Counted from the first letter of the stretch, positions 1-64,000 are shown. The stretch is 64,000 nucleotides of DNA from Chloroflexota bacterium (GCA_043754535.1 JAYUUN010000111.1:1-64000), one strand, 5' to 3'. Translations and numbers: made by a program. Notes: generated by a model not told the origin, from the letters alone.

Positions 1-2
1 TT

Positions 3-461
3 TACGTTGCATGGGTAGAGGTTAAAGCATACGCCAGTTCGGGCGCAGACTTCAAACTGAAAGTTTACGATAGGCGAACTGGCGTTACTACTCTGCTCAT
101 GAAGGGTTCGGACACTGGCCCTAACTTGCAGCGGGGCTATCTGATCCCTGATGGTGAGCTAGCAGGCTACCTAGACCTGGACACTGGAAAACATCTCAAG
201 GTAGAGGTAAAGCTGGATGGTTGGCAGGTACAGGCTCGTGGGAATGTACTTGTGTGGCTTAAAGGCGACTACAAGAAGCCAAATATCTGGGGTTACGAGC
301 TGAGTGGCGGCGAAGCCGTGCAGCTAACTAGCGCAGCAGGAGGCCAGACCAACCCCGCTGTGGACGGTGACGTACTTGCCTGGATACAGCACGACCTCGA
401 TGGAGGGAGTCGCATAGCCTACACTTCGCTTTCTGCCGCCTTCGCTGCCGCAAAGAAGTAG
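3..461 (+). CDS. 5'-truncated beta-propeller (TolB-like repeat) surface protein, C-terminal part
   Basis: Frame is open from the window edge (YVAWVEVKAY...); repeats such as NIWGYELSGGEAVQLT...QTNPAVDGDVLAW. Confidence 0.55.
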   Translation, partial: YVAWVEVKAYASSGADFKLKVYDRRTGVTTLLMKGSDTGPNLQRGYLIPDGELAGYLDLDTGKHLKVEVKLDGWQVQARGNVLVWLKGDYKKPNIWGYELSGGEAVQLTSAAGGQTNPAVDGDVLAWIQHDLDGGSRIAYTSLSAAFAAAKK

Positions 462-487
462 GGGCGTACCGACTGGTACGCCCCTAC
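458..487. terminator. Perfect GTAG-type hairpin between convergent genes (bidirectional terminator or REP-like)
   Basis: GTAGGGGCGTACC-GACT-GGTACGCCCCTAC. Confidence 0.7.
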
Positions 488-514
488 TTGTTCACTGGCA
501 AGGTAGTTTGCGAC

Positions 515-2254
515 CTAGCGTTCTACCTCCGAGTCGTAGCCGCGAAACTCTTGTACCATATCCTTGCCCTGGCCGAACATCTTGCCGATGTTGCGGTAGA
601 GTTCCTTGCGCTGCTGCTCCTCTGGAGCGAACAGGTAGACCAGGCCCAGAGCCATCAGCAGTGTCCAGAAGATGGTGGATGCTGTGGTGGTCGTCCCTTT
701 CTTCACTGCCTTGCCAGTGGCCGAGGCTGCTCCACCGACTGCGCCGCCGACATTGCCTGCTGCGCTGCCGATGATCTCGCCCACATTGCCTGCCGCCCCA
801 CCAACCGACTTGCCAACTGTCTCTAGCGCACTGTCGCGGTTGTCGAACAGGTCGCCGACCTTACCGCCAACGGTATTGAGTGCGTCACCAACGGTGGGAG
901 CGAACGTCTCTTGGAAGAAGTCGCCGATATTGCTAGCCGCTTCGCTTACTGCCTTGCGCGCTTTGGGGGCATTCTCGTCGTAGAGGTCGCCGACGTTGCT
1001 CGCCAGCTCGCTGATCGCCTTGCGAGCCTTTGGCGCGTTTTCGTCGTAGAGGTCGCCGACGTTGCTGGCCGCTTCGCTGAGCAGCTTGCGGGCCTTCGGC
1101 GCGTTCTCGTCGTAGAGGTCGCCAGCGGGCAGGATTACCCGACCCTGGATCATCTCGCCAGCCCGCCCAGCAGCCTTGACCACTTCGGGCAGGGTGTCTT
1201 CGCGCAAATTATCCATGATATTGCCTAGCGCATCACCAACGTTGGCGAAGAAACCACCCGCCGTGTCGCCCGCGTCGGCTAGCTGTTCGCCGCCCTTCTT
1301 CAGCAGCTTGCCTGCGTTCTTGCGCGCATCCGCGAGGTCGAGGTCGGCTGTCCCCTTCTTGATCGCCCTGCCTGCCGCCTTGCTAGCCTGCTCAAGCTCC
1401 TTACCACTCTGCTTGAGCAGCTTGCCCGCGTTCTTGCGCGCCGCACCGAGGTCGAGATTGAGGTCGAGGTTGCCGAGGCTGTCAGCCAGTCCCTTCGCCT
1501 TGCTGTCGAGTTCGAGGTGGTCGACCCCCTGGGCCAAATCCTTCCGCAGTTGGGCTAGCTTCTTGGCAGCATCCTTGCGGCGGTCATCTGCGCCCAGGTC
1601 ACTGAGCAACCCCTCCGCCCGCTTGCGGATCGTCTTGGCCCGCTTCTGCGCGTCCTTCGATAGGTCACTACTATCTAGCTGATCAAGGAGATCACTGATA
1701 TTGCTGCGAGCGTCGCGGATCGCCCGCTGACCTTTCTTCATCTGGCCTTCAAGGTTGAAATCGTCCACCGCACCAGCCACGCGCTGACCGGCCTTGCCGA
1801 TGCTAGCAATGGCTTCGGCAGCATTCTTCTTCAGGTCGTCGAGGAAGCCATCAAGCTCCTTGCCACTAGGCAGTTCGAGGCCAGAGAGGGTGTCGCCTAC
1901 CTGCGTGCCGAGGTCGCCCGCGCGCTTGCCAAGCTGTCGGCCCAAGTGGCTAGCGGTCTGGCTGCCACTGTAGAGACCATGCGCGACCCGACGGCTGGTA
2001 CCCTTGCCGAGTACCTGATCCAGCCGCTTGCCGCCCGCTGACTCGATCAGGCGACGCAGTTCCTTCTCGCGCTTCGGTTCGCCGAGCCTACCGAGGCCAG
2101 TGACCAGCAGGCCTACCCCAGCAGCGATCCCACTCGCCAGGGCAACGACAGCCAGGGCTTCCATATCTGCATTGGGGGCCTCATCATCGCCATAGCCCTG
2201 CCAGGCACGGCGGGGGTACTCGCCATACTGGTCACCTCTAAACTCTTGGCTCAC
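515..2254 (-). CDS. Helical-repeat membrane-associated protein with C-terminal YtxH-like segment
   Basis: GTG start after AAGGAGG; hydrophobic segments near both ends; 22-aa repeats; LVYLFAPEEQQRKEL resembles YtxH. Confidence 0.6.
   Translation of the reverse strand: MSQEFRGDQYGEYPRRAWQGYGDDEAPNADMEALAVVALASGIAAGVGLLVTGLGRLGEPKREKELRRLIESAGGKRLDQVLGKGTSRRVAHGLYSGSQTASHLGRQLGKRAGDLGTQVGDTLSGLELPSGKELDGFLDDLKKNAAEAIASIGKAGQRVAGAVDDFNLEGQMKKGQRAIRDARSNISDLLDQLDSSDLSKDAQKRAKTIRKRAEGLLSDLGADDRRKDAAKKLAQLRKDLAQGVDHLELDSKAKGLADSLGNLDLNLDLGAARKNAGKLLKQSGKELEQASKAAGRAIKKGTADLDLADARKNAGKLLKKGGEQLADAGDTAGGFFANVGDALGNIMDNLREDTLPEVVKAAGRAGEMIQGRVILPAGDLYDENAPKARKLLSEAASNVGDLYDENAPKARKAISELASNVGDLYDENAPKARKAVSEAASNIGDFFQETFAPTVGDALNTVGGKVGDLFDNRDSALETVGKSVGGAAGNVGEIIGSAAGNVGGAVGGAASATGKAVKKGTTTTASTIFWTLLMALGLVYLFAPEEQQRKELYRNIGKMFGQGKDMVQEFRGYDSEVER
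922..1123 (-). repeat. Three 66-nt (22-aa) tandem coding repeats
   Basis: GDLYDENAPKARKxxSExASNV x3. Confidence 0.85.
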
Positions 2255-2375
2255 TGGTGGTTCCTCCTTGAAGTTGGCAACAGGGAGATCATGAAGCAGC
2301 CGCTTATGATCAAGATAAATGCGCTAAAAACTGGCACTGCTGTCTGCTTTTGTTCCACCGCCATGCTAGCAATTC

Positions 2376-5300
2376 TCATGCCACCTCAGCGAGACTGGCA
2401 GAGAACGCACGGCTGGTATGGTCATCACCGAGGGCAATGCCGTAGACGGCCCCGGCTGCGGCGATGGTGCTGCGGTTGTGGGTGATCACGATAAACTGGG
2501 TCTTCGCGCTCAGTTCTGTCAGGGCTGTGGTGATGCGGCCAATGTTCGCCTCGTCCAAAGCTGCGTCCACCTCATCCAGCAGGCAGAAGGGCGAGGGGTT
2601 GACGCTCAGCAGGCTAAAGAGGAGGGCGACAGCGGTGAGGGCGCGTTCGCCACCAGAGAGTGAGGGCAGGTTCTGCCAGCGTTTACCCGGTGGCTGGGCG
2701 GCGATCTCCACCCCGCCCGCTGCGCTGCTCATCTCCAGCCGCGCCGCGCCGCCGCCGAACAGGCGGGTGAAGTACAGACTAAACTGGAGCGCGACGGCGG
2801 CAAAGGTTATGCTGAAGCGTTGCTGCATGGTCGTCTCCAACTCGGCAATTACCACCTGTAGGCTGGCGGCAGCGGCCTGCAAGTCCTCGGTCTGGCTAGC
2901 CATGAACTCGTGCCGCGCGGCAGCCTCGGTATACTCTGCAACAGCCAGCGGGTTGACTAGCCCAAGGCGGGCCAGACGGTTTCGCAGGCTGGCAATCTCG
3001 TCCGCCAGCCTGTCCAGCTTGGCTACGGCTGGAGGCTGGGGGCTGGAGTCGTCGCCCAGTTCGGCTACCGCCCGCGTGTGGATGTCTTCCAGTTCGTGGG
3101 TTGCCCGGTCGCAGGCGAGGCTAGCACGACCAAGCGACTGCTCGGCAGCCAGCAGGGCGTGCTGCTGGCGCGAGATTGCATCGCTGGCAGCGACAGCTTC
3201 CTCTTGAGCGGTGGCTAGCTGCTGGCGCAAGGGGAGGGTGGCAGCAGCTGCGGCGGCTAGCTCGTCGTTGCTGCTCTGCAAGTCGCTAGCGGTGGCAGCC
3301 TGGGCGACCCGCAAGCGATCCACCTCGGCCAGCAGTAGGGTGAGGCGGGTTTGCCGCTCAGCCACCGCTCGACGCAGGCTGGCAAGGTCGCGCTCTGCCG
3401 CTTGCAGGGTCGCTTGCTGACGGTGCAGTGCCTCCTCGTTGCCGCCTATGGTGGCCCGCAGGGTGGCGAGGGCCACCACTGCCTCTGTGCGGCTCCCACG
3501 CAGGCGGTTGAGTTCGTCATTGGCGGCAGCGAGGGTGGTGGCGGCGGCTGTCACGGCCAGCAGGTGGGCGGCGATCTCGGTGGCACGGTTCTCGACGCTG
3601 GCGGCAACGATCTCAGCCCGCTTGCCAAACTCGGCGGCGGCGGCTTTGCGGTAGTCAAGCTCCTGCTTCGCCCGCTCAAGCTCGCGGCTAGCAGTCGCGG
3701 TGGCAGCAGCGGCGGTGGTTGCCAGGCGGGTGGCCTCGGCAAGCTGGCGGTTCGCCTGCTCAAGCTGCTGACTGACCCTGCGCCAATCCTGCTCTATGCT
3801 GGCAGCGGCGGTTTGAGCTGTCTGCCAACGGCGGTGGGCTACTGCAAGGGTGGCAGGCAGGTCGCGCAGTTCGCGTTCGCGGGCCAGCAAGCCGCTGTCC
3901 TTGCCCTTGCCACTGCTGCCACCCGTCACGCTACCACTCGGCCTGACGATCTCCCCTTCGCGGGTGACGACCGTCCAGCCACCCTCCTCGCGCACCAGGC
4001 GGCGGGCGACAGCTAGCTCCTCAACCACCAGCGTGCGGCCCAGCAAGTTGACGGCCACGGGGGTGTAGAGCGGGTTGTAGCCAACTAGATCGGCGGCTAT
4101 GCCAAGGATGCCAGTAGCACCCGCTCCAACCCCACTGGCGGTGGAAGTGGAGAAAGAAGTAGCTGCCAAAGGGGGAGCTGGAACCCGCGAGTAGCGGATC
4201 GTATCCAGCGGTAGGAAGGTGGCACGGCCTGCATTGGTGCGCTTGAGCAGGCTGATCGCGGCCTCGGCTGCCGCCCAGTCCACCACCACCACATCTTGCA
4301 AGCGACCGCCTAGCGCAGTTTCGATAGCCAGTTCGAGGTCGGCTGGCACCTGCAAGAGGCTAGCGACGGTGCCAATGATGCCACGCAGCTTCGGCGGTCG
4401 CCCGCCCTGGCCTGCCACGTCAAGGACAGCTCGCACGCCGTCGAACAGCCCGGCTCCGCTCTCGTGCAGCCGTTGCAGAGCGTCGAGGCGGGCTGCGATC
4501 TGCTGCTCTGCCGCCCGTAGGGGGAGGCTAGCAGCTTCAGCGGCCCGCTGGCGGCTGCTCATCTCGGCAACGGCCTGCGCAAGGCGGCTGCACTCGGCTT
4601 GCGCAGCGGCCAGGCGTTCGTTCTCCACCTGCGCGGTCGCGCTCGCTACCTGCGCGGCAGCCTTGCCCTGCTGCAAGCGCATCTCCAGGGGGGTGAGAGC
4701 GTTGCTGGCCGCCAGTGCGTCGCTGCGGGCGCGCTGCACCGAACGAGCCGCTTCCTCTGCGGCCCGCTGACTGGCAGCAAGGGCAGAGGCGGCAAAGGTG
4801 TGCGCCCCTTGCGCCTGCTCCACTTGGGCGGCCAGTTCGCGCTCGGCTAGCAGCCCCCCAGCACTGCGTGTCTCGGCAGCGATCAGGTCGGCACGTAGCA
4901 GGGCCAATCCCGCGTGGGCGACGGCCAACTCCTGCTCAAGGCTGACGACGGTGGCAGCACGGGCAGCAGTCGCGGCCTCGTCCTCCTTGCCAGCCCGCTG
5001 CTGCTCGGCAAGCTGGCGAGCGAGGGCAGCAACATTGGCCGCAGTGACGGCGGCAACCCGCTCAAGCTGCTGGGCCGCATCGCGCAATTGGCCCTGCTGC
5101 ACGGCGGCCTGCTCAAGGGCGGTAGTTGCGCCTGTAACCTGCGCTCTGGCCGCTCGCTCTGCTGCCTGCCCCACCAGCAGGTTAGCCTGGGTTGCGGCAA
5201 CGCTAGCGGTGGCAGCCGTCCGCTCTGCTTCGGTGGCTTGCTCGTGGGCGGCTGCCAGGGTCAGCAGGTGGCTATACCAGAGGCGTAGGCGAGAGTGCAG

Positions 5301-5954
5301 GTCGGCAGCCACCGCTTGTGCATCGCGGGCGTGCTTTGCCTGCCGCTCCAACAGTTTGAGGCGCGGTTCGCTGTCGCTGAGGAGGTCGTGCAGGCGCACC
5401 ATGTTCTCCTCGGTCGCCCTTAGCCGCTTCTCTGCCTCGTTCTTCTGGCTGTAGAACTGGCTAATGCCTGCCGCCGCCTCAAAGAGGGCGCGCCGCTCCT
5501 CCGGTCGCTGGCTCAAGGCGATGTCTACCAGCCCCTGGCCGACAACAGTGTAGAGGTGGTTGAGACCAGCGGTGAGGTCTTGCAGGTCGCGCAGCCGCAC
5601 CCGACTTTTGTTGATGTAGTACTCGTTTTCGCCGCTGCGGTGGGCGCGACGGGTGATCGTCACCTCGCTGTAGTCAATTGGCAACAGGCCCCCTGTGTTG
5701 TCGAGCGTGAGGCTGACTTCGGCAAAGCCGGTCGGCGCACGCTTGCTGCTACCGCTGAAGATCACGTCTTCGGTCTTGCGCCCGCGCAGGGATAGGTAGC
5801 TCTGCTCGCCCAGCACCCAGCGCAACGCGTCGGCCACGTTGCTCTTGCCACTACCATTTGGCCCCACCACGGCGGTGATGCCAGGAGCAAAGGCAAGCTC
5901 GGTCTTGTTGGCAAAGGTCTTGAAGCCTTGCAATTGCAATCGTTTGAGATACAT
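2376..5954 (-). CDS. smc: Chromosome segregation protein SMC
   Basis: Walker [10 protein letters not shown], hinge GRATFLPLD, signature LSGGE, Walker [11 protein letters not shown], long coiled coils. Confidence 0.97.
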
Positions 5955-6095
5955 GGCCGTCCAATCAAAGTCACGCTAAGCGGCCCATTGTACCACATCT
6001 ACCGATTGATGTGCAGGTAGGGCAGGGTATGGTACAATGCGAGGACGGGTGGCGGATCATAGCCAGCGAATGGATGCTGATTGCAAGGAGAGATG

Positions 6096-6887
6096 ATGGA
6101 CACCACTGCTTTGCCTACGGGCCTGATAGAGCGGGCTATTGCGGGCTTGGAGGCCGACCACAACGTAATTGGCGTAATCCTGGGTGGCAGCTTCACACGA
6201 GGTGAAGCTAACCATTATAGTGATGTTGACTTTGCCCGTATCGTGCGCGAAGTTGAGCCAGGCCTGGAGCGGCACCGCTTCCACTACGATAGTGGTAGGC
6301 TAGTTTGTCTCTCACTGCACTCCTTTGCAGTCTTGCAAGCGCGTCTCAGTATACCCAGCGAGGCGATATGGGAGGTGCCAACCATGAGGACAGTGCAGAT
6401 TGTGTTGGATAGAGAGGGCCAGATAGCTGCACTCAAGCAGGCAGCGATTGATTTCAAGTGGGAGCCACTACAGCCTGCTGCTGATGCCTATGCCAGTTAC
6501 TTGCTGTATGATAATGTTGAACTTGCCCATAAGCTACTAGGTACGCTAACAACGGGCAACCAGGATGCAACTATGCGGGCAACTAGGATGCTGGTTAGTG
6601 GTGCTTCTGAAGCGATAGCGGTTCAGCGCGGTTTGCTGATCGAAGCTCCTAACAACTTTTACAACTTGCTACAAGTAACTGTCGGTCGCGAAGCACTATG
6701 GACGTACCACTACAGAGCCGCGCAAGGCTACGATCAAAATACGACTCATGAACAGGCTGTTGCTGCTCTCCATCTGTATCTTGAGACTGTCCGCCTCCTA
6801 GCGGTAGCGATCCAGCCGGAGCATCGAGTGGTGATCGAGCAGGCACTGCGGCTAATTGCTGAGAAATTGCTCGCTGAACCCACTTGA
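6096..6887 (+). CDS. Nucleotidyltransferase-domain protein (aminoglycoside nucleotidyltransferase-like)
   Basis: ILGGSFTRGEANHYSDVD (GS...DxD) motif; AAGGAG RBS. Confidence 0.75.
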   Translation: MDTTALPTGLIERAIAGLEADHNVIGVILGGSFTRGEANHYSDVDFARIVREVEPGLERHRFHYDSGRLVCLSLHSFAVLQARLSIPSEAIWEVPTMRTVQIVLDREGQIAALKQAAIDFKWEPLQPAADAYASYLLYDNVELAHKLLGTLTTGNQDATMRATRMLVSGASEAIAVQRGLLIEAPNNFYNLLQVTVGREALWTYHYRAAQGYDQNTTHEQAVAALHLYLETVRLLAVAIQPEHRVVIEQALRLIAEKLLAEPT

Positions 6888-6927
6888 CAGCGGATTGCTA
6901 GTATGCTATAATGCTAGCATCATAGCA
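6884..6927 (+). promoter_or_regulatory. Consensus sigma70 promoter overlapped by TGCTA/TAGCA repeats (likely RHH operator)
   Basis: TTGACA (6884)-17 nt-TATAAT (6907); repeated TGCTA and inverted TAGCA around the -10. Confidence 0.75.
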
Positions 6928-6938
6928 AGGAGGTTCCT

Positions 6939-7532
6939 GTGATGCCCGATGACAAGCAGCAGTTCAACGTCTACCTCACCCCCGACCTGGTCCGCCAGAT
7001 CAAGCACCACTCGGTTGATGTGCAACTCTCTCTCTCCGACCTGGTAGAGAAGGTGTTGCGCGCCTACCTCGACAAGCGCGACGAGCAGCCCGCCGTGCCA
7101 CAGCTAGCCCAACCACCGATTGCCGACCTCGCCCGCGGCGAACAGCAGGCCAGTGGTTTGACTTTGCAGCCAATGATCCACGTTGAGCAGATGGCAGCGG
7201 CGATCAAGTTCTACGAGGCACTGGGCTTCAGCCTCACGGTCGGCAGCCGCGATGGGGACTGGGCGCAGATGAGGCTCGGTGGGGCCGAACTCGGCCTACT
7301 GGCCCACCCACCAAACCCTGAGCAGAACGAGGGGATCGTCGAACTCAACTTTGAGAGCCAGGAGCCGCTGGAAGCCCTGGAAGCGCGCCTGCGCGAGGCG
7401 GGGGTGACGATTGCGCGGCCTACTGGCGACGAAGGCTTCGGCGCGCAGTTGCAGGTGCAGTCGCCCGACGGCCTGCTAGTCAAGATCAACCAACTCGATC
7501 CGGGGCTGTACGGCTGGGAGGGTCAACCATGA
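6939..7532 (+). CDS. Ribbon-helix-helix (CopG-like) plus VOC/glyoxalase fusion protein
   Basis: N-terminal QQFNVYLTPDLVRQIK...LSDLVEKVLRAYL; C-terminal VOC fold (FYEALGF...SPDGLLVKI). Confidence 0.8.
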   Translation: MMPDDKQQFNVYLTPDLVRQIKHHSVDVQLSLSDLVEKVLRAYLDKRDEQPAVPQLAQPPIADLARGEQQASGLTLQPMIHVEQMAAAIKFYEALGFSLTVGSRDGDWAQMRLGGAELGLLAHPPNPEQNEGIVELNFESQEPLEALEARLREAGVTIARPTGDEGFGAQLQVQSPDGLLVKINQLDPGLYGWEGQP

Positions 7533-7948
7533 GCCTGCGCCTGATGCCCATCGTCTACGTCAGCGATATGGATCGCTCGATAGCCTTCTACCGTTCGCTC
7601 GGCCTCAAGCTAGAAGTACAGTCGCGCTCGGCTCAGTGGGCAGAACTCAAATGCGGCGATGCACTTCTGGCTCTGCACCGTGGCGAAAAGCCATAGCAGC
7701 GGCCTTATCGCTGGGCAGCAGGTCACGCCAGTACAACAGGGTGGGGGGAGCAAGTCAGGCAGCAGCCAGTCAAGCTCTGCTTCCTCAGCAACGCGCCGCT
7801 ACACAATCTGATTGGCGAACTGCGCACAGCAGGGGTGGAGATCGTCCGTGAAGTAACGGACGAGGGCTTCGGCTACTCGATGCAGGTGCGTGACCCCGAC
7901 GGCCTGACGATCCAGATTGACGAACACGATAGCGAACTCTACACCTGA
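7529..7948 (+). pseudogene. VOC/glyoxalase family gene with in-frame TAG at codon 56
   Basis: ATGA overlap with upstream gene; MSLRLMPIVYVSDMDRSIAFYRSLG...EKP*QRP...TDEGFGYSMQVRDPDGLTIQIDE; TAG at 7694-7696. Confidence 0.8.
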
Positions 7949-8130
7949 TTTACACCTCTAGACTGATGCAGCCGCGCCCCGCCAGTTGGTACAATGGCGG
8001 GGCTGCTCATTGCCTGGCAAGGCGCGCGTTGTTGGCAGACACGTTGCGGGGTGGCAGTGCAATTAGCGTACAGATGTGCTATACTGTTGGCGAACACTCG
8101 TTCTTCAACAGCCCGAAAGGAGTACCCAGG

Positions 8131-9246
8131 TTGTCTACCATGCTTGAAGATACTACGGTCGCCCTTGCCCAGGGAGAGGCACAAACGCAGGAAGCCGCGA
8201 TGACTACCAGCCCAAAGCCAGCCCGCAAGCTGGCGATCAAGGTTGAGAATGTCTCCCGCACCTACAACATTAAGGTTGACAAGAAGGCCAAGAAAGAGGG
8301 CAAGGAGAGCAAGCTGCTCACCGCCCTGGGTGGCGTGTCGCTTGAGGTTGAAGAAGGTGAACTCTTTGGTCTGCTTGGCCCTAATGGGGCAGGCAAGACC
8401 ACGCTGATCAAGATCATGACGACCCTGCTTGCCCCTAGTGGCGGGGTCGCCATGGTGGACGGGCTGGACGTGGTGAAGGAAGCAACAGAAGTGCGCCGCC
8501 GAATCAACATGGTCAGCGGCGGTGAAACCAGCGGCTACGGCATCCTTACTGTGCGCGAGAACCTCTGGGTCTGGTCGCAGTTCTACGGCCTGGATAGCAA
8601 GGTGGCCCGCCAGCGGATCGACGAACTGCTCAAGATCGTAGAGTTGGAGGACAAGGCGGGCGCACTAGTCAGCGGTCTCTCCACCGGCCAACGCCAGCGC
8701 ATGAACTTCTGTCGCGGCTTCGTCACCGACCCAAAGGTGTTGTTCCTCGACGAGCCAACCCTCGGCCTGGACGTACACGCCGCCCGTATCGTGCGCGACT
8801 TCACCCAGACCTGGATGAAGCAGAACCCCGACCGCACGGTGCTGCTCACCACCCACTACATGGCTGAAGCCGACTCGTTGTGCGACCGCATTGCGATCAT
8901 CGACCACGGTGCCGTGCTTGCCTGCGACACGCCGAGCAACCTGAAGCGGATGTTGCAGAAGCAGCCAGTTTTTGAGATCGGCGTAGCGGGCCTGAACGGC
9001 AGCCAGTTGGAGGCTCTGCCGCGCATCCCCGGCGTAGTGCGAGTGAGCAGTGAGTCGCGGGAGGGGGGCAGCGGCTACAACCTCAAGTTCATCATCGAAG
9101 CAGAGCCGGTGATCGGCGCAGTAGTCAGCGAGATCACAGCCCAGGGGGGCAGCATCCTCAGCTTGCAGAAGAACGAGCCGACCCTGGAGGACGTGTTCAT
9201 CAAGCTGGTGGGCCGCAGCCTCAGTGCTGAAGACAAGGAGAAGTAA
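8131..9246 (+). CDS. ABC transporter ATP-binding protein (DrrA-like exporter)
   Basis: GPNGAGKTT, LSTGQRQ, LFLDEPT; TTG start after AAAGGAG. Confidence 0.92.
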   Translation: MSTMLEDTTVALAQGEAQTQEAAMTTSPKPARKLAIKVENVSRTYNIKVDKKAKKEGKESKLLTALGGVSLEVEEGELFGLLGPNGAGKTTLIKIMTTLLAPSGGVAMVDGLDVVKEATEVRRRINMVSGGETSGYGILTVRENLWVWSQFYGLDSKVARQRIDELLKIVELEDKAGALVSGLSTGQRQRMNFCRGFVTDPKVLFLDEPTLGLDVHAARIVRDFTQTWMKQNPDRTVLLTTHYMAEADSLCDRIAIIDHGAVLACDTPSNLKRMLQKQPVFEIGVAGLNGSQLEALPRIPGVVRVSSESREGGSGYNLKFIIEAEPVIGAVVSEITAQGGSILSLQKNEPTLEDVFIKLVGRSLSAEDKEK

Positions 9247-10107
9247 GTGGTAGAGAAAGCAACCGGCTGGCGGCTGTTCCGCAAGACGGTGTGGGGGCGC
9301 GCCTACCCCCGCATCATCGGTCTCAGCCGCGAACCTAGCTGGCTATTCTTCGAGGTAGTGATCCCGGCTATTGGCCTGCTGGCCTACCTCTTTATCTACA
9401 AGTTCCTCGGCCAGGAGGAGAGCGACCGCACCAAGACCGACATACTGGGCCTGGTCATTCTCGGCGGCGCGGCTGTCACCTACTGGCAGAACATCCTCTG
9501 GATGATGGCTAGTCAACTGTACTGGGACAAGCAGGAGGGCTTGCTAGAGTTGTTCATCCTCTCGCCCACCTCACTGATGGCGATCCTGTTGGGCATGAGC
9601 ATCGGCGGGCTGGTGATGGCAACGATCCGCGCGTCGGCAGTGATGATTTTCGGCATCGTCGTTTTCAGCATCCAGTTCAGCCTGGAGGGCATCCTGCCTG
9701 CGTTGGCGGCCTTCCTGATCACCATGTTCGCCCTTTATGGTCTGGGCATGATGCTATCTACCGTCTTCCTACTCTGGGGGCGAGCAGCCTGGCAGATCAG
9801 CCTCGCGCTGACCGAGCCAATCTACGCCCTCAGCGGGATGTACTCGCCACTCAACGCCCTCAAGAACCCGGTGCTGGTGGCAGCGGCTGGCATTGTGCCG
9901 ATTAGCCTGGGCCTGGATGCGATCCGCCAACTGCTGCTGCCCAGCCTGTTCGACGGTAGCCCTTTCAGTGGGGTACTCAACCCCTGGCTAGAGGTTGGTA
10001 TCCTCTTTGCAGCGGGCGTGGTCTTCAACATTGCCGCTTACATCCTGGTCAAGCGCGTAGAGTGGTTGGCGAAGGTGAAGGCGAGCTTGAGCCTGCGCTG
10101 GCAGTAG
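9247..10107 (+). CDS. ABC-2 type transporter permease
   Basis: Multiple TM helices; adjacent to ATPase. Confidence 0.85.
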   Translation: MVEKATGWRLFRKTVWGRAYPRIIGLSREPSWLFFEVVIPAIGLLAYLFIYKFLGQEESDRTKTDILGLVILGGAAVTYWQNILWMMASQLYWDKQEGLLELFILSPTSLMAILLGMSIGGLVMATIRASAVMIFGIVVFSIQFSLEGILPALAAFLITMFALYGLGMMLSTVFLLWGRAAWQISLALTEPIYALSGMYSPLNALKNPVLVAAAGIVPISLGLDAIRQLLLPSLFDGSPFSGVLNPWLEVGILFAAGVVFNIAAYILVKRVEWLAKVKASLSLRWQ

Positions 10108-10141
10108 TCCGGTGATCAACAGAAGATGAGAGGAGTAATCA

Positions 10142-11050
10142 TTGAGCGCAATCATCCACGATAGTCCGAAGAAGGTGACAGGCGACGTAGCCGAGTCGCT
10201 GCGTACCTTCAAGGTAGCCAGTTGGCTGGGCTGGCAGATCGAGAGCAACTGGGCCGACCCGTTCGCCTTCTTCGTCTTCAGCATCATGCGTCCGCTCGGT
10301 GCCTCGCTGATCCTCGTCCTCATCTATGGCGCGGTCAGCGGCAACAACAGCCAACCCGAAGCGTTCACCTATCTTTACGTCAGCAACGCCTGGTTCACCC
10401 TGGTGGTTAACACCATCGTGGGCCTGTCCTGGACGATCATAGACGAGCGCGAGTTCTACAAGATGCTCAAGTACGTCTACACCTCGCCCGCAAGGATCAT
10501 CCCCTTCCTGATGGGGCGCGGGTTGGCAAAGATCGTGATCGGGATGCTCACCTTCGTGGTGCTGATGGGCATCGGCATCATCTTCTTCCCCATGACCCTC
10601 AGTTGGGGGGCGGTGCAGTGGGGTTGGCTGCTAGTCTACTTCGTCCTCGGCATGATCATGCTGGTGGGGCTGGGCCTGATCATGGCGGCAGTCAGCCTGC
10701 GGGTCGCCCGCCACGGCGGCAGCATCGGCGAGATCGTGGCGGGGCTGCTACTACTGTTCTGCGGAGCCTACTACCCAGTAGATGTGCTGCCCGACTGGAT
10801 TCAGAAGATTAGCCTGGCGGTACCAGTCACCTACTGGCTTGAGGGGATGCGCCGGGCCACGGCAGGTCGCGTCCTCGCTCCAGTAGTTGAGGGCCACCCC
10901 TCGATCATGTCTCAGATCGGTGACCTGCAACTCCTCAGCATCCTGGTCTTCTGCGCCGTCGCCAGCCTCAGCTTCTCGATCTGGTTCTACAAGTTCGTGG
11001 AGCGCACTGCGAAAGAGGCGGGCGTGATCGACAAGGTGAGCAACTACTAA
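10142..11050 (+). CDS. ABC-2 type transporter permease
   Basis: Multiple TM helices; GAYYPVDVLPDWIQKISLAVPVTYWLEGMR ABC-2 motif. Confidence 0.85.
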   Translation: MSAIIHDSPKKVTGDVAESLRTFKVASWLGWQIESNWADPFAFFVFSIMRPLGASLILVLIYGAVSGNNSQPEAFTYLYVSNAWFTLVVNTIVGLSWTIIDEREFYKMLKYVYTSPARIIPFLMGRGLAKIVIGMLTFVVLMGIGIIFFPMTLSWGAVQWGWLLVYFVLGMIMLVGLGLIMAAVSLRVARHGGSIGEIVAGLLLLFCGAYYPVDVLPDWIQKISLAVPVTYWLEGMRRATAGRVLAPVVEGHPSIMSQIGDLQLLSILVFCAVASLSFSIWFYKFVERTAKEAGVIDKVSNY

Positions 11051-11064
11051 CTCAACAACTAACC

Positions 11065-11092
11065 AGGAGGGGCGGCAGGTGTCGCCCCTTCT
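11065..11092. terminator. Hairpin between convergent permease and proS
   Basis: AGGGGCGGCA-GG-TGTCGCCCCT. Confidence 0.55.
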
Positions 11093-11154
11093 ACTTGCCC
11101 CCGATTTGTGCGCGCACCACAGCCTTCACCAGGCAGCGTCGGGCATCAGTCCGG

Positions 11155-12645
11155 TTAGTAGCTCCTGGCGTAAATCACACGGTACTTACCGGGCTGGCCG
11201 GAGTAGATATCCGGCTGCGGCTCGCCTGCCTCGCCGCCCGCTTGCTCGGCAGCCGGGTGGTCGAGGTACTTGAGGGGGATGCAGCGGATCGTGGCCTTCG
11301 TCGCAGTCTTGATCGCCTCCTCGGTCTCTGCCGTGCCGTCCCACCAGCAGTCAATGAAGCCGCGCTGGTTGGCGATCACCTCGCTGAACTGGGCGAAGTC
11401 GCTGACTGTACGTGTGCCAGCGGCTAGCTTCTCCTGCGCCGCCTGGTACATCGCCTGCTGGATGTCGTCTAGCAATCCCTTGACGGTCACGGCCACTTCG
11501 CCGGCGGCCACGATCTGCTTGGCGCGGGTGTCGCGGCGCACCAGCACCACATTGCCGCTCGCTACGTCACGCGGGCCGATCTCCATCCGCAACGGCACGC
11601 CCTTCAGTTCGTACTCGCTGTACTTCCAACCAGAGCGATGTTCTGTGTCCCTGTCCACGCGGGCGCGCACCCCAGCAGCCTTGAGGCTGGCGGCCACACT
11701 GTCGGCGGCAGCCATGGTGCTGTCCATCTCGGCCTCGTTCTTCCAGATCGGGATGATGATCACCTGGATCGGGGCGACCTTCGGCGGCAGGCGCAGGCCG
11801 TTGTCATCGCCATGCACCATAATCAGGCCGCCCAGCATTCGGGTGCTGAGTCCCCAACTGGTGGAGTAGGCGTACTCGCGCTCGTTCTGCTTGTTGAGGA
11901 ACTGGATGTCGAAGGCGCGGGCGAAGTGGTCGCCCAGGTCGTGGCTGGTGCCAGACTGCAACGCCTTGCCGTCGCCCATCATCGCCTCGATGGTATAGGT
12001 GTTGACCGCGCCAGGGAACTTCTCGCTCGGACTCTTGCGCCCCGGCACAACCGGGATCGCCAAGTCGTCTTGGGCGAAGTCGGTATAGACCTTGAGCATC
12101 TGAATGGTGCGCTCCTCGGCCTCCTGGGGGGTGGCGTGGCAGGTGTGGCCCTCCTGCCAGAGGAACTCGGAGGTACGCAGGAATAGGCGCGTCACCTTCT
12201 CCCAGCGCACCACATTGGCCCACTGGTTGATCAGGATCGGCAGGTCGCGCCACGATTGTACCCACTGCGCGTACATATGGCAGATGATCGCTTCGCTGGT
12301 TGGGCGTACTACTAGCGGCTCCTCTAGCTTCTCGCCACCAGCCTGGGTGACGAGCGCGACCTGGGGGGCGAAGCCCTCGACGTGTTCGGCCTCCTTCATC
12401 AGGAAGCTCTGTGGGATGAATAGCGGGAAGTAGGCGTTCTCGCAGCCGCTCTCTTTGATGCGCCCGTCCAGGTGGCTCTGCATATTCTCCCAGAGGCCGT
12501 AGCCGTAGGGACGGATCACCATGCTGCCGCGCACCGGTGAGTAGTCGGCGAGCTTGGCCCGCAGCACCACGTCGGTGTACCACTTGGAGAAGTCGTCCTG
12601 GTCGGCGATCTCCTCGTTGCGCTTGATGTTCTGTTCGTCGCTCAT
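11155..12645 (-). CDS. proS: Proline--tRNA ligase (archaeal/eukaryotic type)
   Basis: RPTSE, INQWANVVRWE, LFLRTSEFLWQEGHT, C-terminal YARSY. Confidence 0.96.
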   Translation of the reverse strand: MSDEQNIKRNEEIADQDDFSKWYTDVVLRAKLADYSPVRGSMVIRPYGYGLWENMQSHLDGRIKESGCENAYFPLFIPQSFLMKEAEHVEGFAPQVALVTQAGGEKLEEPLVVRPTSEAIICHMYAQWVQSWRDLPILINQWANVVRWEKVTRLFLRTSEFLWQEGHTCHATPQEAEERTIQMLKVYTDFAQDDLAIPVVPGRKSPSEKFPGAVNTYTIEAMMGDGKALQSGTSHDLGDHFARAFDIQFLNKQNEREYAYSTSWGLSTRMLGGLIMVHGDDNGLRLPPKVAPIQVIIIPIWKNEAEMDSTMAAADSVAASLKAAGVRARVDRDTEHRSGWKYSEYELKGVPLRMEIGPRDVASGNVVLVRRDTRAKQIVAAGEVAVTVKGLLDDIQQAMYQAAQEKLAAGTRTVSDFAQFSEVIANQRGFIDCWWDGTAETEEAIKTATKATIRCIPLKYLDHPAAEQAGGEAGEPQPDIYSGQPGKYRVIYARSY

Positions 12646-12844
12646 CGTTTTTGCTCCTTCAAGCTGGTTTGGGGCGCATGTCTACGCCCTCGGCGGAGTG
12701 CAGTCGGGGTTGGGGGTTAGGGACAGGCCGCGTCGCTCATGGGCAGCAAGCTGGCTGCTCAGTGCATGGCTAGCGGCCCGCTAGGGATCAGGTGCAGGCT
12801 GGAGGAGTAGAAGCGGAGGCTGGTGACTTGTAGCGACTTGCCCA

Positions 12845-13201
12845 TCACATATTATCCAGACCGTTCAGGTTGAAGCCTTGCAGCAGGAAGACGACGAAGG
12901 CAACGTAGAGCAGCACGCCAGTCAGGGCTGTCAGCACTGTAATCGTGACTCCCGCCGTCAACACCGCGCTATTGTGGTTGAGTACCCCTTGTACGATCTT
13001 CGCCAGGCCGTAGAACAGGAGGGCCAGAGCCAGCCCAACAGCGACGGACACGCCGACAATGAGTAGCAGTTGGCGGATTGGCACGCCCTTGACCAGTAGG
13101 TAGACGGCGGCGGCCAGGCTCAGAAGGGCCAGCAAGCCCGCAATCAGCCACTCTACGCCGCTCCGCTGGTTCGGTGGATAGTTGTCTTGTTGGTAGGTCA
13201 C
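12845..13201 (-). CDS. Small membrane protein (about 3 TM)
   Basis: Hydrophobic ORF, GTG start after GGAGAGG. Confidence 0.6.
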   Translation of the reverse strand: MTYQQDNYPPNQRSGVEWLIAGLLALLSLAAAVYLLVKGVPIRQLLLIVGVSVAVGLALALLFYGLAKIVQGVLNHNSAVLTAGVTITVLTALTGVLLYVAFVVFLLQGFNLNGLDNM

Positions 13202-13222
13202 AACATCCTCTCCCTAATCTTC

Positions 13223-13972
13223 TAACAAGCCGTTGATCACTTGCATCAACTCGCTCATCTCCCCAATCACCGCCTCTGGCTGGGCTACCTGCGAGTCGGA
13301 GGGCTTACGCTGCGGATTATACCAGATCGCCCGCATCCCCGCTGCTTGCGCGCCCGCCACGTCGTAGGGCAGGCTATCGCCAACGTGGACGACCGTCTCC
13401 GCTGGGGGGTTGCCCAACGCAGCTAGCGCGGCCTGGTAGATGCGCTTATCTGTCTTGTAGTAGCCAGCACCCGCCGAGGTAATAACTGCGCCAAAGTAGC
13501 GGCGCAGGCCCAGCCCTTCTAGCGACCAGTCGAGAAAGGGCGGGTAGACCGCATTGCTGACCACGACGAGCGGTAGGTTGAGCGCGGCGATCTGCTCTAG
13601 CGCACCTGCTACCCCCGCTGTCGGCGCGATGTCAGATAGGTAGGCTCGTTGCGTCTGCGCCAGAGCCGCGCCAAGCTGGGTCGCACTCACGTCTGCGCCA
13701 AGCTGCTCGTTCAGCACGCGCACCAGGGCGGCCTGGGCCGAGACTTCACGCCCGCTGGCCTTCGCCTCCTTGCGGATGTCGGCGTAGAGCGCATCGGCTT
13801 CGGGGAAGACGCTATCGCCGCGGCTGCCAAGCAAGCCACGGACACAGCTATCATCGCTGCTGTTCGCCAAGTAGCGGAGAACATCACTGGCGAGAGTGTA
13901 GACCTCGTGCTGGAACCAGCTATCGCAGCGCACCAGCGTGTCGTGGAAGTCGAAGCTAATCGCCCTGATCAT
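13223..13972 (-). CDS. HAD-superfamily hydrolase
   Basis: FDFHDTL motif I, VGDSLPYDVAGA motif IV; ends at TTA 13223-13225 (standard-code stop 13214). Confidence 0.85.
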
Positions 13973-14026
13973 AGGGCTATTGTAGCACAAAGCGGGGGGA
14001 CGTGCCACCAACTTTTGGCGTAGAGT

Positions 14027-14649
14027 TCAGCCCTGCTTGTTGATCGCCTGCACCCACTGCACCAGTGTGTAGACTTCGCGCACGTTGCTAACACCCTTGA
14101 TGACCAGAGGTTGGGGAACATAGCTGCCACCTGTGTAGGAAACAGCGTGCCTAATCAGTGAGATAGAGCCGCTACCGCCTTGCCGCTCGTGCAGACGTAC
14201 TTCGTCAACTGCCTCCAGATTGAGATGAGATCGATCTCGTACTTGCTCTTCCCCACTATGCCCGCCGCAATCATCCGCCTGCTGGTCAAGCAGTAGTGCG
14301 TGCGGCTGACAGTGGCTAGCAAAGTCATGGAGCCAGCATGACCAGCAAGCAGGATGAGGAGTAGGGAGACCAGCACCACAATCAGTCCTGTACCACGCAC
14401 GTTGGTGTGCCAACCAAGTGGCGGCGTGCTAAGCATGTCGATCATGCCAATCGCGATGAAGGAGGCGGCCAGGAGCAAGCAGATGCCAACTATCAGCCAG
14501 TAGCCAACATGGGTTGACCTACCTGTAGCAGGTGATTGTCCCTGCCACAGCACCCGCTCCCCTGGTTCGAGGTAGCGGCTGATCCCACCTTTAGCGGGTA
14601 TCGGCTGAGGCGGTTGGGTTTTGGTCTGATCGCCCTTCACACGCTCCAT
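14027..14649 (-). pseudogene. Membrane protein with PH-like domain, frameshifted by a 5-bp duplication
   Basis: Own RBS (AGGAGAG) and ATG 14649; YLEPGERVLWQG, two TM helices, YCLTSRR; ATCTC duplicated at 14222-14231. Confidence 0.7.
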
Positions 14650-14661
14650 CTTGCTCTCTCC

Positions 14662-15333
14662 TAAATTGTTTAGTTCCGCCCGCCACTGGCGCAGGAGGGC
14701 CAAGCCCGCGCTCACTTTCGCTCGGTTCGCTGCGCCGTTGAGCCAATGACTCACTCCGCTGGGGTGAGGAAGCGGTAGGTAGCGGCGGCCCGCCTCGTCG
14801 GTGAAGCCCTGCCCAACCACCTTGTCCAGGCTGATCTGGCTTTTCTTCAGGCCTAGCGGTTGCAGGAAGGTGTTGATCGCCAGTAGGCCAACCATGATTA
14901 CTATACGCGGTTGCACCAGGCGAAGTTGCGCCTCCAGGTAAGGGCGGCAGAGGGCCTGCTCTGCCAGGCTGGGTACGCGGTCGCCCGCCGCCCCTGGTAG
15001 CCGACCGGGGTAGCACTTGGTGATCGAGGTTATGTACATGAAGTCGCGCCACTGCTCTGCTGGTTCGAGGCCAGCCTCGCGGAACCAGCCGACCAGCCGT
15101 CGATTGCTCCCCGGTGTGCCAAACGGTACATCGTTGACCAGGCCGCCGATCCCTGGTGCCTGACCACATAGCATCAGCGGCAGCGATGTGGGCCGAAAGG
15201 CGACTGGCGCAGCCCGCTCAAGGTAGCCCCCTACCTCGCAGCGGCGGCAACTGCGTATCACAGCGTGCAGGCCAGGCAGGTCGCCAAGCTGGTAGATCGC
15301 TGTGCTGTCGCGCCAAATCTCGTTGCTGTCCAT
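14662..15333 (-). CDS. Uracil-DNA glycosylase family protein
   Basis: CRRC, GQAPG, SITKCYPG, LPHPSG motifs; ends at TTA 14662-14664 (standard code fuses it to the next gene, to 14155). Confidence 0.85.
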
Positions 15334-15432
15334 CTTTGCTTTCCCAGGGGAGAAACTTTGCGCCTATTATACAGTATCGGCAGCTTGCCACGCCGTGGTA
15401 TACTGTCCCCATCTCCACCGAGGTGCAGCGCG

Positions 15433-17418
15433 ATGACCTATTCCCTCTCCCCCCGCCAGATGCAGAGCTTGCGGGCCGCCTGCGACGCACTGATCCCCAG
15501 CCTGCGCCGCGACGATGATCCCCACCGCTTCTTCGCCACTGGTGCGCTTGATCTGGGCGTGCCAGAGCGGGTAGCCGAGTTGATCGCTGCCTTGCCAAAC
15601 GCCGCCACGCGCAACGAGATCGGGCAGTTGCTGGCTGCGCTGGCGAACCCCGCTGCCAACATTGCCCTCAGCGGGACGGCGCGTCCCTTCCACCAGATGA
15701 GCATCGCTAAACGCGAAGCTACCCTGCGCCGCTGGGCGGTCAGCAAGCTGTTCCTGCGGCGTAAGGCGTTCCAGGCTCTCAAGCGGCTAGCAACCTTCGC
15801 TTACTACACCCAGGTTGACGAGGCGGGCAGCAGCCCTGCCTTGCGTGGGATCGGCTACCCAGGGCCGCTCAGTACCCTGGTGGTAGGCGAACGCACCTTG
15901 AAGCTGACGGAGATCGCGGAGGATAGCACGCTCGACTGCGACGCAGTGGTCGTTGGTAGCGGGGCGGGCGGTGGCGTAGTGGCAGCCAAGCTGGCGGCGG
16001 CTGGCAAGCAGGTGATAGTGCTTGAGATGGGCGGCTATTACGCCGAAGCAGACTTCACCTGGCGTGAACGCGACGGGCTGGCAAACCTCTACCTCGAAGG
16101 CGGGATGTGCCAGAGCCGCGACCTGGGCATGATGATCCTGGCTGGGCGCGCCCTCGGCGGTGGCACCCTTGTCAACTATAGCACCAGCTTTGCCACCCCC
16201 GATGGCGTGCGCGAGGAGTGGGCGGGCGAACACGGCCTGCCCCAGTTCACCACCGCTGCCTACAGCCGCGCCCTGGCCGAGGTCAGCGCACGGTCGGGGG
16301 TTAGCACTGCCTACAACACCCCCAGCTGCCGCGACCGCAAGCTGGCCGAGGGCTTGCAGAAGCTGAAGCTGCACAGCGGCCTGATGCCCCGCAACGTGCG
16401 CGACTGCTCGCAGGCCGAGGATTGTGGCTACTGCGTCTACGGTTGTCGGCGCGGGGCCAAGCAGTCTACGATGAAGACTTTTTTGCAAGACGCGAACGAC
16501 GCTGGGGCGCAGATCGTGGTCAACTGCCAGGTGGAGCGGGTGACGATCCAGCAGGGGCGGGCGACCGGGGTGGAGGCGACGGTTCGCAATGCCAGTGGTA
16601 CGTACAAGCTGCGGGTGCGGGCGAAGGCAGTAGTGGTGGCGGGGGGCAGCCTCCACAGCCCGGCCCTGCTGCTGCGCTCTGGCCTGAGCAACCCCAATAT
16701 TGGCAGGCACCTGCACCTGCACCCCTGCACTGGGGTTTGGGGCCGCTTCAGCGAGCCAGTCAACCCCTGGGGCGGTGTAATGCAGGCGGTCTACTCCGAC
16801 GAGTACGCCAACCAGGATGGACGTGGCTACGGCGTGAAGTTGGAGACCGCCCCGGTTCACCCCAGCGTGCTGCTGGTGGCGACCGCCTGGGAGAGCGGCG
16901 AGCAGCACAAATCGCTGATGGCCCAGTACCCCCACCTCACCCCCATCGGCCTGCTCACCCGCGACATTGGCAGTGGGCGGGTTAGCCTGGATCGCGCTGG
17001 TCAACCAGTGGTAGACTACAAGGTTAGCCCCTTCGACTGGGCGCACATCCGCCCTGCTATCGAGGGAGCAGCGAAGATACTGGCTGCCGCCGGTGCCGAG
17101 GAGGTGTTCAGCACCCAGAGCCGCTACGTAAACTGGCTGCCAGCCAGCCAGCCGCTTGAGGGCTTCCTGCGGCGAGTGGATGCTGCCGACTATGGGCCGT
17201 TGCAGATGGGCTTCCTCAGCTATCACCAGATGGGTAGCTGCCGCATGGGGGACAGTCCCCGCCGCTCGGTGGTCAACCCACAGAACGAGAGCCACGAGGT
17301 GCGCGGCCTGTTCGTCACCGACGCATCCACCTTCCCATCGGCTAGCGGGGTCAATCCAATGCTGACGATCATGGCAATAGCCGCCTGTGCGGGCGAGGTG
17401 ATTGTTAGCAAGCTATGA
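15433..17418 (+). CDS. GMC oxidoreductase (long-chain alcohol oxidase-like)
   Basis: VVGSGAGGGV FAD motif, GRALGGGTLVN, HQMGSCRMG, FPSASGVNPMLT. Confidence 0.9.
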   Translation: MTYSLSPRQMQSLRAACDALIPSLRRDDDPHRFFATGALDLGVPERVAELIAALPNAATRNEIGQLLAALANPAANIALSGTARPFHQMSIAKREATLRRWAVSKLFLRRKAFQALKRLATFAYYTQVDEAGSSPALRGIGYPGPLSTLVVGERTLKLTEIAEDSTLDCDAVVVGSGAGGGVVAAKLAAAGKQVIVLEMGGYYAEADFTWRERDGLANLYLEGGMCQSRDLGMMILAGRALGGGTLVNYSTSFATPDGVREEWAGEHGLPQFTTAAYSRALAEVSARSGVSTAYNTPSCRDRKLAEGLQKLKLHSGLMPRNVRDCSQAEDCGYCVYGCRRGAKQSTMKTFLQDANDAGAQIVVNCQVERVTIQQGRATGVEATVRNASGTYKLRVRAKAVVVAGGSLHSPALLLRSGLSNPNIGRHLHLHPCTGVWGRFSEPVNPWGGVMQAVYSDEYANQDGRGYGVKLETAPVHPSVLLVATAWESGEQHKSLMAQYPHLTPIGLLTRDIGSGRVSLDRAGQPVVDYKVSPFDWAHIRPAIEGAAKILAAAGAEEVFSTQSRYVNWLPASQPLEGFLRRVDAADYGPLQMGFLSYHQMGSCRMGDSPRRSVVNPQNESHEVRGLFVTDASTFPSASGVNPMLTIMAIAACAGEVIVSKL

Positions 17419-17462
17419 ACCAGCAGGCACGGGGCAGAGTATAAGCAAATCGGTGCAAACTC

Positions 17463-17491
17463 TTGCATTTTTGCACGGTTTCAGTTATACT
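17463..17491 (+). promoter_or_regulatory. sigma70 promoter of rpsP operon
   Basis: TTGCAT-17 nt-TATACT. Confidence 0.6.
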
Positions 17492-17584
17492 TCGCCCAAC
17501 GCCTGTGACCTGGCAGGCAATTGCATTCCTGTGTCAGAAAAAAGCGCGTGCCTGTTGGCCGCGTAAGAGGAGAGAGGGTTTACT

Positions 17585-17917
17585 TTGGTTAAGATTCGCC
17601 TGCGTCGTACTGGGGCCAAGAAGGCTCCCGCCTACCGTATCGTCGTTGCGGACAGCCGCAGCCCCCGTGATGGTCGCTTCATCGAGACTATCGGCATCTA
17701 CAACCCGCTGACCGAGCCGACCACCCTGCAAGTCAAGGCCGACCGCGCTACCTATTGGCTGGATAATGGCGCGCAAGCGAGCGACACCTGCGCCCGCCTG
17801 CTGACCAAAGCAGGCGTGCAGCACAGCACCCTGACCAAGCTGATGGGTGAACTTCGCAGCAAGATAGATGCCCACAACAGTCGGGGCGAAGCCGCCGCCG
17901 CTGCCGCCGCTGAGTAA
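17585..17917 (+). CDS. rpsP: 30S ribosomal protein S16
   Basis: [34 protein letters not shown]. Confidence 0.98.
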
Positions 17918-17956
17918 GTAGCCCGCCATGCTAGTGCGGCTAGAGAGGGTAGCAGG

Positions 17957-18184
17957 ATGAAGGATTTGGTCGAGTACATCGTCGCCCGCCTCGTCAACCA
18001 CCCGGATGCAGTCAAGGTGACAGAGATTCGCAGCGACTTCAACATCACCATCGAACTGACGGTTGACCCCGCTGATGTGGGTAAGATCATTGGCAAGGAT
18101 GGCCGGGTCGTCAAGGCGATCCGCGCCCTGGTCGGCATCATCGCCGCCCGTGAGGGTAAGCGCGTCAACCTGGAAGTGATGTAA
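17957..18184 (+). CDS. khpA: KH-domain RNA-binding protein
   Basis: DVGKIIGKDGR; conserved position after rpsP. Confidence 0.92.
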   Translation: MKDLVEYIVARLVNHPDAVKVTEIRSDFNITIELTVDPADVGKIIGKDGRVVKAIRALVGIIAAREGKRVNLEVM

Positions 18185-18186
18185 CT

Positions 18187-18744
18187 TTGGCAGAGAGCAA
18201 CCTACAACCGGAGTACCTGATCATTGGCCGCATTGCGGGGCCGTTCGGCGTGCGTGGCGAGATCAAGATGGAGGTGCTGGGCGACTTCCCAGACCGCTAT
18301 CGCACGCTCAAGAGCGTCACCCTCGGTGGTGGCTTCGATGGCACCCAGTCTCGCCGCCACTACAAGCTGCTTACCGTCCGCCAGCGCACAGTCAAGGATC
18401 AACTACTGATTCGCCTCGAAGGGGTTGCGACCCCTGAAGCGGTGGACACCCTGCGCGGCCAACTGGTGCAGATACCAATCAGCGAGGCCCCGCCGCTGGC
18501 CGAGGGCGAACACTACGTCTTCCAGGTAATCGGTCTGGATGTACGGTTGCAAGATGGTAGCAGCATCGGCAAGATCAAGGATGTCCTCCAGATGTCGGGC
18601 AACGATGTCTACCTGATCACCCCTAGCGACCCCGCCGCGAAGACGAAGGAGTACCTGATCCCCATCGTGGATGAGATCGTCAAGGAAGTGAACCCGGAGG
18701 AAGGCTACGTGGTAGTCGCCCCTATCGAGGGGATGTTGGAGTGA
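18187..18744 (+). CDS. rimM: Ribosome maturation factor RimM
   Basis: IGRIAGPFGVRGEIK, YVFQVIGL, EYLIP. Confidence 0.95.
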   Translation: MAESNLQPEYLIIGRIAGPFGVRGEIKMEVLGDFPDRYRTLKSVTLGGGFDGTQSRRHYKLLTVRQRTVKDQLLIRLEGVATPEAVDTLRGQLVQIPISEAPPLAEGEHYVFQVIGLDVRLQDGSSIGKIKDVLQMSGNDVYLITPSDPAAKTKEYLIPIVDEIVKEVNPEEGYVVVAPIEGMLE

Positions 18745-18819
18745 CGAGCCGAAAGAGATGAGGGAGCAGAGTTAGGCGCATCGTTTCGGTGCGCCTTCTG
18801 CATAGCAGAGGAGGCGGTA

Positions 18820-19323
18820 ATGGACTTGCGCGCAGAGGTGTTGACACGGACGCGGGAGTTGCTGGCGGATGGTAAGCCGCGCATGGCGAAAGAGATCGCC
18901 GCTGAACTGCTCAAGCGCGGGCTGGCGGGGGTGGACAAGTCGCTGGTCAACAGCGTGCTGGCAGTCGAGGGCAAGGGCCAGTTCAGCTACGACCGAACCA
19001 GCTACGCCTACACGCTGGCTGGGGCAGACGGTCAACCGCCAGCGACACCGCCCACAGACGGCGCGGCCACCGCCAGCCCGAAGCCGCAGCGCGAGCCAGC
19101 CGACCCCGCCCTGCGCCAGCGGGTGCTAGCTGCCACCCGCGAACTGCTGGCTGACGGCAAGCAGCGCATGAGCAAGGAGATCGCCGCTGAGTTGGCGAGG
19201 CGAGGGGTGCAGGCCGACAAGTCGCTAGTCAATAGCGTGCTGGCGGTCGAAGGCAAGGGTCAGTTCAGCTACGACCGCGAGAAGTACACCTACACACTGA
19301 ACCAGGAGGCGCAGCGTGGATGA
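18820..19323 (+). CDS. Protein with two tandem winged-helix-like domains
   Basis: Duplicated LRxxVLxxTRELLADGKxRMxKEIAAELxxRG...DKSLVNSVLAVEGKGQFSYDR; GGAGG RBS. Confidence 0.75.
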   Translation: MDLRAEVLTRTRELLADGKPRMAKEIAAELLKRGLAGVDKSLVNSVLAVEGKGQFSYDRTSYAYTLAGADGQPPATPPTDGAATASPKPQREPADPALRQRVLAATRELLADGKQRMSKEIAAELARRGVQADKSLVNSVLAVEGKGQFSYDREKYTYTLNQEAQRG

Positions 19324-20341
19324 GCAACTAGCAGGGCTGGCCGCTCGCTTTCGTTACTTCGCCGCCCAGGAGACGCAGGGTACTACCCCCCTCTATGAGC
19401 GGTTGGCGGTCAATATCGCTGGCGACCCGTTGGTACTTGCTATTGCTACTCACGCCCGCCCAGAGCAGCCGTTGCCGCACCTCTTCTTCGCTGTAGTGCA
19501 TTACCTGCTGCTCAAGCAGCCTGGTGCAGAGCTTGCCCGCTACTATCCAGACCTCAACGCTGCGCCAGCGTCGGACGATCCCTACCCAGCCTTTCAAGCC
19601 TTCTGCCTTGAACACCGGGCTGAGATCGAGGAGGTGATTGCCACGCGGCGGGTACAGACCAACGAGGTGAGCCGCTGTGCCTGTACGCTACCTGCTTTCG
19701 GGCTGGTAGCGGAGCGCACAGGGCAACCGCTTTGGCTGATCGAGGTGGGAACCAGCGCAGGCTTCAACCTGCTTTGGGATCAGTACGGCTACGACTATGG
19801 TAATGGCTTGCGCTGGGGCGACCTAACCTCGCCCCTACAGCTAAACTGTGAACTACGCGGTAAGCAACCATCCCTACCCGTCAAAATCCCATCAGTCTAC
19901 AATCGTATTGGCCTAGACCTTAACCCACTGGATGTTAACGACCCTGACACGGTACTCTGGCTGCGGGCATTGATCTGGCCCGAACTACGTGAGCGTGTGC
20001 TGCTGCTGCAACAAGCGATCAGCATGACACAGATGATGCAGCCGACCCTGATCGCGGGTGATGCGCTGGCAACCCTGCCAGGGGTGCTGCATGGCGCACC
20101 TACTGACGTAGCCCTAGTCGTCTACCACAGCTCCACCCTTAATCAGTTTCCAACCTCGTCGCAGGCGCACTTCAGGACGATCCTAGAGGAGATTGCCCTC
20201 AAACGCGACCTCTACCACATCAGCCTGGAGTGGGAGCAAAACAATTACGAACTGACACTAACCAGCTACCACCATGATAAGCAGGAGCGCGAGGTACTAG
20301 CTTACTGTAACGCGCATGGCAAGTGGCTAGAGTGGCTATTA
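19316..20341 (+). CDS. DUF2332 family protein
   Basis: VQTNEVSR, LIEVGTSAGFNL, GLDLNPLD, terminal HGKWLEWL; ends at TTA 20339-20341 (standard-code stop 20512). Confidence 0.85.
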
Positions 20342-20539
20342 CCCTTCTCTGCTCGACAGTGCGCTGCGGCGAGGGTTAGTAGCAGGGTTGTCAATGATGT
20401 CGTTGATGTAATCGCTCTCGATGGTATTCGGCACTGCCTGCACCCCCAGGAGGTGGAGGAAAGCGATGGAATAGGTGTTGTCCTTATGCGTATAGGTGAC
20501 AATACGCGGTAGCTTCATGACGTTAAAGGCATGACCCAC
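20339..20539 (-). pseudogene. C-terminal remnant of a RimJ/RimL-type GNAT acetyltransferase
   Basis: GHAFNVMKLPRIVTYTHKDNTYSIAFLHLLG resembles the GNAT C-terminal motif; no N-terminal part. Confidence 0.5.
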
Positions 20540-20587
20540 CGTACCCTGATCCCTGAGCTACCCTTCGTCAAGAATGAGGTGAAGACC

Positions 20588-21334
20588 ATGCTAACTAACA
20601 CGTTCAATCCCCGCATCTTCTCTGTGATCGCGCTCATCGTTGTGCTGACCGTACTGGTCGGTTGTGGCAGTTCGGATGTTGCCAGCAGTGGTAACTCCTC
20701 CCCTGCGATAATTATACCCAGCCCTGCCGAAACTGGCACCGACCCCACCGCTGCTACCCCAGTGCTGGTCGGCACCCCTGGCGCACTGAGTGGCACCTTT
20801 GTTGCACGCCCGCTAACCAACGCCTCGCTCGACGAGATCAAAGCGGTGGCTATGGACTTCCTCCTTAAGAACTTTGGTACCAACCATGAAACACCCAGCA
20901 TAGTGTTCGCTCAGTTCGTCACCCAGGAAGACCTGGACAACATGGAGATAGACGCGCCTAACTTCAGTAGCATCGAAACTCCCCCGCTTGCCATGGTCAT
21001 ATTCAAGGGCGATCTTACGCCAGTTAGGATGCTACGAGCAGCGGCACCAGGTACGCCGCTCCCCCGAGGTCACTACGCTGCCTTGATCTTCGAGTTGTGG
21101 TGTGGCTGTGCTACCAGCGTATCAGTATCACCCGACGGCTCCGTGTTCAAGAAAGCATTGAACGATCCATCTATACCAGAGCGGAAGTTGCCGTTCGTGA
21201 AGATGAAGCGGCTTGGCCCAGAGGAGAGGAACGTACACTATGGTGGTATGATGCCTACACTAGGGCCAACGAAGACCGCAGATGGAACGAAGGGTGGTCC
21301 TGAACCCACAACAACAACCAGGCCCGCTCCCTGA
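20588..21334 (+). CDS. Putative lipoprotein
   Basis: Signal peptide with lipobox VLVG-C, S/T/P-rich linker; GAGGTG RBS. Confidence 0.7.
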   Translation: MLTNTFNPRIFSVIALIVVLTVLVGCGSSDVASSGNSSPAIIIPSPAETGTDPTAATPVLVGTPGALSGTFVARPLTNASLDEIKAVAMDFLLKNFGTNHETPSIVFAQFVTQEDLDNMEIDAPNFSSIETPPLAMVIFKGDLTPVRMLRAAAPGTPLPRGHYAALIFELWCGCATSVSVSPDGSVFKKALNDPSIPERKLPFVKMKRLGPEERNVHYGGMMPTLGPTKTADGTKGGPEPTTTTRPAP

Positions 21335-21363
21335 ACCCATCACACCAACTAAGCAACTGAAGC

Positions 21364-21392
21364 AACCCCTCTCTTACGGGAGGGGTTTTGTT
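21364..21392. terminator. Intrinsic terminator between lipoprotein gene and hisE
   Basis: AACCCCTCTC-TTAC-GGGAGGGGTT followed by T-rich tract. Confidence 0.7.
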
Positions 21393-21474
21393 TGGAATGC
21401 AATAAACCACTGCTCACGCCCGCACCTGTTGTGGACCTGAACAACAGGAACGAGGGAGTACGGCTGGTAGCCGC

Positions 21475-21822
21475 TAACTTCATCCTGCCGCGTAGCTCCT
21501 GCATCAGCCGTTCGAGCGGCACGTCGCAGGCGGCCAGCAACACTAGGGTGTGGTACCAGAGGTCGGCCACCTCCCAGGCGATCTCGTCGGGGTTGCCATT
21601 CTTGGCCGCGATGATCGTCTCCGCCGCCTCCTCACCCACCTTCTTGCCGATCTTGTCCACCCCATGCTCAAACAGGTAGCGAGTATAGCTACCCTCTGGC
21701 ATCTCTCGTTTGCGGCTCAAGATCGTGGCCCAGAGGTCAGCTATCGCCTGTACACTACCAGCATCCCCTTGTGGGGCAGGCTCAGGCTGGAGGTCGGTTG
21801 CGCCGTTCAACTTGTCACTCAT
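21475..21822 (-). CDS. hisE: Phosphoribosyl-ATP diphosphatase
   Basis: [30 protein letters not shown]; ends at TTA 21475-21477 (standard-code stop 21349). Confidence 0.93.
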
Positions 21823-22168
21823 TGCTTTCTTGGGCCGCCTTTGTGTAGAAGCAGCTAACCGCCCCAGTGTGGCAGGCTGGCCCAGCAGGGGTGACGAGCA
21901 GCAAGATGGTATCACCGTCGCAATCCAGGCGCAGTTCGCGCACTTGCAAGCGGTTGCCGCTGCTCGCGCCCTTGTGCCACAACTCGCAGCGGCTACGGCT
22001 CCAGAACCAGGCCTCACCACTGGTCAGGGTCAGGCGCAGAGCCTCAGCATTCATCCAGGCCACCATCAGCACTGTCCGCGTCGCCACATCCTGGCAGACT
22101 GCCGCCACCAGCCCTGCCGCGTCGTAGCGCACGGCAGCCAGAGCCGCCTCGTCTATCGTCTTTAGCAT
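21815..22168 (-). CDS. hisI: Phosphoribosyl-AMP cyclohydrolase
   Basis: [31 protein letters not shown]. Confidence 0.95.
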
Positions 22169-22199
22169 AGGCAGATTATACCACATCTCCTACCCAGTC

Positions 22200-22316
22200 C
22201 TTCCACCGCCTTTCCACCAGCTTTCCACCGCCCAGAGTCGTGGGGGCCTACGCACCCAGGCAGGAAAGCGGCTCAGGATGGCACGTAGGGGGCGAAAACG
22301 GTGGAAAAGTGGAAAG
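22200..22316. repeat. TTCCACC direct repeats and inverted GTGGAAA copies in the hisI/gyrB divergent region
   Basis: TTCCACC at 22201, 22212 and 22223; GGTGGAAAAGTGGAAAG at 22300-22316. Confidence 0.6.
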
Positions 22317-22326
22317 ATTGTTCTAA

Positions 22327-24396
<2,070 letters not shown>

Positions 24397-24411
24397 GCGG
24401 TACAAAGCAGA

Positions 24412-24450
24412 GCCAGCCCCTCCCCCATAGTTAGGGAGAGGGGCTTTCTG
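24412..24450. terminator. Hairpin between convergent gyrB and Ni/Co transporter
   Basis: AGCCCCTCCCC...GGGAGAGGGGCT followed by T tract. Confidence 0.55.
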
Positions 24451-24455
24451 TTGGC

Positions 24456-25508
24456 CTACATCTCTACCTTGACCGGCAGTTCGTCGTAACGTTTGACCTT
24501 GTAGGTGACGTAGCTGACCAGCCAGCCAGCCAAGAGGATGGCAATAATCGCATAGCCGATCACCTCGAAGTCCAGTGCGCCCAACCAGTCCCAGGCACCG
24601 CCACTGAGGTTCAGGCGGTCGGCCATGATACCCAGCACCTCGATACTGCCAACCACGAGGGCGACCGCTACGCTGATTGCGGTGATCGTGATGTTGTAGA
24701 ACAGCTTGCGGATCGGCTTGACGAAAGCCCAGCCGTAGGCACCCAACATCAGCACGCCGTCGGTGGTGTCCACCAGGGTCATGCCAGCAGTGAAAAGCAG
24801 AGGCAGCAGGAGAACATAGCCAATCGGCATCCCTGCACCCGCTGCGGTTGCTGAAATGCCGAGCAGGGCAACTTCGGAGGCGGTGTCGAAGCCGAGACCG
24901 AACAGGAAGCCGAGCGGGTACATCTTCCAACTCTTGTCAATCGCCCGCACCATTGGCCGAAAGAAGCGGTTCATCAGCCCACGGTTCGCCAGGAACTCGT
25001 CCAGCTTCTCCTCGCTGTAGACCCCCTCCCGCGTGACGCGGCGGAACATCTTGATCAGGTCGAGCAGCACCAGCAGGTTGATGATCCCGATGGCAAAGAG
25101 GAAGAAGGCAGAGACTGCTGGCCCGATCAGCCCGCCAACGCTCTTGAAGGTATCCTCGTTCTGCTGGAAGGCCCGTGCTGCGAAGGCAAGCAGCAGACTG
25201 GCGAGGATGACCACCGAACTGTGGCCCAGCGAGAAGAACAGGCCGGTGGCGACGGGTCGCTTCCCCTCCTGCATCAGCTTGCGCGTTACGTTGTCAATCG
25301 CGGCGATGTGGTCGGCATCCACGGCATGGCGCAGGCCGAGGGTGTAGGCAAGGAAGCCGGTCGCCAGCAAGGTCGAAAACTGGCTAGCTGCAAATAGAGT
25401 GATCAGCCAAATCACGATGTTGAAGCCGACCAGCAGGGTGTAAATGCTGATCACCTTCGCCCGCACTTCGGGCGATTCGTCATTAAACACTTGCTTGAAT
25501 ACGTTCAT
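24456..25508 (-). CDS. HoxN/HupN/NixA family nickel/cobalt transporter
   Basis: GLRHAVDADHIAAIDNVTR, FFSLGHSSVV, GFLFGLGFDTASE. Confidence 0.93.
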   Translation of the reverse strand: MNVFKQVFNDESPEVRAKVISIYTLLVGFNIVIWLITLFAASQFSTLLATGFLAYTLGLRHAVDADHIAAIDNVTRKLMQEGKRPVATGLFFSLGHSSVVILASLLLAFAARAFQQNEDTFKSVGGLIGPAVSAFFLFAIGIINLLVLLDLIKMFRRVTREGVYSEEKLDEFLANRGLMNRFFRPMVRAIDKSWKMYPLGFLFGLGFDTASEVALLGISATAAGAGMPIGYVLLLPLLFTAGMTLVDTTDGVLMLGAYGWAFVKPIRKLFYNITITAISVAVALVVGSIEVLGIMADRLNLSGGAWDWLGALDFEVIGYAIIAILLAGWLVSYVTYKVKRYDELPVKVEM

Positions 25509-25595
25509 TTGCCCCCCTGTAACTGTGGTAAGCATGGCAGGCATCTTGCCTGCTACTCTGCGGCTGTATTATAGCATAAGAGGAGGAGCAACCAT

Positions 25596-25805
25596 ATGGA
25601 TCGCGTACCCCTAAAGTCGGATCGTTTCAAAACCATCGCCTACGATATCCCCAACCACCTGCTAGAGGTCGTCTATGCCGACGGCAGCGTGCGTCAGTAC
25701 AAGAAGATTGAGCAGGAAGTTTATGAGCGGCTGCTGCACGCCGAACCGCCAGAAAGCTGCTTCGACGAGAAGATCGCAGGGCAGTACGAGGAGGAAGCAG
25801 GGTAG
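25596..25805 (+). CDS. KTSC domain protein
   Basis: MDRVPLKSDRFKTIAYD...LEVVYADGSVRQY; GAGGAG RBS. Confidence 0.8.
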   Translation: MDRVPLKSDRFKTIAYDIPNHLLEVVYADGSVRQYKKIEQEVYERLLHAEPPESCFDEKIAGQYEEEAG

Positions 25806-25900
25806 AGCCTTGTGTTTGCTGAACGGATGTGCTACAATCGGCCTGGACTAAACAACCAGGGCGCGGCTGGGACTGCGCCTTCTCTACACAAAGGAGAGGC

Positions 25901-26740
25901 ATGATGGATAACTCGATGGTAGCAACTACTTTCGCCGAGGTGAACGGCGCACAACTCGCCTACGAGGTCGCGGGCGATGGCTTTCCACTGGTGCTGATCC
26001 ACTCGGTGATCGCCGACATGACGATGTGGCAGCCGCAGTGGGCCGCCCTCAGCCAGCATTACCGCACGATCCGCTACGATCTGCGCGGCTTCGGGCAGTC
26101 GCTGCTCGTCCCAGAGCATACTTTTCGCCATACCGACGACCTTGCGGCCCTGCTTGACTACCTTGGTGTGGAGCGGGCGCACGTGATGGGTTGTTCGGGC
26201 GGTGGCAGTATTGCGCTCGACTTCACCCTCGTCTACCCACAGCTGGTCGCCAGCCTGATCTCCGAAGCAGGTGGCGTGGAAGGCGCGGATGTCGCCTGGG
26301 AGCAACCCCCTCAGTGGGACGCACTCGTTACTGCCTCCGAAGCGGGTGACCTTGAAGCTGCCGCCGAATTGAACGTACAGATTTGGGTGGATGGGGTTGG
26401 CCGCAGCCCGCAGGATGTTGACCCCGCTATCCGCAACCTGATCCGCGCTGCCGATGTGATCGCCCTCAAGAACGAAGCCGCCCGCAGCAAGTTGCAGATC
26501 GACCCTGAACCCGCCGCTGAACGGCTGACCGAAGTTACCGTTCCCACCCTCTATATTTATGGCGACTACGATCAGCTTGAAGTTGCCTCTACCGCTGACT
26601 ATGTGGCAAACAACGTACGGGGCGCACGCAAGCATCTCATCCCCGATACGGCGCACTTCCCCAACCTGGAGCAGCCAGACGAGTTCAACCGCGTCGTGCT
26701 TGAGTTCCTTCGGGATGTGGAGGAGAAACCACGCGCCTGA
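25901..26740 (+). CDS. Alpha/beta fold hydrolase
   Basis: YDLRGFGQS, GCSGGG nucleophile elbow, AHFPNLEQP. Confidence 0.9.
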   Translation: MMDNSMVATTFAEVNGAQLAYEVAGDGFPLVLIHSVIADMTMWQPQWAALSQHYRTIRYDLRGFGQSLLVPEHTFRHTDDLAALLDYLGVERAHVMGCSGGGSIALDFTLVYPQLVASLISEAGGVEGADVAWEQPPQWDALVTASEAGDLEAAAELNVQIWVDGVGRSPQDVDPAIRNLIRAADVIALKNEAARSKLQIDPEPAAERLTEVTVPTLYIYGDYDQLEVASTADYVANNVRGARKHLIPDTAHFPNLEQPDEFNRVVLEFLRDVEEKPRA

Positions 26741-26770
26741 GCCAACTGCTCCGTTCAGCCGCCTGCCAAC

Positions 26771-26800
26771 TTGACTCTGCCCCACGCCAGGTGCTATACT
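26771..26800 (+). promoter_or_regulatory. sigma70 promoter of tdh-kbl
   Basis: TTGACT-18 nt-(TG.)TATACT, followed by hairpin GGCGAACCT...AGGTTCGCC. Confidence 0.65.
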
Positions 26801-26873
26801 GGTTGGCGAACCTGCCACAACCGAGGTTCGCCTGCACCTGATGCACTCAACGAGGAGGGCATTTTTGCCAGCT

Positions 26874-27995
26874 ATGACTACTACTGAAGCCTCAACCAGC
26901 AGTCCCACTGCTACCCTGCTGACCCCCCGCCAAACCCACCTGCACCCCCAGCCCACCCGCACCATGCTGGCAGTGGTCAAGATCGCCACCGCCGCTGGCG
27001 CAGAGTTGCGCGAGATGCCGGTGCCAGTGCCGCAGCCGAACGAGGTGTTGATCAAGGTGCGGGCCACCTCAATTTGCGGCACCGACCTGCACATCTACAA
27101 CTGGGATGGCTGGGCGCAGGGGCGCATCAGCCACACGCCGCAGATCATGGGCCACGAGTTCTGTGGCGACATTGTAGCCGTGGGCGCGGATGTCCAAGAA
27201 CTGCAAGTGGGCGACTTCGTTTCGGTGGAGACGCACATCACCTGCGGCCACTGCTACCAGTGTCGCACCGGCCTGGCCCACATCTGCCAGAACGTGCAGA
27301 TCGTCGGTGTAGACCGTGATGGCTGCTTCGCCGAGTACATCACCGTCCCGGCTAGCGTCGCCTGGAAGAATGACCCGGCCATGCCGCTCGATCTCGCCAG
27401 CATCATGGAGCCGTTCGGCAATGCCGTACACACCACCTTCGCCCAGCCAGTCAGTGGCGAGTACGTAGCGGTCGTCGGTTGCGGGCCGCTCGGCTTGTGG
27501 GCGATAGGGATTGCTAAGGCAGCAGGTGCGGCGGGCGTAGCCGCAATCGATGTCAACCCCTTCCGCCTCAATATCGCCCGCCAGATGGGGGCTGACCTGG
27601 TGATCAACTCGCTAGAGCGCGATCCGGTTGCTGCTGTACAGGAGGCGAGCGGTGGCGTGGGTGCAGGTGTGGTATTGGAGATGAGCGGCAACCCGGCGGC
27701 CACCCGCCAGGCCTTTGCCATGTTGCGCTACGGCGGCAACCTCTCTATGCTTGGCACGCCGACCAGGCCGTTCGAGCTAGACTTTGCTGAGGCGATCATC
27801 TTCAAGGGGGCGCACGTGCATGGCATTACCGGGCGCAAGATATGGGGGACCTGGTTCCAGAGCCGCGCCCTCTTGCAGAACGGCCTGGTTGACCCGCGCC
27901 CAGTGATCACCCACCACTTGCCACTAGCCCGCTTCGCCGAGGCCTTCGAGTTGATGAACGAAGGCAAGGCAGCCAAGATCGTGATGACCCCTTTA
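26874..27995 (+). CDS. tdh: L-threonine 3-dehydrogenase
   Basis: ICGTDLHIY, GHEF, CGHCYQC..C, EPFGNAVH, GITGRK; ends at TTA 27993-27995 (standard-code stop 28055). Confidence 0.93.
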
Positions 27996-28023
27996 GCAGC
28001 CAGCAACAGGTACGAAGGAGACA

Positions 28024-29229
28024 GTGATGGACACTTTGCAGCGGATTGGTACTGACGTGTTGCGCGGCCACTTGCGCGAACAGCTTGACGGCTTGAAGCA
28101 GAAGCACCTCTACCGCGAACTGTTCGTGCTGGACAGCCAGCAGCAGCCGCGCAGCGTGATCAACGGCAAGCCGGTGATCAACCTCTCATCTAACAACTAT
28201 CTTGGCCTCGCCACCCACCCGCGGCTCAAGGCTGCGGCGTTGCAGGCGATTGAGCAGTATGGAGTGGGCAGCGGCGCAGTTCGCACTATCATTGGCACGA
28301 TGGATATGCACCAGCAGTTTGAGCAGGAGCTTGCCGCCTTCAAGCATACCGAGGCCGCCCTCACCTTTCAGTCTGGCTTCACCGCGAACCAGGCAGCGAT
28401 TGGCGCGGTCATGGCCGAGGGCGACGTGATCATCACCGACGAACTGAACCACGCCAGTATCATTGACGGGGTGCGCCTGGTCAAGTCGAGCCGCAAAATC
28501 TACAAGCATAGCGATATGGACTCGCTGGAACAGGCTCTCAAGGAGTGCGACAGCTTCCGCCTGAAGATGATCATCACCGATGGGGTGTTCAGCATGGACG
28601 GCGATATCGCCCACCTGCCAGAGATCGTCGAACTGGCCGAGCGTTACGGCGCGTTCGTCTACGTGGATGATGCTCACGCCAGTGGTGTCCTCGGCGACCA
28701 CGGAGCGGGGACAACCAGCCACTTTGGTCTCTACGGGCGGGTTGCCATGCAAATCGGTACCCTGAGCAAGGCAGTCGGCGTGCTGGGCGGCTACGTGGCG
28801 GGGATGCAAGAGTTGCGCGACATCATGATCCAGCGCGCCCGCCCCTTCCTGTTCAGCACCTCACACCCGCCTGCGGTTGTTGCCGCCTGCCGCGAGGCGA
28901 TCAAGCTGATGCTGGAGTCGAACGATCTGCACGAGAAGTTGTGGAGTAACACCCACTACTTCAAGGGGAAGCTGCAAGCGTTGGGCTTCGATACGGGCCG
29001 CAGCGAGACCCCGATCACTCCGGTGATCGTCGGCCCCAGCGCAATGGCCCAGAAACTGAGTGACCGCCTGTTCGCCGAGGGGGTGTTCGCCCAGGCTATC
29101 GTCTTCCCCACCGTCGCCGCCGACAAAGCCCGTGTCCGCACAATCATCACCGCCACCCACACCCAGCAGGACATGGACGAGGCCCTGACCACCTTCGAGC
29201 GGGTGGGCCACGAGTTGGGTATCATCTAG
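28024..29229 (+). CDS. kbl: Glycine C-acetyltransferase (2-amino-3-ketobutyrate CoA ligase)
   Basis: [31 protein letters not shown] lysine; adjacent to tdh. Confidence 0.9.
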
Positions 29230-29249
29230 CAGCACACAGCAGGTAGGTT

Positions 29250-29283
29250 GAGGGGCGCATCCGATGCTGGGTGCGCCCCTTTC
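29250..29283 (+). terminator. Intrinsic terminator after kbl
   Basis: AGGGGCGCATCC...GGGTGCGCCCCT followed by TT. Confidence 0.75.
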
Positions 29284-29333
29284 GACTTGTCGCCGAAAGC
29301 TGAAAGTTGCCCAAAGCTGGCTGTTGTAACGGC

Positions 29334-29362
29334 TTGACAGAGCATCTGAGATCGGTTATACT
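29334..29362 (+). promoter_or_regulatory. Consensus sigma70 promoter
   Basis: TTGACA-17 nt-TATACT, followed by hairpin TGACAGGA-AGAA-TCCTGTCA. Confidence 0.75.
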
Positions 29363-29449
29363 GTAGGTGACAGGAAGAATCCTGTCAGCAAACATATTTG
29401 ATGTTATATGTAACTAATAAACGTGTAATTAGATAAAGGAGTTTCCATC

Positions 29450-29590
29450 ATGGTAATCAGTGAAATTTGTGCTTGGATTCAAGTGGTTGTTTATATTTAC
29501 ATGGCAATAATATTGCTTAAGAGGCTTACAGAGCAGGAAATCAAACATATCAAACATATGAAGAGAACAATTCAAAGCTTGAAAGACTGA
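29450..29590 (+). CDS. 46-aa single-TM small protein (not in ORF track)
   Basis: AAAGGAG RBS; MVISEICAWIQVVVYIYMAIILLKRLTEQEIKHIKHMKRTIQSLKD; own promoter and terminator. Confidence 0.65.
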   Translation: MVISEICAWIQVVVYIYMAIILLKRLTEQEIKHIKHMKRTIQSLKD

Positions 29591-29607
29591 TAAGGGCGAG
29601 ACAGGAG

Positions 29608-29633
29608 GAGCCTCAAAAGCTCCTCTTTTTGTT
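29608..29633 (+). terminator. Intrinsic terminator after small protein
   Basis: AGGAGC-CTCAAAA-GCTCCT-CTTTTT. Confidence 0.6.
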
Positions 29634-30013
29634 GCCTCAACTTTTTGGTTTCCACTACCCCGCTCATTCAGATACCAATATGCCCATTCTATCATCATCT
29701 CCTCACAGGTCAGGTTAGCAATCAATGGTGCTGAACGAGGGGGGTAGATGATTGGCATCGCATCATAGGCTTCATCAAAAGCGTTGCTCACTGGATCAGT
29801 CACGTCGTATCCTGCTGTTTGTGGATAAACGCCAGCATCTCGCCGTTCAACAACTGGCGGCCAGACTCGTCAAGCTCAACGTCAGCGACAAGAACTCAGG
29901 AATGATCAATCACCCCACTACCTCAGCCTCGCTCATCAGCGGCTGCTCAGCGGCAATCAAGCGGCAGACCTGCGCGACAATGCGCCTGCGCTGGACGGCG
30001 GCAGGTGGGGTTG

Positions 30014-32302
30014 TTAGCGTGCTGACCATACGCCCCTGTGCAGCAGGCCGATGATCTCCAACAACGCCGCCACGCTCCAGGCCTGGGCGAAGCAGCCCTT
30101 CGGTGCGTGTGGCGCGTCCCCGTCGTAAATCTCTGCGACGGAGCCGAGGCCGAAGTCGCGCACAGCGTGGGCGAAGGGGGTGAGAACAGCGTGCAGGCTC
30201 GCCACCTTCCCCAGGCGATAGGCAGCGTGGGCGTAGCCGATCAGCGGCCACGGCCAGACGGTACCCTGGTGGTAAGCACCATCGCGCTGCTCTCGTCCAC
30301 CAGTGTAGATACCAACGTAGGCCGGGTCGCTGGGGGCGAGGGTTCGCAGGCCGTAGGGGGTTAGTAGCTGCGCGTCGGTCGCCTTCAGCACGGCGGCCAC
30401 CTGCGCGTCAGTCAGCAGGTCGGGTTCGAGACCGCAGGCAAACAGCATATTGGGGCGCAGGCTTGCGTCGTCGCCCGCTGGCCCATCAATCACGTCGTAG
30501 AGGTAGCTACCCTCGGCGTACCAATAGCGGGCGCGGAAGCTCGCCGCCGCCTGATCTGCCATCGCCTGGTAGTCAAGGTCGCCACCTACACCCATGCCCA
30601 CCGCCCGATAGCGGGCCATGATGCTGAGGGCGTGGTGCCAGAGGGCGTTAATCTCCACCGGCTTGCCAATGCGCGGCGTAACCACCCAGTCGCCCGCCTT
30701 TGCATCCATCCAGGTTAGCTGCACCCCTTCTTCGCCCGCGTAGAGCAGGCCGTCTCGCGCATCAACCTTGATCTTGTAGCGCGTCCCTTGCACGTGCCAG
30801 CGCACGATCTCGGCCAGGGTAGGATAGAGTTCGCGGGCCAACACGTCGCTACCGCTGCGTTGGCGGTGCTGCTCGATAGCGTGGAAGTACCAGAGGGTCG
30901 CGTCAACCGTGTTATACTCTGGGGTCTGGTCTGCGTCAGGGAAGAAGTTAGGCAACATCCCCTGGTCAACGTGGCGGGCGAAGGTGCGTAGGATGCTAGC
31001 CGCCTCAGCCAGCCTGCCCGTCTCCAGGCAGAGGCCTGGCAGGGCGATCATCGTGTCGCGCCCCCAGTCGGTAAACCAGGGGTAGCCTGCGATCACCGTC
31101 ACACCGCTATCCTGCTGCTCCGCCCCCTCCACGCTCACGGTAGGATGGATAGAAGCTGAGCGGCGGGCGACGATAAACTGATCGGCGGCTTCGATCAACT
31201 CTGTCCGCAGGCGGCCCACGCCGTCCTCGTCCAACGGCTGCTGGATTGGCGGCAACTGCTCAAAACCTGCGACCAGATTGGGGATGGGGAAGCGGTGCTG
31301 GCGGGGAGCGGCAGCGGTGGCGAAGCGTTCTGCCCCGCGCACATCCAACTCCACCTCACCTAGCTTCTCATCTGGCACGCTGTGCGCCTCGTCCAGAGCG
31401 GCGGCTACATCCTCGCTCGGCTGCCGCGCCTCTACGTCGTCTGGTAGCAGCATCCTGGCCTGGACTAGCAACTGCATTGGGCGGCTCTGCGCTGCCGCCA
31501 ATTGGCCCGCCCCGTCGAACGGTATGTTGGCTGGGGCTTCGCTGCTAACCACCAGCGTCACGCTCTCCCCCGGCTTGAGGCTGAGGCGGATGGTGCAGGG
31601 GGCATAGAGGTCTTCCTTGTAGTCCAACCCACGCTCCTGCTCGGCCCGGTAGACGAAGTTCCAGTACCACACGCCGACGGGTAGCACCTCGGCCTGGCGG
31701 TCGAGCAGGAGGTAGTAGGGGACTGCCTCTGGGTAAGCTCGCAACTGACCACCGCTAACTGCCCCAGCCCGTAGCTCTGGCGGCAGGCTGGCGAGGGGCG
31801 TAAAGAGGAAGTGCCACTCGTTTGCGCCAGTAGTCAGCTTGTGGTAGTCGCGGAAGTTGGCAAGTGGGCGCAGGGTGAGAGTGATCGGCGCGTCGGCAGC
31901 GGCGAGGGTGTAGCGCAGGTAAGTAGTATTCTGCCCCCGGGCCATCCAGATGCGCTTCTCCAGGCGGATGCCTGCCATCTTGTAGCTGAAGCTAGCCACC
32001 CCGCGATCCAGGGTGAACTCGTCCAGATGAACAAAGCCAGTAGGCAGCGTCCTACCAGGGTACTCGTTGGTGCCAAGATAGTAGGTACTACCGTCACTAA
32101 CCAGTTCTTCGTCCACCTTCGCCAGCATAACTAGGCGATCTACTGGCGGGCGCAGCGCGGCGCAGAGCAGGGCGTGATAGCGGCGGGTGTTGGCTCCGGT
32201 GATCGTGCCGCTGGCAAAGCCGCCGATGCCGTTCGTCACCAGCCACTCGCGCTTGATCGCCTGCTCAAAGTCGGCGGTCGTCTCCCGTCCAATCCTGATC
32301 AT
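30014..32302 (-). CDS. Amylo-alpha-1,6-glucosidase (archaeal-type glycogen debranching enzyme)
   Basis: REWLVTNGIGGFAS, IAGYPWFTDWGRDT, YHQGTVWPW, AQAWSVA. Confidence 0.92.
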   Translation of the reverse strand: MIRIGRETTADFEQAIKREWLVTNGIGGFASGTITGANTRRYHALLCAALRPPVDRLVMLAKVDEELVSDGSTYYLGTNEYPGRTLPTGFVHLDEFTLDRGVASFSYKMAGIRLEKRIWMARGQNTTYLRYTLAAADAPITLTLRPLANFRDYHKLTTGANEWHFLFTPLASLPPELRAGAVSGGQLRAYPEAVPYYLLLDRQAEVLPVGVWYWNFVYRAEQERGLDYKEDLYAPCTIRLSLKPGESVTLVVSSEAPANIPFDGAGQLAAAQSRPMQLLVQARMLLPDDVEARQPSEDVAAALDEAHSVPDEKLGEVELDVRGAERFATAAAPRQHRFPIPNLVAGFEQLPPIQQPLDEDGVGRLRTELIEAADQFIVARRSASIHPTVSVEGAEQQDSGVTVIAGYPWFTDWGRDTMIALPGLCLETGRLAEAASILRTFARHVDQGMLPNFFPDADQTPEYNTVDATLWYFHAIEQHRQRSGSDVLARELYPTLAEIVRWHVQGTRYKIKVDARDGLLYAGEEGVQLTWMDAKAGDWVVTPRIGKPVEINALWHHALSIMARYRAVGMGVGGDLDYQAMADQAAASFRARYWYAEGSYLYDVIDGPAGDDASLRPNMLFACGLEPDLLTDAQVAAVLKATDAQLLTPYGLRTLAPSDPAYVGIYTGGREQRDGAYHQGTVWPWPLIGYAHAAYRLGKVASLHAVLTPFAHAVRDFGLGSVAEIYDGDAPHAPKGCFAQAWSVAALLEIIGLLHRGVWSAR

Positions 32303-32409
32303 GGTGGTACCCTCCTCCTCACAGTACAATGCAGAAGCCGCAAACACATTGCTTGCGGCTGGTTCATCCTATCATGAGCAAAAGGTGCGCCACGCCCCTC
32401 TTTGTTAGC

Positions 32410-32763
32410 TAACTTGGAGGAACTGGCCTTCAGCACGTTCCCCTGCTCGTCGATCACGACGCGGGCTATCTTGTGCAGGTCTGCACCACTGGCCGTTCGC
32501 ACGCTCTTGCGCCAGGTAACGGTGTAGTGGTCGCTGATTGCACTGGCTGCCGTGCTGTAGCTGCTAGCCCGCTCGCGCACTGCCGCCTTGTAATCCTCGG
32601 CGTGGCCGTTTAGCTTGGTGAGCAGGGCAGGGCTAGGGGCCTGCGGCTGGTAGGCTGTGACGCGCCGCTCTGCGTCGGCCATCTCCGGCCAGTGGTCAGT
32701 GGCATAACCCTGTACGCGCTCCAAAATCTCGGCGGGGAGGTTGAGGTTACGGTCATCAAACAT
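32410..32763 (-). CDS. Hypothetical protein
   Basis: Coding-like ORF ending ...VLKASSSK at TTA 32410-32412, followed by a hairpin (standard-code stop 32299). Confidence 0.65.
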
Positions 32764-32887
32764 GGTACTGCCTGCTTTCAAATACTAGCAAAGACCCGAT
32801 TCGCTTATCAACATCATAACCCAAAAGATGGGCCATTGTCAATAGGTTAGCGCAGATTTCGCGCTGCTAGCAGCTATAAGGGCGCGG

Positions 32888-34174
32888 TTAGAAGGCTTTG
32901 AGCAGGGGGTCGCCGTAGAGGACAAACTCTAGCAGGGTCTTACGGTCATCGTCGTCAAGAGCGCGAAAGCGGCCCAGCATCTGGGCTGCGTACTCGTTCT
33001 TTGCGCTGGCTAGTGCCTGGCCGCTGCTCTCGCCCGCGTAGAGGTGGCGGAAGAACAGGTCGGTGAGCAGGTCGGCTTCGCTGAGCGGCGGGTCGCTGCG
33101 GCCATAGGAGGTGACGGTCGAGCCAACGAAGCAACTGACCCCTAGGCTGAGCAGTTGCAGGCAGATCGCCTCTGCTGTGCGCTTGCCGTCTATGTAAGCA
33201 CCATAGCAAGCCTCGCTGAAGACAAAGGGGGCAGTGGCGCGGATACTATCACCTATTGCAGCTAGCTGCTCTGGGTGTAGGGCATCGGGGTAGTTGTCGG
33301 GGCTGGCAAACGCTAGTTCGCGGCTCTGGCCGAACCACTGGGGGCGGTCGATCACCCCATGCAAGTTGAAGTAGATAAACCGCGCTCCTTGCAGCAGGGT
33401 GGGGCTGAAGCTGCTGGCGTTGGTAGGCGGACTGACCAGGAAACTACCATCACCGCCACCCTGCACCGTGCGGTAGATCAGGCGCGAAACCGGCTCCCAC
33501 ACGGTAGTGCTGTAGGCGAAGCTGGGGTCAGTGATCGCGGCTGCTACCGGGCGGCTGGGGTAAGTAGCAGGGCTGGGCTGGGAGCTAGCAGGCTGCTCCT
33601 CATTGCGGCGCAGGGATAGGAAGCCGCACCCACGGGGGCCAACTGCCACCGCCTGCGGCAGCGATTTGGCGGTGGCTGGTAGGGGGGGGCGGGCTTTGAT
33701 CGCCACCTGCAAGGCGGCTAGCAGCGGGCTGGCATCGGCACCGCTCACGCCCTCTGCGTCTGGCATTCGGCCCACGCGCCGCTCTGGAACGAGGTAATCA
33801 CCTTCGGCGCGGCAACCATAGGGATTGTCGCTCAACACCTCTGCGTCTACGTCGAGGACTGGACTTTCCAGGTGCCACCAGGGGATCACCTGGGGGCCAC
33901 CGAGCAGCAGCAAGTGGTCGATCTGGCCGACAGCTACCTCGATCTCGCCCAGCAGCTTGCGGATAGCGGGCGGCTGGCTGGCGTTGGCGGGCCGCAGCTT
34001 GTAGGGCAGCAGGCTGGCTGCGTCGTCCAGGTAGAGAAAGAGGGCAGGGTTGGTGGGCTGTTGCTGCTGCCAGTGTTGACGCAGCGTCTCGGCCTGGGCT
34101 GCAATGCCGTGCAAGCCAACCTCTCCATAGCGCGCCAACAACCGACTGCGGCTCGTCAGGATCAGGTTGGTCAA
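32888..34174 (-). CDS. C25 (gingipain/caspase-fold) cysteine peptidase-like protein
   Basis: LLLLGGPQVIP, VGRMPD, YFNLHG, FSEACYG, FVLYGDP. Confidence 0.7.
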   Translation of the reverse strand: MTNLILTSRSRLLARYGEVGLHGIAAQAETLRQHWQQQQPTNPALFLYLDDAASLLPYKLRPANASQPPAIRKLLGEIEVAVGQIDHLLLLGGPQVIPWWHLESPVLDVDAEVLSDNPYGCRAEGDYLVPERRVGRMPDAEGVSGADASPLLAALQVAIKARPPLPATAKSLPQAVAVGPRGCGFLSLRRNEEQPASSQPSPATYPSRPVAAAITDPSFAYSTTVWEPVSRLIYRTVQGGGDGSFLVSPPTNASSFSPTLLQGARFIYFNLHGVIDRPQWFGQSRELAFASPDNYPDALHPEQLAAIGDSIRATAPFVFSEACYGAYIDGKRTAEAICLQLLSLGVSCFVGSTVTSYGRSDPPLSEADLLTDLFFRHLYAGESSGQALASAKNEYAAQMLGRFRALDDDDRKTLLEFVLYGDPLLKAF

Positions 34175-35295
34175 GCCCCCCCTCCAACCTTCGTGGGGAA
34201 CTCTTGCAGCACAATCGCCAATGCGCCCATCACTCCCACCCGGTCGCCCAGGCTAGCCGCGACGATCTCCACCCCGCTGCGGATTTGGGGGATCGCCCGC
34301 TCGGATATTGTCTGGCGGATCGGGCCAAGTAGCATCTCACCAATGTGGCTGACCCCACCGCCGATCACGAACATCTCTGGCTGGAACAGGTGGATCAGAT
34401 TAGTCATTGCCACGCCGATGTAGAAGCCAGCGCGAGCGATCAACTCCTGCGATTCTGGTTCGCCGCGCATGGCCGCTTCCTGCACCAGGCGCGCGGTCAC
34501 CCGCTCCGACTGCATCTCGGCCAGTTCGCTAAGGATGGGGGCGTGGCCCGCCCGCACCAACTCTGCCCCCTGGCGGGCAATCGCGGTGCCGCTTGCCATC
34601 ACCTCGACGCAGCCAAAGTTGCCGCACTTACAGCGGAGGCCATTGGCTTCGACTGTCATGTGGCCGACCTCTGCACCCATCCCCTTTGAGCCGACAAACA
34701 GCCGCCCGTCAATGATGATACCGCCGCCGATGCCCGTACTGATCGTCAGGTAGATCATGTGGCGCACGGGCTGCTGGGGGCCGTAGCCCTGGCGGGTGGT
34801 GTGTGGCGTGCCAAAAACATACTCGCCAACCGCAGCGGCGTTCGCGTCGTTGGCAATCACCACTGGCAGCTTGAGGCGGTCATTGATGATGTCGCGGATT
34901 GGCACTGCATCCATGCCGGGCAGGTTAGGCGGTGAGTAGAGAATACCGCCGAAGGGGTCAATCGGCCCCGGTGCGCCGATGCCAATACCGAGGATGCGGC
35001 TCTTGTCCACGCCCACCATCACCTCGCGGATCACTCGCTCGATGCGGTTTAGCACCGGGTCACGGCCTTCGTGCGCCTCCGTCGGCAGGATCATCTCCTT
35101 GAGGATGTGGCCCTTCAGGTCGCTCAACGCGCCGAAAATCTTGGTGCCACCGAGGTCTACGCCGATGATCAGCGGGCCGCCTTCGTCCACAATGGCTGTG
35201 GCTGGCCTCGGCTGGCTGGCTTGCAAGGCTGGATGGGGGCTGGCCGCTAGTGGTTCTTGCGCCAGCGGATTATCTGTTTGCAGGTTACTTGTCAT
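34171..35295 (-). CDS. ROK family glucokinase
   Basis: GVDLGGTKI, NDANAAAVGE, GTGIGGG, EVGH, CKCGNFGCVE. Confidence 0.9.
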   Translation of the reverse strand: MTSNLQTDNPLAQEPLAASPHPALQASQPRPATAIVDEGGPLIIGVDLGGTKIFGALSDLKGHILKEMILPTEAHEGRDPVLNRIERVIREVMVGVDKSRILGIGIGAPGPIDPFGGILYSPPNLPGMDAVPIRDIINDRLKLPVVIANDANAAAVGEYVFGTPHTTRQGYGPQQPVRHMIYLTISTGIGGGIIIDGRLFVGSKGMGAEVGHMTVEANGLRCKCGNFGCVEVMASGTAIARQGAELVRAGHAPILSELAEMQSERVTARLVQEAAMRGEPESQELIARAGFYIGVAMTNLIHLFQPEMFVIGGGVSHIGEMLLGPIRQTISERAIPQIRSGVEIVAASLGDRVGVMGALAIVLQEFPTKVGGGA

Positions 35296-35396
35296 AAGTT
35301 ATCCCTTGCTAAATGAACGCTCTTTTGTGCTGATAAGTATACACCCGACCCTGATCCTTGTCAATTGGTACACCGAACAAACAAATGCAATGCTGT

Positions 35397-35426
35397 TTGA
35401 CGCGGGCGGCAACGGTTTGCTATACT
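35397..35426 (+). promoter_or_regulatory. sigma70 promoter
   Basis: TTGACG-18 nt-(TG.)TATACT. Confidence 0.6.
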
Positions 35427-35449
35427 CGTGGGGAGGGGATAGCTGAGCT

Positions 35450-35704
35450 ATGCGTTTCTTTGCACAAATCGGTCTCACTTTGCTGTTTGCTACGCTGTTC
35501 GTCTGGGCTTGCTGGTGGGCGATCAGCGGGCTAACTGGCTGGGGCGGCGCGTTGGTCTTCTGGGTTGCGCTGCTGGTTGGTGGGGTGCTAGCGGCGCAGG
35601 TTAGCTACTTGATTGCCAGGCGCATCCCGGAGCCACCCCGCGCCCCCCGCGCTACCCGCCCACCAGAGGTGGTTTGGTACGATGATGAGGAGAGTGGAGC
35701 ATGA
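35450..35704 (+). CDS. Small membrane protein (2 TM)
   Basis: Hydrophobic ORF; ATGA-coupled to next gene. Confidence 0.65.
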
Positions 35705-36162
35705 GTATAGTAGTAGGTAACCTTGCGCCAGGATTCGGCCTGCCAGACGGGGATGGTGAACCCATCCACCTGCGCGACTTTCGTGGCAGGCTGAATGTGG
35801 TGCTGGCCTTCTACCCCTACGATTGGTCACCGGTCTGTAGCCTACAATTGCCCACCTACCAGAAGGATTTGGGCAGCTTCGTGGCAGCAGAGACGCAGGT
35901 TCTGGGTATTAGCCGCGATAGCAGTTACTCGCACGCTGCCTTCGCGAAACGGCTGGGCCTCAGCTTCCCGCTCCTCAGCGACCGCCGGGGCGAAGTCAGC
36001 GCAGCTTACGGTGTGCTGCACGCAAACGGCAGCAGCGACCGCGCTGTGTTCCTGATCGACAAAGCAGGCGTGGTGCGCTTCAAAGAGGCAGTGGACGCTA
36101 GCCAGCAGCCGGACTACGACGAACTACTGATCGCCATTGAGCAACTGATGGTAAACAGGTAG
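35701..36162 (+). CDS. Peroxiredoxin (AhpE/BCP-like redoxin)
   Basis: [29 protein letters not shown]. Confidence 0.88.
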
Positions 36163-36179
36163 GTTGAGAGGAGCAAACG

Positions 36180-37184
36180 ATGCCGATTGGCGCGCACATG
36201 AGCGTAGCGGGGGGGTTGCACACCGCGTTCGAGCGTGGACAGCAGGCTGGTTGCGATACTATGCAGATTTTCAGCAAGAATGCTAGCCGCTGGGTGGCGA
36301 AGCCGCTGGAGGAGGAGGAGGTGGCAACCTTCCGCAGGGCGCGCGCGGCCAGCCCACTCACCCCCCTGCTTATCCACGACTCCTACCTGATCAACATGGG
36401 GACTGCTGCCGAGGAGATGTGGCAGAAGTCGATCAACGCCTTCCTGGAGGAGCTTGAGCGGGCCGATGCCCTGGGGGTGGACTACCTGGTGACGCACAGT
36501 GGGGCGCACGTAGGAGCGGGCGCGGCGGTCGGCCACCAACGATTGGCGGCGGCCCTCAACCAGATCACCAGCCAGCGCAATCCCTTGCGGCCCGACGGCA
36601 CGCCAGCGACGATGATCCTGCTTGAGACCAACGCGGGGCAGGGGTCGTGCCTCTGCCGCAGCTTCGCAGAGATGGCCGAGGTGTTTGGGCGGCTGAGCGA
36701 GCCAGAGCAGGTCGCTATCTGCTTCGACACCTGCCACGTCTTCGCCAGCGGCTACGATATGCGAACGCCAGCAGGCTACACCGCGACCATGGCCGAGTTC
36801 GACCGCCTGATCGGGCTAGACAAGCTGCGCGCCTTCCACGTCAACGACTCGCTCAAGGGGGTGGGCAGCCTGGTGGATCGCCACGCGCATATTGGGCAGG
36901 GCGAACTGGGCCTGAGCTTCTTCCACGCCCTGGTCAATGACCCCCGCTTCAAGCAGGTGCCAATGATCCTTGAAACCGAGAAGGACGAGACGATGAGCGA
37001 GGATGTGGCAAACCTGGCTGTGCTGCGCGCCCTGGTTGGCTGCGAGGCTAACGAGCTGGCAGCGGTGCAAGCCCTGGCGATGCAGACCGGGGTGGCCGAG
37101 TCGCAAAAGAGGGCGGCAGCAAAGGCGAAGAAGGCGCGGGGCGGCAAGGCGGTGACGGATGAGGCAGAGCAGGAGGTTCTCTAA
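36180..37184 (+). CDS. nfo: Endonuclease IV
   Basis: GAHMSVAGG, HDSYLIN, LETNAGQG, DTCHVFASGYD, DRHAHIG. Confidence 0.95.
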   Translation: MPIGAHMSVAGGLHTAFERGQQAGCDTMQIFSKNASRWVAKPLEEEEVATFRRARAASPLTPLLIHDSYLINMGTAAEEMWQKSINAFLEELERADALGVDYLVTHSGAHVGAGAAVGHQRLAAALNQITSQRNPLRPDGTPATMILLETNAGQGSCLCRSFAEMAEVFGRLSEPEQVAICFDTCHVFASGYDMRTPAGYTATMAEFDRLIGLDKLRAFHVNDSLKGVGSLVDRHAHIGQGELGLSFFHALVNDPRFKQVPMILETEKDETMSEDVANLAVLRALVGCEANELAAVQALAMQTGVAESQKRAAAKAKKARGGKAVTDEAEQEVL

Positions 37185-37246
37185 GGCGAACACGCCCCAC
37201 ACCCGTTGTGCTAAGGGACAGCAGATTGACGGTCAGTGCGGACTGC

Positions 37247-38011
37247 TTATTGCGCTTCCTCCTTCTCTGGCTCGGTCGGTACTTCGCTGGCTGGTTCGCT
37301 GGCCTCGGCCATTACCTTTGGCCGCTCCCAGTCCAGGTTCTCGCCGTAACCCAGGGTGGCGAGATGTGTGTCGTCGTTGTACTTACGCAGCCGCCATTGA
37401 GCCTGCTCAAAGCGGGTGTGCTGCTCCCACCAGGTAATCGCCGTGTTGTGGGTGTAGAAGCCGACTGGTGGCAGGCTGGCTCCGCTCAGCTTGAAGAAGT
37501 AGATGAACGATGCACCGATCAAGCCCCCATGCGTGACTAGAACTATCGTCTTGCCCTGGTGTTCGCGCAAGATGCGGTCGAGCGCGCGAGTGCAGCGGTA
37601 GACAAAGCTGGCCCAGCTTTCGCCGCCGGGGTCAACCTCCTGGAAGGGGTGGGTGGCAAAGTCCACCCGCGAGTAGAGGCGGTGGGCCTCCTCAATACTC
37701 ATGCCGTCAGCCACACCAGGGCGCAGTTCGTGGAGTTCGTCGTCGAAGATGATCTCGCTGCCGAGAGCGGGGGCGATGATCTCCGCAGTCTGTTTTGCCC
37801 GTGGCAGGGTACTGGCGATCAGCACGTCCGGTCGTAGCTCTGCACTGAAGCGCAAGCGGTCACGCAGAGCCTCCGCCTGCTGTACGCCGAGGGGGGTGAG
37901 GCCGCGATCCCCCTTCATGCCACCGACGATTGGCTCCACGTTAGCGAAAGCCTGGCCGTGGCGGATCAGGTACAGTTTGGTCAGCGTTGCGCTCGCTGTA
38001 TGGTTGGTCAT
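37247..38011 (-). CDS. Histidine phosphatase family protein
   Basis: LIRHGQA, STLPRAKQTA, VTHGG. Confidence 0.9.
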   Translation of the reverse strand: MTNHTASATLTKLYLIRHGQAFANVEPIVGGMKGDRGLTPLGVQQAEALRDRLRFSAELRPDVLIASTLPRAKQTAEIIAPALGSEIIFDDELHELRPGVADGMSIEEAHRLYSRVDFATHPFQEVDPGGESWASFVYRCTRALDRILREHQGKTIVLVTHGGLIGASFIYFFKLSGASLPPVGFYTHNTAITWWEQHTRFEQAQWRLRKYNDDTHLATLGYGENLDWERPKVMAEASEPASEVPTEPEKEEAQ

Positions 38012-38083
38012 CGCCCCTCCTTAATTATAGCAGGCAAGCGGAAGGGCGCGAGTAGTCGCGGCCTCTGGGTAGCTTCGTCTGGC

Positions 38084-40234
38084 TCAGCCCTTCAGTTTCT
38101 TCTTCTTGCCGCTTACATAGTCGTGTAGGATGTACTCGCCGAGATGTTCGGGGCTGGCATAGAAGGCGCGCCCCTTGTTCAGCTTGCTCATTTTGTTGAT
38201 GAAGCTGGTAAGGTAGGGCGATTGCTCTAGCATGAAGGTGTTGATCACGATGCCGTCCTTCGTGCAGCGATTGACTTCGAGCAGGGTCAGTTCCTCGGTG
38301 CGACGGTCGGGCGGGTAGTTGAAGTAGGGATAGGTGAAATCGCCCGGCTCAAAGTGGGCGGTTGGTTCGCCGTCGGTGATCACAATGATTTGCTTGTTGG
38401 CCGTTTTACGACGGCTGAGGAGTTGACGGGCCAGGATCAGGGCGTGTTGCAGGTTAGTACCCTGCTGGTAGTCGTTGATCGAGAGGGTGGGCAACTCGTC
38501 TGGCTTGATCTCGTGGGCATAGGCAGAGAAGCCGATGATGTAGAGGTCGTCGCGGGGGAACTGACCCTTGATCAGGCTGTGTAGGGCAATCGCCACCTTC
38601 TTGGCGGCGGCGAAGCACTGGCGCAGCAGCATCGAGCGGCTCATGTCCACCAGCAGCACAGTAGAGGAGGTGGTCATCAATTCGGTGCGGTATACCTCAA
38701 AGTCGTCTGGGTGCAGAGCCACCGGGCTGCCACGCCCCTGCCGCTCCACCGCGTTCATCACCGTCTTCTTCAGGTCGAGCAGGAAGGGGTCACCATAGGT
38801 ATAACGCTTGGTGTCGTCGGTGCGTTCGCCGCCCACCCCGCGCTTCTGGGCTGCATGGTTGCCAAAGCGATCCTTCCGCAGTTGGGCGAAGATGTCCTTG
38901 AGAGCCTTCTGCCCAATGCGGCGGATGCCTCTCGCGGTCAGTTCGTAGCGTTCACCGTTCTTTTGGATGTAGCCAGCTTCCTCAAGCATCTTGGTTAGCT
39001 GCTTAAGCTGATCAAGACGGTTCTGCGCCTCTGGCCCCAACAGGTCGCCGAAGCGTTCGCTGTCAACCTGGCTAAGGTCACCGCTGTACTGCGCCTCACG
39101 CAGTTGCTCCTCGGCCTCGTCCAGCCCCTGCAACTGGCCCATCAAGTCCATCGCCTGGTCGAGTGACAACGACTCGCTACCGCTGAACTGGTAGCTACTG
39201 GGGTCAATGGGGGATAGCATATCGAGGTAGGCACCTGTTTGGGCCAAATCCCAGGCGAGGCGGTCATCTTGCAAGAGGTCGTTCATCATCTGCTGAAGCT
39301 CGGCGCGCTGCTCTGGCGACATACTAGCCATCATCGCGGCCATACGCGCCCGCTGCTGCTGCATGTATGCAATCAGTTCGTCCAGGCTATTGATCTCGTC
39401 GGGGAAGAAGTGGCCGTGCTTGGCCTTGAACGCCTGGAAGTCTGGCTCAACACCTTGCGATTTCTGCTGAAGCATCTGGTTGAGGTCTTTGACCATCGCG
39501 CGCATGGCGGCCATTTCTTCGGGGGTCATGTTCTGGATTTGCTGCTTGATGCCCGCGAACTGGGCCTGCATGACCTGGTTCTTGAGCATCTCCTTCAGTT
39601 CCTCAAACTTCTGGCGTGCGTCAGCGTCCATAAACTCGTAGTCGCTCAGTTGCTTGATCTGCCCTGGCACATCCTCTGGCAGGTCGTTGAGGAACTGCTG
39701 CTTGCGCTGTGCCATGCGCTCTAGGAGCTTGCTGAAGTCCGGTTGTCCACCTTGCTGACCTCGCTCACCCTGCTGGCCTTGCTCACCTTGCTCACCTTGC
39801 TCACCATACTGACCCTGCTGACCCTGCTGACTCTGTTCGCCCTGGGGTTTCTGTTCGCCCTGTTGGCCCTGGGGTTTCTGTTCGCCCTTCGACTCGTCAA
39901 CCCGGCGTTGGATGCCCTCGCGCTCCGCCTTCTTGATCTCATCCAGCTTCTGACGGATATCGTTCATCACCGAGTCCATGTTGTACTGGCGTTGCTGGGC
40001 CTTGCGCTGCTGGCGGATACGCTCCATCAGTTGCTTCAGCCCCTCCATCCGCTCACCGTTTGGCCCCATCTGGCCGTCGCGCTGCATCTTATTGAGGGCA
40101 GAACGGAGATTGCCGTCGTTCATCAACTCATCGGACATGAGTTCCATCAGGTCGTCGGCGGTGAAGGGGTTGACCTGCTGGCTACCATCCCACTCTGAAT
40201 AGCGATAGTCTCTGTTGTAATCGTATCTTTCCAT
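38084..40234 (-). CDS. VWA-domain protein (partner of AAA+ chelatase-like ATPase)
   Basis: LVDMSRSM MIDAS, GTNLQHAL, ITDGEPTAH. Confidence 0.88.
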   Translation of the reverse strand: MERYDYNRDYRYSEWDGSQQVNPFTADDLMELMSDELMNDGNLRSALNKMQRDGQMGPNGERMEGLKQLMERIRQQRKAQQRQYNMDSVMNDIRQKLDEIKKAEREGIQRRVDESKGEQKPQGQQGEQKPQGEQSQQGQQGQYGEQGEQGEQGQQGERGQQGGQPDFSKLLERMAQRKQQFLNDLPEDVPGQIKQLSDYEFMDADARQKFEELKEMLKNQVMQAQFAGIKQQIQNMTPEEMAAMRAMVKDLNQMLQQKSQGVEPDFQAFKAKHGHFFPDEINSLDELIAYMQQQRARMAAMMASMSPEQRAELQQMMNDLLQDDRLAWDLAQTGAYLDMLSPIDPSSYQFSGSESLSLDQAMDLMGQLQGLDEAEEQLREAQYSGDLSQVDSERFGDLLGPEAQNRLDQLKQLTKMLEEAGYIQKNGERYELTARGIRRIGQKALKDIFAQLRKDRFGNHAAQKRGVGGERTDDTKRYTYGDPFLLDLKKTVMNAVERQGRGSPVALHPDDFEVYRTELMTTSSTVLLVDMSRSMLLRQCFAAAKKVAIALHSLIKGQFPRDDLYIIGFSAYAHEIKPDELPTLSINDYQQGTNLQHALILARQLLSRRKTANKQIIVITDGEPTAHFEPGDFTYPYFNYPPDRRTEELTLLEVNRCTKDGIVINTFMLEQSPYLTSFINKMSKLNKGRAFYASPEHLGEYILHDYVSGKKKKLKG
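39745..39890 (-). repeat. Gln/Gly/Glu low-complexity linker repeats in the VWA protein
   Basis: GEQKPQGQQGEQKPQGEQSQQGQQGQYGEQGEQGEQGQQ. Confidence 0.8.
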
Positions 40235-40404
40235 GATCGTTGCGCTTTCTATGTAGACTTACTGCCAGCAGTGTGTAAAAGCGGGTAGAGAGATGTGGAT
40301 AGGGTGGGTACTCTTGCCAAATTGGTGGCTGTCAAGCAGGGCGGGTAGCTCACCCGCCCCACTTACTGGCTGCCGCTCACCAGTAGAGGGAACAGCAGTT
40401 GCGA

Positions 40405-41802
40405 TCAGCGACGGTAGCGAGCGCGGCCTTCGGCCTTGTCCTTGTTGAGGCGGCGGTTGAGGTGCAAGCCCTCAAGCACAAACTCGACGGCGGCAGCAAT
40501 GGCGGCGGGGTTGCCCTGGGCGTGCAGCTTGGCGACGGCGGTCTTCAATCCTTCAACGTTGCTAGCTTGCTTGACATACTCCATCACTGGCATCAGATCG
40601 CCGGTCTCCATGCGGGTGCCACCCTCGAAGCCGCGTACGATATCCTCAAATTGGCCCGCGTTGAAGGTGCGGTTGAAGACGTTGAGGATCGCGCCTTGCA
40701 GCAGCTTCTCCAATACCTTCTCCTCGCGCCCGTCACCGCTGCTCTCAAGCTCTACCTTGCCGCTGGTAGAGGCAATCACCGAGGGGAGGTCGCTGACGCG
40801 CGGGGCAACCTGCTTCTCGTTGAGGCGCACAGCCCGCAGCATGGCGTGGCTGATCAGGTTCTCGTAGTTGGCGATAGACATACGCACGCTCACGCCCGAA
40901 CGCTGGTTCACATCGGGCGATTTACGGGCCAGGTGGGTAAACTCGGCGATGATCTCCTTCATGAAGGCAGGCACCGCCAGGCTGTAGCCTTCTACTGCGA
41001 AGTTGTAGCTCTCGCGCTCCATGATGTCGATCTCGTGGGCGAGAGTGCGCGGATAGTGAGTGCGAATCTCGCTGCCGAAGCGATCCTTCAGCGGGGTGAC
41101 GATCCGACCACGGTTAGTGTAGTCCTCTGGATTTGCGCTGGCAACCACAAAGATGTCCAGGTCGAGGCGCACCTTGTAGCCGCGAATCTGCACGTCGCGT
41201 TCTTCCATAATGTTGAGCAGACCAACCTGGATGCGCTCGGCGAGGTCGGGCAGTTCGTTGAGGCAGAACACCCCACGATTGGTGCGCGGCACCAGGCCAT
41301 AGCTGATCGTCAGTTCGTCGCTCAGGTAGCGGCCCTCGGCCACCTTGATCGGGTCAACTTCGCCGATCAGGTCAGCGATGGTGATGTCGGGGGTTGCTAG
41401 CTTCTCGCCATAACGGGCGGCGCGGGGCAGCCAGTCAATCGGGGTGTCGTCGCCGCACTCTGCGAGGATGCGATGAGCGTTGGGGGAGACAGGGCGCATG
41501 GGGTCGTCATTCAGTTCGCTGCCGCGGATGACCGGCACTTCCTCATCCAGCAGGTTGATCAGGCTGCGGGCGATGCGCGTCTTGGCCTGGCCGCGTTCGC
41601 CGAGCAACACGATGTCCTGACCCGACATGATCGCGTTTTCGACCTGGGGGATCACCGAATCCTCATAGCCGACGATACCAGGGAAGATTTCGCTCCCCTC
41701 CCGAATCTTCTTGATCAGGTTCTTCCGCATCTCCTCTTTGACGGTCAGCGGCTTGTAACCCTGGGCTTTCAATTCACCAAGTGTGGTGGCTTTCTGATCC
41801 AC
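40405..41802 (-). CDS. AAA+ ATPase, magnesium chelatase subunit I-like
   Basis: GERGQAKTR, NELPDL, SANPEDYTNRGRI, DRFGSEIRTHYP. Confidence 0.88.
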   Translation of the reverse strand: MDQKATTLGELKAQGYKPLTVKEEMRKNLIKKIREGSEIFPGIVGYEDSVIPQVENAIMSGQDIVLLGERGQAKTRIARSLINLLDEEVPVIRGSELNDDPMRPVSPNAHRILAECGDDTPIDWLPRAARYGEKLATPDITIADLIGEVDPIKVAEGRYLSDELTISYGLVPRTNRGVFCLNELPDLAERIQVGLLNIMEERDVQIRGYKVRLDLDIFVVASANPEDYTNRGRIVTPLKDRFGSEIRTHYPRTLAHEIDIMERESYNFAVEGYSLAVPAFMKEIIAEFTHLARKSPDVNQRSGVSVRMSIANYENLISHAMLRAVRLNEKQVAPRVSDLPSVIASTSGKVELESSGDGREEKVLEKLLQGAILNVFNRTFNAGQFEDIVRGFEGGTRMETGDLMPVMEYVKQASNVEGLKTAVAKLHAQGNPAAIAAAVEFVLEGLHLNRRLNKDKAEGRARYRR

Positions 41803-41909
41803 TAGTGGTCTGCTCCTCTACTATGTGCTAAAGTTATGTGTTAGTAAGTGATGATGTGATCGGCTGGAGACGGCTGATCTGGTTGGAACGTATACAGCCG
41901 TCTCCACTA

Positions 41910-42794
41910 CTATAGCTTGAACTTGTTGATCGCATCCTTGACCGCGCCGATGCTCCGCACACCGAGGCTACACAGTTCGGTGATGTAGGCTTCGCGCTTG
42001 TCCAGATCAGCGGTGAACTGCTCTGCGCTCTGCCCTGTCTTCTGGGCGAGGATCGGTAGGGCGGCGGTCAGGTCGATCTCGTGGTGGTCGGTGGCCTGCT
42101 GCCACTCGGCGAGCGGGGTGAGCAGTAGCCGCCCCTTGTCGTCGAGGCTAACGGTGTGGCCGGTGGCGACCCGGCGCACGACTGCCCCGTTGCCATAGGG
42201 CATATCGTACTCGTCGAGGATCATGCGGCCAGTGCGAGCGTTGTAGACACGGATGATAAAGAGCAAGCCAAACTGGGCGATCTCAGCAGCAGCAATACCA
42301 AGCTCTGTGCCAAGCTGGGCGACCGCTTCCTCGGCGGTATTGGCGTGCATGGTCGCGCCGACAGCGTAGCCTGAGAGTTGCAGGTTGAGCATCCGCTGCG
42401 CCTTGTTGCCCCAACAGTAGGTCGGCAGGTGGTTGCTCATCTCGTTGACCAGCAACCAGGACTTGGGGGGTGTACCCTTGCCGTCACGCTCAAACTGGAA
42501 GTTCTCGTACATCCCACGCAGGTAGACGCGTCGCTCGGCCTGGGGGATGAAGTCGAGGAAGGCGGTGAGGGTGGTACTCTTGCCTGCCATCGGGGGTTCG
42601 CTGCTAAAGAGGATACTTTGATGGGCAGCCATCATCTGCCAGGCCAGGGCGATCAAGCGGGCGTTCATGCTACCCGACTCCATGATCTGCACGACCGAAA
42701 GCGGTACTGGTGGTGACCAATGCCCGCCCCACCAGCCGAAGGGGTCGCTGTAATCCTCAAAGAGGCGTTGTCTGCTGATGTAATACCTATCCAT
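41910..42794 (-). CDS. Short type II/IV secretion ATPase-like P-loop protein
   Basis: SEPPMAGKSTT Walker A variant, LLVNEM, ATMHA His-box; GAGGAGG RBS. Confidence 0.65.
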   Translation of the reverse strand: MDRYYISRQRLFEDYSDPFGWWGGHWSPPVPLSVVQIMESGSMNARLIALAWQMMAAHQSILFSSEPPMAGKSTTLTAFLDFIPQAERRVYLRGMYENFQFERDGKGTPPKSWLLVNEMSNHLPTYCWGNKAQRMLNLQLSGYAVGATMHANTAEEAVAQLGTELGIAAAEIAQFGLLFIIRVYNARTGRMILDEYDMPYGNGAVVRRVATGHTVSLDDKGRLLLTPLAEWQQATDHHEIDLTAALPILAQKTGQSAEQFTADLDKREAYITELCSLGVRSIGAVKDAINKFKL

Positions 42795-42835
42795 TACATC
42801 CTCCTCTATACACTTTGGGTGGGCCAATAAGCCAT

Positions 42836-43288
42836 TTACTGCGCGGCGGTCAGGTGAACCTGTGGCAGGGTACTGAAGTCGAACTCGGCAATGCGCTGGG
42901 GGCCAAGGGCCAGCATCTGGGCCTGGACTGCCTCTGCATCGGCAATCAACACAGCAACCTCTACGCCCATGCAGCGCGGGGCGAAGGGGCGCAAGTAGTT
43001 GAGGGCGTTGATCATCAGGCGGGTTGCGCCAACGTAGTTGCCGAAGCGCAGGTGATGGAAACTGACCCCTACCTGCAAGATGCCCTGATAGAGATAGCGG
43101 ACGTTGGCCCGCTCCTCGCGCCAGATGTCCTCCAGCGTCTCGTGGCACTCAAAGTATTCACCCTGGTTGAACTGGGTGATGCCCGCAAGCAGGCCGGGCG
43201 GCGGCTGGTCGCCACAGGTCGCGCCGCTATCAGAGCCAGGCAGGCTGGTGGGACGACCGTTGATGAAAGCGGGAAGTCTGTCGGGCAT
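42836..43288 (-). CDS. DUF309 family protein
   Basis: FNQGEYFECHETLEDIW, YQGILQVGV. Confidence 0.88.
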   Translation of the reverse strand: MPDRLPAFINGRPTSLPGSDSGATCGDQPPPGLLAGITQFNQGEYFECHETLEDIWREERANVRYLYQGILQVGVSFHHLRFGNYVGATRLMINALNYLRPFAPRCMGVEVAVLIADAEAVQAQMLALGPQRIAEFDFSTLPQVHLTAAQ

Positions 43289-43518
43289 GGGCAGCACCTG
43301 GGTGGGTTGAGCGATCCTCACCGTGCCTTCGCAGTATAACAGATCAAAATATGGCTGACAAGCCAAACCCCTATCTGCCCTCAACGCTAACAGCTTTCTA
43401 ACGTGTGTTGTGGGCAAGTAGATGGAGAGTAGCTCTGCACGACCTAGCAGATGGACTCGTCTGCGGGGCTTGCAGAAGCCGCCGAAAGTTGTTATAATTT
43501 GCAACACAAGTTACGGAC

Positions 43519-43595
<77 letters not shown>

Positions 43596-43653
43596 CTTCT
43601 GTCAGCCTGGCGCACCTTGCGTCAGGCCATCTTTTTGCCAGCGAGGATTGCTA

Positions 43654-44487
43654 ATGAAGCGTATCTACTACTACCTGGCAGCCCTACTGCTGCCCTGCGC
43701 CTGCTGGCTGCTGGCGACCACGTATGCTGTTGCACCCTGGCTCGCCTGGGGGCGGCTGCTAGTGACGGCGGTGGCGGCCTCGCTGGTCGTGGCAGGCGGC
43801 TGGCTGTCTCTCCGTTCCCCCACTGATGCTAATCCCTTGCCCGCAGTGCTGCTGATAGCAGGGGGGGCTGCTGGGCTGGCAATCGCGGGCGGACAACCGC
43901 AGGGGGTGGCGGGTGGTCTCTTGCTATCAGCCAGCACAACCCTGCTGCTGCTAACCCTGGCGAGCAGCAAGGTGCAGCAGCCGGATCAGGCCCGCCCACA
44001 AGCTACGATCTACCTGCAAGCTGTGATCGGCAGTCTGCCTGGCGTGTGGCTGACAGGGCGGGCCGCACTGGGCGCGGGCGAGTGGCTGTCGGCGGCCTTG
44101 CTGCTGGTCGCGCCGCTGCTACTTGCCCTGGCTGTGCTGCGGAGTGGCAGAGTACTAGGGTGGGCGGGGCGGTTGCTAGCTGCTGTTGGACTGGGTCTGA
44201 CGCTGGTTAGTCCCTGGTTGGTGCAGGCACTCTTGCGCCCCTTCGTCAGCAGCCTGGAGGGGTTGCCTGCCTGGGCGAACCTAGACCTGCGCCCGATCAG
44301 CAGCGCAGAGGGGCAGGGGGGCTGGCCCAGCGGCCTCGGCCTGCTACCGCCTGCGGGCCAAATCGCTGGCCCTGGCGAAGGCTACCTGGCCGTGCTGGGG
44401 CTGGCGGTCAGTTTTGTTGCGCTGCTGGCGGTCGCCTGGCTGCTGCATCGTCTGCTGCGGGTGATGGGCGTGGGGAGGCAGCAGTGA
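43654..44487 (+). CDS. Leu/Ala-rich multi-pass membrane protein
   Basis: Long hydrophobic ORF; GTGA-coupled to next gene. Confidence 0.6.
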   Translation: MKRIYYYLAALLLPCACWLLATTYAVAPWLAWGRLLVTAVAASLVVAGGWLSLRSPTDANPLPAVLLIAGGAAGLAIAGGQPQGVAGGLLLSASTTLLLLTLASSKVQQPDQARPQATIYLQAVIGSLPGVWLTGRAALGAGEWLSAALLLVAPLLLALAVLRSGRVLGWAGRLLAAVGLGLTLVSPWLVQALLRPFVSSLEGLPAWANLDLRPISSAEGQGGWPSGLGLLPPAGQIAGPGEGYLAVLGLAVSFVALLAVAWLLHRLLRVMGVGRQQ

Positions 44488-45188
44488 GCGCATTTGCCAA
44501 CCTCGTTGGGGCACTGCTGCTGCGGGGTATCTGCGCGCTTGGCCTGTGCCTTGTGTTCGCCTTGCTGCTGCGACTACTCCCCCGCCTGACTACCAGCGAG
44601 CAGGGAGGGGAAAGCAGCGACAGTGGAGGGGAAAGCGAAGCGGTGATTGGCCTGACGGCCAGTGCGTTGTTGCTAGCGACCTTGCCGTTGCCCACGTTCG
44701 GGCTTGAGTTGCCGCTACTTGGGCTAGTGGTGGCGGGGCCGCTTTACGATCCGCTGCTGGCAATCTTGCTCTTGCCACTTGCCAGCCTCGGTTTGTGGCG
44801 TTCACGATTGTCAGCGGTAGAATGGCTGCGGGCCTACCTGCCCGCAGCAGTAGGCTTGCTGGCGGCCAACATTGCGCGGGGGGAGCAGGGATGGCTAGTG
44901 CGGCTGCTTGCGCTGGTCGCCTGCCTACCGTTGCTGCTGGCGGCTGGTGGGTGTGGGGGTGTGGGGGGAGGGCTGGCGGCGGGGGCAGGCTGGCTGGCGA
45001 TGGCAGGGCTGTTGCTGACCAGCCTGCTGCCTGGGGTTGGAGGGTCGCTAACGCTAGTGGGTCTTTACCTGGCGGTAGCCTTCGCCCTTGTCCCCCTGGC
45101 TCAGCTAGCGGCTCACCGCCTGCCAGCCGACAGCTACTTGTGGGTGGCAGCGTTGTTGGCAGGCTTGCTAGGTCTGCTGGCTACTTGA
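44484..45188 (+). CDS. Leu/Ala-rich multi-pass membrane protein
   Basis: Long hydrophobic ORF. Confidence 0.6.
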   Translation: MSAFANLVGALLLRGICALGLCLVFALLLRLLPRLTTSEQGGESSDSGGESEAVIGLTASALLLATLPLPTFGLELPLLGLVVAGPLYDPLLAILLLPLASLGLWRSRLSAVEWLRAYLPAAVGLLAANIARGEQGWLVRLLALVACLPLLLAAGGCGGVGGGLAAGAGWLAMAGLLLTSLLPGVGGSLTLVGLYLAVAFALVPLAQLAAHRLPADSYLWVAALLAGLLGLLAT

Positions 45189-45492
45189 GGCTCTCGAACT
45201 TATAACCGCTAGGCCAAACGCAGAGCGATTGTGGCTGCACCCAGCCCGCCGCAGAGCTATAGGAATTGCTTATGGCAGAGTAGCAAATTAGCCACCTCTA
45301 TAGGATTTGGCTCGGCTGTAAACAGCAGAGTAGCCTGAAGGCGCACTTTTGGCGAGGGAAAGACGGACGGCTGGAATTATCGGTGGCACTATACTTGAGA
45401 GTAGTCGCGAAGGGTAGCTGAGTCCTATGCAACGTGCAGGGGATTTCGGCTGAGATCAATCTAACCTGAGCAATCCTTAAGGAGGATTTTGA

Positions 45493-46071
45493 ATGAGCAA
45501 GCGCAATTACCTATTCGGCATGGCTGCCGTTATGCTGATGCTCGGCCTGCTGGCTGGCACTGGCAGCACCCTGGCTGCACCAGCACAGCAGGCCGCCACT
45601 GCAACTAGCACCACGATGATGACTGGCACCCCTGGCATGATGATGACTGGCACCCCTGGCATGATGATGACCGGCACCCCTGGCATGATGATGACCGGCA
45701 CCCCTGGCATGATGATGACTGGCACCCCTGGCATGATGATGACTGGTACCCCTGGCATGATGATGACTGGTACCCCTAGCATGATGATGACTGGTACCCC
45801 TAGCATGATGATGACTGGCACCGCCACGATGGGCGGCGGTATGATGATGGCTTCGCCCACCGCTGACATGATGATGATGGCCTCACCGACTGCGATGATG
45901 AGCGGTAGTGGCGATACGGCAGGTAACACCGCTGGCAACAGTGGTGGCAACTCGACCCTGCCAACTACTGGCGCGAGTGATGCAAGCGGCTTCTTCTGGC
46001 TGACTGTGCTTGCTCTGCTCGTGATCAGTGGCAGCTTCATGCTGCGCCGGGCCAGCAAGCAGGTTCGCTAA
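45493..46071 (+). CDS. Met-rich repeat surface protein with LPxTG sorting signal
   Basis: Signal peptide, (MMMTGTPG)n, LPTTG + TM + basic tail; TAAGGAGG RBS. Confidence 0.85.
   Translation: MSKRNYLFGMAAVMLMLGLLAGTGSTLAAPAQQAATATSTTMMTGTPGMMMTGTPGMMMTGTPGMMMTGTPGMMMTGTPGMMMTGTPGMMMTGTPSMMMTGTPSMMMTGTATMGGGMMMASPTADMMMMASPTAMMSGSGDTAGNTAGNSGGNSTLPTTGASDASGFFWLTVLALLVISGSFMLRRASKQVR
45613..45822 (+). repeat. 24-nt tandem repeat, about 9 copies
   Basis: ATGATGATGACYGGYACCCCTRGC. Confidence 0.95.
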
Positions 46072-46085
46072 ACAAAGCTACAAGC

Positions 46086-46121
46086 GGGGGAGCCAGGCAC
46101 CAGTGCCTGGCTCCCCTTTTA
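46086..46121 (+). terminator. Intrinsic terminator
   Basis: GGGGAGCCAGGCAC-CA-GTGCCTGGCTCCCC-TTTT. Confidence 0.8.
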
Positions 46122-46219
46122 TGTGTTGGTGGCACCTTTCTTGAGGTGACGAACAGGCTAACGCGCCGATATGGTACACTGTACATAGTGAAATAGGTAG
46201 CACACAAGGAGGATCAGAT

Positions 46220-47458
46220 ATGCAGAAGCGAAGTTTGGTCGCAACGGTCGGGGCCATGGCCCTTACCCTCGCCCTGGTCAGCGTCGCCGCCGCGCAGGTA
46301 TGGGCTAGCCCCCTCGCCCAGTACCAAGACCCTGGCTCAGCCACGGGCAATATCGCGGGCAACAGTGATATTACGCTCAAGTCGCCTGGCACAGGAGCCA
46401 GCATTGCGGGGGATCGCATCCTGGTCAGCGTGCAGGTCAGTGGCCTGAAGCTGGATGGTGTACAGATCAACAAGCCGAACCAGGAGGGCGTAGGCCATTG
46501 GCACGTCTACGTTGACGACAAGTATGCAGGCCTGAGCGTCAGCGACCTCGTGAGCGTGCCGAACGACGCACTAACCAGGATCAGCAAGGGCCAGCACAAG
46601 ATCGCAGTCGAACTGCACGGCAACGACCACAGTGCAGTAGCAGGCAGTAGCCGCAAGGAAGTGACGATCAATGTCGAGAACGACATGAGCTACGACCCCG
46701 GCACTGGTAGCCCGGCGATCAGCTTTGTCAGCCCTACTGACAACGCTGGTACCAACATCAGGGTAGAGGTCAAGGTCAAGGTTAGCGGCTTCAAGATGGA
46801 TGGCGTGCAGATCAACAAGCCGAACCAGCCGGGTGTAGGCCACTGGCACCTCTATGTGGACGACAAGTACGCAGGCCTGAGCGTCAGTGACTACCTGAGC
46901 ATCCCCAACGATGCTTACCCCAATCTGCTACCTGGCAAGCACAAGCTGGCGGTTGAATTGCACGGCAACGACCACAGCCCAGTAACCGGCGTGACCAGCC
47001 AGACGATCATGGTTGACATAGCTCCTGCTGGGCCAACCGCCGTTCCCGCCACCGCAACGGGGGCAATGATGGCCTCGCCCAGCCCGATGATCACTGGTAC
47101 GGCTACCAGTAGCATGATGATCACCGGCACGGCCACGATGGGCGGCGGCATGATGGTCACTGGCACTGCTACCAGCACGGTAGCTACTCCAGCAGTTGCG
47201 ATAGACAGCAGCATGGTACCAAGTACGCCAACTGCGGCGATGGGTGGCGGCATGATGGCTACCCCTACGACAGCCTTCACTGTGGTGGCGGTGCCGACCA
47301 ACTCGCTGCCTACACCCACTGCTGTCACTGCTGGCCGCGCCCCTGGCTTGCCGCGTACGGGTGCAGCCGACAGTGGTTGGCTGCTCTGGGTGAGCATCAT
47401 TGCGCTGTTGGCCTTTGCAGGCAGCCTGCTGCTCCGCAACCGCAGCCGGGGAGTCTAA
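46220..47458 (+). CDS. LPxTG surface protein with two His-motif beta-sandwich domains and a Met/Thr-rich stalk
   Basis: Duplicated GHWHxYVDD...HKxAVELHGNDHS; LPRTG + TM + basic tail. Confidence 0.8.
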   Translation: MQKRSLVATVGAMALTLALVSVAAAQVWASPLAQYQDPGSATGNIAGNSDITLKSPGTGASIAGDRILVSVQVSGLKLDGVQINKPNQEGVGHWHVYVDDKYAGLSVSDLVSVPNDALTRISKGQHKIAVELHGNDHSAVAGSSRKEVTINVENDMSYDPGTGSPAISFVSPTDNAGTNIRVEVKVKVSGFKMDGVQINKPNQPGVGHWHLYVDDKYAGLSVSDYLSIPNDAYPNLLPGKHKLAVELHGNDHSPVTGVTSQTIMVDIAPAGPTAVPATATGAMMASPSPMITGTATSSMMITGTATMGGGMMVTGTATSTVATPAVAIDSSMVPSTPTAAMGGGMMATPTTAFTVVAVPTNSLPTPTAVTAGRAPGLPRTGAADSGWLLWVSIIALLAFAGSLLLRNRSRGV

Positions 47459-47481
47459 TCGAGAGGTAAGCAGCAGAAGCC

Positions 47482-47514
47482 GAGGCACCCTACCAAATGG
47501 TAGGGTGCCTCTTT
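47482..47514. terminator. Bidirectional terminator
   Basis: GAGGCACCCTACCA-AA-TGGTAGGGTGCCTC-TTT. Confidence 0.75.
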
Positions 47515-47548
47515 GCAGCATAGCAGCAACTACGGTGGCTGAACTGGG

Positions 47549-48943
47549 TTAGAAGCCGAGCTTCTCGCGCAGGGCAGGCAGCAGTTCGGGGATCGCCACC
47601 CGAATCTGGCTCATACTATCGCGCTCGCGGATTGTTACCGCGTTGTCGGTCAGGCTGTCGAAGTCAATCGTCACGCAGAGTGGCGTGCCGATCTCATCCT
47701 GACGGCGGTAACGCTTGCCGATGCTCTGCGACTCGTCGTACATAGTCATGTACTGAGCGCGCACTGCTGCGTGAACCTGCTTCGCCAGAGGGGTGAGCGT
47801 ATCCTTCTTGCTCAGGGGCAGGATTGCTACCTTGATCGGAGCGATACGGGGATGGAGGCGCAAGACCACGCGGGTCTCGTCCTTGTCTGGCTCCTCGGCG
47901 TAGCTATCGATCAGGAAGGTGAGCAGGGCGCGGTTCAGACCCAGGGCTGGCTCTACCACATAAGGCAGGTAACGCTCCTTCGCTTCCTCATCAAAGTAGC
48001 TGAGGTCGCGACCACTGGCGGTCTGGTGACTACGCAGGTCGAAGTCGGTGCGGTCTGCAATGCCCATTAGTTCGCTCCAGCCGATGGGGAACAGGTACTC
48101 CACGTCGTAGGTACCGTTGGAGTAGTGGGCCAATTCTTCCTGGTCGTGTTCGCGCAGGCGCAGGCGGTCACGGCTGACCCCCAGGTTGGTAAACCACTCG
48201 AAGCAGGTGGCGGCCCAGTAGTTAAGCCAGGCCACATCCTCACCCGGCTTGACGAAGAACTCCATCTCCATCTGCTCAAACTCGCGGGTGCGGAAGATGA
48301 AGTTGCCGGGGGTAATCTCGTTGCGGAAGCTCGTTCCCTGTTGGGCGATGCCGAAAGGCAGCTTGCGGCGCATTGTCTGCTGCACATTAACGAAGTTGGT
48401 GAAGATACCCTGGGCCGTCTCTGGCCGCAGGTAGGCAACGGCAGCATCCTCCTCAACCGGGCCGACGAAGGTCTTGAACATAAGATTGAACTGGCGGGGT
48501 TCAGTCAGGCTACACTGCTTGTCCTCACCGGGGTGAACCTTACTGTTCAACCCACACTGGCTGTCGGGGATGTGGTCGGCACGGAAGCGCAGCTTGCAGG
48601 TGCGGCAATCCACCAGCAGGTCGCTGAAGCCAGCACTGAGGTGGCCGCTAGCCTCCCAGGTGCGCGGGTGCTGCAAGATAGCGGAGTCGAGGCCCACCAT
48701 GTCATCGCGCCCTTGCACCAGCCAACGCCACCACTCGGCGCGGATGTTGCGCTTCATCTCCGTCCCCAGCGGGCCGTAATCCCAGGTGCTGGCGAAGCCA
48801 CCATAAATCTCACCAGTCTGAAAGACGAAGCCGCGTCGCTTGGCAAGGGAGATGATCACATCCATCGTGGTGGTAGCCTGGGCGGCCTCGTTGGTTTCCA
48901 GGTAGCCAGCCAGCTTGCTCTGGTAATCTACAGTGCTATCCAA
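47549..48943 (-). CDS. glyQS: Glycine--tRNA ligase (homodimeric type)
   Basis: DYGPLG, YLRPETAQG, FRNEITPGNFIFRTREFEQMEME, IGKRYRRQDEIGTP; TTG after AAGGAGG. Confidence 0.96.
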   Translation of the reverse strand: MDSTVDYQSKLAGYLETNEAAQATTTMDVIISLAKRRGFVFQTGEIYGGFASTWDYGPLGTEMKRNIRAEWWRWLVQGRDDMVGLDSAILQHPRTWEASGHLSAGFSDLLVDCRTCKLRFRADHIPDSQCGLNSKVHPGEDKQCSLTEPRQFNLMFKTFVGPVEEDAAVAYLRPETAQGIFTNFVNVQQTMRRKLPFGIAQQGTSFRNEITPGNFIFRTREFEQMEMEFFVKPGEDVAWLNYWAATCFEWFTNLGVSRDRLRLREHDQEELAHYSNGTYDVEYLFPIGWSELMGIADRTDFDLRSHQTASGRDLSYFDEEAKERYLPYVVEPALGLNRALLTFLIDSYAEEPDKDETRVVLRLHPRIAPIKVAILPLSKKDTLTPLAKQVHAAVRAQYMTMYDESQSIGKRYRRQDEIGTPLCVTIDFDSLTDNAVTIRERDSMSQIRVAIPELLPALREKLGF

Positions 48944-48974
48944 AGTTGTGCCTCCTTGTGGTGAGGGCAAAATA

Positions 48975-49212
48975 GGCATGAAGATGCCCTTGCGCCCCTC
49001 GGATTAGTTACAATCCGGGGACGAAGGGCCATGATAGCATGGCTTCGCGGTTCCACCCCGGTTGACACGCCGTGGGCGCGCCCCCTCGCTTTGCCAGCGT
49101 CAGCCTGCTCTGGGATGCCCTTCAGCAGCGGCCTGGCCGAACGGACTTGCAGCGGGTGTCCGTCTCTCTGGCGGCTGGCTTGCCTGCCTACTATCTTCCC
49201 TTCAACGCCGCG
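48975..49212 (-). promoter_or_regulatory. T-box riboswitch (Gly) upstream of glyQS
   Basis: GGTGGAACCGCG T-box at 49057-49046 pairing with CTTCGTCCC; stem I with AGTAG, AGAGA and specifier GAAG-GGC-A; terminator hairpin. Confidence 0.9.
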
Positions 49213-49239
49213 ACCTGGCGGTATGCACCTGTCGCCGCT

Positions 49240-49301
49240 ATTATAGGCGAAGGGCAGGAAGGGTGTCAAGGGTTGACGGCGTGCAGCTAAATCAGTATAA
49301 T
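49240..49301. promoter_or_regulatory. Back-to-back sigma70 promoters for glyQS (-) and tRNA-Arg (+)
   Basis: Minus: TTGACA-18-TATAAT (49269-49240); plus: TTGACG-17-TATAAT (49273-49301). Confidence 0.8.
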
Positions 49302-49309
49302 CTAACCAC

Positions 49310-49381
49310 GCGCCTGTAGCTCAGTGGATAGAGCATCGGTCTTCGGAACCGAGAGCGCAGGTTCGATCCCTGTCAGGCGCA
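49310..49381 (+). tRNA. tRNA-Arg (anticodon TCG)
   Basis: Acceptor GCGCCTG/CAGGCGC, anticodon arm TCGGT-CTTCGGA-ACCGA, GGTTCGATCC; CCA not encoded. Confidence 0.95.
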
Positions 49382-49458
49382 CCCAAAACAGTAGCGAGCA
49401 GCCACCCTGCGGCAAGCAAGGTGGCTGCTTTGTGGTCTAACCGGGCTGCGGCTTTGGC

Positions 49459-51207
49459 TTACTGCCCGCAACCGTTCGCGTTGGCTACGCAGACCAGCTT
49501 GGCGGTCTCGCCACGAGTGATGAAGGAGCCAGGGCGGAAGCTAGGGTCGTCATTGGCATTCGCTCCGTTCGTCCGCGCCGTCTCGATGTAGCGGTAGGCC
49601 CAGTAGCTGGCTGGCACGTCAGCATAGCTAGCAGTAGCCGGGTTGAGCAGCGTCCAGCTAGAGGCGGCTACTGCCAGCTTGGTCGCCTCGGCGCGGGTGA
49701 TCGTCCCATTGGGGCGGAAGCAGACATCGCCACCGCACTGGGCTGCCGTGTAGCCGCTGATCGCGCCGTTGTTGTAGGCGGTCTCGATTGTGTTGTAGAA
49801 GATATTGCTGGTAGGTACATCGGTAAAGTGGGGGCCACCAGCGGCGTTGGTCGGCCAACCCTTCGCCAGTACCAACATCTTGCTATACTCGCCACGCCGC
49901 ACGTTGTTGTTGGGCAGGAAGCAAGGAGCTTTGTTGCTGGGGCATTGGCTGGGGTCGGTGAAGCCAGCGATGATGTTGCGGTCGCGCATGAACTCGACGT
50001 AGTAGAAGGGAAACTCAATGCGGCTGTCCGCGTCCTGCGCCAACACGTCATTGAATACGCCCAGCTTGAAGTTGCGCGTCCAGGGGTTACTGGGGATGGC
50101 AGCAAAACTGCTTACGTTTGTAGCATAGCCCTGCGCCGCAGCCTGGAAGTAGTAGCTGTTTGTGCTGCCCATGCCAGTGAAGTTGTAGCGACCGTCGCTG
50201 CCAACGAAGGTAGAGCGGTAGTGACCAGGGTCGGCTTGCTCAAAGGCTTGCACGTTCGCGCCGTTGATCGCGGTCAATGTGTAGTCACGGGCCAGGCCAC
50301 TGATCGTCAGGGGGCCGTTGTTGAGGCTAAAGTTGACGGTCAGCGTGCCACTACCAAGCTGGCGGTTGAAGTAGACCAGACCAGGGTAGCTGGTAGCCCC
50401 GCTCTGAAACTCGCCCAGGTGTACGTCGTAGCCACCGGCTGAGAGAGAACAGGTGTAATCACCGTTGCTGTTGGTAGCAGTTGGGCAGGTGTCACTGCCG
50501 CTAGAGCCACCAGATGGATTGATGAATATGCTTGCGTTGACCGCTGGTGCGCCGCCAGGCAGTGTAACCCGCCCTGCAATGTGGCTGCCACTCTGACCAA
50601 GCGGCACATTGAAGGTGTTGCTACCCGCGTTGATCGTGACTGGGAAGAAGGGGTTGCCATAGTTGCTGCCCGCTGGTGGAAAGGCGTGTATGTAGTAGAT
50701 ACGGCCAGGGGCGATCCGATCCATGCTGTACACCCCGTTCGAGCCAGTACTCTGAAGGGTGTTGGACCAGCCATCATGCACATCACTATCCAGCAACAGG
50801 CCAACCCCTGCTATCCGTGCGCCCGTGCCAGCATCGTAGACGTAGCCAGTGAGGGTGGCAGGGTTGCTAACCAATGTGAAGTTCTGCGTGGTGGTGCCGC
50901 TACCAACCTGCACCCCGTAACGATGAGCGTTGGCATAACCGCTACCTGCTGACGGGGCAGCCACGACATTGTAGGCACCTGCCGTTACGTTGCCGACTGT
51001 GTAGTTGCCGCTGCTGTCGGTGTTGGCTGAGTAAAAGGTCGCGCCAAAGTTGACGACGATCTGCACCCCGTTGATGCCGCTCCCACCAGCGTTGGTGACG
51101 CGGCCACTCAAGGTTCCGGCTAGGGGGGCAGCAGCTAGCTGCGAACTGCTCAAGGTGAGGAGGAGGACGGCAGCCGTAACCCAGGCCGCAAACGATCTTT
51201 TCATCAT
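49459..51207 (-). CDS. Secreted protein with carboxypeptidase-regulatory-like domains and C-terminal SLH domains
   Basis: Signal peptide; repeated LSGRVT...G domains; FTDVP, FRPNGTITRAE, FRPGSFITRGE SLH motifs. Confidence 0.85.
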   Translation of the reverse strand: MMKRSFAAWVTAAVLLLTLSSSQLAAAPLAGTLSGRVTNAGGSGINGVQIVVNFGATFYSANTDSSGNYTVGNVTAGAYNVVAAPSAGSGYANAHRYGVQVGSGTTTQNFTLVSNPATLTGYVYDAGTGARIAGVGLLLDSDVHDGWSNTLQSTGSNGVYSMDRIAPGRIYYIHAFPPAGSNYGNPFFPVTINAGSNTFNVPLGQSGSHIAGRVTLPGGAPAVNASIFINPSGGSSGSDTCPTATNSNGDYTCSLSAGGYDVHLGEFQSGATSYPGLVYFNRQLGSGTLTVNFSLNNGPLTISGLARDYTLTAINGANVQAFEQADPGHYRSTFVGSDGRYNFTGMGSTNSYYFQAAAQGYATNVSSFAAIPSNPWTRNFKLGVFNDVLAQDADSRIEFPFYYVEFMRDRNIIAGFTDPSQCPSNKAPCFLPNNNVRRGEYSKMLVLAKGWPTNAAGGPHFTDVPTSNIFYNTIETAYNNGAISGYTAAQCGGDVCFRPNGTITRAEATKLAVAASSWTLLNPATASYADVPASYWAYRYIETARTNGANANDDPSFRPGSFITRGETAKLVCVANANGCGQ

Positions 51208-51436
51208 GCGCTTCCTTCTATCTATGGCAGGTGCAACCCTAAGCAAGCAGATCACCCTGCACAAGTAAGACACTAGAAGCTAACAGTAGCAGATCGTGGC
51301 AGCACTGTCCAGTTTGTCGGGTAGCCAATTTGGGCTAGTTCGCGTCATGTACTTCGATCCTTTGGCGTAAGAGCCACCAATTGCGCCAATGCAAAGTGAA
51401 GGGGCCAAGACCTCACAGCCGTACTCCCCACCTTGC

Positions 51437-51465
51437 TTGACAACACAAGTCTTAGCCTTTATACT
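51437..51465 (+). promoter_or_regulatory. sigma70 promoter
   Basis: TTGACA-17 nt-TATACT. Confidence 0.7.
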
Positions 51466-51511
51466 TCGCCCTGAAAACATCTTATACCTCAGTCATAACA
51501 AGGGGAAGTGA

Positions 51512-52774
51512 ATGCAGAAGATCACGCACCGCATGATTAAGGATTACCTTAATACCTTTGAGTGGTTCCGTGAACCAGCCAAGCAGGGCTATCTGGCTAC
51601 AGCAGTAGATCGCTTCGCCCACACCCTCAACCTGATCCCACGCTTGCCCAATCCAGAGAGCATAAAGGTGCTTGAGATTGGCGGTCTTCCCTACTTCATG
51701 ACCGTGCTGATCAAGAAGTTCCTGGGCTACGAGGTGCAGGTTGTCAACGAGCCAACCTGGGAGCGGGGAGAGGAAGGCAACCACGAAGTTCTGATCAATG
51801 ATCAGGGTGAAACCTTTGACATCCGCTACAAGACGATGAATATTGAGTATGACCACTGGCCCTGGCCGGATCAGAGCTTTGACATAGTGCTTTACTGCGA
51901 GGTTATCGAGCATCTGGTCTATGACCCCACCCACACGCTGGTTGAGGCGCACCGGGTACTAAAGAAGGATAGTGGCAAATTGCTGATCAGCACACCGAAC
52001 GCCCTCTCCTATGTTGATCTGCTCAAGATGCTCCGTGGGGTAAACTCCTTCCCGCCATATAGCGGTTATAGCCACTATGCGCGCCACCACCGCCTGTTCA
52101 GCACTGATGAACTGATCTACCTCACCCACAAGGCTGGCTACGAGGTACACACCTGCTACTCTGCCTACGACAAGACTTACTTCCACCCAAAACGACTTAA
52201 TCGCCTGGTCAAGCTGATGATCCGTGCAGGGCTGCTGAAAAAGAGGCTGGATGTAATCTACCTGCTGGCGACCCCTACCGGCAAGGCACACTACTTCTAC
52301 CCAAATAGCCTCCCCTTCATTCTCTACCAGGATGTGCATGGCTACCGTCGCATCTTCAGCAGCAGCGTAGCAATGGCAGACGAGGAAACCTCGCAACTTG
52401 TAGAGGGTTTCCATGGATTGGAACAGTGGGGGGGTGGCGTGCGCTGGACAGCCAAACAGGCAGCCCTATTCCTCAAGCACGATGACCAACAATGGCTTAC
52501 CGCTACCTTCTACAGCGGTAGTGCCGAATGGGGGCCAGAGGTGAGCGGCTGTGTCAGGATCGGCGATCAGCACCATCTAGCCGAACAGAGCCACCCTTTT
52601 AGCGTACCTCGCAACAGCTGGCAGACGCTGATCCTCCCGGTGCCTGCCGATGCACCTGCTGAATTGCTGGTTACGTTTGACATTGACAATCCTGTGGTGC
52701 CAGCCCAGCTAGACCATGCCACGATAGACAATCGCATCCTCGGCCTGGCAGTTCAGAAGGTAGAACTGCTGTAG
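51512..52774 (+). CDS. Class I SAM-dependent methyltransferase with C-terminal beta domain
   Basis: VLEIGG, FDIVLYCEVIEHL, HRVLKKDSGKLLISTPN; C-terminal RWT...DNRILGLAV. Confidence 0.85.
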   Translation: MQKITHRMIKDYLNTFEWFREPAKQGYLATAVDRFAHTLNLIPRLPNPESIKVLEIGGLPYFMTVLIKKFLGYEVQVVNEPTWERGEEGNHEVLINDQGETFDIRYKTMNIEYDHWPWPDQSFDIVLYCEVIEHLVYDPTHTLVEAHRVLKKDSGKLLISTPNALSYVDLLKMLRGVNSFPPYSGYSHYARHHRLFSTDELIYLTHKAGYEVHTCYSAYDKTYFHPKRLNRLVKLMIRAGLLKKRLDVIYLLATPTGKAHYFYPNSLPFILYQDVHGYRRIFSSSVAMADEETSQLVEGFHGLEQWGGGVRWTAKQAALFLKHDDQQWLTATFYSGSAEWGPEVSGCVRIGDQHHLAEQSHPFSVPRNSWQTLILPVPADAPAELLVTFDIDNPVVPAQLDHATIDNRILGLAVQKVELL

Positions 52775-52790
52775 GTAAGCCTGATCTTCA

Positions 52791-52925
52791 CTTGACATTC
52801 GGCTCGATATAGGCTGATATTCAAGTTAGGATTCATGCGTGGCCGCCAGGTGGCTAATCTGGAACAAGGTGAGAGATTAGCAATCGAGCAGGGCCGCAGC
52901 CAGACTGATGCGCTGGCTCTAGCTG
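52791..52925 (+). repeat. Degenerate copy of the ArsR promoter and 5' end
   Basis: Direct repeat of 53838-53987. Confidence 0.85.
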
Positions 52926-53753
52926 TCATTTCGGCTTAATCCCCTGGTAATACACTCCACTGGCAACCACAAAGCTGTGTTCCTTGCGCTCCAGCCACTT
53001 GTCGAGATACTTGAGCGGGCTGAACAGCAAGCGACCAACTTCTTTGGCGCGGACGAAACCGTTGTGGCCTATCCGCCGCTTGGAGTCGTCAAACTCACCA
53101 TCTATATCGCCTATTATTCCAGCAAAGTCAGTCAAAATCCAGGTCAGCATACTGCCAGGGCCGTTGGCAAGCCCCACCTCACGCTCCTCAAAGTTGCGGA
53201 AGATCGAGCGCAGCCCAGGGATGGTGTAGCGGTAGTAGTCACCAGGGTCGGCGTGATACGGCTGGAGGAAGGGGACTTCCATGTAGAATGCGCCGCCCGG
53301 CTTCAGCACCCGCTCAATCTCCGCCGTGACAATCCAGGGCCGTTCCAGGTGTTCAAAAACGGCGATAGCGACCACCGCATCAAACGACTCGTTAGCAAAA
53401 GGGAGGATGTGTGCGTCGGCTGTGACTGTCGTCGTATGAGTCGGTACCACGTCAATGTTGACTACGTTGGCAGCGTAGTTCTTCATCCCGCCACCAATGT
53501 TTAGAATACGTGCATCTGGCCCTAGTGAGGCGACGAGCTTCGGCACACGAGCGATGTGTTCAGGGCTGAGGTAGGTGGGATAGTAGTAGTTGTCCAGCCG
53601 CCGCTGTATCCACTGCGGCAGACGACCACTACGGCGAGCCAGCAGATAGACGCTGAGATAGAAGCTAAAGGGGATCGCTACTAGCAACAGGGCTATTGCG
53701 CCAACGAACGAGAGGAAGCTACTTCTAACCCCTCTGCTATTGTTATCTATCAT
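52926..53753 (-). CDS. Class I SAM-dependent methyltransferase with N-terminal TM
   Basis: ILNIGGG, DAHILPFANESFD, AVFEHL, RVLKPGG, DYYRYT. Confidence 0.88.
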   Translation of the reverse strand: MIDNNSRGVRSSFLSFVGAIALLLVAIPFSFYLSVYLLARRSGRLPQWIQRRLDNYYYPTYLSPEHIARVPKLVASLGPDARILNIGGGMKNYAANVVNIDVVPTHTTTVTADAHILPFANESFDAVVAIAVFEHLERPWIVTAEIERVLKPGGAFYMEVPFLQPYHADPGDYYRYTIPGLRSIFRNFEEREVGLANGPGSMLTWILTDFAGIIGDIDGEFDDSKRRIGHNGFVRAKEVGRLLFSPLKYLDKWLERKEHSFVVASGVYYQGIKPK

Positions 53754-53837
53754 AGTACCTATCTCCTTCTCCCCATGTTTGCTCGGCGCATTATAGCAAA
53801 GAACCCCGCCTGCTAGCAAACGAGATTGCACCCAGGG

Positions 53838-53987
53838 CTTGACATTTAGCGCATTATAGGCTAATATTCAAGTTAGGATTTATGCGTGGCCGCCAGGTGG
53901 TGGCTAATCTTGAACGAGGGTGACCGATGAACAATCGAGCAGGGGTGGAGCAGGGCCGCAGCCAGACCGATGCGCTGGCAGTTGCTG
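53838..53987 (+). repeat. Intact copy: promoter and start of the ArsR gene
   Basis: TTGACA-17-TAATAT; direct repeat of 52791-52925. Confidence 0.85.
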
Positions 53988-54430
53988 CTGAAGGTCAGCG
54001 GAGCCGCCTGGAGTCTATCGAGCGCGGTTTGGACGAGTTGGAGCAGGGCTTGGAGCGCAATCTTGAGCGAGCCAAGCGGGTAGCCGAGCGCGTCAGCGCA
54101 GCTACCAACGGCAAGCGTTCGGAGGCGGCTGCCTCCCGCGAAAGGAATATGGATATGCGAGTGCGTGACCTCAAGCCCTACCTGCAAGCGGTGGCTGATG
54201 CTACCCGCCTTAGCATCTTGCAGGAAATGGCGAAGGTGAGCGAGATGCCTGTTCACGACATCTCGGCGATCCTAGACCTGAGTCAGCCACTCACCTCCTG
54301 GCACCTACTGATCCTCAAGCGGGCTGGGCTGGTTGAGACCCGCAAGGTCGGGCGGCAGGTGATGTATCGCCTCAACCGCGAACGCCTGCAAGAGCGGCAG
54401 GGCAAGTTTGCCGCCTTGATGTCCCTTTAA
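53927..54430 (+). CDS. ArsR/SmtB family transcriptional regulator with N-terminal coiled coil
   Basis: AVADATRLSIL, LSQPLTSWHLLILKRAGLV, RKVGRQVMYRLN. Confidence 0.85.
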   Translation: MNNRAGVEQGRSQTDALAVAAEGQRSRLESIERGLDELEQGLERNLERAKRVAERVSAATNGKRSEAAASRERNMDMRVRDLKPYLQAVADATRLSILQEMAKVSEMPVHDISAILDLSQPLTSWHLLILKRAGLVETRKVGRQVMYRLNRERLQERQGKFAALMSL

Positions 54431-54511
54431 CGCGCCCTTACCTGCCCCTCAAAACGGAGGCGGGTGGGGATAGTAATGCAAGCAACCAATAAAGTAAGGA
54501 GCCAGTACAAG

Positions 54512-55780
54512 TTGAGTAACAAGATTCGTGTAGCGATCATCGGGGTGGGCAACTGCGCCTCGTCTTTGGTGCAAGGTGTCCAGTTCTACCAGAATACCCC
54601 CGACGACGCGCAAGTACCGGGCCTGATGCACGTGCGCCTCGGTGGCTACCACATCAACGACATTGAGTTCAGCGCGGCAATTGACATTGACACCAACAAG
54701 GTCGGCAAAGACCTGAGCGAGGCGATCTTCACCAAGCCGAACAACACGATCAAGTTTAGCGACGTGCCAAACCTCGGCGTGCCTGTGATGCGGGGTATGA
54801 CCCACGACGGTCTCGGCAAGTACCTATCGCAGGTAATCACCAAAGCCCCAGGTAGCACAGTAGACATTGTGAAGCTGCTCAAGGACACTGGCACCCAGGT
54901 GGTAGTCAGCTACCTGCCGGTTGGCAGCGAGATGGCGACCAAGTGGTATGTGGAGCAGATTCTGGAGGCCGGTTGCGCCTTCATCAACTGCATTCCCGTC
55001 TTCATTGGGCGCGAACCGTACTGGCAGAACCGCTTCCGCCAGAAGGGGTTGCCGATCATCGGCGACGACATCAAGTCGCAGGTGGGCGCGACGATCACCC
55101 ACCGCGTCCTTACCCGTCTGTTCGAGGATCGCGGCGTGCGCCTGGATCGCACCTATCAGCTTAACTTTGGCGGCAACACCGACTTCCTCAATATGCTGGA
55201 GCGCGAGCGGTTGGAGAGCAAGAAAATCAGCAAGACCAATGCCGTTACCAGCCAGCTTGACTATGAACTAGCTCCTGAGTCGATCCATGTTGGCCCCAGC
55301 GACCACGTGCCGTGGCTCGAAGACCGCAAGTGGTGCTACATCCGTATGGAAGGTACTACCTTCGGCAACGTGCCGCTGAACATGGAACTGAAGCTCGAAG
55401 TGTGGGACTCGCCGAACAGCGCAGGGGTAGTGATCGACGCAATCCGCTGTGCCAAGCTGGGCCTGGATCGTGGCCTCAGCGGAACCCTGGAAGGGCCGAG
55501 CAGCTACTTCATGAAGTCGCCGCCAGTACAGTACCACGACGACATTGCCCGCGAGTTGGTTGAAGCCTTCATTCGTGGCGACGACAACCGCACCCAGCCC
55601 GCCATGCCGCAGGCCACCGTGGTAGAGGAAGTGGCGCAGCCAGCCCTGGGCATCAACGACCACGCCCTTGACGTACCAGCCGATGCAGAGCTTCGTATCC
55701 TGACCAGTGGCAACGGCAAGGCGAACGGTAAGGCCAACGGCAGGGTTGCCGAGCCAGTCGCCACCGAGAGCGAGAAGTAG
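54512..55780 (+). CDS. ino1: Inositol-3-phosphate synthase
   Basis: [42 protein letters not shown]; start may instead be ATG 54476. Confidence 0.95.
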
Positions 55781-55794
55781 CACTTTGTGTAGCA

Positions 55795-55824
55795 GAGGGG
55801 GCGTGGCCTGGCTACGCCCCCTTC
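55795..55824 (+). terminator. Hairpin after ino1
   Basis: AGGGGGCGTGGC-CTG-GCTACGCCCCCT. Confidence 0.65.
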
Positions 55825-55909
55825 GCTTTGCCTGTATTTCCTCTTTGCCAACCAAACTGGTATAATTCACTGGGTTAATGAGTGTTCAACATGGAGGGGT
55901 TAGCAGTTT

Positions 55910-56914
55910 ATGAAGCTCTATTGGCTATTTCGGCTACTCGGCTTCCTCGGCAGCACCTTGCCGATCAAGTTCTGCTATCGGGCGGCGGCTCTGGTCGGCG
56001 ATGTGATCTACTTCGGCTGGCGGCGGCCCAGCCGCAACGCGGTTGCCAATATGCGGCACGTGCTGAACTCGGTAGACACCCCAGTGCAGGGCATTTACGC
56101 CCGCATGGTGCGCTTCCGCAGTACCAAGAAGCGGGCGGAATTGCTCGCTCGCCGCAGCTTGCGGAACTACGCCAAGACGCTGGTGGACATCGCCCGCTTC
56201 GACAAGTTGAGCATCGCCCAGGTCAACGAACTGTGCGCCCCAGAGGGTACCGACCACCTGCGCCGCGCTCTGGCGAAGGGTAAGGGGCTGATCGTCGTCA
56301 CCTACCATTTCGGCAGTTGGGATTTCGCGGCGGTGGAGGTGATGCGCCAACTGCCCGACCTCGACTTCTACGCCCTGGCTGACACCCTGGAGCCGCCACG
56401 CCTGGACGACCTGGTGAACGGCGCACGCGCGCGCAAGGGGATCAAGATCATCCGCCTCAACAGTGGGGCCATGCGCCAGATATTTGAGGCTCTGCGCCGC
56501 CAGCAGGTGGTTTTCATTGCGATGGACAAGCCGACCCCTGGCGATGGCGTGCCAGTCAACCTGTTTGGTGGGCGTGCCTGGCTGCCCTCTGGCCCCGCCG
56601 CGATTTCGCTGCGCACTGGCGCGCCGATCATCACCGGCTATGCTGTCCGCAAGCGCGGCGACACTCACTATCGCGCCGTAGCCGAGCCGCACATCGAGTA
56701 CACCCCGATTGGCGACAAGGATCAGGATGTTAAGGCACTAACCCAACTGCTGGCAAGCCGCATGGAGGGGGCAATCGCGCAGTACCCTGACCAATGGTAT
56801 ATGTTCCGCGAAATGTGGCCGCAGGATAGCGGTAGCGGGGCTGATGCTGAGGAGGATGCTGAGGAGATGGAGAGCCAGCCGCAGTTGGCGGTAGACGGTA
56901 GCCAGGTACAGTAG
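55910..56914 (+). CDS. Lysophospholipid acyltransferase family (LpxL/PatA-like)
   Basis: HFGSWD (HX4D), AMDK, GPAAISLRTGAP, YPDQWYMF. Confidence 0.85.
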   Translation: MKLYWLFRLLGFLGSTLPIKFCYRAAALVGDVIYFGWRRPSRNAVANMRHVLNSVDTPVQGIYARMVRFRSTKKRAELLARRSLRNYAKTLVDIARFDKLSIAQVNELCAPEGTDHLRRALAKGKGLIVVTYHFGSWDFAAVEVMRQLPDLDFYALADTLEPPRLDDLVNGARARKGIKIIRLNSGAMRQIFEALRRQQVVFIAMDKPTPGDGVPVNLFGGRAWLPSGPAAISLRTGAPIITGYAVRKRGDTHYRAVAEPHIEYTPIGDKDQDVKALTQLLASRMEGAIAQYPDQWYMFREMWPQDSGSGADAEEDAEEMESQPQLAVDGSQVQ

Positions 56915-56917
56915 CCG

Positions 56918-57787
56918 GTGAATGCTGTCGGCTACTACAAGCTGGGGCTGCGTGTCGCTCCCCGCCTGCCGCTCGTGGTTGGCTACGCCCTCTGCCGCGC
57001 CGTCGGCATCGCTAGCTATCTCTTTAATCGCTCTGCCCGCCAGGCGGTGCAGAGCAATATGCGCCACGTCGTCGGCAAGGCGGCTAGTAAGGGGCTAATC
57101 AATCGGCTGGCGCGGGGCGTGTTCGTCAACAACTTCAAGAACTACTTTGATATGCTACGCCTGGAGTCGCTGACCAACGAGCAGATCATCGAGGTGGTGA
57201 CGGTCGAAGGGGCAGAGTACATTGACGAGGGGCTGAAGCTGGGGCGCGGGGTGATCATGTATACGGCGCACCTGGGCAACTTCAACCTGATCATCCAGTT
57301 GCCGACCGCTCTGGGCTACAAGTTCAACCTGCTGGCCGAGCCGGTCGAGCCGCCAGAGTTGTACGCCTTCCTCACCGAAATGCGCGAGTCGCACGGGGCA
57401 AAGCTAATCCCCGTCGGTGGCCCCGCAATCATGCAGGCGATCCGCGCCCTCAAGCGCAACGAAATCCTCGGCATTGCCGCTGACCGCGACGTGACCAACA
57501 GCGGGCAGGCGGTGATGATGTTCGATGCAGAGGCGGTGTTGCCCGTCGGCACCGTGCAGCTAGCCGCTCGCCTCAACGTGCCGCTGATCCCAGCCCACAT
57601 CTACCGCCGCCCCGACAATAGTTCGCACGCGATCATCTACCCGCCGATGCAGCTTGAGCATACTGGCGATCTGGAGCGTGATACTGCCATCAACCTCCGC
57701 AAGGTCGCCACGACGATGGAGCAGTTTATTGCTCGCACGCCAGAGCAGTGGGTGGTCTTGCAGGCGATCTGGCCGGAGGACAGGTAG
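56918..57787 (+). CDS. Lysophospholipid acyltransferase family (LpxL/PatA-like)
   Basis: AHLGNFN, AADRD, PEQWVVLQAIW. Confidence 0.85.
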   Translation: MNAVGYYKLGLRVAPRLPLVVGYALCRAVGIASYLFNRSARQAVQSNMRHVVGKAASKGLINRLARGVFVNNFKNYFDMLRLESLTNEQIIEVVTVEGAEYIDEGLKLGRGVIMYTAHLGNFNLIIQLPTALGYKFNLLAEPVEPPELYAFLTEMRESHGAKLIPVGGPAIMQAIRALKRNEILGIAADRDVTNSGQAVMMFDAEAVLPVGTVQLAARLNVPLIPAHIYRRPDNSSHAIIYPPMQLEHTGDLERDTAINLRKVATTMEQFIARTPEQWVVLQAIWPEDR

Positions 57788-57946
57788 GCGGAGGCTAGCT
57801 ATCAAGCAGCATCACTAAAGTTAATCTGCCGTAATAAATCACTTCAAGAAGGTGCCAACAAACCTGTTGCAATGCGTCAGATCATGTGCTGCAATGGGGT
57901 TGCTGTTGTGAACCGTCTGCGATCTCAACCAACAAAGGAGGGGTCT

Positions 57947-58055
57947 ATGTTCAAGCGCACTTCTTCCACCACCCCTTCTGCTACTACTCATAGCAATCCC
58001 CCTTCTCCTCTCGCTGTTCAACTATAATGCTGCTGCGCAGGAGCGGCCTGGCTCA
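57947..58055 (+). pseudogene. Frameshifted signal-peptide remnant of a lost secreted-protein gene
   Basis: AAAGGAGG + ATG; removing one base gives MFKRLLPPPLLLLLIAIPLLLSLFNYNAAAQE. Confidence 0.4.
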
Positions 58056-59342
58056 TTGCTCGAACAGCAGCAGGTTAACCTGGCTACCGGCTGTTACCAG
58101 CGACACATCCTCTGGCACGACCAGGTAGGCGTTGGCGCGGCTGATGCTGGTGAGAATGCCGCTGCCTTGCGCGCCGCTGCTGCGGGCGGTGTAGCCGCTA
58201 GCCGGGTCGTAGCTGGCAACCATGCGGCAGTAGAAGCGACGACCGCCTCCGTTCTGCACATCTTCCAGCAGAGTAGCGGGGACACTGACAAGTGGACGGG
58301 GTGGGCCGCCCATCAGCGCGAGGATGGCAGGGCGGGCAAACACATCGAAGCTGACTAGAGCAGAGACGGGGTTGCCGGGCAGCCCCAGCAGCGGCACCCC
58401 TTGCAGCCGTCCGAAGACCAAAGGCTTGCCGGGGCGCAAGCTAACCTGCCAGAAGTTCATCTTGCCGCGCTCGATCAGCATATTCTTTACGATGTCGTAG
58501 TCGCCATAGCTAACCCCGCCTGCGGTGATAAAGAGGTCAGTCCCGGCTGCTATGCCTAGATCAAACTTAGCGGCGAGGTCGGCTACGTTGTCGCGGGCAA
58601 TGCCGAGCGAGAGCGGCTCGCCGCCAAGCTGCTGCACCGCCGCCACCAAACTGTAGCCGTTGCTGTCGTATATCTGTCCCCGCGTCGCGTCCAATACGCC
58701 GTCGGCGGCTACCAGTTCGTCGCCGGTCGCCAGGATCGCTACGCGAGGGCGGCGGGCCACCTGCACATGGGCGCGACCGAGCGAGGCCAATACGCCTAGC
58801 TCTGCTGGCCGTAGGCGGGTGCCAGCGATCAACACTAGTTCGCCCAGCCGAATGTCTTCGCCAGCCACCCGTGTGTAGTTGCCCGGCCCGACCGCCACCA
58901 TCACCTGCACAGTGGCAGGTGGACTGTCGCTCCCCGGTGCGCTGCCTACCCCATCCAGCCCGCGATAGTGGCGGTGATCAAGAGTCGGTGCGTCGCTACT
59001 ATCCTCAAAGCGCACCACGGCATCAGCCCCAGGGGGGAGCGGCGCACCAGTCATGATCCGCATCGTCTCGCCCACACCGAGGCTGCGGGCCGAGCGATAG
59101 CCCGCCGCCAGGTTGCCAACCACGCGTAGGCTGACTGGTGTACCCTGCTGAGCAGCAGTAGTATCAACCGCCCGCACCGCATAGCCGTCCATAGACGAGT
59201 TGGCGAAGGGCGGCACGTTCGCGCTGGCGTACACATCCTCGCGTAGCACCCGGCCCAGGGCCGCTTGCAGGTCCACTTCTTCAGCAGCCAGCGGCGTGAG
59301 GTCGGCCAGGATTAGGCCCAGAGCTTCATCTACCGTCAACAT
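58053..59342 (-). CDS. moeA: Molybdopterin molybdotransferase
   Basis: PPFANSSMDGYAV, RIMTGAPLP, TGDEL, RPGKPL, GLPGNPVS. Confidence 0.95.
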   Translation of the reverse strand: MLTVDEALGLILADLTPLAAEEVDLQAALGRVLREDVYASANVPPFANSSMDGYAVRAVDTTAAQQGTPVSLRVVGNLAAGYRSARSLGVGETMRIMTGAPLPPGADAVVRFEDSSDAPTLDHRHYRGLDGVGSAPGSDSPPATVQVMVAVGPGNYTRVAGEDIRLGELVLIAGTRLRPAELGVLASLGRAHVQVARRPRVAILATGDELVAADGVLDATRGQIYDSNGYSLVAAVQQLGGEPLSLGIARDNVADLAAKFDLGIAAGTDLFITAGGVSYGDYDIVKNMLIERGKMNFWQVSLRPGKPLVFGRLQGVPLLGLPGNPVSALVSFDVFARPAILALMGGPPRPLVSVPATLLEDVQNGGGRRFYCRMVASYDPASGYTARSSGAQGSGILTSISRANAYLVVPEDVSLVTAGSQVNLLLFEQ

Positions 59343-59385
59343 CTTTGCGGCCTCCTTTGCATATTCAAGGCTATTATAGCGCACT

Positions 59386-59461
59386 TTGACAAAGGGGAAG
59401 GGCTAGTGTTATACTGGCTTAACTCCGTAAACCAAACATGGCTGATCGCACATTGCGATCA
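59386..59461 (+). promoter_or_regulatory. sigma70 promoter of the rhomboid gene with downstream palindrome
   Basis: TTGACA-18-(TG.)TATACT; TGATCGCA-CAT-TGCGATCA at 59443-59461. Confidence 0.65.
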
Positions 59462-59491
59462 TTTGCTGCAAATGTTACAGGTAGGTAATTT

Positions 59492-60361
59492 ATGCAGGCT
59501 AATCAGGATCAGGGCATGGGCTGGGTTGAAACCCAAATCGTAGTTGGCTCACCAGCGGCCAGAGACCTCGGCCCACGCACAGCACCGCTGGCAATCCCGT
59601 TGGCGCGCCCCCTCGTCGTCTACGTACTGACAGCGATCAATGTGCTGGTTTGGCTGCTGACCACCTTCTATGCGGTGTTCAACTACAAAACGCCGCTTGG
59701 TACTGCGGCGATGGGTGATGGCTTGGGCCTGGAAGTAGCCCTGCGCCGCTTCGGGGGGATGGATAGCAGCCTGATCGCCGAGGGGCAGTGGTGGCGCATC
59801 TTCACCGTCATGTTCCTACACGCGGGCATCATCCACCTGGGCTTCAACTCGTGGGCCTTGATCGTGCTGGGTGGCGAGGCCGAGTCGCTCTTTGGTCGTT
59901 GGAAGTTTCTACTCTACTACCTGCTCTCCGGGCTGGGTGGCAGCATCGCCAGCCTGCTGATCAACAGGCCCGAACTATCGGTGGGGGCGAGTGGGGCGAT
60001 CTTCGGGGCTATCGGCCTGCTAGCAGGCTACTACTGGCGGCATCGCAACGACCTGGGGGCGGCAGGGCGCAGCCGTTTCTTCAACATCATCCTGGTAATC
60101 GTGCTGAACATGGCCCTCAGCACCAGCGTAGCCAGGATCGACAACTGGGCGCACACAGGTGGACTGATCGGCGGCCTTTTGTTGGGGCTACTGCTAGCCC
60201 CCGCGTATGTAGTGCGGCAGGAGGTTGAGGCGGAGGGTAGGGGAGAGAGAGAGGCGGTAGTTCGCAGCCAACCGGGGCTACAACTGGCGACGCTTGCCAG
60301 CTTCGCGCTGCTGCTGATCGCCCTCTTTGCTTTTGCCCTCAGCCGCCTGCCAAGCAGCTAA
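59492..60361 (+). CDS. Rhomboid family intramembrane serine protease
   Basis: WWRIFTVMFLH, HLGFN, GASGAIFG, AHTGG. Confidence 0.93.
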   Translation: MQANQDQGMGWVETQIVVGSPAARDLGPRTAPLAIPLARPLVVYVLTAINVLVWLLTTFYAVFNYKTPLGTAAMGDGLGLEVALRRFGGMDSSLIAEGQWWRIFTVMFLHAGIIHLGFNSWALIVLGGEAESLFGRWKFLLYYLLSGLGGSIASLLINRPELSVGASGAIFGAIGLLAGYYWRHRNDLGAAGRSRFFNIILVIVLNMALSTSVARIDNWAHTGGLIGGLLLGLLLAPAYVVRQEVEAEGRGEREAVVRSQPGLQLATLASFALLLIALFAFALSRLPSS

Positions 60362-60480
60362 GTGGCATGGTGCGCTGCTCGTCTGGAAGCGGCAGGGCGG
60401 GATTTGGACAGCGTGGGGGAACGGATAGGGTATTTTGGCCCTCGGTTGCCAGAGCAGCCTGGGTCTCAAGGCAAATGTTT

Positions 60481-61668
60481 ATGTTGGAGCGTAGCACGAA
60501 TGAGGCGGATGGCCGGGCTGCAAGTTATGGCAAGCAACGGCTAGACAAGCTGCTTGGACGTGAGCGAGAGGTGAGGGTTGGCAGCCTTGATGGCACGGCT
60601 GCCAACCCCGCATACCCGTTGCCAGATAGCGACTACGAGACGAAGGGCCGCGCCGACCCGCGCATTGCCCGCGCCACTCGCCCGCTTTCGGCCAGCCAGC
60701 TTGACAGCTTCTCCCAGGTAGAGACGATCAGCCGCCCACGCAGGGTGCTGATCCTGGATCGGCGGCTGGATGTGGCCTCTGCCTTCAGCGTCTACCTGCA
60801 AGCAATGGGCTACCAGGTCGCCACCGTCACTGATAGCCAGCAGATCGTGACGCAGGTGCGTAAGCAGCAGCCCGATGTGGTGCTGATCAACCATGCTGGG
60901 GCAGACGACGAACCAGCCGAGATTTGTCGCAACCTCAAGCAGACGCGCACCACCGCCGCCGTGCCACTGATCTTCATCACCCCTAGCAGCGACACCAGCC
61001 TGCTGATCGAGTGCATCCGCGCCGGGGCTGATGACTACCTGATCAAACCCTACGACCTCACCCAGCTACACGCCCGCATCGAGATGGTACTGACCCGCTT
61101 GGAACGGGCGCGCCAGGCCAGCCCGCTGACGGGGCTACCCGGCAATGTGGAGATCGAGTATGAGGTCGAGCGCAGACTGCATGAGAGCCAGGAGTTCGCT
61201 GTCTGCTACTCTGACCTTGCCAACTTCAAGGCCTTCAACGACACCTACGGCATCGCGCACGGCAACCGCGTGCTGCAACTCACCGGCCAGGTGGTGGCCG
61301 GGGCAGTGGACGAGATGGGGGCGGAGAGTGACTTTGTGGGCCATGTGGGGGGCGACGACTTTATCTTCATCATAGGATTGACGCGAGTGGAAGCGATCTG
61401 CCAGGCGATCATCAGCCGCTTCGACGAGCGTATCCCCCCCTACTACGCCCACGCCGACCGTGATCGGGGCTACATTATCGCCCACGACCGCGCTGACGCG
61501 ATCACCCGCTTCCCGATCATGACGATCAGCATTGCAGGAGTAACGAACTGTAAAGGCAGCCTGAGCAGCTTCGCCCAGGCCTCGGCTATTGCCAGTAACA
61601 TCAAACGCTACCTCAAGACGCAGCACAGCAGCCGCTACTTGATCGACCGCCGTGGCAACTGCCTGTAA
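60481..61668 (+). CDS. Receiver + GGDEF domain protein (atypical)
   Basis: REC (GADDYLIKP), PLTGLPGN, NFKAFNDTYG, HVGGDDF; start uncertain. Confidence 0.85.
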   Translation: MLERSTNEADGRAASYGKQRLDKLLGREREVRVGSLDGTAANPAYPLPDSDYETKGRADPRIARATRPLSASQLDSFSQVETISRPRRVLILDRRLDVASAFSVYLQAMGYQVATVTDSQQIVTQVRKQQPDVVLINHAGADDEPAEICRNLKQTRTTAAVPLIFITPSSDTSLLIECIRAGADDYLIKPYDLTQLHARIEMVLTRLERARQASPLTGLPGNVEIEYEVERRLHESQEFAVCYSDLANFKAFNDTYGIAHGNRVLQLTGQVVAGAVDEMGAESDFVGHVGGDDFIFIIGLTRVEAICQAIISRFDERIPPYYAHADRDRGYIIAHDRADAITRFPIMTISIAGVTNCKGSLSSFAQASAIASNIKRYLKTQHSSRYLIDRRGNCL

Positions 61669-63104
61669 TAACCTGCGTCGCCCTCTTGCAACAGCAGCCA
61701 GTTGAGCCAGCCAAAGAGCAGCAGGTTGGTGACCGCCAGCGGCACACTGAGATCGAAGCCGGGCAGCATCCGCAGGCCGCCACCCTCGCCATCCAGCCAA
61801 CTCCCACGCCCCAAGCCATAGAACAGAAACATATTGAGGAAGTAGACCACGCTCAAGGCAACGTATGCCGCCCCCAGCCCGCGCCGCTCTAGAGTAGGGA
61901 ACAGCATCGCCAGGCTGAGCAGGGCGAAGACGGGGTAAAGGTGGTTCTCATGTACCTGAGTGAGGAAGATAGTATAGCCATAGTAGAGCAATGCCCCGGC
62001 CAGCGGTATGTTGACGGCTGACCCGCGCTTGCGCCAGTACCAGGTGAGGAGTAGCAGAGCGTAGGCGGCGTAGAGTAGCAGGCCTAGCAGCCGGGGTGAG
62101 AGGCCAGCCCACTCGCTGCTCAGCAAATCGAGCGGCAGCAAGTCAGTTCGCACGCCAAAGCCACCCTTCTGGGCCGCGTGGAGGTAACTGAGCAGCCACC
62201 AGCCATTCGCGTTGTTGCCAGAAACGAAGTTCTCCCGCCCGTTGTAGGATAGCCCAGCTAGCAGATCGAGCAGCCGACCGCTGAAGAAGTAGGGAGTGAG
62301 CAGGGCAGCGACTGTTGCGCTGGCGGTCAGGAGGTAGCCAGGCAACCGCCGCCAGCGGGCCAGGCTGACGACGAGCAGCAGCGGCAGCAGAAACACCCCC
62401 TGTAGCTTCGTCAGCACGGAGGCGGCAAAGAGCAGCCAGGCAAGTGCGTAGCGCGACTCCATTAGCAGTACAACCGCCCCCAACAGTGGTAGGGTGAAGG
62501 TTGCATCCAGGTAGCCAAGACTGAGGGCGAGGATCAGGGCGGGGTTGAGCCAGTAGGCGGTCAGCAGCTTGATTGTAGGTCGGCGTGAGCGGTCAACCTC
62601 TGTACCTGCTTCGCCACGCCGCCACCGCCCGCTGACCAGCCAGAGCAGCGCAAAGACGGCGATATCGCTGAGCAGGCTAGGCAGGCGCACCAGGAAGTTG
62701 AGCAGCGGTCGCTCCAGGTAGCCAGGGCGGTCGGCATGGGCGAAGGCAGGGTCGCTGGCGAGGTAGAGCTTACCCGCGATAGCCAGATAGTACATGGTCA
62801 GTGGCGGATAGTCTACGTAATACTTGACCCCGCGATAGACCACCTTGCGGTTGACCGTCTCGCCGCTGAGAGCAGCCGCTGCTCCCGCTAGCGTGGGTGG
62901 GATCGGCTCGTTGCTGCCGTAGATGCGTTGTGCGCCGTCGGTCGCTGCTGCCCAGGCCCAGGCCTTCCAGGAGTTCACATCCAACGTGCCATCGCCCCAG
63001 GTGAGCAGCAGGCGTAGCAGCAGGCCGAGGGCAAACACCCCTGGCAGCCACCATTTGCGCTGCGCTGGGTCAAGGGGAGCGGGAGAGGGAAGTGAGTGTG
63101 GCAA
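61635..63104 (-). CDS. GT-C fold membrane glycosyltransferase-like protein
   Basis: DYPPL, many TMs, LNPALI, TKLQG, QVHENHLYP. Confidence 0.7.
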   Translation of the reverse strand: MPHSLPSPAPLDPAQRKWWLPGVFALGLLLRLLLTWGDGTLDVNSWKAWAWAAATDGAQRIYGSNEPIPPTLAGAAAALSGETVNRKVVYRGVKYYVDYPPLTMYYLAIAGKLYLASDPAFAHADRPGYLERPLLNFLVRLPSLLSDIAVFALLWLVSGRWRRGEAGTEVDRSRRPTIKLLTAYWLNPALILALSLGYLDATFTLPLLGAVVLLMESRYALAWLLFAASVLTKLQGVFLLPLLLVVSLARWRRLPGYLLTASATVAALLTPYFFSGRLLDLLAGLSYNGRENFVSGNNANGWWLLSYLHAAQKGGFGVRTDLLPLDLLSSEWAGLSPRLLGLLLYAAYALLLLTWYWRKRGSAVNIPLAGALLYYGYTIFLTQVHENHLYPVFALLSLAMLFPTLERRGLGAAYVALSVVYFLNMFLFYGLGRGSWLDGEGGGLRMLPGFDLSVPLAVTNLLLFGWLNWLLLQEGDAGYYRQLPRRSIK

Positions 63105-63237
63105 TAAGCTGCGATCCTCTATGCTATAATGAGGGTGTAAAAGGTGCTAAAGGCTGCTAGACTATAACAGAGCGGCGGCGGGGGTGCAAGTCGCCCTCAG
63201 CTTGGCCCGACCAGGGACTACTGTGGAGAATAGACTG

Positions 63238-64000
63238 ATGCGCTACTTCTGCTATCACGGCCACTTCTACCAGCCGCCACGTGAAGACCCCTTCACGGGA
63301 GTACTGCCAAAGGAGTTTGGAGCCGACCCCTACCACGACTGGAACGAGCGGATCACCGCCGAGTGCTATCGCCCGCTGGCCGAGCTTGGCGTGTTCGACC
63401 TGATCAGCTTCAATCTTGGCCCCACTCTGGCAGCCTGGATGGAGGTCAACGCACCTGATGTGTACCAGCGCATCTTGCAGGCTGACCGCAACCACGCCCA
63501 GCGGCAGGGGGTGGGCAACGCCATCGCCCAGGTCTACAATCATATGTTGATGCCGCTGGCGACCCGGCGCGACAAGGAGACGCAGGTGGCCTGGGGGTTG
63601 GCCGACTTCCGCCATCGCTATGGGCGGGTGGCCGAGGGGATGTGGCTGGCCGAGTGCGCGGTAGACTTGGAGACCCTGACCGTAATGCAGGAGCAGGGGG
63701 TGCGCTTCACCATCCTTGCGCCCTGGCAGGCCGAGCATAGCGCGGTGGACAGCAGCGAGCCACAACTGATTGCCCTGCCCAACGGCAAGCAGATGACGGT
63801 TTTCTTCTTTGACGAGGGGCTATCACGCAGCACCAACCACGTGCCACGCATCAGCGAGGATGTGCAGGAGTACGCCGAGGTTGCAATGCAGATTTCGACC
63901 AAGTGGGACAAGTTCAAGCGCGACGAGGATCAACTGGTGCTGGTCGCCACCGACGGCGAATACTTCGGCCACCACTACAAGGGGCGCGACCTGTTCATGA
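63238..64000 (+). CDS. Glycoside hydrolase family 57 / DUF3536 protein, 3'-truncated (not in ORF track)
   Basis: MRYFCYHGHFYQPPREDP, YNHMLMPLA, GMWLAE, ATDGEYFGHH; frame runs off the window end. Confidence 0.9.
   Translation, partial: MRYFCYHGHFYQPPREDPFTGVLPKEFGADPYHDWNERITAECYRPLAELGVFDLISFNLGPTLAAWMEVNAPDVYQRILQADRNHAQRQGVGNAIAQVYNHMLMPLATRRDKETQVAWGLADFRHRYGRVAEGMWLAECAVDLETLTVMQEQGVRFTILAPWQAEHSAVDSSEPQLIALPNGKQMTVFFFDEGLSRSTNHVPRISEDVQEYAEVAMQISTKWDKFKRDEDQLVLVATDGEYFGHHYKGRDLFM

What the first reader, a model, noticed from the sequence alone, without database searches (positions are those of the whole stretch)
13214..32412. UUA appears to act as a stop signal: candidate new bacterial genetic code
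Seen: a by-eye scan of about 50 CDSs across the window found no internal in-frame TTA, including Leu-rich membrane proteins, lower-GC genes and the AT-rich 46-aa ORF, while CTA, TTG and CTT are common. Six genes have their first in-frame TTA at or next to the expected C-terminus: HAD (13223), UDG (14662), DUF2332 (20339), hisE (21475), tdh (27993) and a hypothetical (32410). Read as Leu, five run on through terminators, RBSs or neighbouring genes. Established: UUA=stop is known from some mitochondria (Thraustochytrium, NCBI table 23); I know of no bacterial case. Inference: either a release factor reads UUA, or UUA is unassigned and the ribosome slips +1 onto UAG (5 of 6 sites are TTA-G). Random indel errors would not be confined to stop codons. 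Caveat: TTA is naturally rare at this GC content, so position is the main evidence, not absence.
Basis: partly seen in the sequence, partly recalled or inferred. Interest (0 to 1): 0.96.

Follow-up and report, generated by a model that had tools for sequence, protein, structure and literature searches.

The report
Leucine codon TTA ends bacterial genes
In this uncultured Chloroflexia bacterium and its family the leucine codon TTA is never used inside genes and instead sits where genes end, so it most likely works as a fourth stop codon, a change of the genetic code described so far only for mitochondria and plastids.

Summary
In my crude gene set (2,810 ORFs, 1.08 million codons) TTA occurs 235 times. 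Of these, 169 lie within 30 codons of the next standard stop. The median distance to that stop is 17 codons, against at least 179.5 for every other sense codon. Coding signal drops right after TTA. No Pfam or NCBIfam match runs across a TTA, except one hisE alignment that goes 2 residues past it. Many long "fused" ORFs split at TTA into two ordinary genes. Orthologues in sister genomes have TAA, TAG or TGA where this genome has TTA, and the reverse.

The pattern is shared by all five genomes of the family. It is absent from four other genomes of the same order. Contigs from four other studies show no indel at the six sites.

No tRNA-Leu(UAA) was found in the window's genus. The sister genus keeps one, which is unexplained.

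A +1 slip onto TAG cannot be general, because 38% of terminal TTAs are followed by T or C.

RF2 carries family-specific changes in its codon-recognition loop, but parts of that change occur elsewhere without TTA stops.

My searches found no paper on a bacterial case. This scan earlier noted TTA stops in several phages (unchecked).

The parts
13223..13225 (-). TTA that ends the HAD-family hydrolase gene (about 13223..13972/14011, minus strand). Read as Leu, only 2 more codons follow before TAG.
   Evidence: NCBIfam TIGR02253 reaches 221/221 at residue 256 of the 265-aa frame; TTA is codon 263. An RBS-like GGAGAGG and the GTG start of the next gene follow.
14662..14664 (-). TTA that ends the family-4 uracil-DNA glycosylase gene (14662..15333, minus strand). 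Table 11 fuses it to the next gene into a 392-aa ORF.
   Evidence: Table 23 splits the ORF into 223 aa plus 164 aa (14155..14649, ATG start). TTA is followed by GGAGAGAGCAAG ATG. The Pfam UDG match ends at residue 199; TTA is codon 224.
20339..20341 (+). TTA (followed by C) that ends the DUF2332 gene (19316..20341, plus strand). Table 11 adds 56 codons.
   Evidence: Pfam PF10094 reaches 334/334 at residue 340; TTA is codon 342.
21475..21477 (-). TTA that ends hisE, phosphoribosyl-ATP diphosphatase (21475..21822, minus strand, 115 aa). Table 11 adds 41 codons.
   Evidence: The domain model TIGR03188 reaches 84/84 at residue 110; TTA is codon 116. One alignment (NF001611) runs 2 residues past it.
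27993..27995 (+). TTA that ends tdh, L-threonine 3-dehydrogenase (start 26841, 26865 or later, to 27995, plus strand). The table-11 tail of 19 codons overlaps the start of the next gene (28024..29229).
   Evidence: NCBIfam PRK05396 reaches 339/341 at residue 383 of the 404-aa frame; TTA is codon 385.
32410..32412 (-). TTA that ends a 123-aa hypothetical gene (32410..32781, minus strand). The table-11 tail of 36 codons runs over the start of the next gene (30014..32329/32347, minus strand).
   Evidence: No family match, so this site rests on position alone.

Best explanation
In this family of uncultured Chloroflexia (the window's genome G000, its sister species G001, and three genomes of a second genus, G002-G004), UUA has stopped coding for leucine inside genes and marks the end of the coding sequence. 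It behaves as a fourth stop codon and closes about 7% of the genes in G000.

Shown by comparison:
- Internal TTA has been purged, and CTA is 2-5 times commoner than in related families.
- TTA sits where homologues end.
- TTA is interchangeable with TAA, TAG and TGA between orthologues.
- The window's genus has no tRNA that pairs with UUA.

Inferred: a class-I release factor recognises UUA in the A site and releases the peptide. The candidate is RF2. Within the class, its codon-recognition loop carries a family-specific combination: HRL to HRM, SPF to SPY, and RRHTSF to RRQTSF. RF1's recognition motifs are unchanged. This step is the weakest.
For: Position of TTA:
- TTA is 0.22 per 1000 codons (235 of 1,076,721). 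Its median distance to the table-11 stop is 17 codons, against at least 179.5 for the other 60 sense codons.
- From TTA to the next standard stop the median is 17 codons. From a standard stop to the next one it is 18-22 codons, which is what untranslated sequence would give.

Coding signal:
- Codon score falls from 0.21 to -0.12, and GC3 from 0.75 to 0.62, across TTA. An ATA control stays at 0.25 to 0.26.

TTAs far from the stop:
- There are 33 TTAs more than 60 codons from the stop. Most are followed by an RBS plus a start codon, and four lie upstream of the likely start.
- Pfam on 20 of them: none has a domain across TTA.
- TTA falls between thiolase and a hexapeptide transferase, IDH and a GNAT, APH and RNase PH, SDR, PmbA and TldD, and GT-C and GH35. 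It also lies just after the ends of DnaB_C and CobW_C.

Protein-model ends in the window:
- tdh reaches 339/341 two residues before TTA.
- DUF2332 reaches 334/334 two residues before TTA.

Sites followed by T or C:
- 13 of the 20 genes had NCBIfam hits, and none of those runs past TTA.
- Galactokinase reaches 384/388 at residue 382, with TTA at codon 386.
- SDR PRK07806 reaches 244/248 at residue 244, with TTA at codon 249.

Orthologue ends:
- G001 has TTA where G000 has TAA (95% identity, no unaligned tails).
- G002 has TTA where G000 has TGA (tails 0/0 and 1/1).
- G004 has TAA or TAG where G000 has TTA (tails 0/0 and 1/1).
- Six TTA ends are conserved between G000 and G001.

Distribution:
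- G001-G004 have TTA at 0.23-0.73 per 1000 codons, mostly within 60 codons of a stop.
- G006, G008, G009 and G016, of the same order, have 0.64-2.15 per 1000 spread through genes.

tRNA:
- ARAGORN with and without introns finds no tRNA(UAA) in G000, and Infernal's tRNA hits add no Leu tRNA beyond ARAGORN's four.
- BLAST with two tRNA-Leu(UAA) queries finds none in G001.
- The interval of G000 syntenic to the sister genus's tRNA gene has no tRNA.

Not an assembly error:
- Contigs of four runs from four other studies cover 13100-32900 at about 99% identity. None of the 8 listed indels is at a TTA site.

Release factors:
- Three of the eight family-specific RF2 substitutions lie in the recognition loop (5 of 5 family genomes against 25 others).
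- The PxT and GRIHTS motifs of RF1 are unchanged.
- The +4/+5 context of TTA (G 0.55, C 0.45) resembles TGA and TAA, not TAG.
- In organelles, UUA stops are tied to changes in the RF2-type codon-binding region (passages of PMC12574857).
Against: tRNA in the sister genus:
- G002, G003 and G004 each keep a well-folded tRNA with anticodon UAA and discriminator A73. It shows one compensatory stem change and a conserved C31-A39 mismatch.
- They also have tRNA-Leu(CAA), so the UAA tRNA is not needed to read UUG.
- UUA may therefore still be read as Leu to some degree in that genus.

RF2:
- The link is weak. RRQT[ST]F occurs in 52 of 401 Chloroflexota genomes.
- G263 has a single RF2 with SPF plus RRQ and uses TTA normally: 66 in 56,661 codons, spread through genes.
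- Family f49 has SPY plus RRQ without terminal TTA clustering, although TTA is almost absent there.
- The serine substitution reported for organellar RF2 is not present: the loop reads SPY and TSF.

Limits of the data:
- G000 is 88.9% complete and G001 about 87%, so a missing tRNA or an extra factor cannot be excluded.
- My gene calls are crude (codon score, greedy overlap removal).
- One hisE alignment runs 2 residues past TTA.
- A 131-codon ORF in G002 has a TTA with coding-like sequence on both sides.
- There is no protein or ribosome-profiling evidence.
Confidence: 0.72

Rival explanations
1. UUA is unassigned, not a true stop. With no cognate tRNA the ribosome stalls at UUA. The protein is then freed by a +1 slip onto the overlapping UAG or UAA, or by a rescue or drop-off route, without a factor that recognises UUA.
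For: No tRNA(UAA) was found in G000 or G001. Of 182 terminal TTAs, 98 are followed by G and 14 by A, so 62% overlap TAG or TAA in the +1 frame. G at +4 is commoner than after TGA or TAA: 0.55 against 0.40 and 0.37. A standard stop within 5 codons is slightly commoner after TTA: 23% against 14-20%.
Against: 70 of the 182 sites (38%) are followed by T or C. For these the +1 frame has no early stop (median 20 codons, as in controls), yet protein models end at them. About 7% of genes in G000, and 12 of 63 genes sampled in G003, end on TTA. They include dnaB, tdh, hisE, murD and an isocitrate/isopropylmalate-type dehydrogenase. That is hard to reconcile with stalling and tagging by tmRNA, which the genome encodes. 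Only RF1 and RF2 carry a GGQ domain, so no ArfB-like protein was found. A truly unassigned codon should be avoided at gene ends too.
Confidence: 0.13
2. Dual meaning. UUA is mainly a stop, but in the sister genus (and perhaps under some conditions) it is also read as Leu by the retained tRNA(UAA). This would give a share of C-terminally extended or fused proteins, making that genus an ambiguous intermediate stage of the reassignment.
For: G002-G004 hold a conserved tRNA(UAA) with A73, one compensatory stem change and an unusual C31-A39 mismatch. They also have tRNA-Leu(CAA). They show the same terminal TTA pattern and the same RF2 loop. One possible internal TTA was seen in G002.
Against: Nothing shows that the tRNA is expressed or charged. 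TTA-ended genes are commonest in a genome that has the tRNA: 12 of 63 genes in G003. That would mean many extended proteins if decoding were efficient. In the window's own genus no such tRNA was found.
Confidence: 0.08
3. TTA is still an ordinary but very rare Leu codon. The tails and fusions are real proteins, and the apparent ends are a by-product of strong avoidance of a poorly decoded codon (bldA-like).
For: TTA is rare in GC-rich genomes in general. The sister genus has a tRNA(UAA). The assemblies are incomplete.
Against: Avoidance does not place a codon at gene ends. Coding signal stops at TTA. No protein-family match crosses a TTA in the 46 frames scanned, apart from one hisE alignment that runs 2 residues past it. 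An RBS and a start codon follow TTA inside the 'fusions'. Orthologues swap TTA with standard stops. Other genomes of the class at 58-64% GC use TTA internally at 0.93-2.15 per 1000 codons.
Confidence: 0.03
4. Artefact: systematic sequencing or assembly error, or mis-binning, turns TAG into TTAG or otherwise creates TTA at gene ends.
For: Five of the six window sites read TTAG. The genome is a 132-contig metagenome bin.
Against: The pattern occurs in five separately assembled species genomes. Contigs from four other studies show no indel at the six sites. 38% of terminal TTAs are not followed by G or A. An error that hit TAG regardless of frame would also break genes internally. Six TTA ends are conserved between G000 and G001.
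Confidence: 0.01

Closest known systems
UUA as a stop codon in labyrinthulean (Thraustochytrium) mitochondria, NCBI table 23, and in peDinoflagellate plastids (passages of PMC12574857; table 23 as named by the tool)
   Same: The same codon makes the same Leu-to-stop change. TTA is found only at 3' ends as defined by homologues. No cognate tRNA(UAA) is present. Earlier 'gene fusions' are explained by read-through annotation. An RF2-type factor with an altered codon-binding region is the suspected reader.
   Different: Those are tiny organelle genomes with imported factors; this is a free-living bacterium with about 3.9 Mb assembled and about 200 TTA-ended genes. The organellar RF2 change is a substitution of an invariant serine ('Ser204' to Ala, Gly or Cys). 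Here both serines of the loop are kept, and the changes are L to M, F to Y and H to Q. One genus here still has a tRNA(UAA).
UUA and UUG as stop codons in mitochondria of Marsupiomonadales and Pseudoscourfieldia (Pycnococcus), read by a modified mtRF1a (passages of PMC12574857)
   Same: A Leu-to-stop reassignment, with the codon seen only at gene ends and the cognate tRNA lost.
   Different: There both UUR codons are stops and RF1 is the altered factor. Here TTG stays an abundant internal codon (14 per 1000), and RF1's recognition motifs are unchanged.
Unassigned codons in bacteria: CGG in Mycoplasma capricolum (cited in PMC8629427); AGA and AUA in Micrococcus luteus (recalled, no call)
   Same: A sense codon has lost its tRNA and vanished from the inside of genes in a bacterium.
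   Different: Unassigned codons are simply missing. Here the codon is used about 211 times, and only at gene ends.
TTA-ended genes in uncultured phages noted earlier in this scan (e1-5887295, e1-6008229, e1-5887306, e1-5843062, e1-6008203, e1-6096360, e1-5889162, e1-6046615)
   Same: The same pattern is reported: TTA never inside genes, and TTA where relatives have ordinary stops.
   Different: Those are phage fragments whose hosts were not named in the notes I saw, and the notes are unchecked AI notes. I found no link to this genome.
Possible CGA sense-to-stop change in two archaeal assemblies (KACI preprint 10.64898/2026.04.02.715157, passages)
   Same: A prokaryotic sense codon is absent from recognisable domains and lacks its tRNA. 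A stop meaning is suspected, and Codetta-type tools cannot call it.
   Different: That is a different codon and domain of life. The preprint leaves it open and gives no positional evidence in the passages I read.

Membership tests
Sense-to-stop UUA code (table 23 type) | The codon is absent from internal, conserved positions of coding sequences | tested here: met
   235 TTAs in 1.08 million codons, 199 of them within 60 codons of the stop. The 33 remaining first-TTA sites lie at gene boundaries, before starts, or in unannotated ORFs. No domain crosses TTA in the 20 of them scanned. The window has 0 internal TTAs in 17,883 codons.
Sense-to-stop UUA code (table 23 type) | The codon sits where homologues have their C-terminus or a standard stop | tested here: met
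   Model ends at TTA: tdh, DUF2332, galactokinase, SDR, Iso_dh-type dehydrogenase, thiolase, DnaB_C, CobW_C. TTA aligns with TAA, TAG or TGA at identical alignment ends in orthologue pairs with G001-G004.
Sense-to-stop UUA code (table 23 type) | No cognate tRNA (anticodon UAA) | tested here: inconclusive
   Not found in G000 or G001 (assemblies 87-89% complete). Present in G002, G003 and G004.
Sense-to-stop UUA code (table 23 type) | The RF2-type factor has the invariant serine ('Ser204') of the codon-binding region substituted, as in Labyrinthulea and peDinoflagellates | tested here: not met
   The family's RF2 reads ...RISPYDSQHRRQTSF..., so both serines are kept. I did not map which serine 'Ser204' is. 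Other substitutions in the loop are present.
Sense-to-stop UUA code (table 23 type) | Peptide release at UUA shown by protein ends or by assay | not testable with these tools
   No RNA run was listed and no proteome is available here.
Unassigned (nonsense) codon | The codon is essentially unused anywhere in reading frames, gene ends included | tested here: not met
   211 of 2,836 gene segments end on TTA.
Frameshift-to-stop (as proposed for human mitochondrial AGA/AGG; recalled, no call) | A one-base slip at the codon always brings a standard stop into the A site | tested here: not met
   112 of 182 terminal TTAs overlap TAG or TAA in the +1 frame; 70 do not. For those 70 the next +1 or -1 stop is no closer than in controls.
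bldA-type rare-UUA regulation (Streptomyces; PMC10732093, listing and start of the abstract only) | A tRNA-Leu(UAA) is present and UUA lies inside a subset of genes | tested here: not met
   No tRNA(UAA) in this genus. TTA is terminal, not internal.

The most novel reading that the evidence does not exclude
This family of Chloroflexia is the first free-living cellular lineage found to have turned a sense codon into a stop codon, giving four stop codons. The window's genus has completed the change by losing the tRNA. The sister genus is caught in an ambiguous intermediate state, with a weakened tRNA(UAA) competing against a release factor that now accepts U at the second codon position. Bacteria with this code may be the hosts of the TTA-stop phages seen elsewhere in this scan.
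Probability: 0.6. Interest if true: 0.95.

Novelty: new variant of a known kind. Interest (0 to 1): 0.92.

Why it matters
The bacterial code changes listed in the code-screen papers I read (passages) turn a stop codon into a sense codon or swap one amino acid for another. A sense codon becoming a stop is described for mitochondria and, since 2025, for one group of plastids (PMC12574857, passages).

A free-living lineage with about 200 TTA-ended genes per genome would show that this kind of change can also happen in a large genome. It offers a natural series (tRNA lost, tRNA kept, standard code) for testing models of codon reassignment. It also points to a release factor that may accept a pyrimidine at codon position 2.

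The practical effect is immediate. Table 11 annotation of these genomes gives about 7% of proteins false tails or false fusions. One such fusion was already reported in this scan as a novel architecture (e1-3585524). Codetta-type screens cannot detect this class of change, as their authors say themselves.

Tried and rejected
- **Pyrrolysine or amber suppression.** ARAGORN called a 'tRNA-Pyl(cta)' at C31:4032-4124. It is 93 nt and lies beside a CRISPR array, and Infernal's tRNA model does not hit it. I treat it as a false call.
- **H to Q in RF2 as sufficient cause.** Rejected: G263 has it and uses TTA normally. Y plus Q occurs in family f49 with almost no TTA at all, which is uninformative. 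A strict pattern search for tRNA-Leu(UAA) in four f49 genomes hit one of four. This is inconclusive because the pattern is strict.
- **RF2 autoregulation.** The prfB frameshift site CTT TGA C is kept in the family, so nothing was learned about UUA.
- **Extra release factor.** Only two RF-1 domain genes were found in G000.
- **Link to TTA-stop phages.**
  - A look-up of 1.2 kb of a CRISPR array in the scan's notes found nothing.
  - Two spacers against viral contigs gave 0 matches each. About 70 further spacers were not searched.
  - The scan's look-up for relatives' stretches found nothing.
- **Expression.** No RNA holder was listed.
- **Coverage in other runs.** The 750-base stretch 29281-30030 is skipped by contigs of three other runs. 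This does not bear on the finding.
- **Timed-out script.** A first all-ORF blastp script timed out and was re-run on a smaller set.
- **Literature.** Searches found no paper on TTA/UUA as a stop in bacteria. Supplements of the Codetta and KACI papers were not opened and could hold '?' calls for TTA in these genomes.

Full report
**What the window is.** The window is the first 64 kb of contig C111 of a 3.87-Mb, 132-contig metagenome bin. The bin has 61.4% GC and is 88.9% complete with 0.7% contamination. Earlier notes of this scan call it an uncultured Chloroflexia bacterium.

**The observation in the window.**
Five are followed by G and one (20339) by C.
- My crude gene set for the window (48 genes, 17,883 codons) has in-frame TTA only at 13223, 14662, 20339 and 27993.
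- hisE (21475) and the hypothetical (32410) are short ORFs that end on TTA under table 23.
- Under table 23 the 392-aa 'UDG' ORF splits into a 223-aa UDG and a 164-aa gene. The second has its own GGAGAG and ATG directly after the TTA.
- The full-length tdh model reaches position 339 of 341 two residues before the TTA. The DUF2332 model reaches 334 of 334 two residues before its TTA.
- For hisE the domain model ends at residue 110 and TTA is codon 116. One alignment runs two residues past it.

**The whole genome.**
- I called genes crudely: stop-to-stop ORFs of at least 100 codons, scored by codon usage trained on long ORFs, with overlaps removed greedily. This gave 2,810 genes and 1,076,721 codons.
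- TTA is the rarest sense codon, at 235 occurrences, or 0.22 per 1000.
- 169 of the 235 lie within 30 codons of the table-11 stop, against 84,131 of 1,076,486 for all other codons (Fisher p about 1e-130). The median distance to the stop is 17 codons. For the other 60 sense codons the lowest median is 179.5.
- Across the first TTA of a gene the mean codon score falls from 0.21 to -0.12, and GC3 from 0.75 to 0.62. Across ATA both stay flat.
- From TTA to the next standard stop the median is 17 codons. From a standard stop to the next one it is 18-22. So what follows TTA looks like untranslated sequence, with at most a slight excess of close back-up stops.
- Split at TTA, 211 of 2,836 gene segments (7.4%) end on TTA, 1,089 on TAG, 869 on TGA and 667 on TAA.

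**The exceptions.**
- In 33 genes the first TTA lies more than 60 codons from the stop.
- Four of these TTAs lie within the first 17 codons, probably upstream of the true start.
- Most of the rest are followed within a few codons by an RBS-like motif and a start codon.
- I scanned 20 of them against Pfam, and none has a domain across the TTA.
- TTA falls between thiolase and a hexapeptide transferase, isocitrate/isopropylmalate dehydrogenase and a GNAT, APH and RNase PH, and SDR, PmbA and TldD. It also falls between a GT-C-like protein and a GH35 enzyme, and just after the ends of DnaB_C and CobW_C.
- The GT-C/GH35 ORF is the one that an earlier report of this scan (e1-3585524) described as a young read-through fusion. 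With TTA as a stop it is two ordinary genes.
- Four of the 20 (L157, L160, L170, L171) had no usable match and stay unresolved. One (a type I restriction subunit with low GC3) may be a foreign or decaying gene.

**Is it the +1 slip?**
- Of 182 terminal TTAs, 98 are followed by G, 14 by A, 44 by T and 26 by C.
- For the T and C classes the next stop in the +1 or -1 frame is no closer than after ordinary stops.
- I took the 20 best-scoring of the 33 T- or C-followed TTA genes that had TTA at codon 200 or later and a tail of 10-60 codons, and scanned them against NCBIfam. 13 had hits at E below 1e-20, and none of the alignments runs past TTA.
- Galactokinase (384/388 at residue 382, TTA at codon 386) and an SDR (244/248 at residue 244, TTA at codon 249) end on it. 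DUF2332 in the window is a further TTA-C case.
- A slip onto TAG or TAA therefore cannot be the general mechanism, although G at +4 is enriched (0.55).

**Relatives.**
- The genome collection holds one sister species (G001) and three genomes of a second genus (G002-G004) in the same family. It also holds 35 genomes of other families of the order.
- On 77-100 kb from each, G001-G004 have TTA at 0.23-0.73 per 1000 codons, mostly within 60 codons of a stop.
- G006, G008, G009 and G016 have 0.64-2.15 per 1000, spread through genes.
- CTA is 10-12 per 1000 in the family against 2-5 in the outgroups. This fits replacement of internal TTA by CTA.
- In blastp pairs of four-stop ORFs, TTA in one genome aligns with TAA, TAG or TGA in the other at identical C-terminal ends. 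For example, G001 has TTA where G000 has TAA at 95% identity; G002 has TTA where G000 has TGA; G004 has TAA or TAG where G000 has TTA. Six TTA ends are conserved between G000 and G001.
- Many pairs with G002-G004 differ at their ends for standard stops too (22-37 'different' against 8-12 'same'). Only the same-end cases carry weight.

**Not an artefact.** Logan contigs of four runs from four other studies hold near-identical strains across 13100-32900. None of the 8 listed indels is at a TTA site. Of the substitutions only 40 of 153 were shown, so I cannot say that no run has a substitution at a site.

**tRNAs.**
- ARAGORN finds Leu anticodons CAA, CAG, GAG and UAG in G000, and no UAA. Allowing introns changes nothing. 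Infernal's 44 tRNA hits over threshold add no further Leu tRNA.
- tRNA-Leu(UAA) is present in many outgroup genomes.
- Unexpectedly, G002, G003 and G004 each have a tRNA with anticodon UAA. It resembles the outgroup tRNA-Leu(UAA) in the D and T arms. It differs in having another acceptor stem, A73, a conserved C31-A39 mismatch and one compensatory change at 29-41.
- These genomes also have tRNA-Leu(CAA).
- The flanks of the gene map to G000 contig C57. There the interval holds a TPR-like ORF and no tRNA.
- G001 has no homologue of the gene.
- So the tRNA looks lost in the window's genus and retained, for a reason I cannot name, in the sister genus.

**Release factors.**
- G000 has two genes with the RF-1 domain, RF1 and RF2. 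RF2 is cut at its 5' end by a contig end.
- RF1's PxT and GRIHTS motifs are unchanged in the family.
- In RF2, 3 of the 8 positions where all five family genomes differ from at least 90% of 25 outgroup genomes lie in the recognition loop. They are HRL to HRM, SPF to SPY, and RRHTSF to RRQTSF.
- From memory, the histidine corresponds to the residue that stacks on the second stop-codon base. The paper passages I read confirm only that the serine of SPF contacts that base and that the matching histidine of RF1 is essential (PMC5776981).
- The link is weak. RRQT[ST]F occurs in 6 of 401 genomes of the class and 52 of 401 of the phylum.
- G263 has SPF plus RRQ as its only RF2 and uses TTA normally.
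- Family f49 has SPY plus RRQ, but at 69-72% GC it has almost no TTA to judge by: 6 in about 108,000 codons.
- The serine substitution reported for organellar RF2 at UUA stops is not present.
- The +4/+5 context of TTA resembles that of TGA and TAA, the RF2 codons. The same letters also fit T-TAG-C.

**Comparison with what is known.**
- Passages of PMC12574857 describe UUA as a stop in labyrinthulean mitochondria and peDinoflagellate plastids, tied to RF2-type changes. They describe UUA and UUG as stops in two green-algal mitochondrial lineages, tied to mtRF1a.
- That paper calls the plastid case the first sense-to-stop change outside mitochondria. It also notes that earlier 'fused genes' there came from reading the new stops through.
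- The Codetta paper and the KACI preprint (passages only) do not mention TTA or UUA. Both say that stops cannot be inferred by their approach.
- Five literature searches found no bacterial case.
- This scan has earlier notes of TTA-ended genes in at least eight phage windows (unchecked). My three attempts to link them to this genome found nothing.

**Verdict.**
- That TTA ends coding sequences is, I think, close to certain.
- That it does so as a genuine stop read by a release factor is the best reading. The statement as a whole has confidence 0.72.
- Claims that use the unpublished genomes G007, G012, G015 and G034 are limited to outgroup counts: 3 of the 25 outgroup RF2 sequences and 4 of the outgroup tRNA loci. 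No core claim depends on them.

Noticed in passing
G000 contig C1:32852-37573 (locus L152): The 1,573-aa 'GT-C / GH35 read-through fusion' of the earlier report e1-3585524 has its only in-frame TTA at codon 784. An RBS-like GGAGG and an ATG follow, and the GH35 domain starts at residue 800. With TTA as a stop it is two genes.
   Followed up: partly
G000 contig C81:29237-32683 (locus L153): After a glycosyltransferase gene that ends on TTA (codon 461), a B3/4 domain (534-688) and a complete tyrosyl-tRNA synthetase (782-1142) lie in one frame. No stop or TTA lies between them. This may be a real B3/4-TyrRS fusion.
   Followed up: partly
G002:C96, G003:C600, G004:C292 (loci L129, L107, L124): The sister genus's tRNA(UAA) has a conserved C31-A39 mismatch (a 4-bp anticodon stem) and an acceptor stem unlike that of outgroup tRNA-Leu(UAA). 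A 2026 paper links 4-bp anticodon stems to altered decoding (PMC13092985, passages).
   Followed up: partly
G000 contig C31:4032-4124: ARAGORN calls a 'tRNA-Pyl(cta)' here, 170 bases from a CRISPR array. Infernal's tRNA model does not hit it. Probably a false call.
   Followed up: yes
G000 contigs C27:57-1833, C31:4297-5079, C50:43116-44814, C62:32758-33634, C112:8435-8761: CRISPR arrays on five contigs, about 75 spacers in all and at least three repeat types. Two spacers had no exact match in viral contigs.
   Followed up: partly
G000 contig C83:30677-30861: A tRNA-like match below threshold (28.3 bits) that spans 185 bases, next to other tRNA genes. ARAGORN reads it as tRNA-Arg(tcg) with a 102-base insertion. 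It may be an intron-bearing or a broken tRNA.
   Followed up: partly
window 29280-30031 and 29226: Contigs of three other runs skip the 750 bases between these positions and carry 22 other letters in their place. The same runs have an extra TAG right at the stop of the gene 28024..29229.
   Followed up: no
window 14221: All four other runs lack 5 bases here, inside the 164-aa gene downstream of UDG and 66 bases before its stop. Either this assembly or those strains have a shifted C-terminus.
   Followed up: no
G000 contig C45:29768-32440 (locus L158): The replicative helicase DnaB carries an intein with a LAGLIDADG domain and ends on TTA (codon 827).
   Followed up: no
Chloroflexota genomes, e.g. 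G263:C192, G619:C1, G593:C7: RF2 with Gln in place of the conserved His of RRHTSF is common in other families of the phylum: 52 of 401 genomes sampled. What this does to stop-codon reading there is open.
   Followed up: partly
G000 whole genome: TAG is the commonest stop (1,172 of 2,810 genes) and is followed by C in 553 cases. The tRNA set has Arg(gcg) and no Arg(acg).
   Followed up: no
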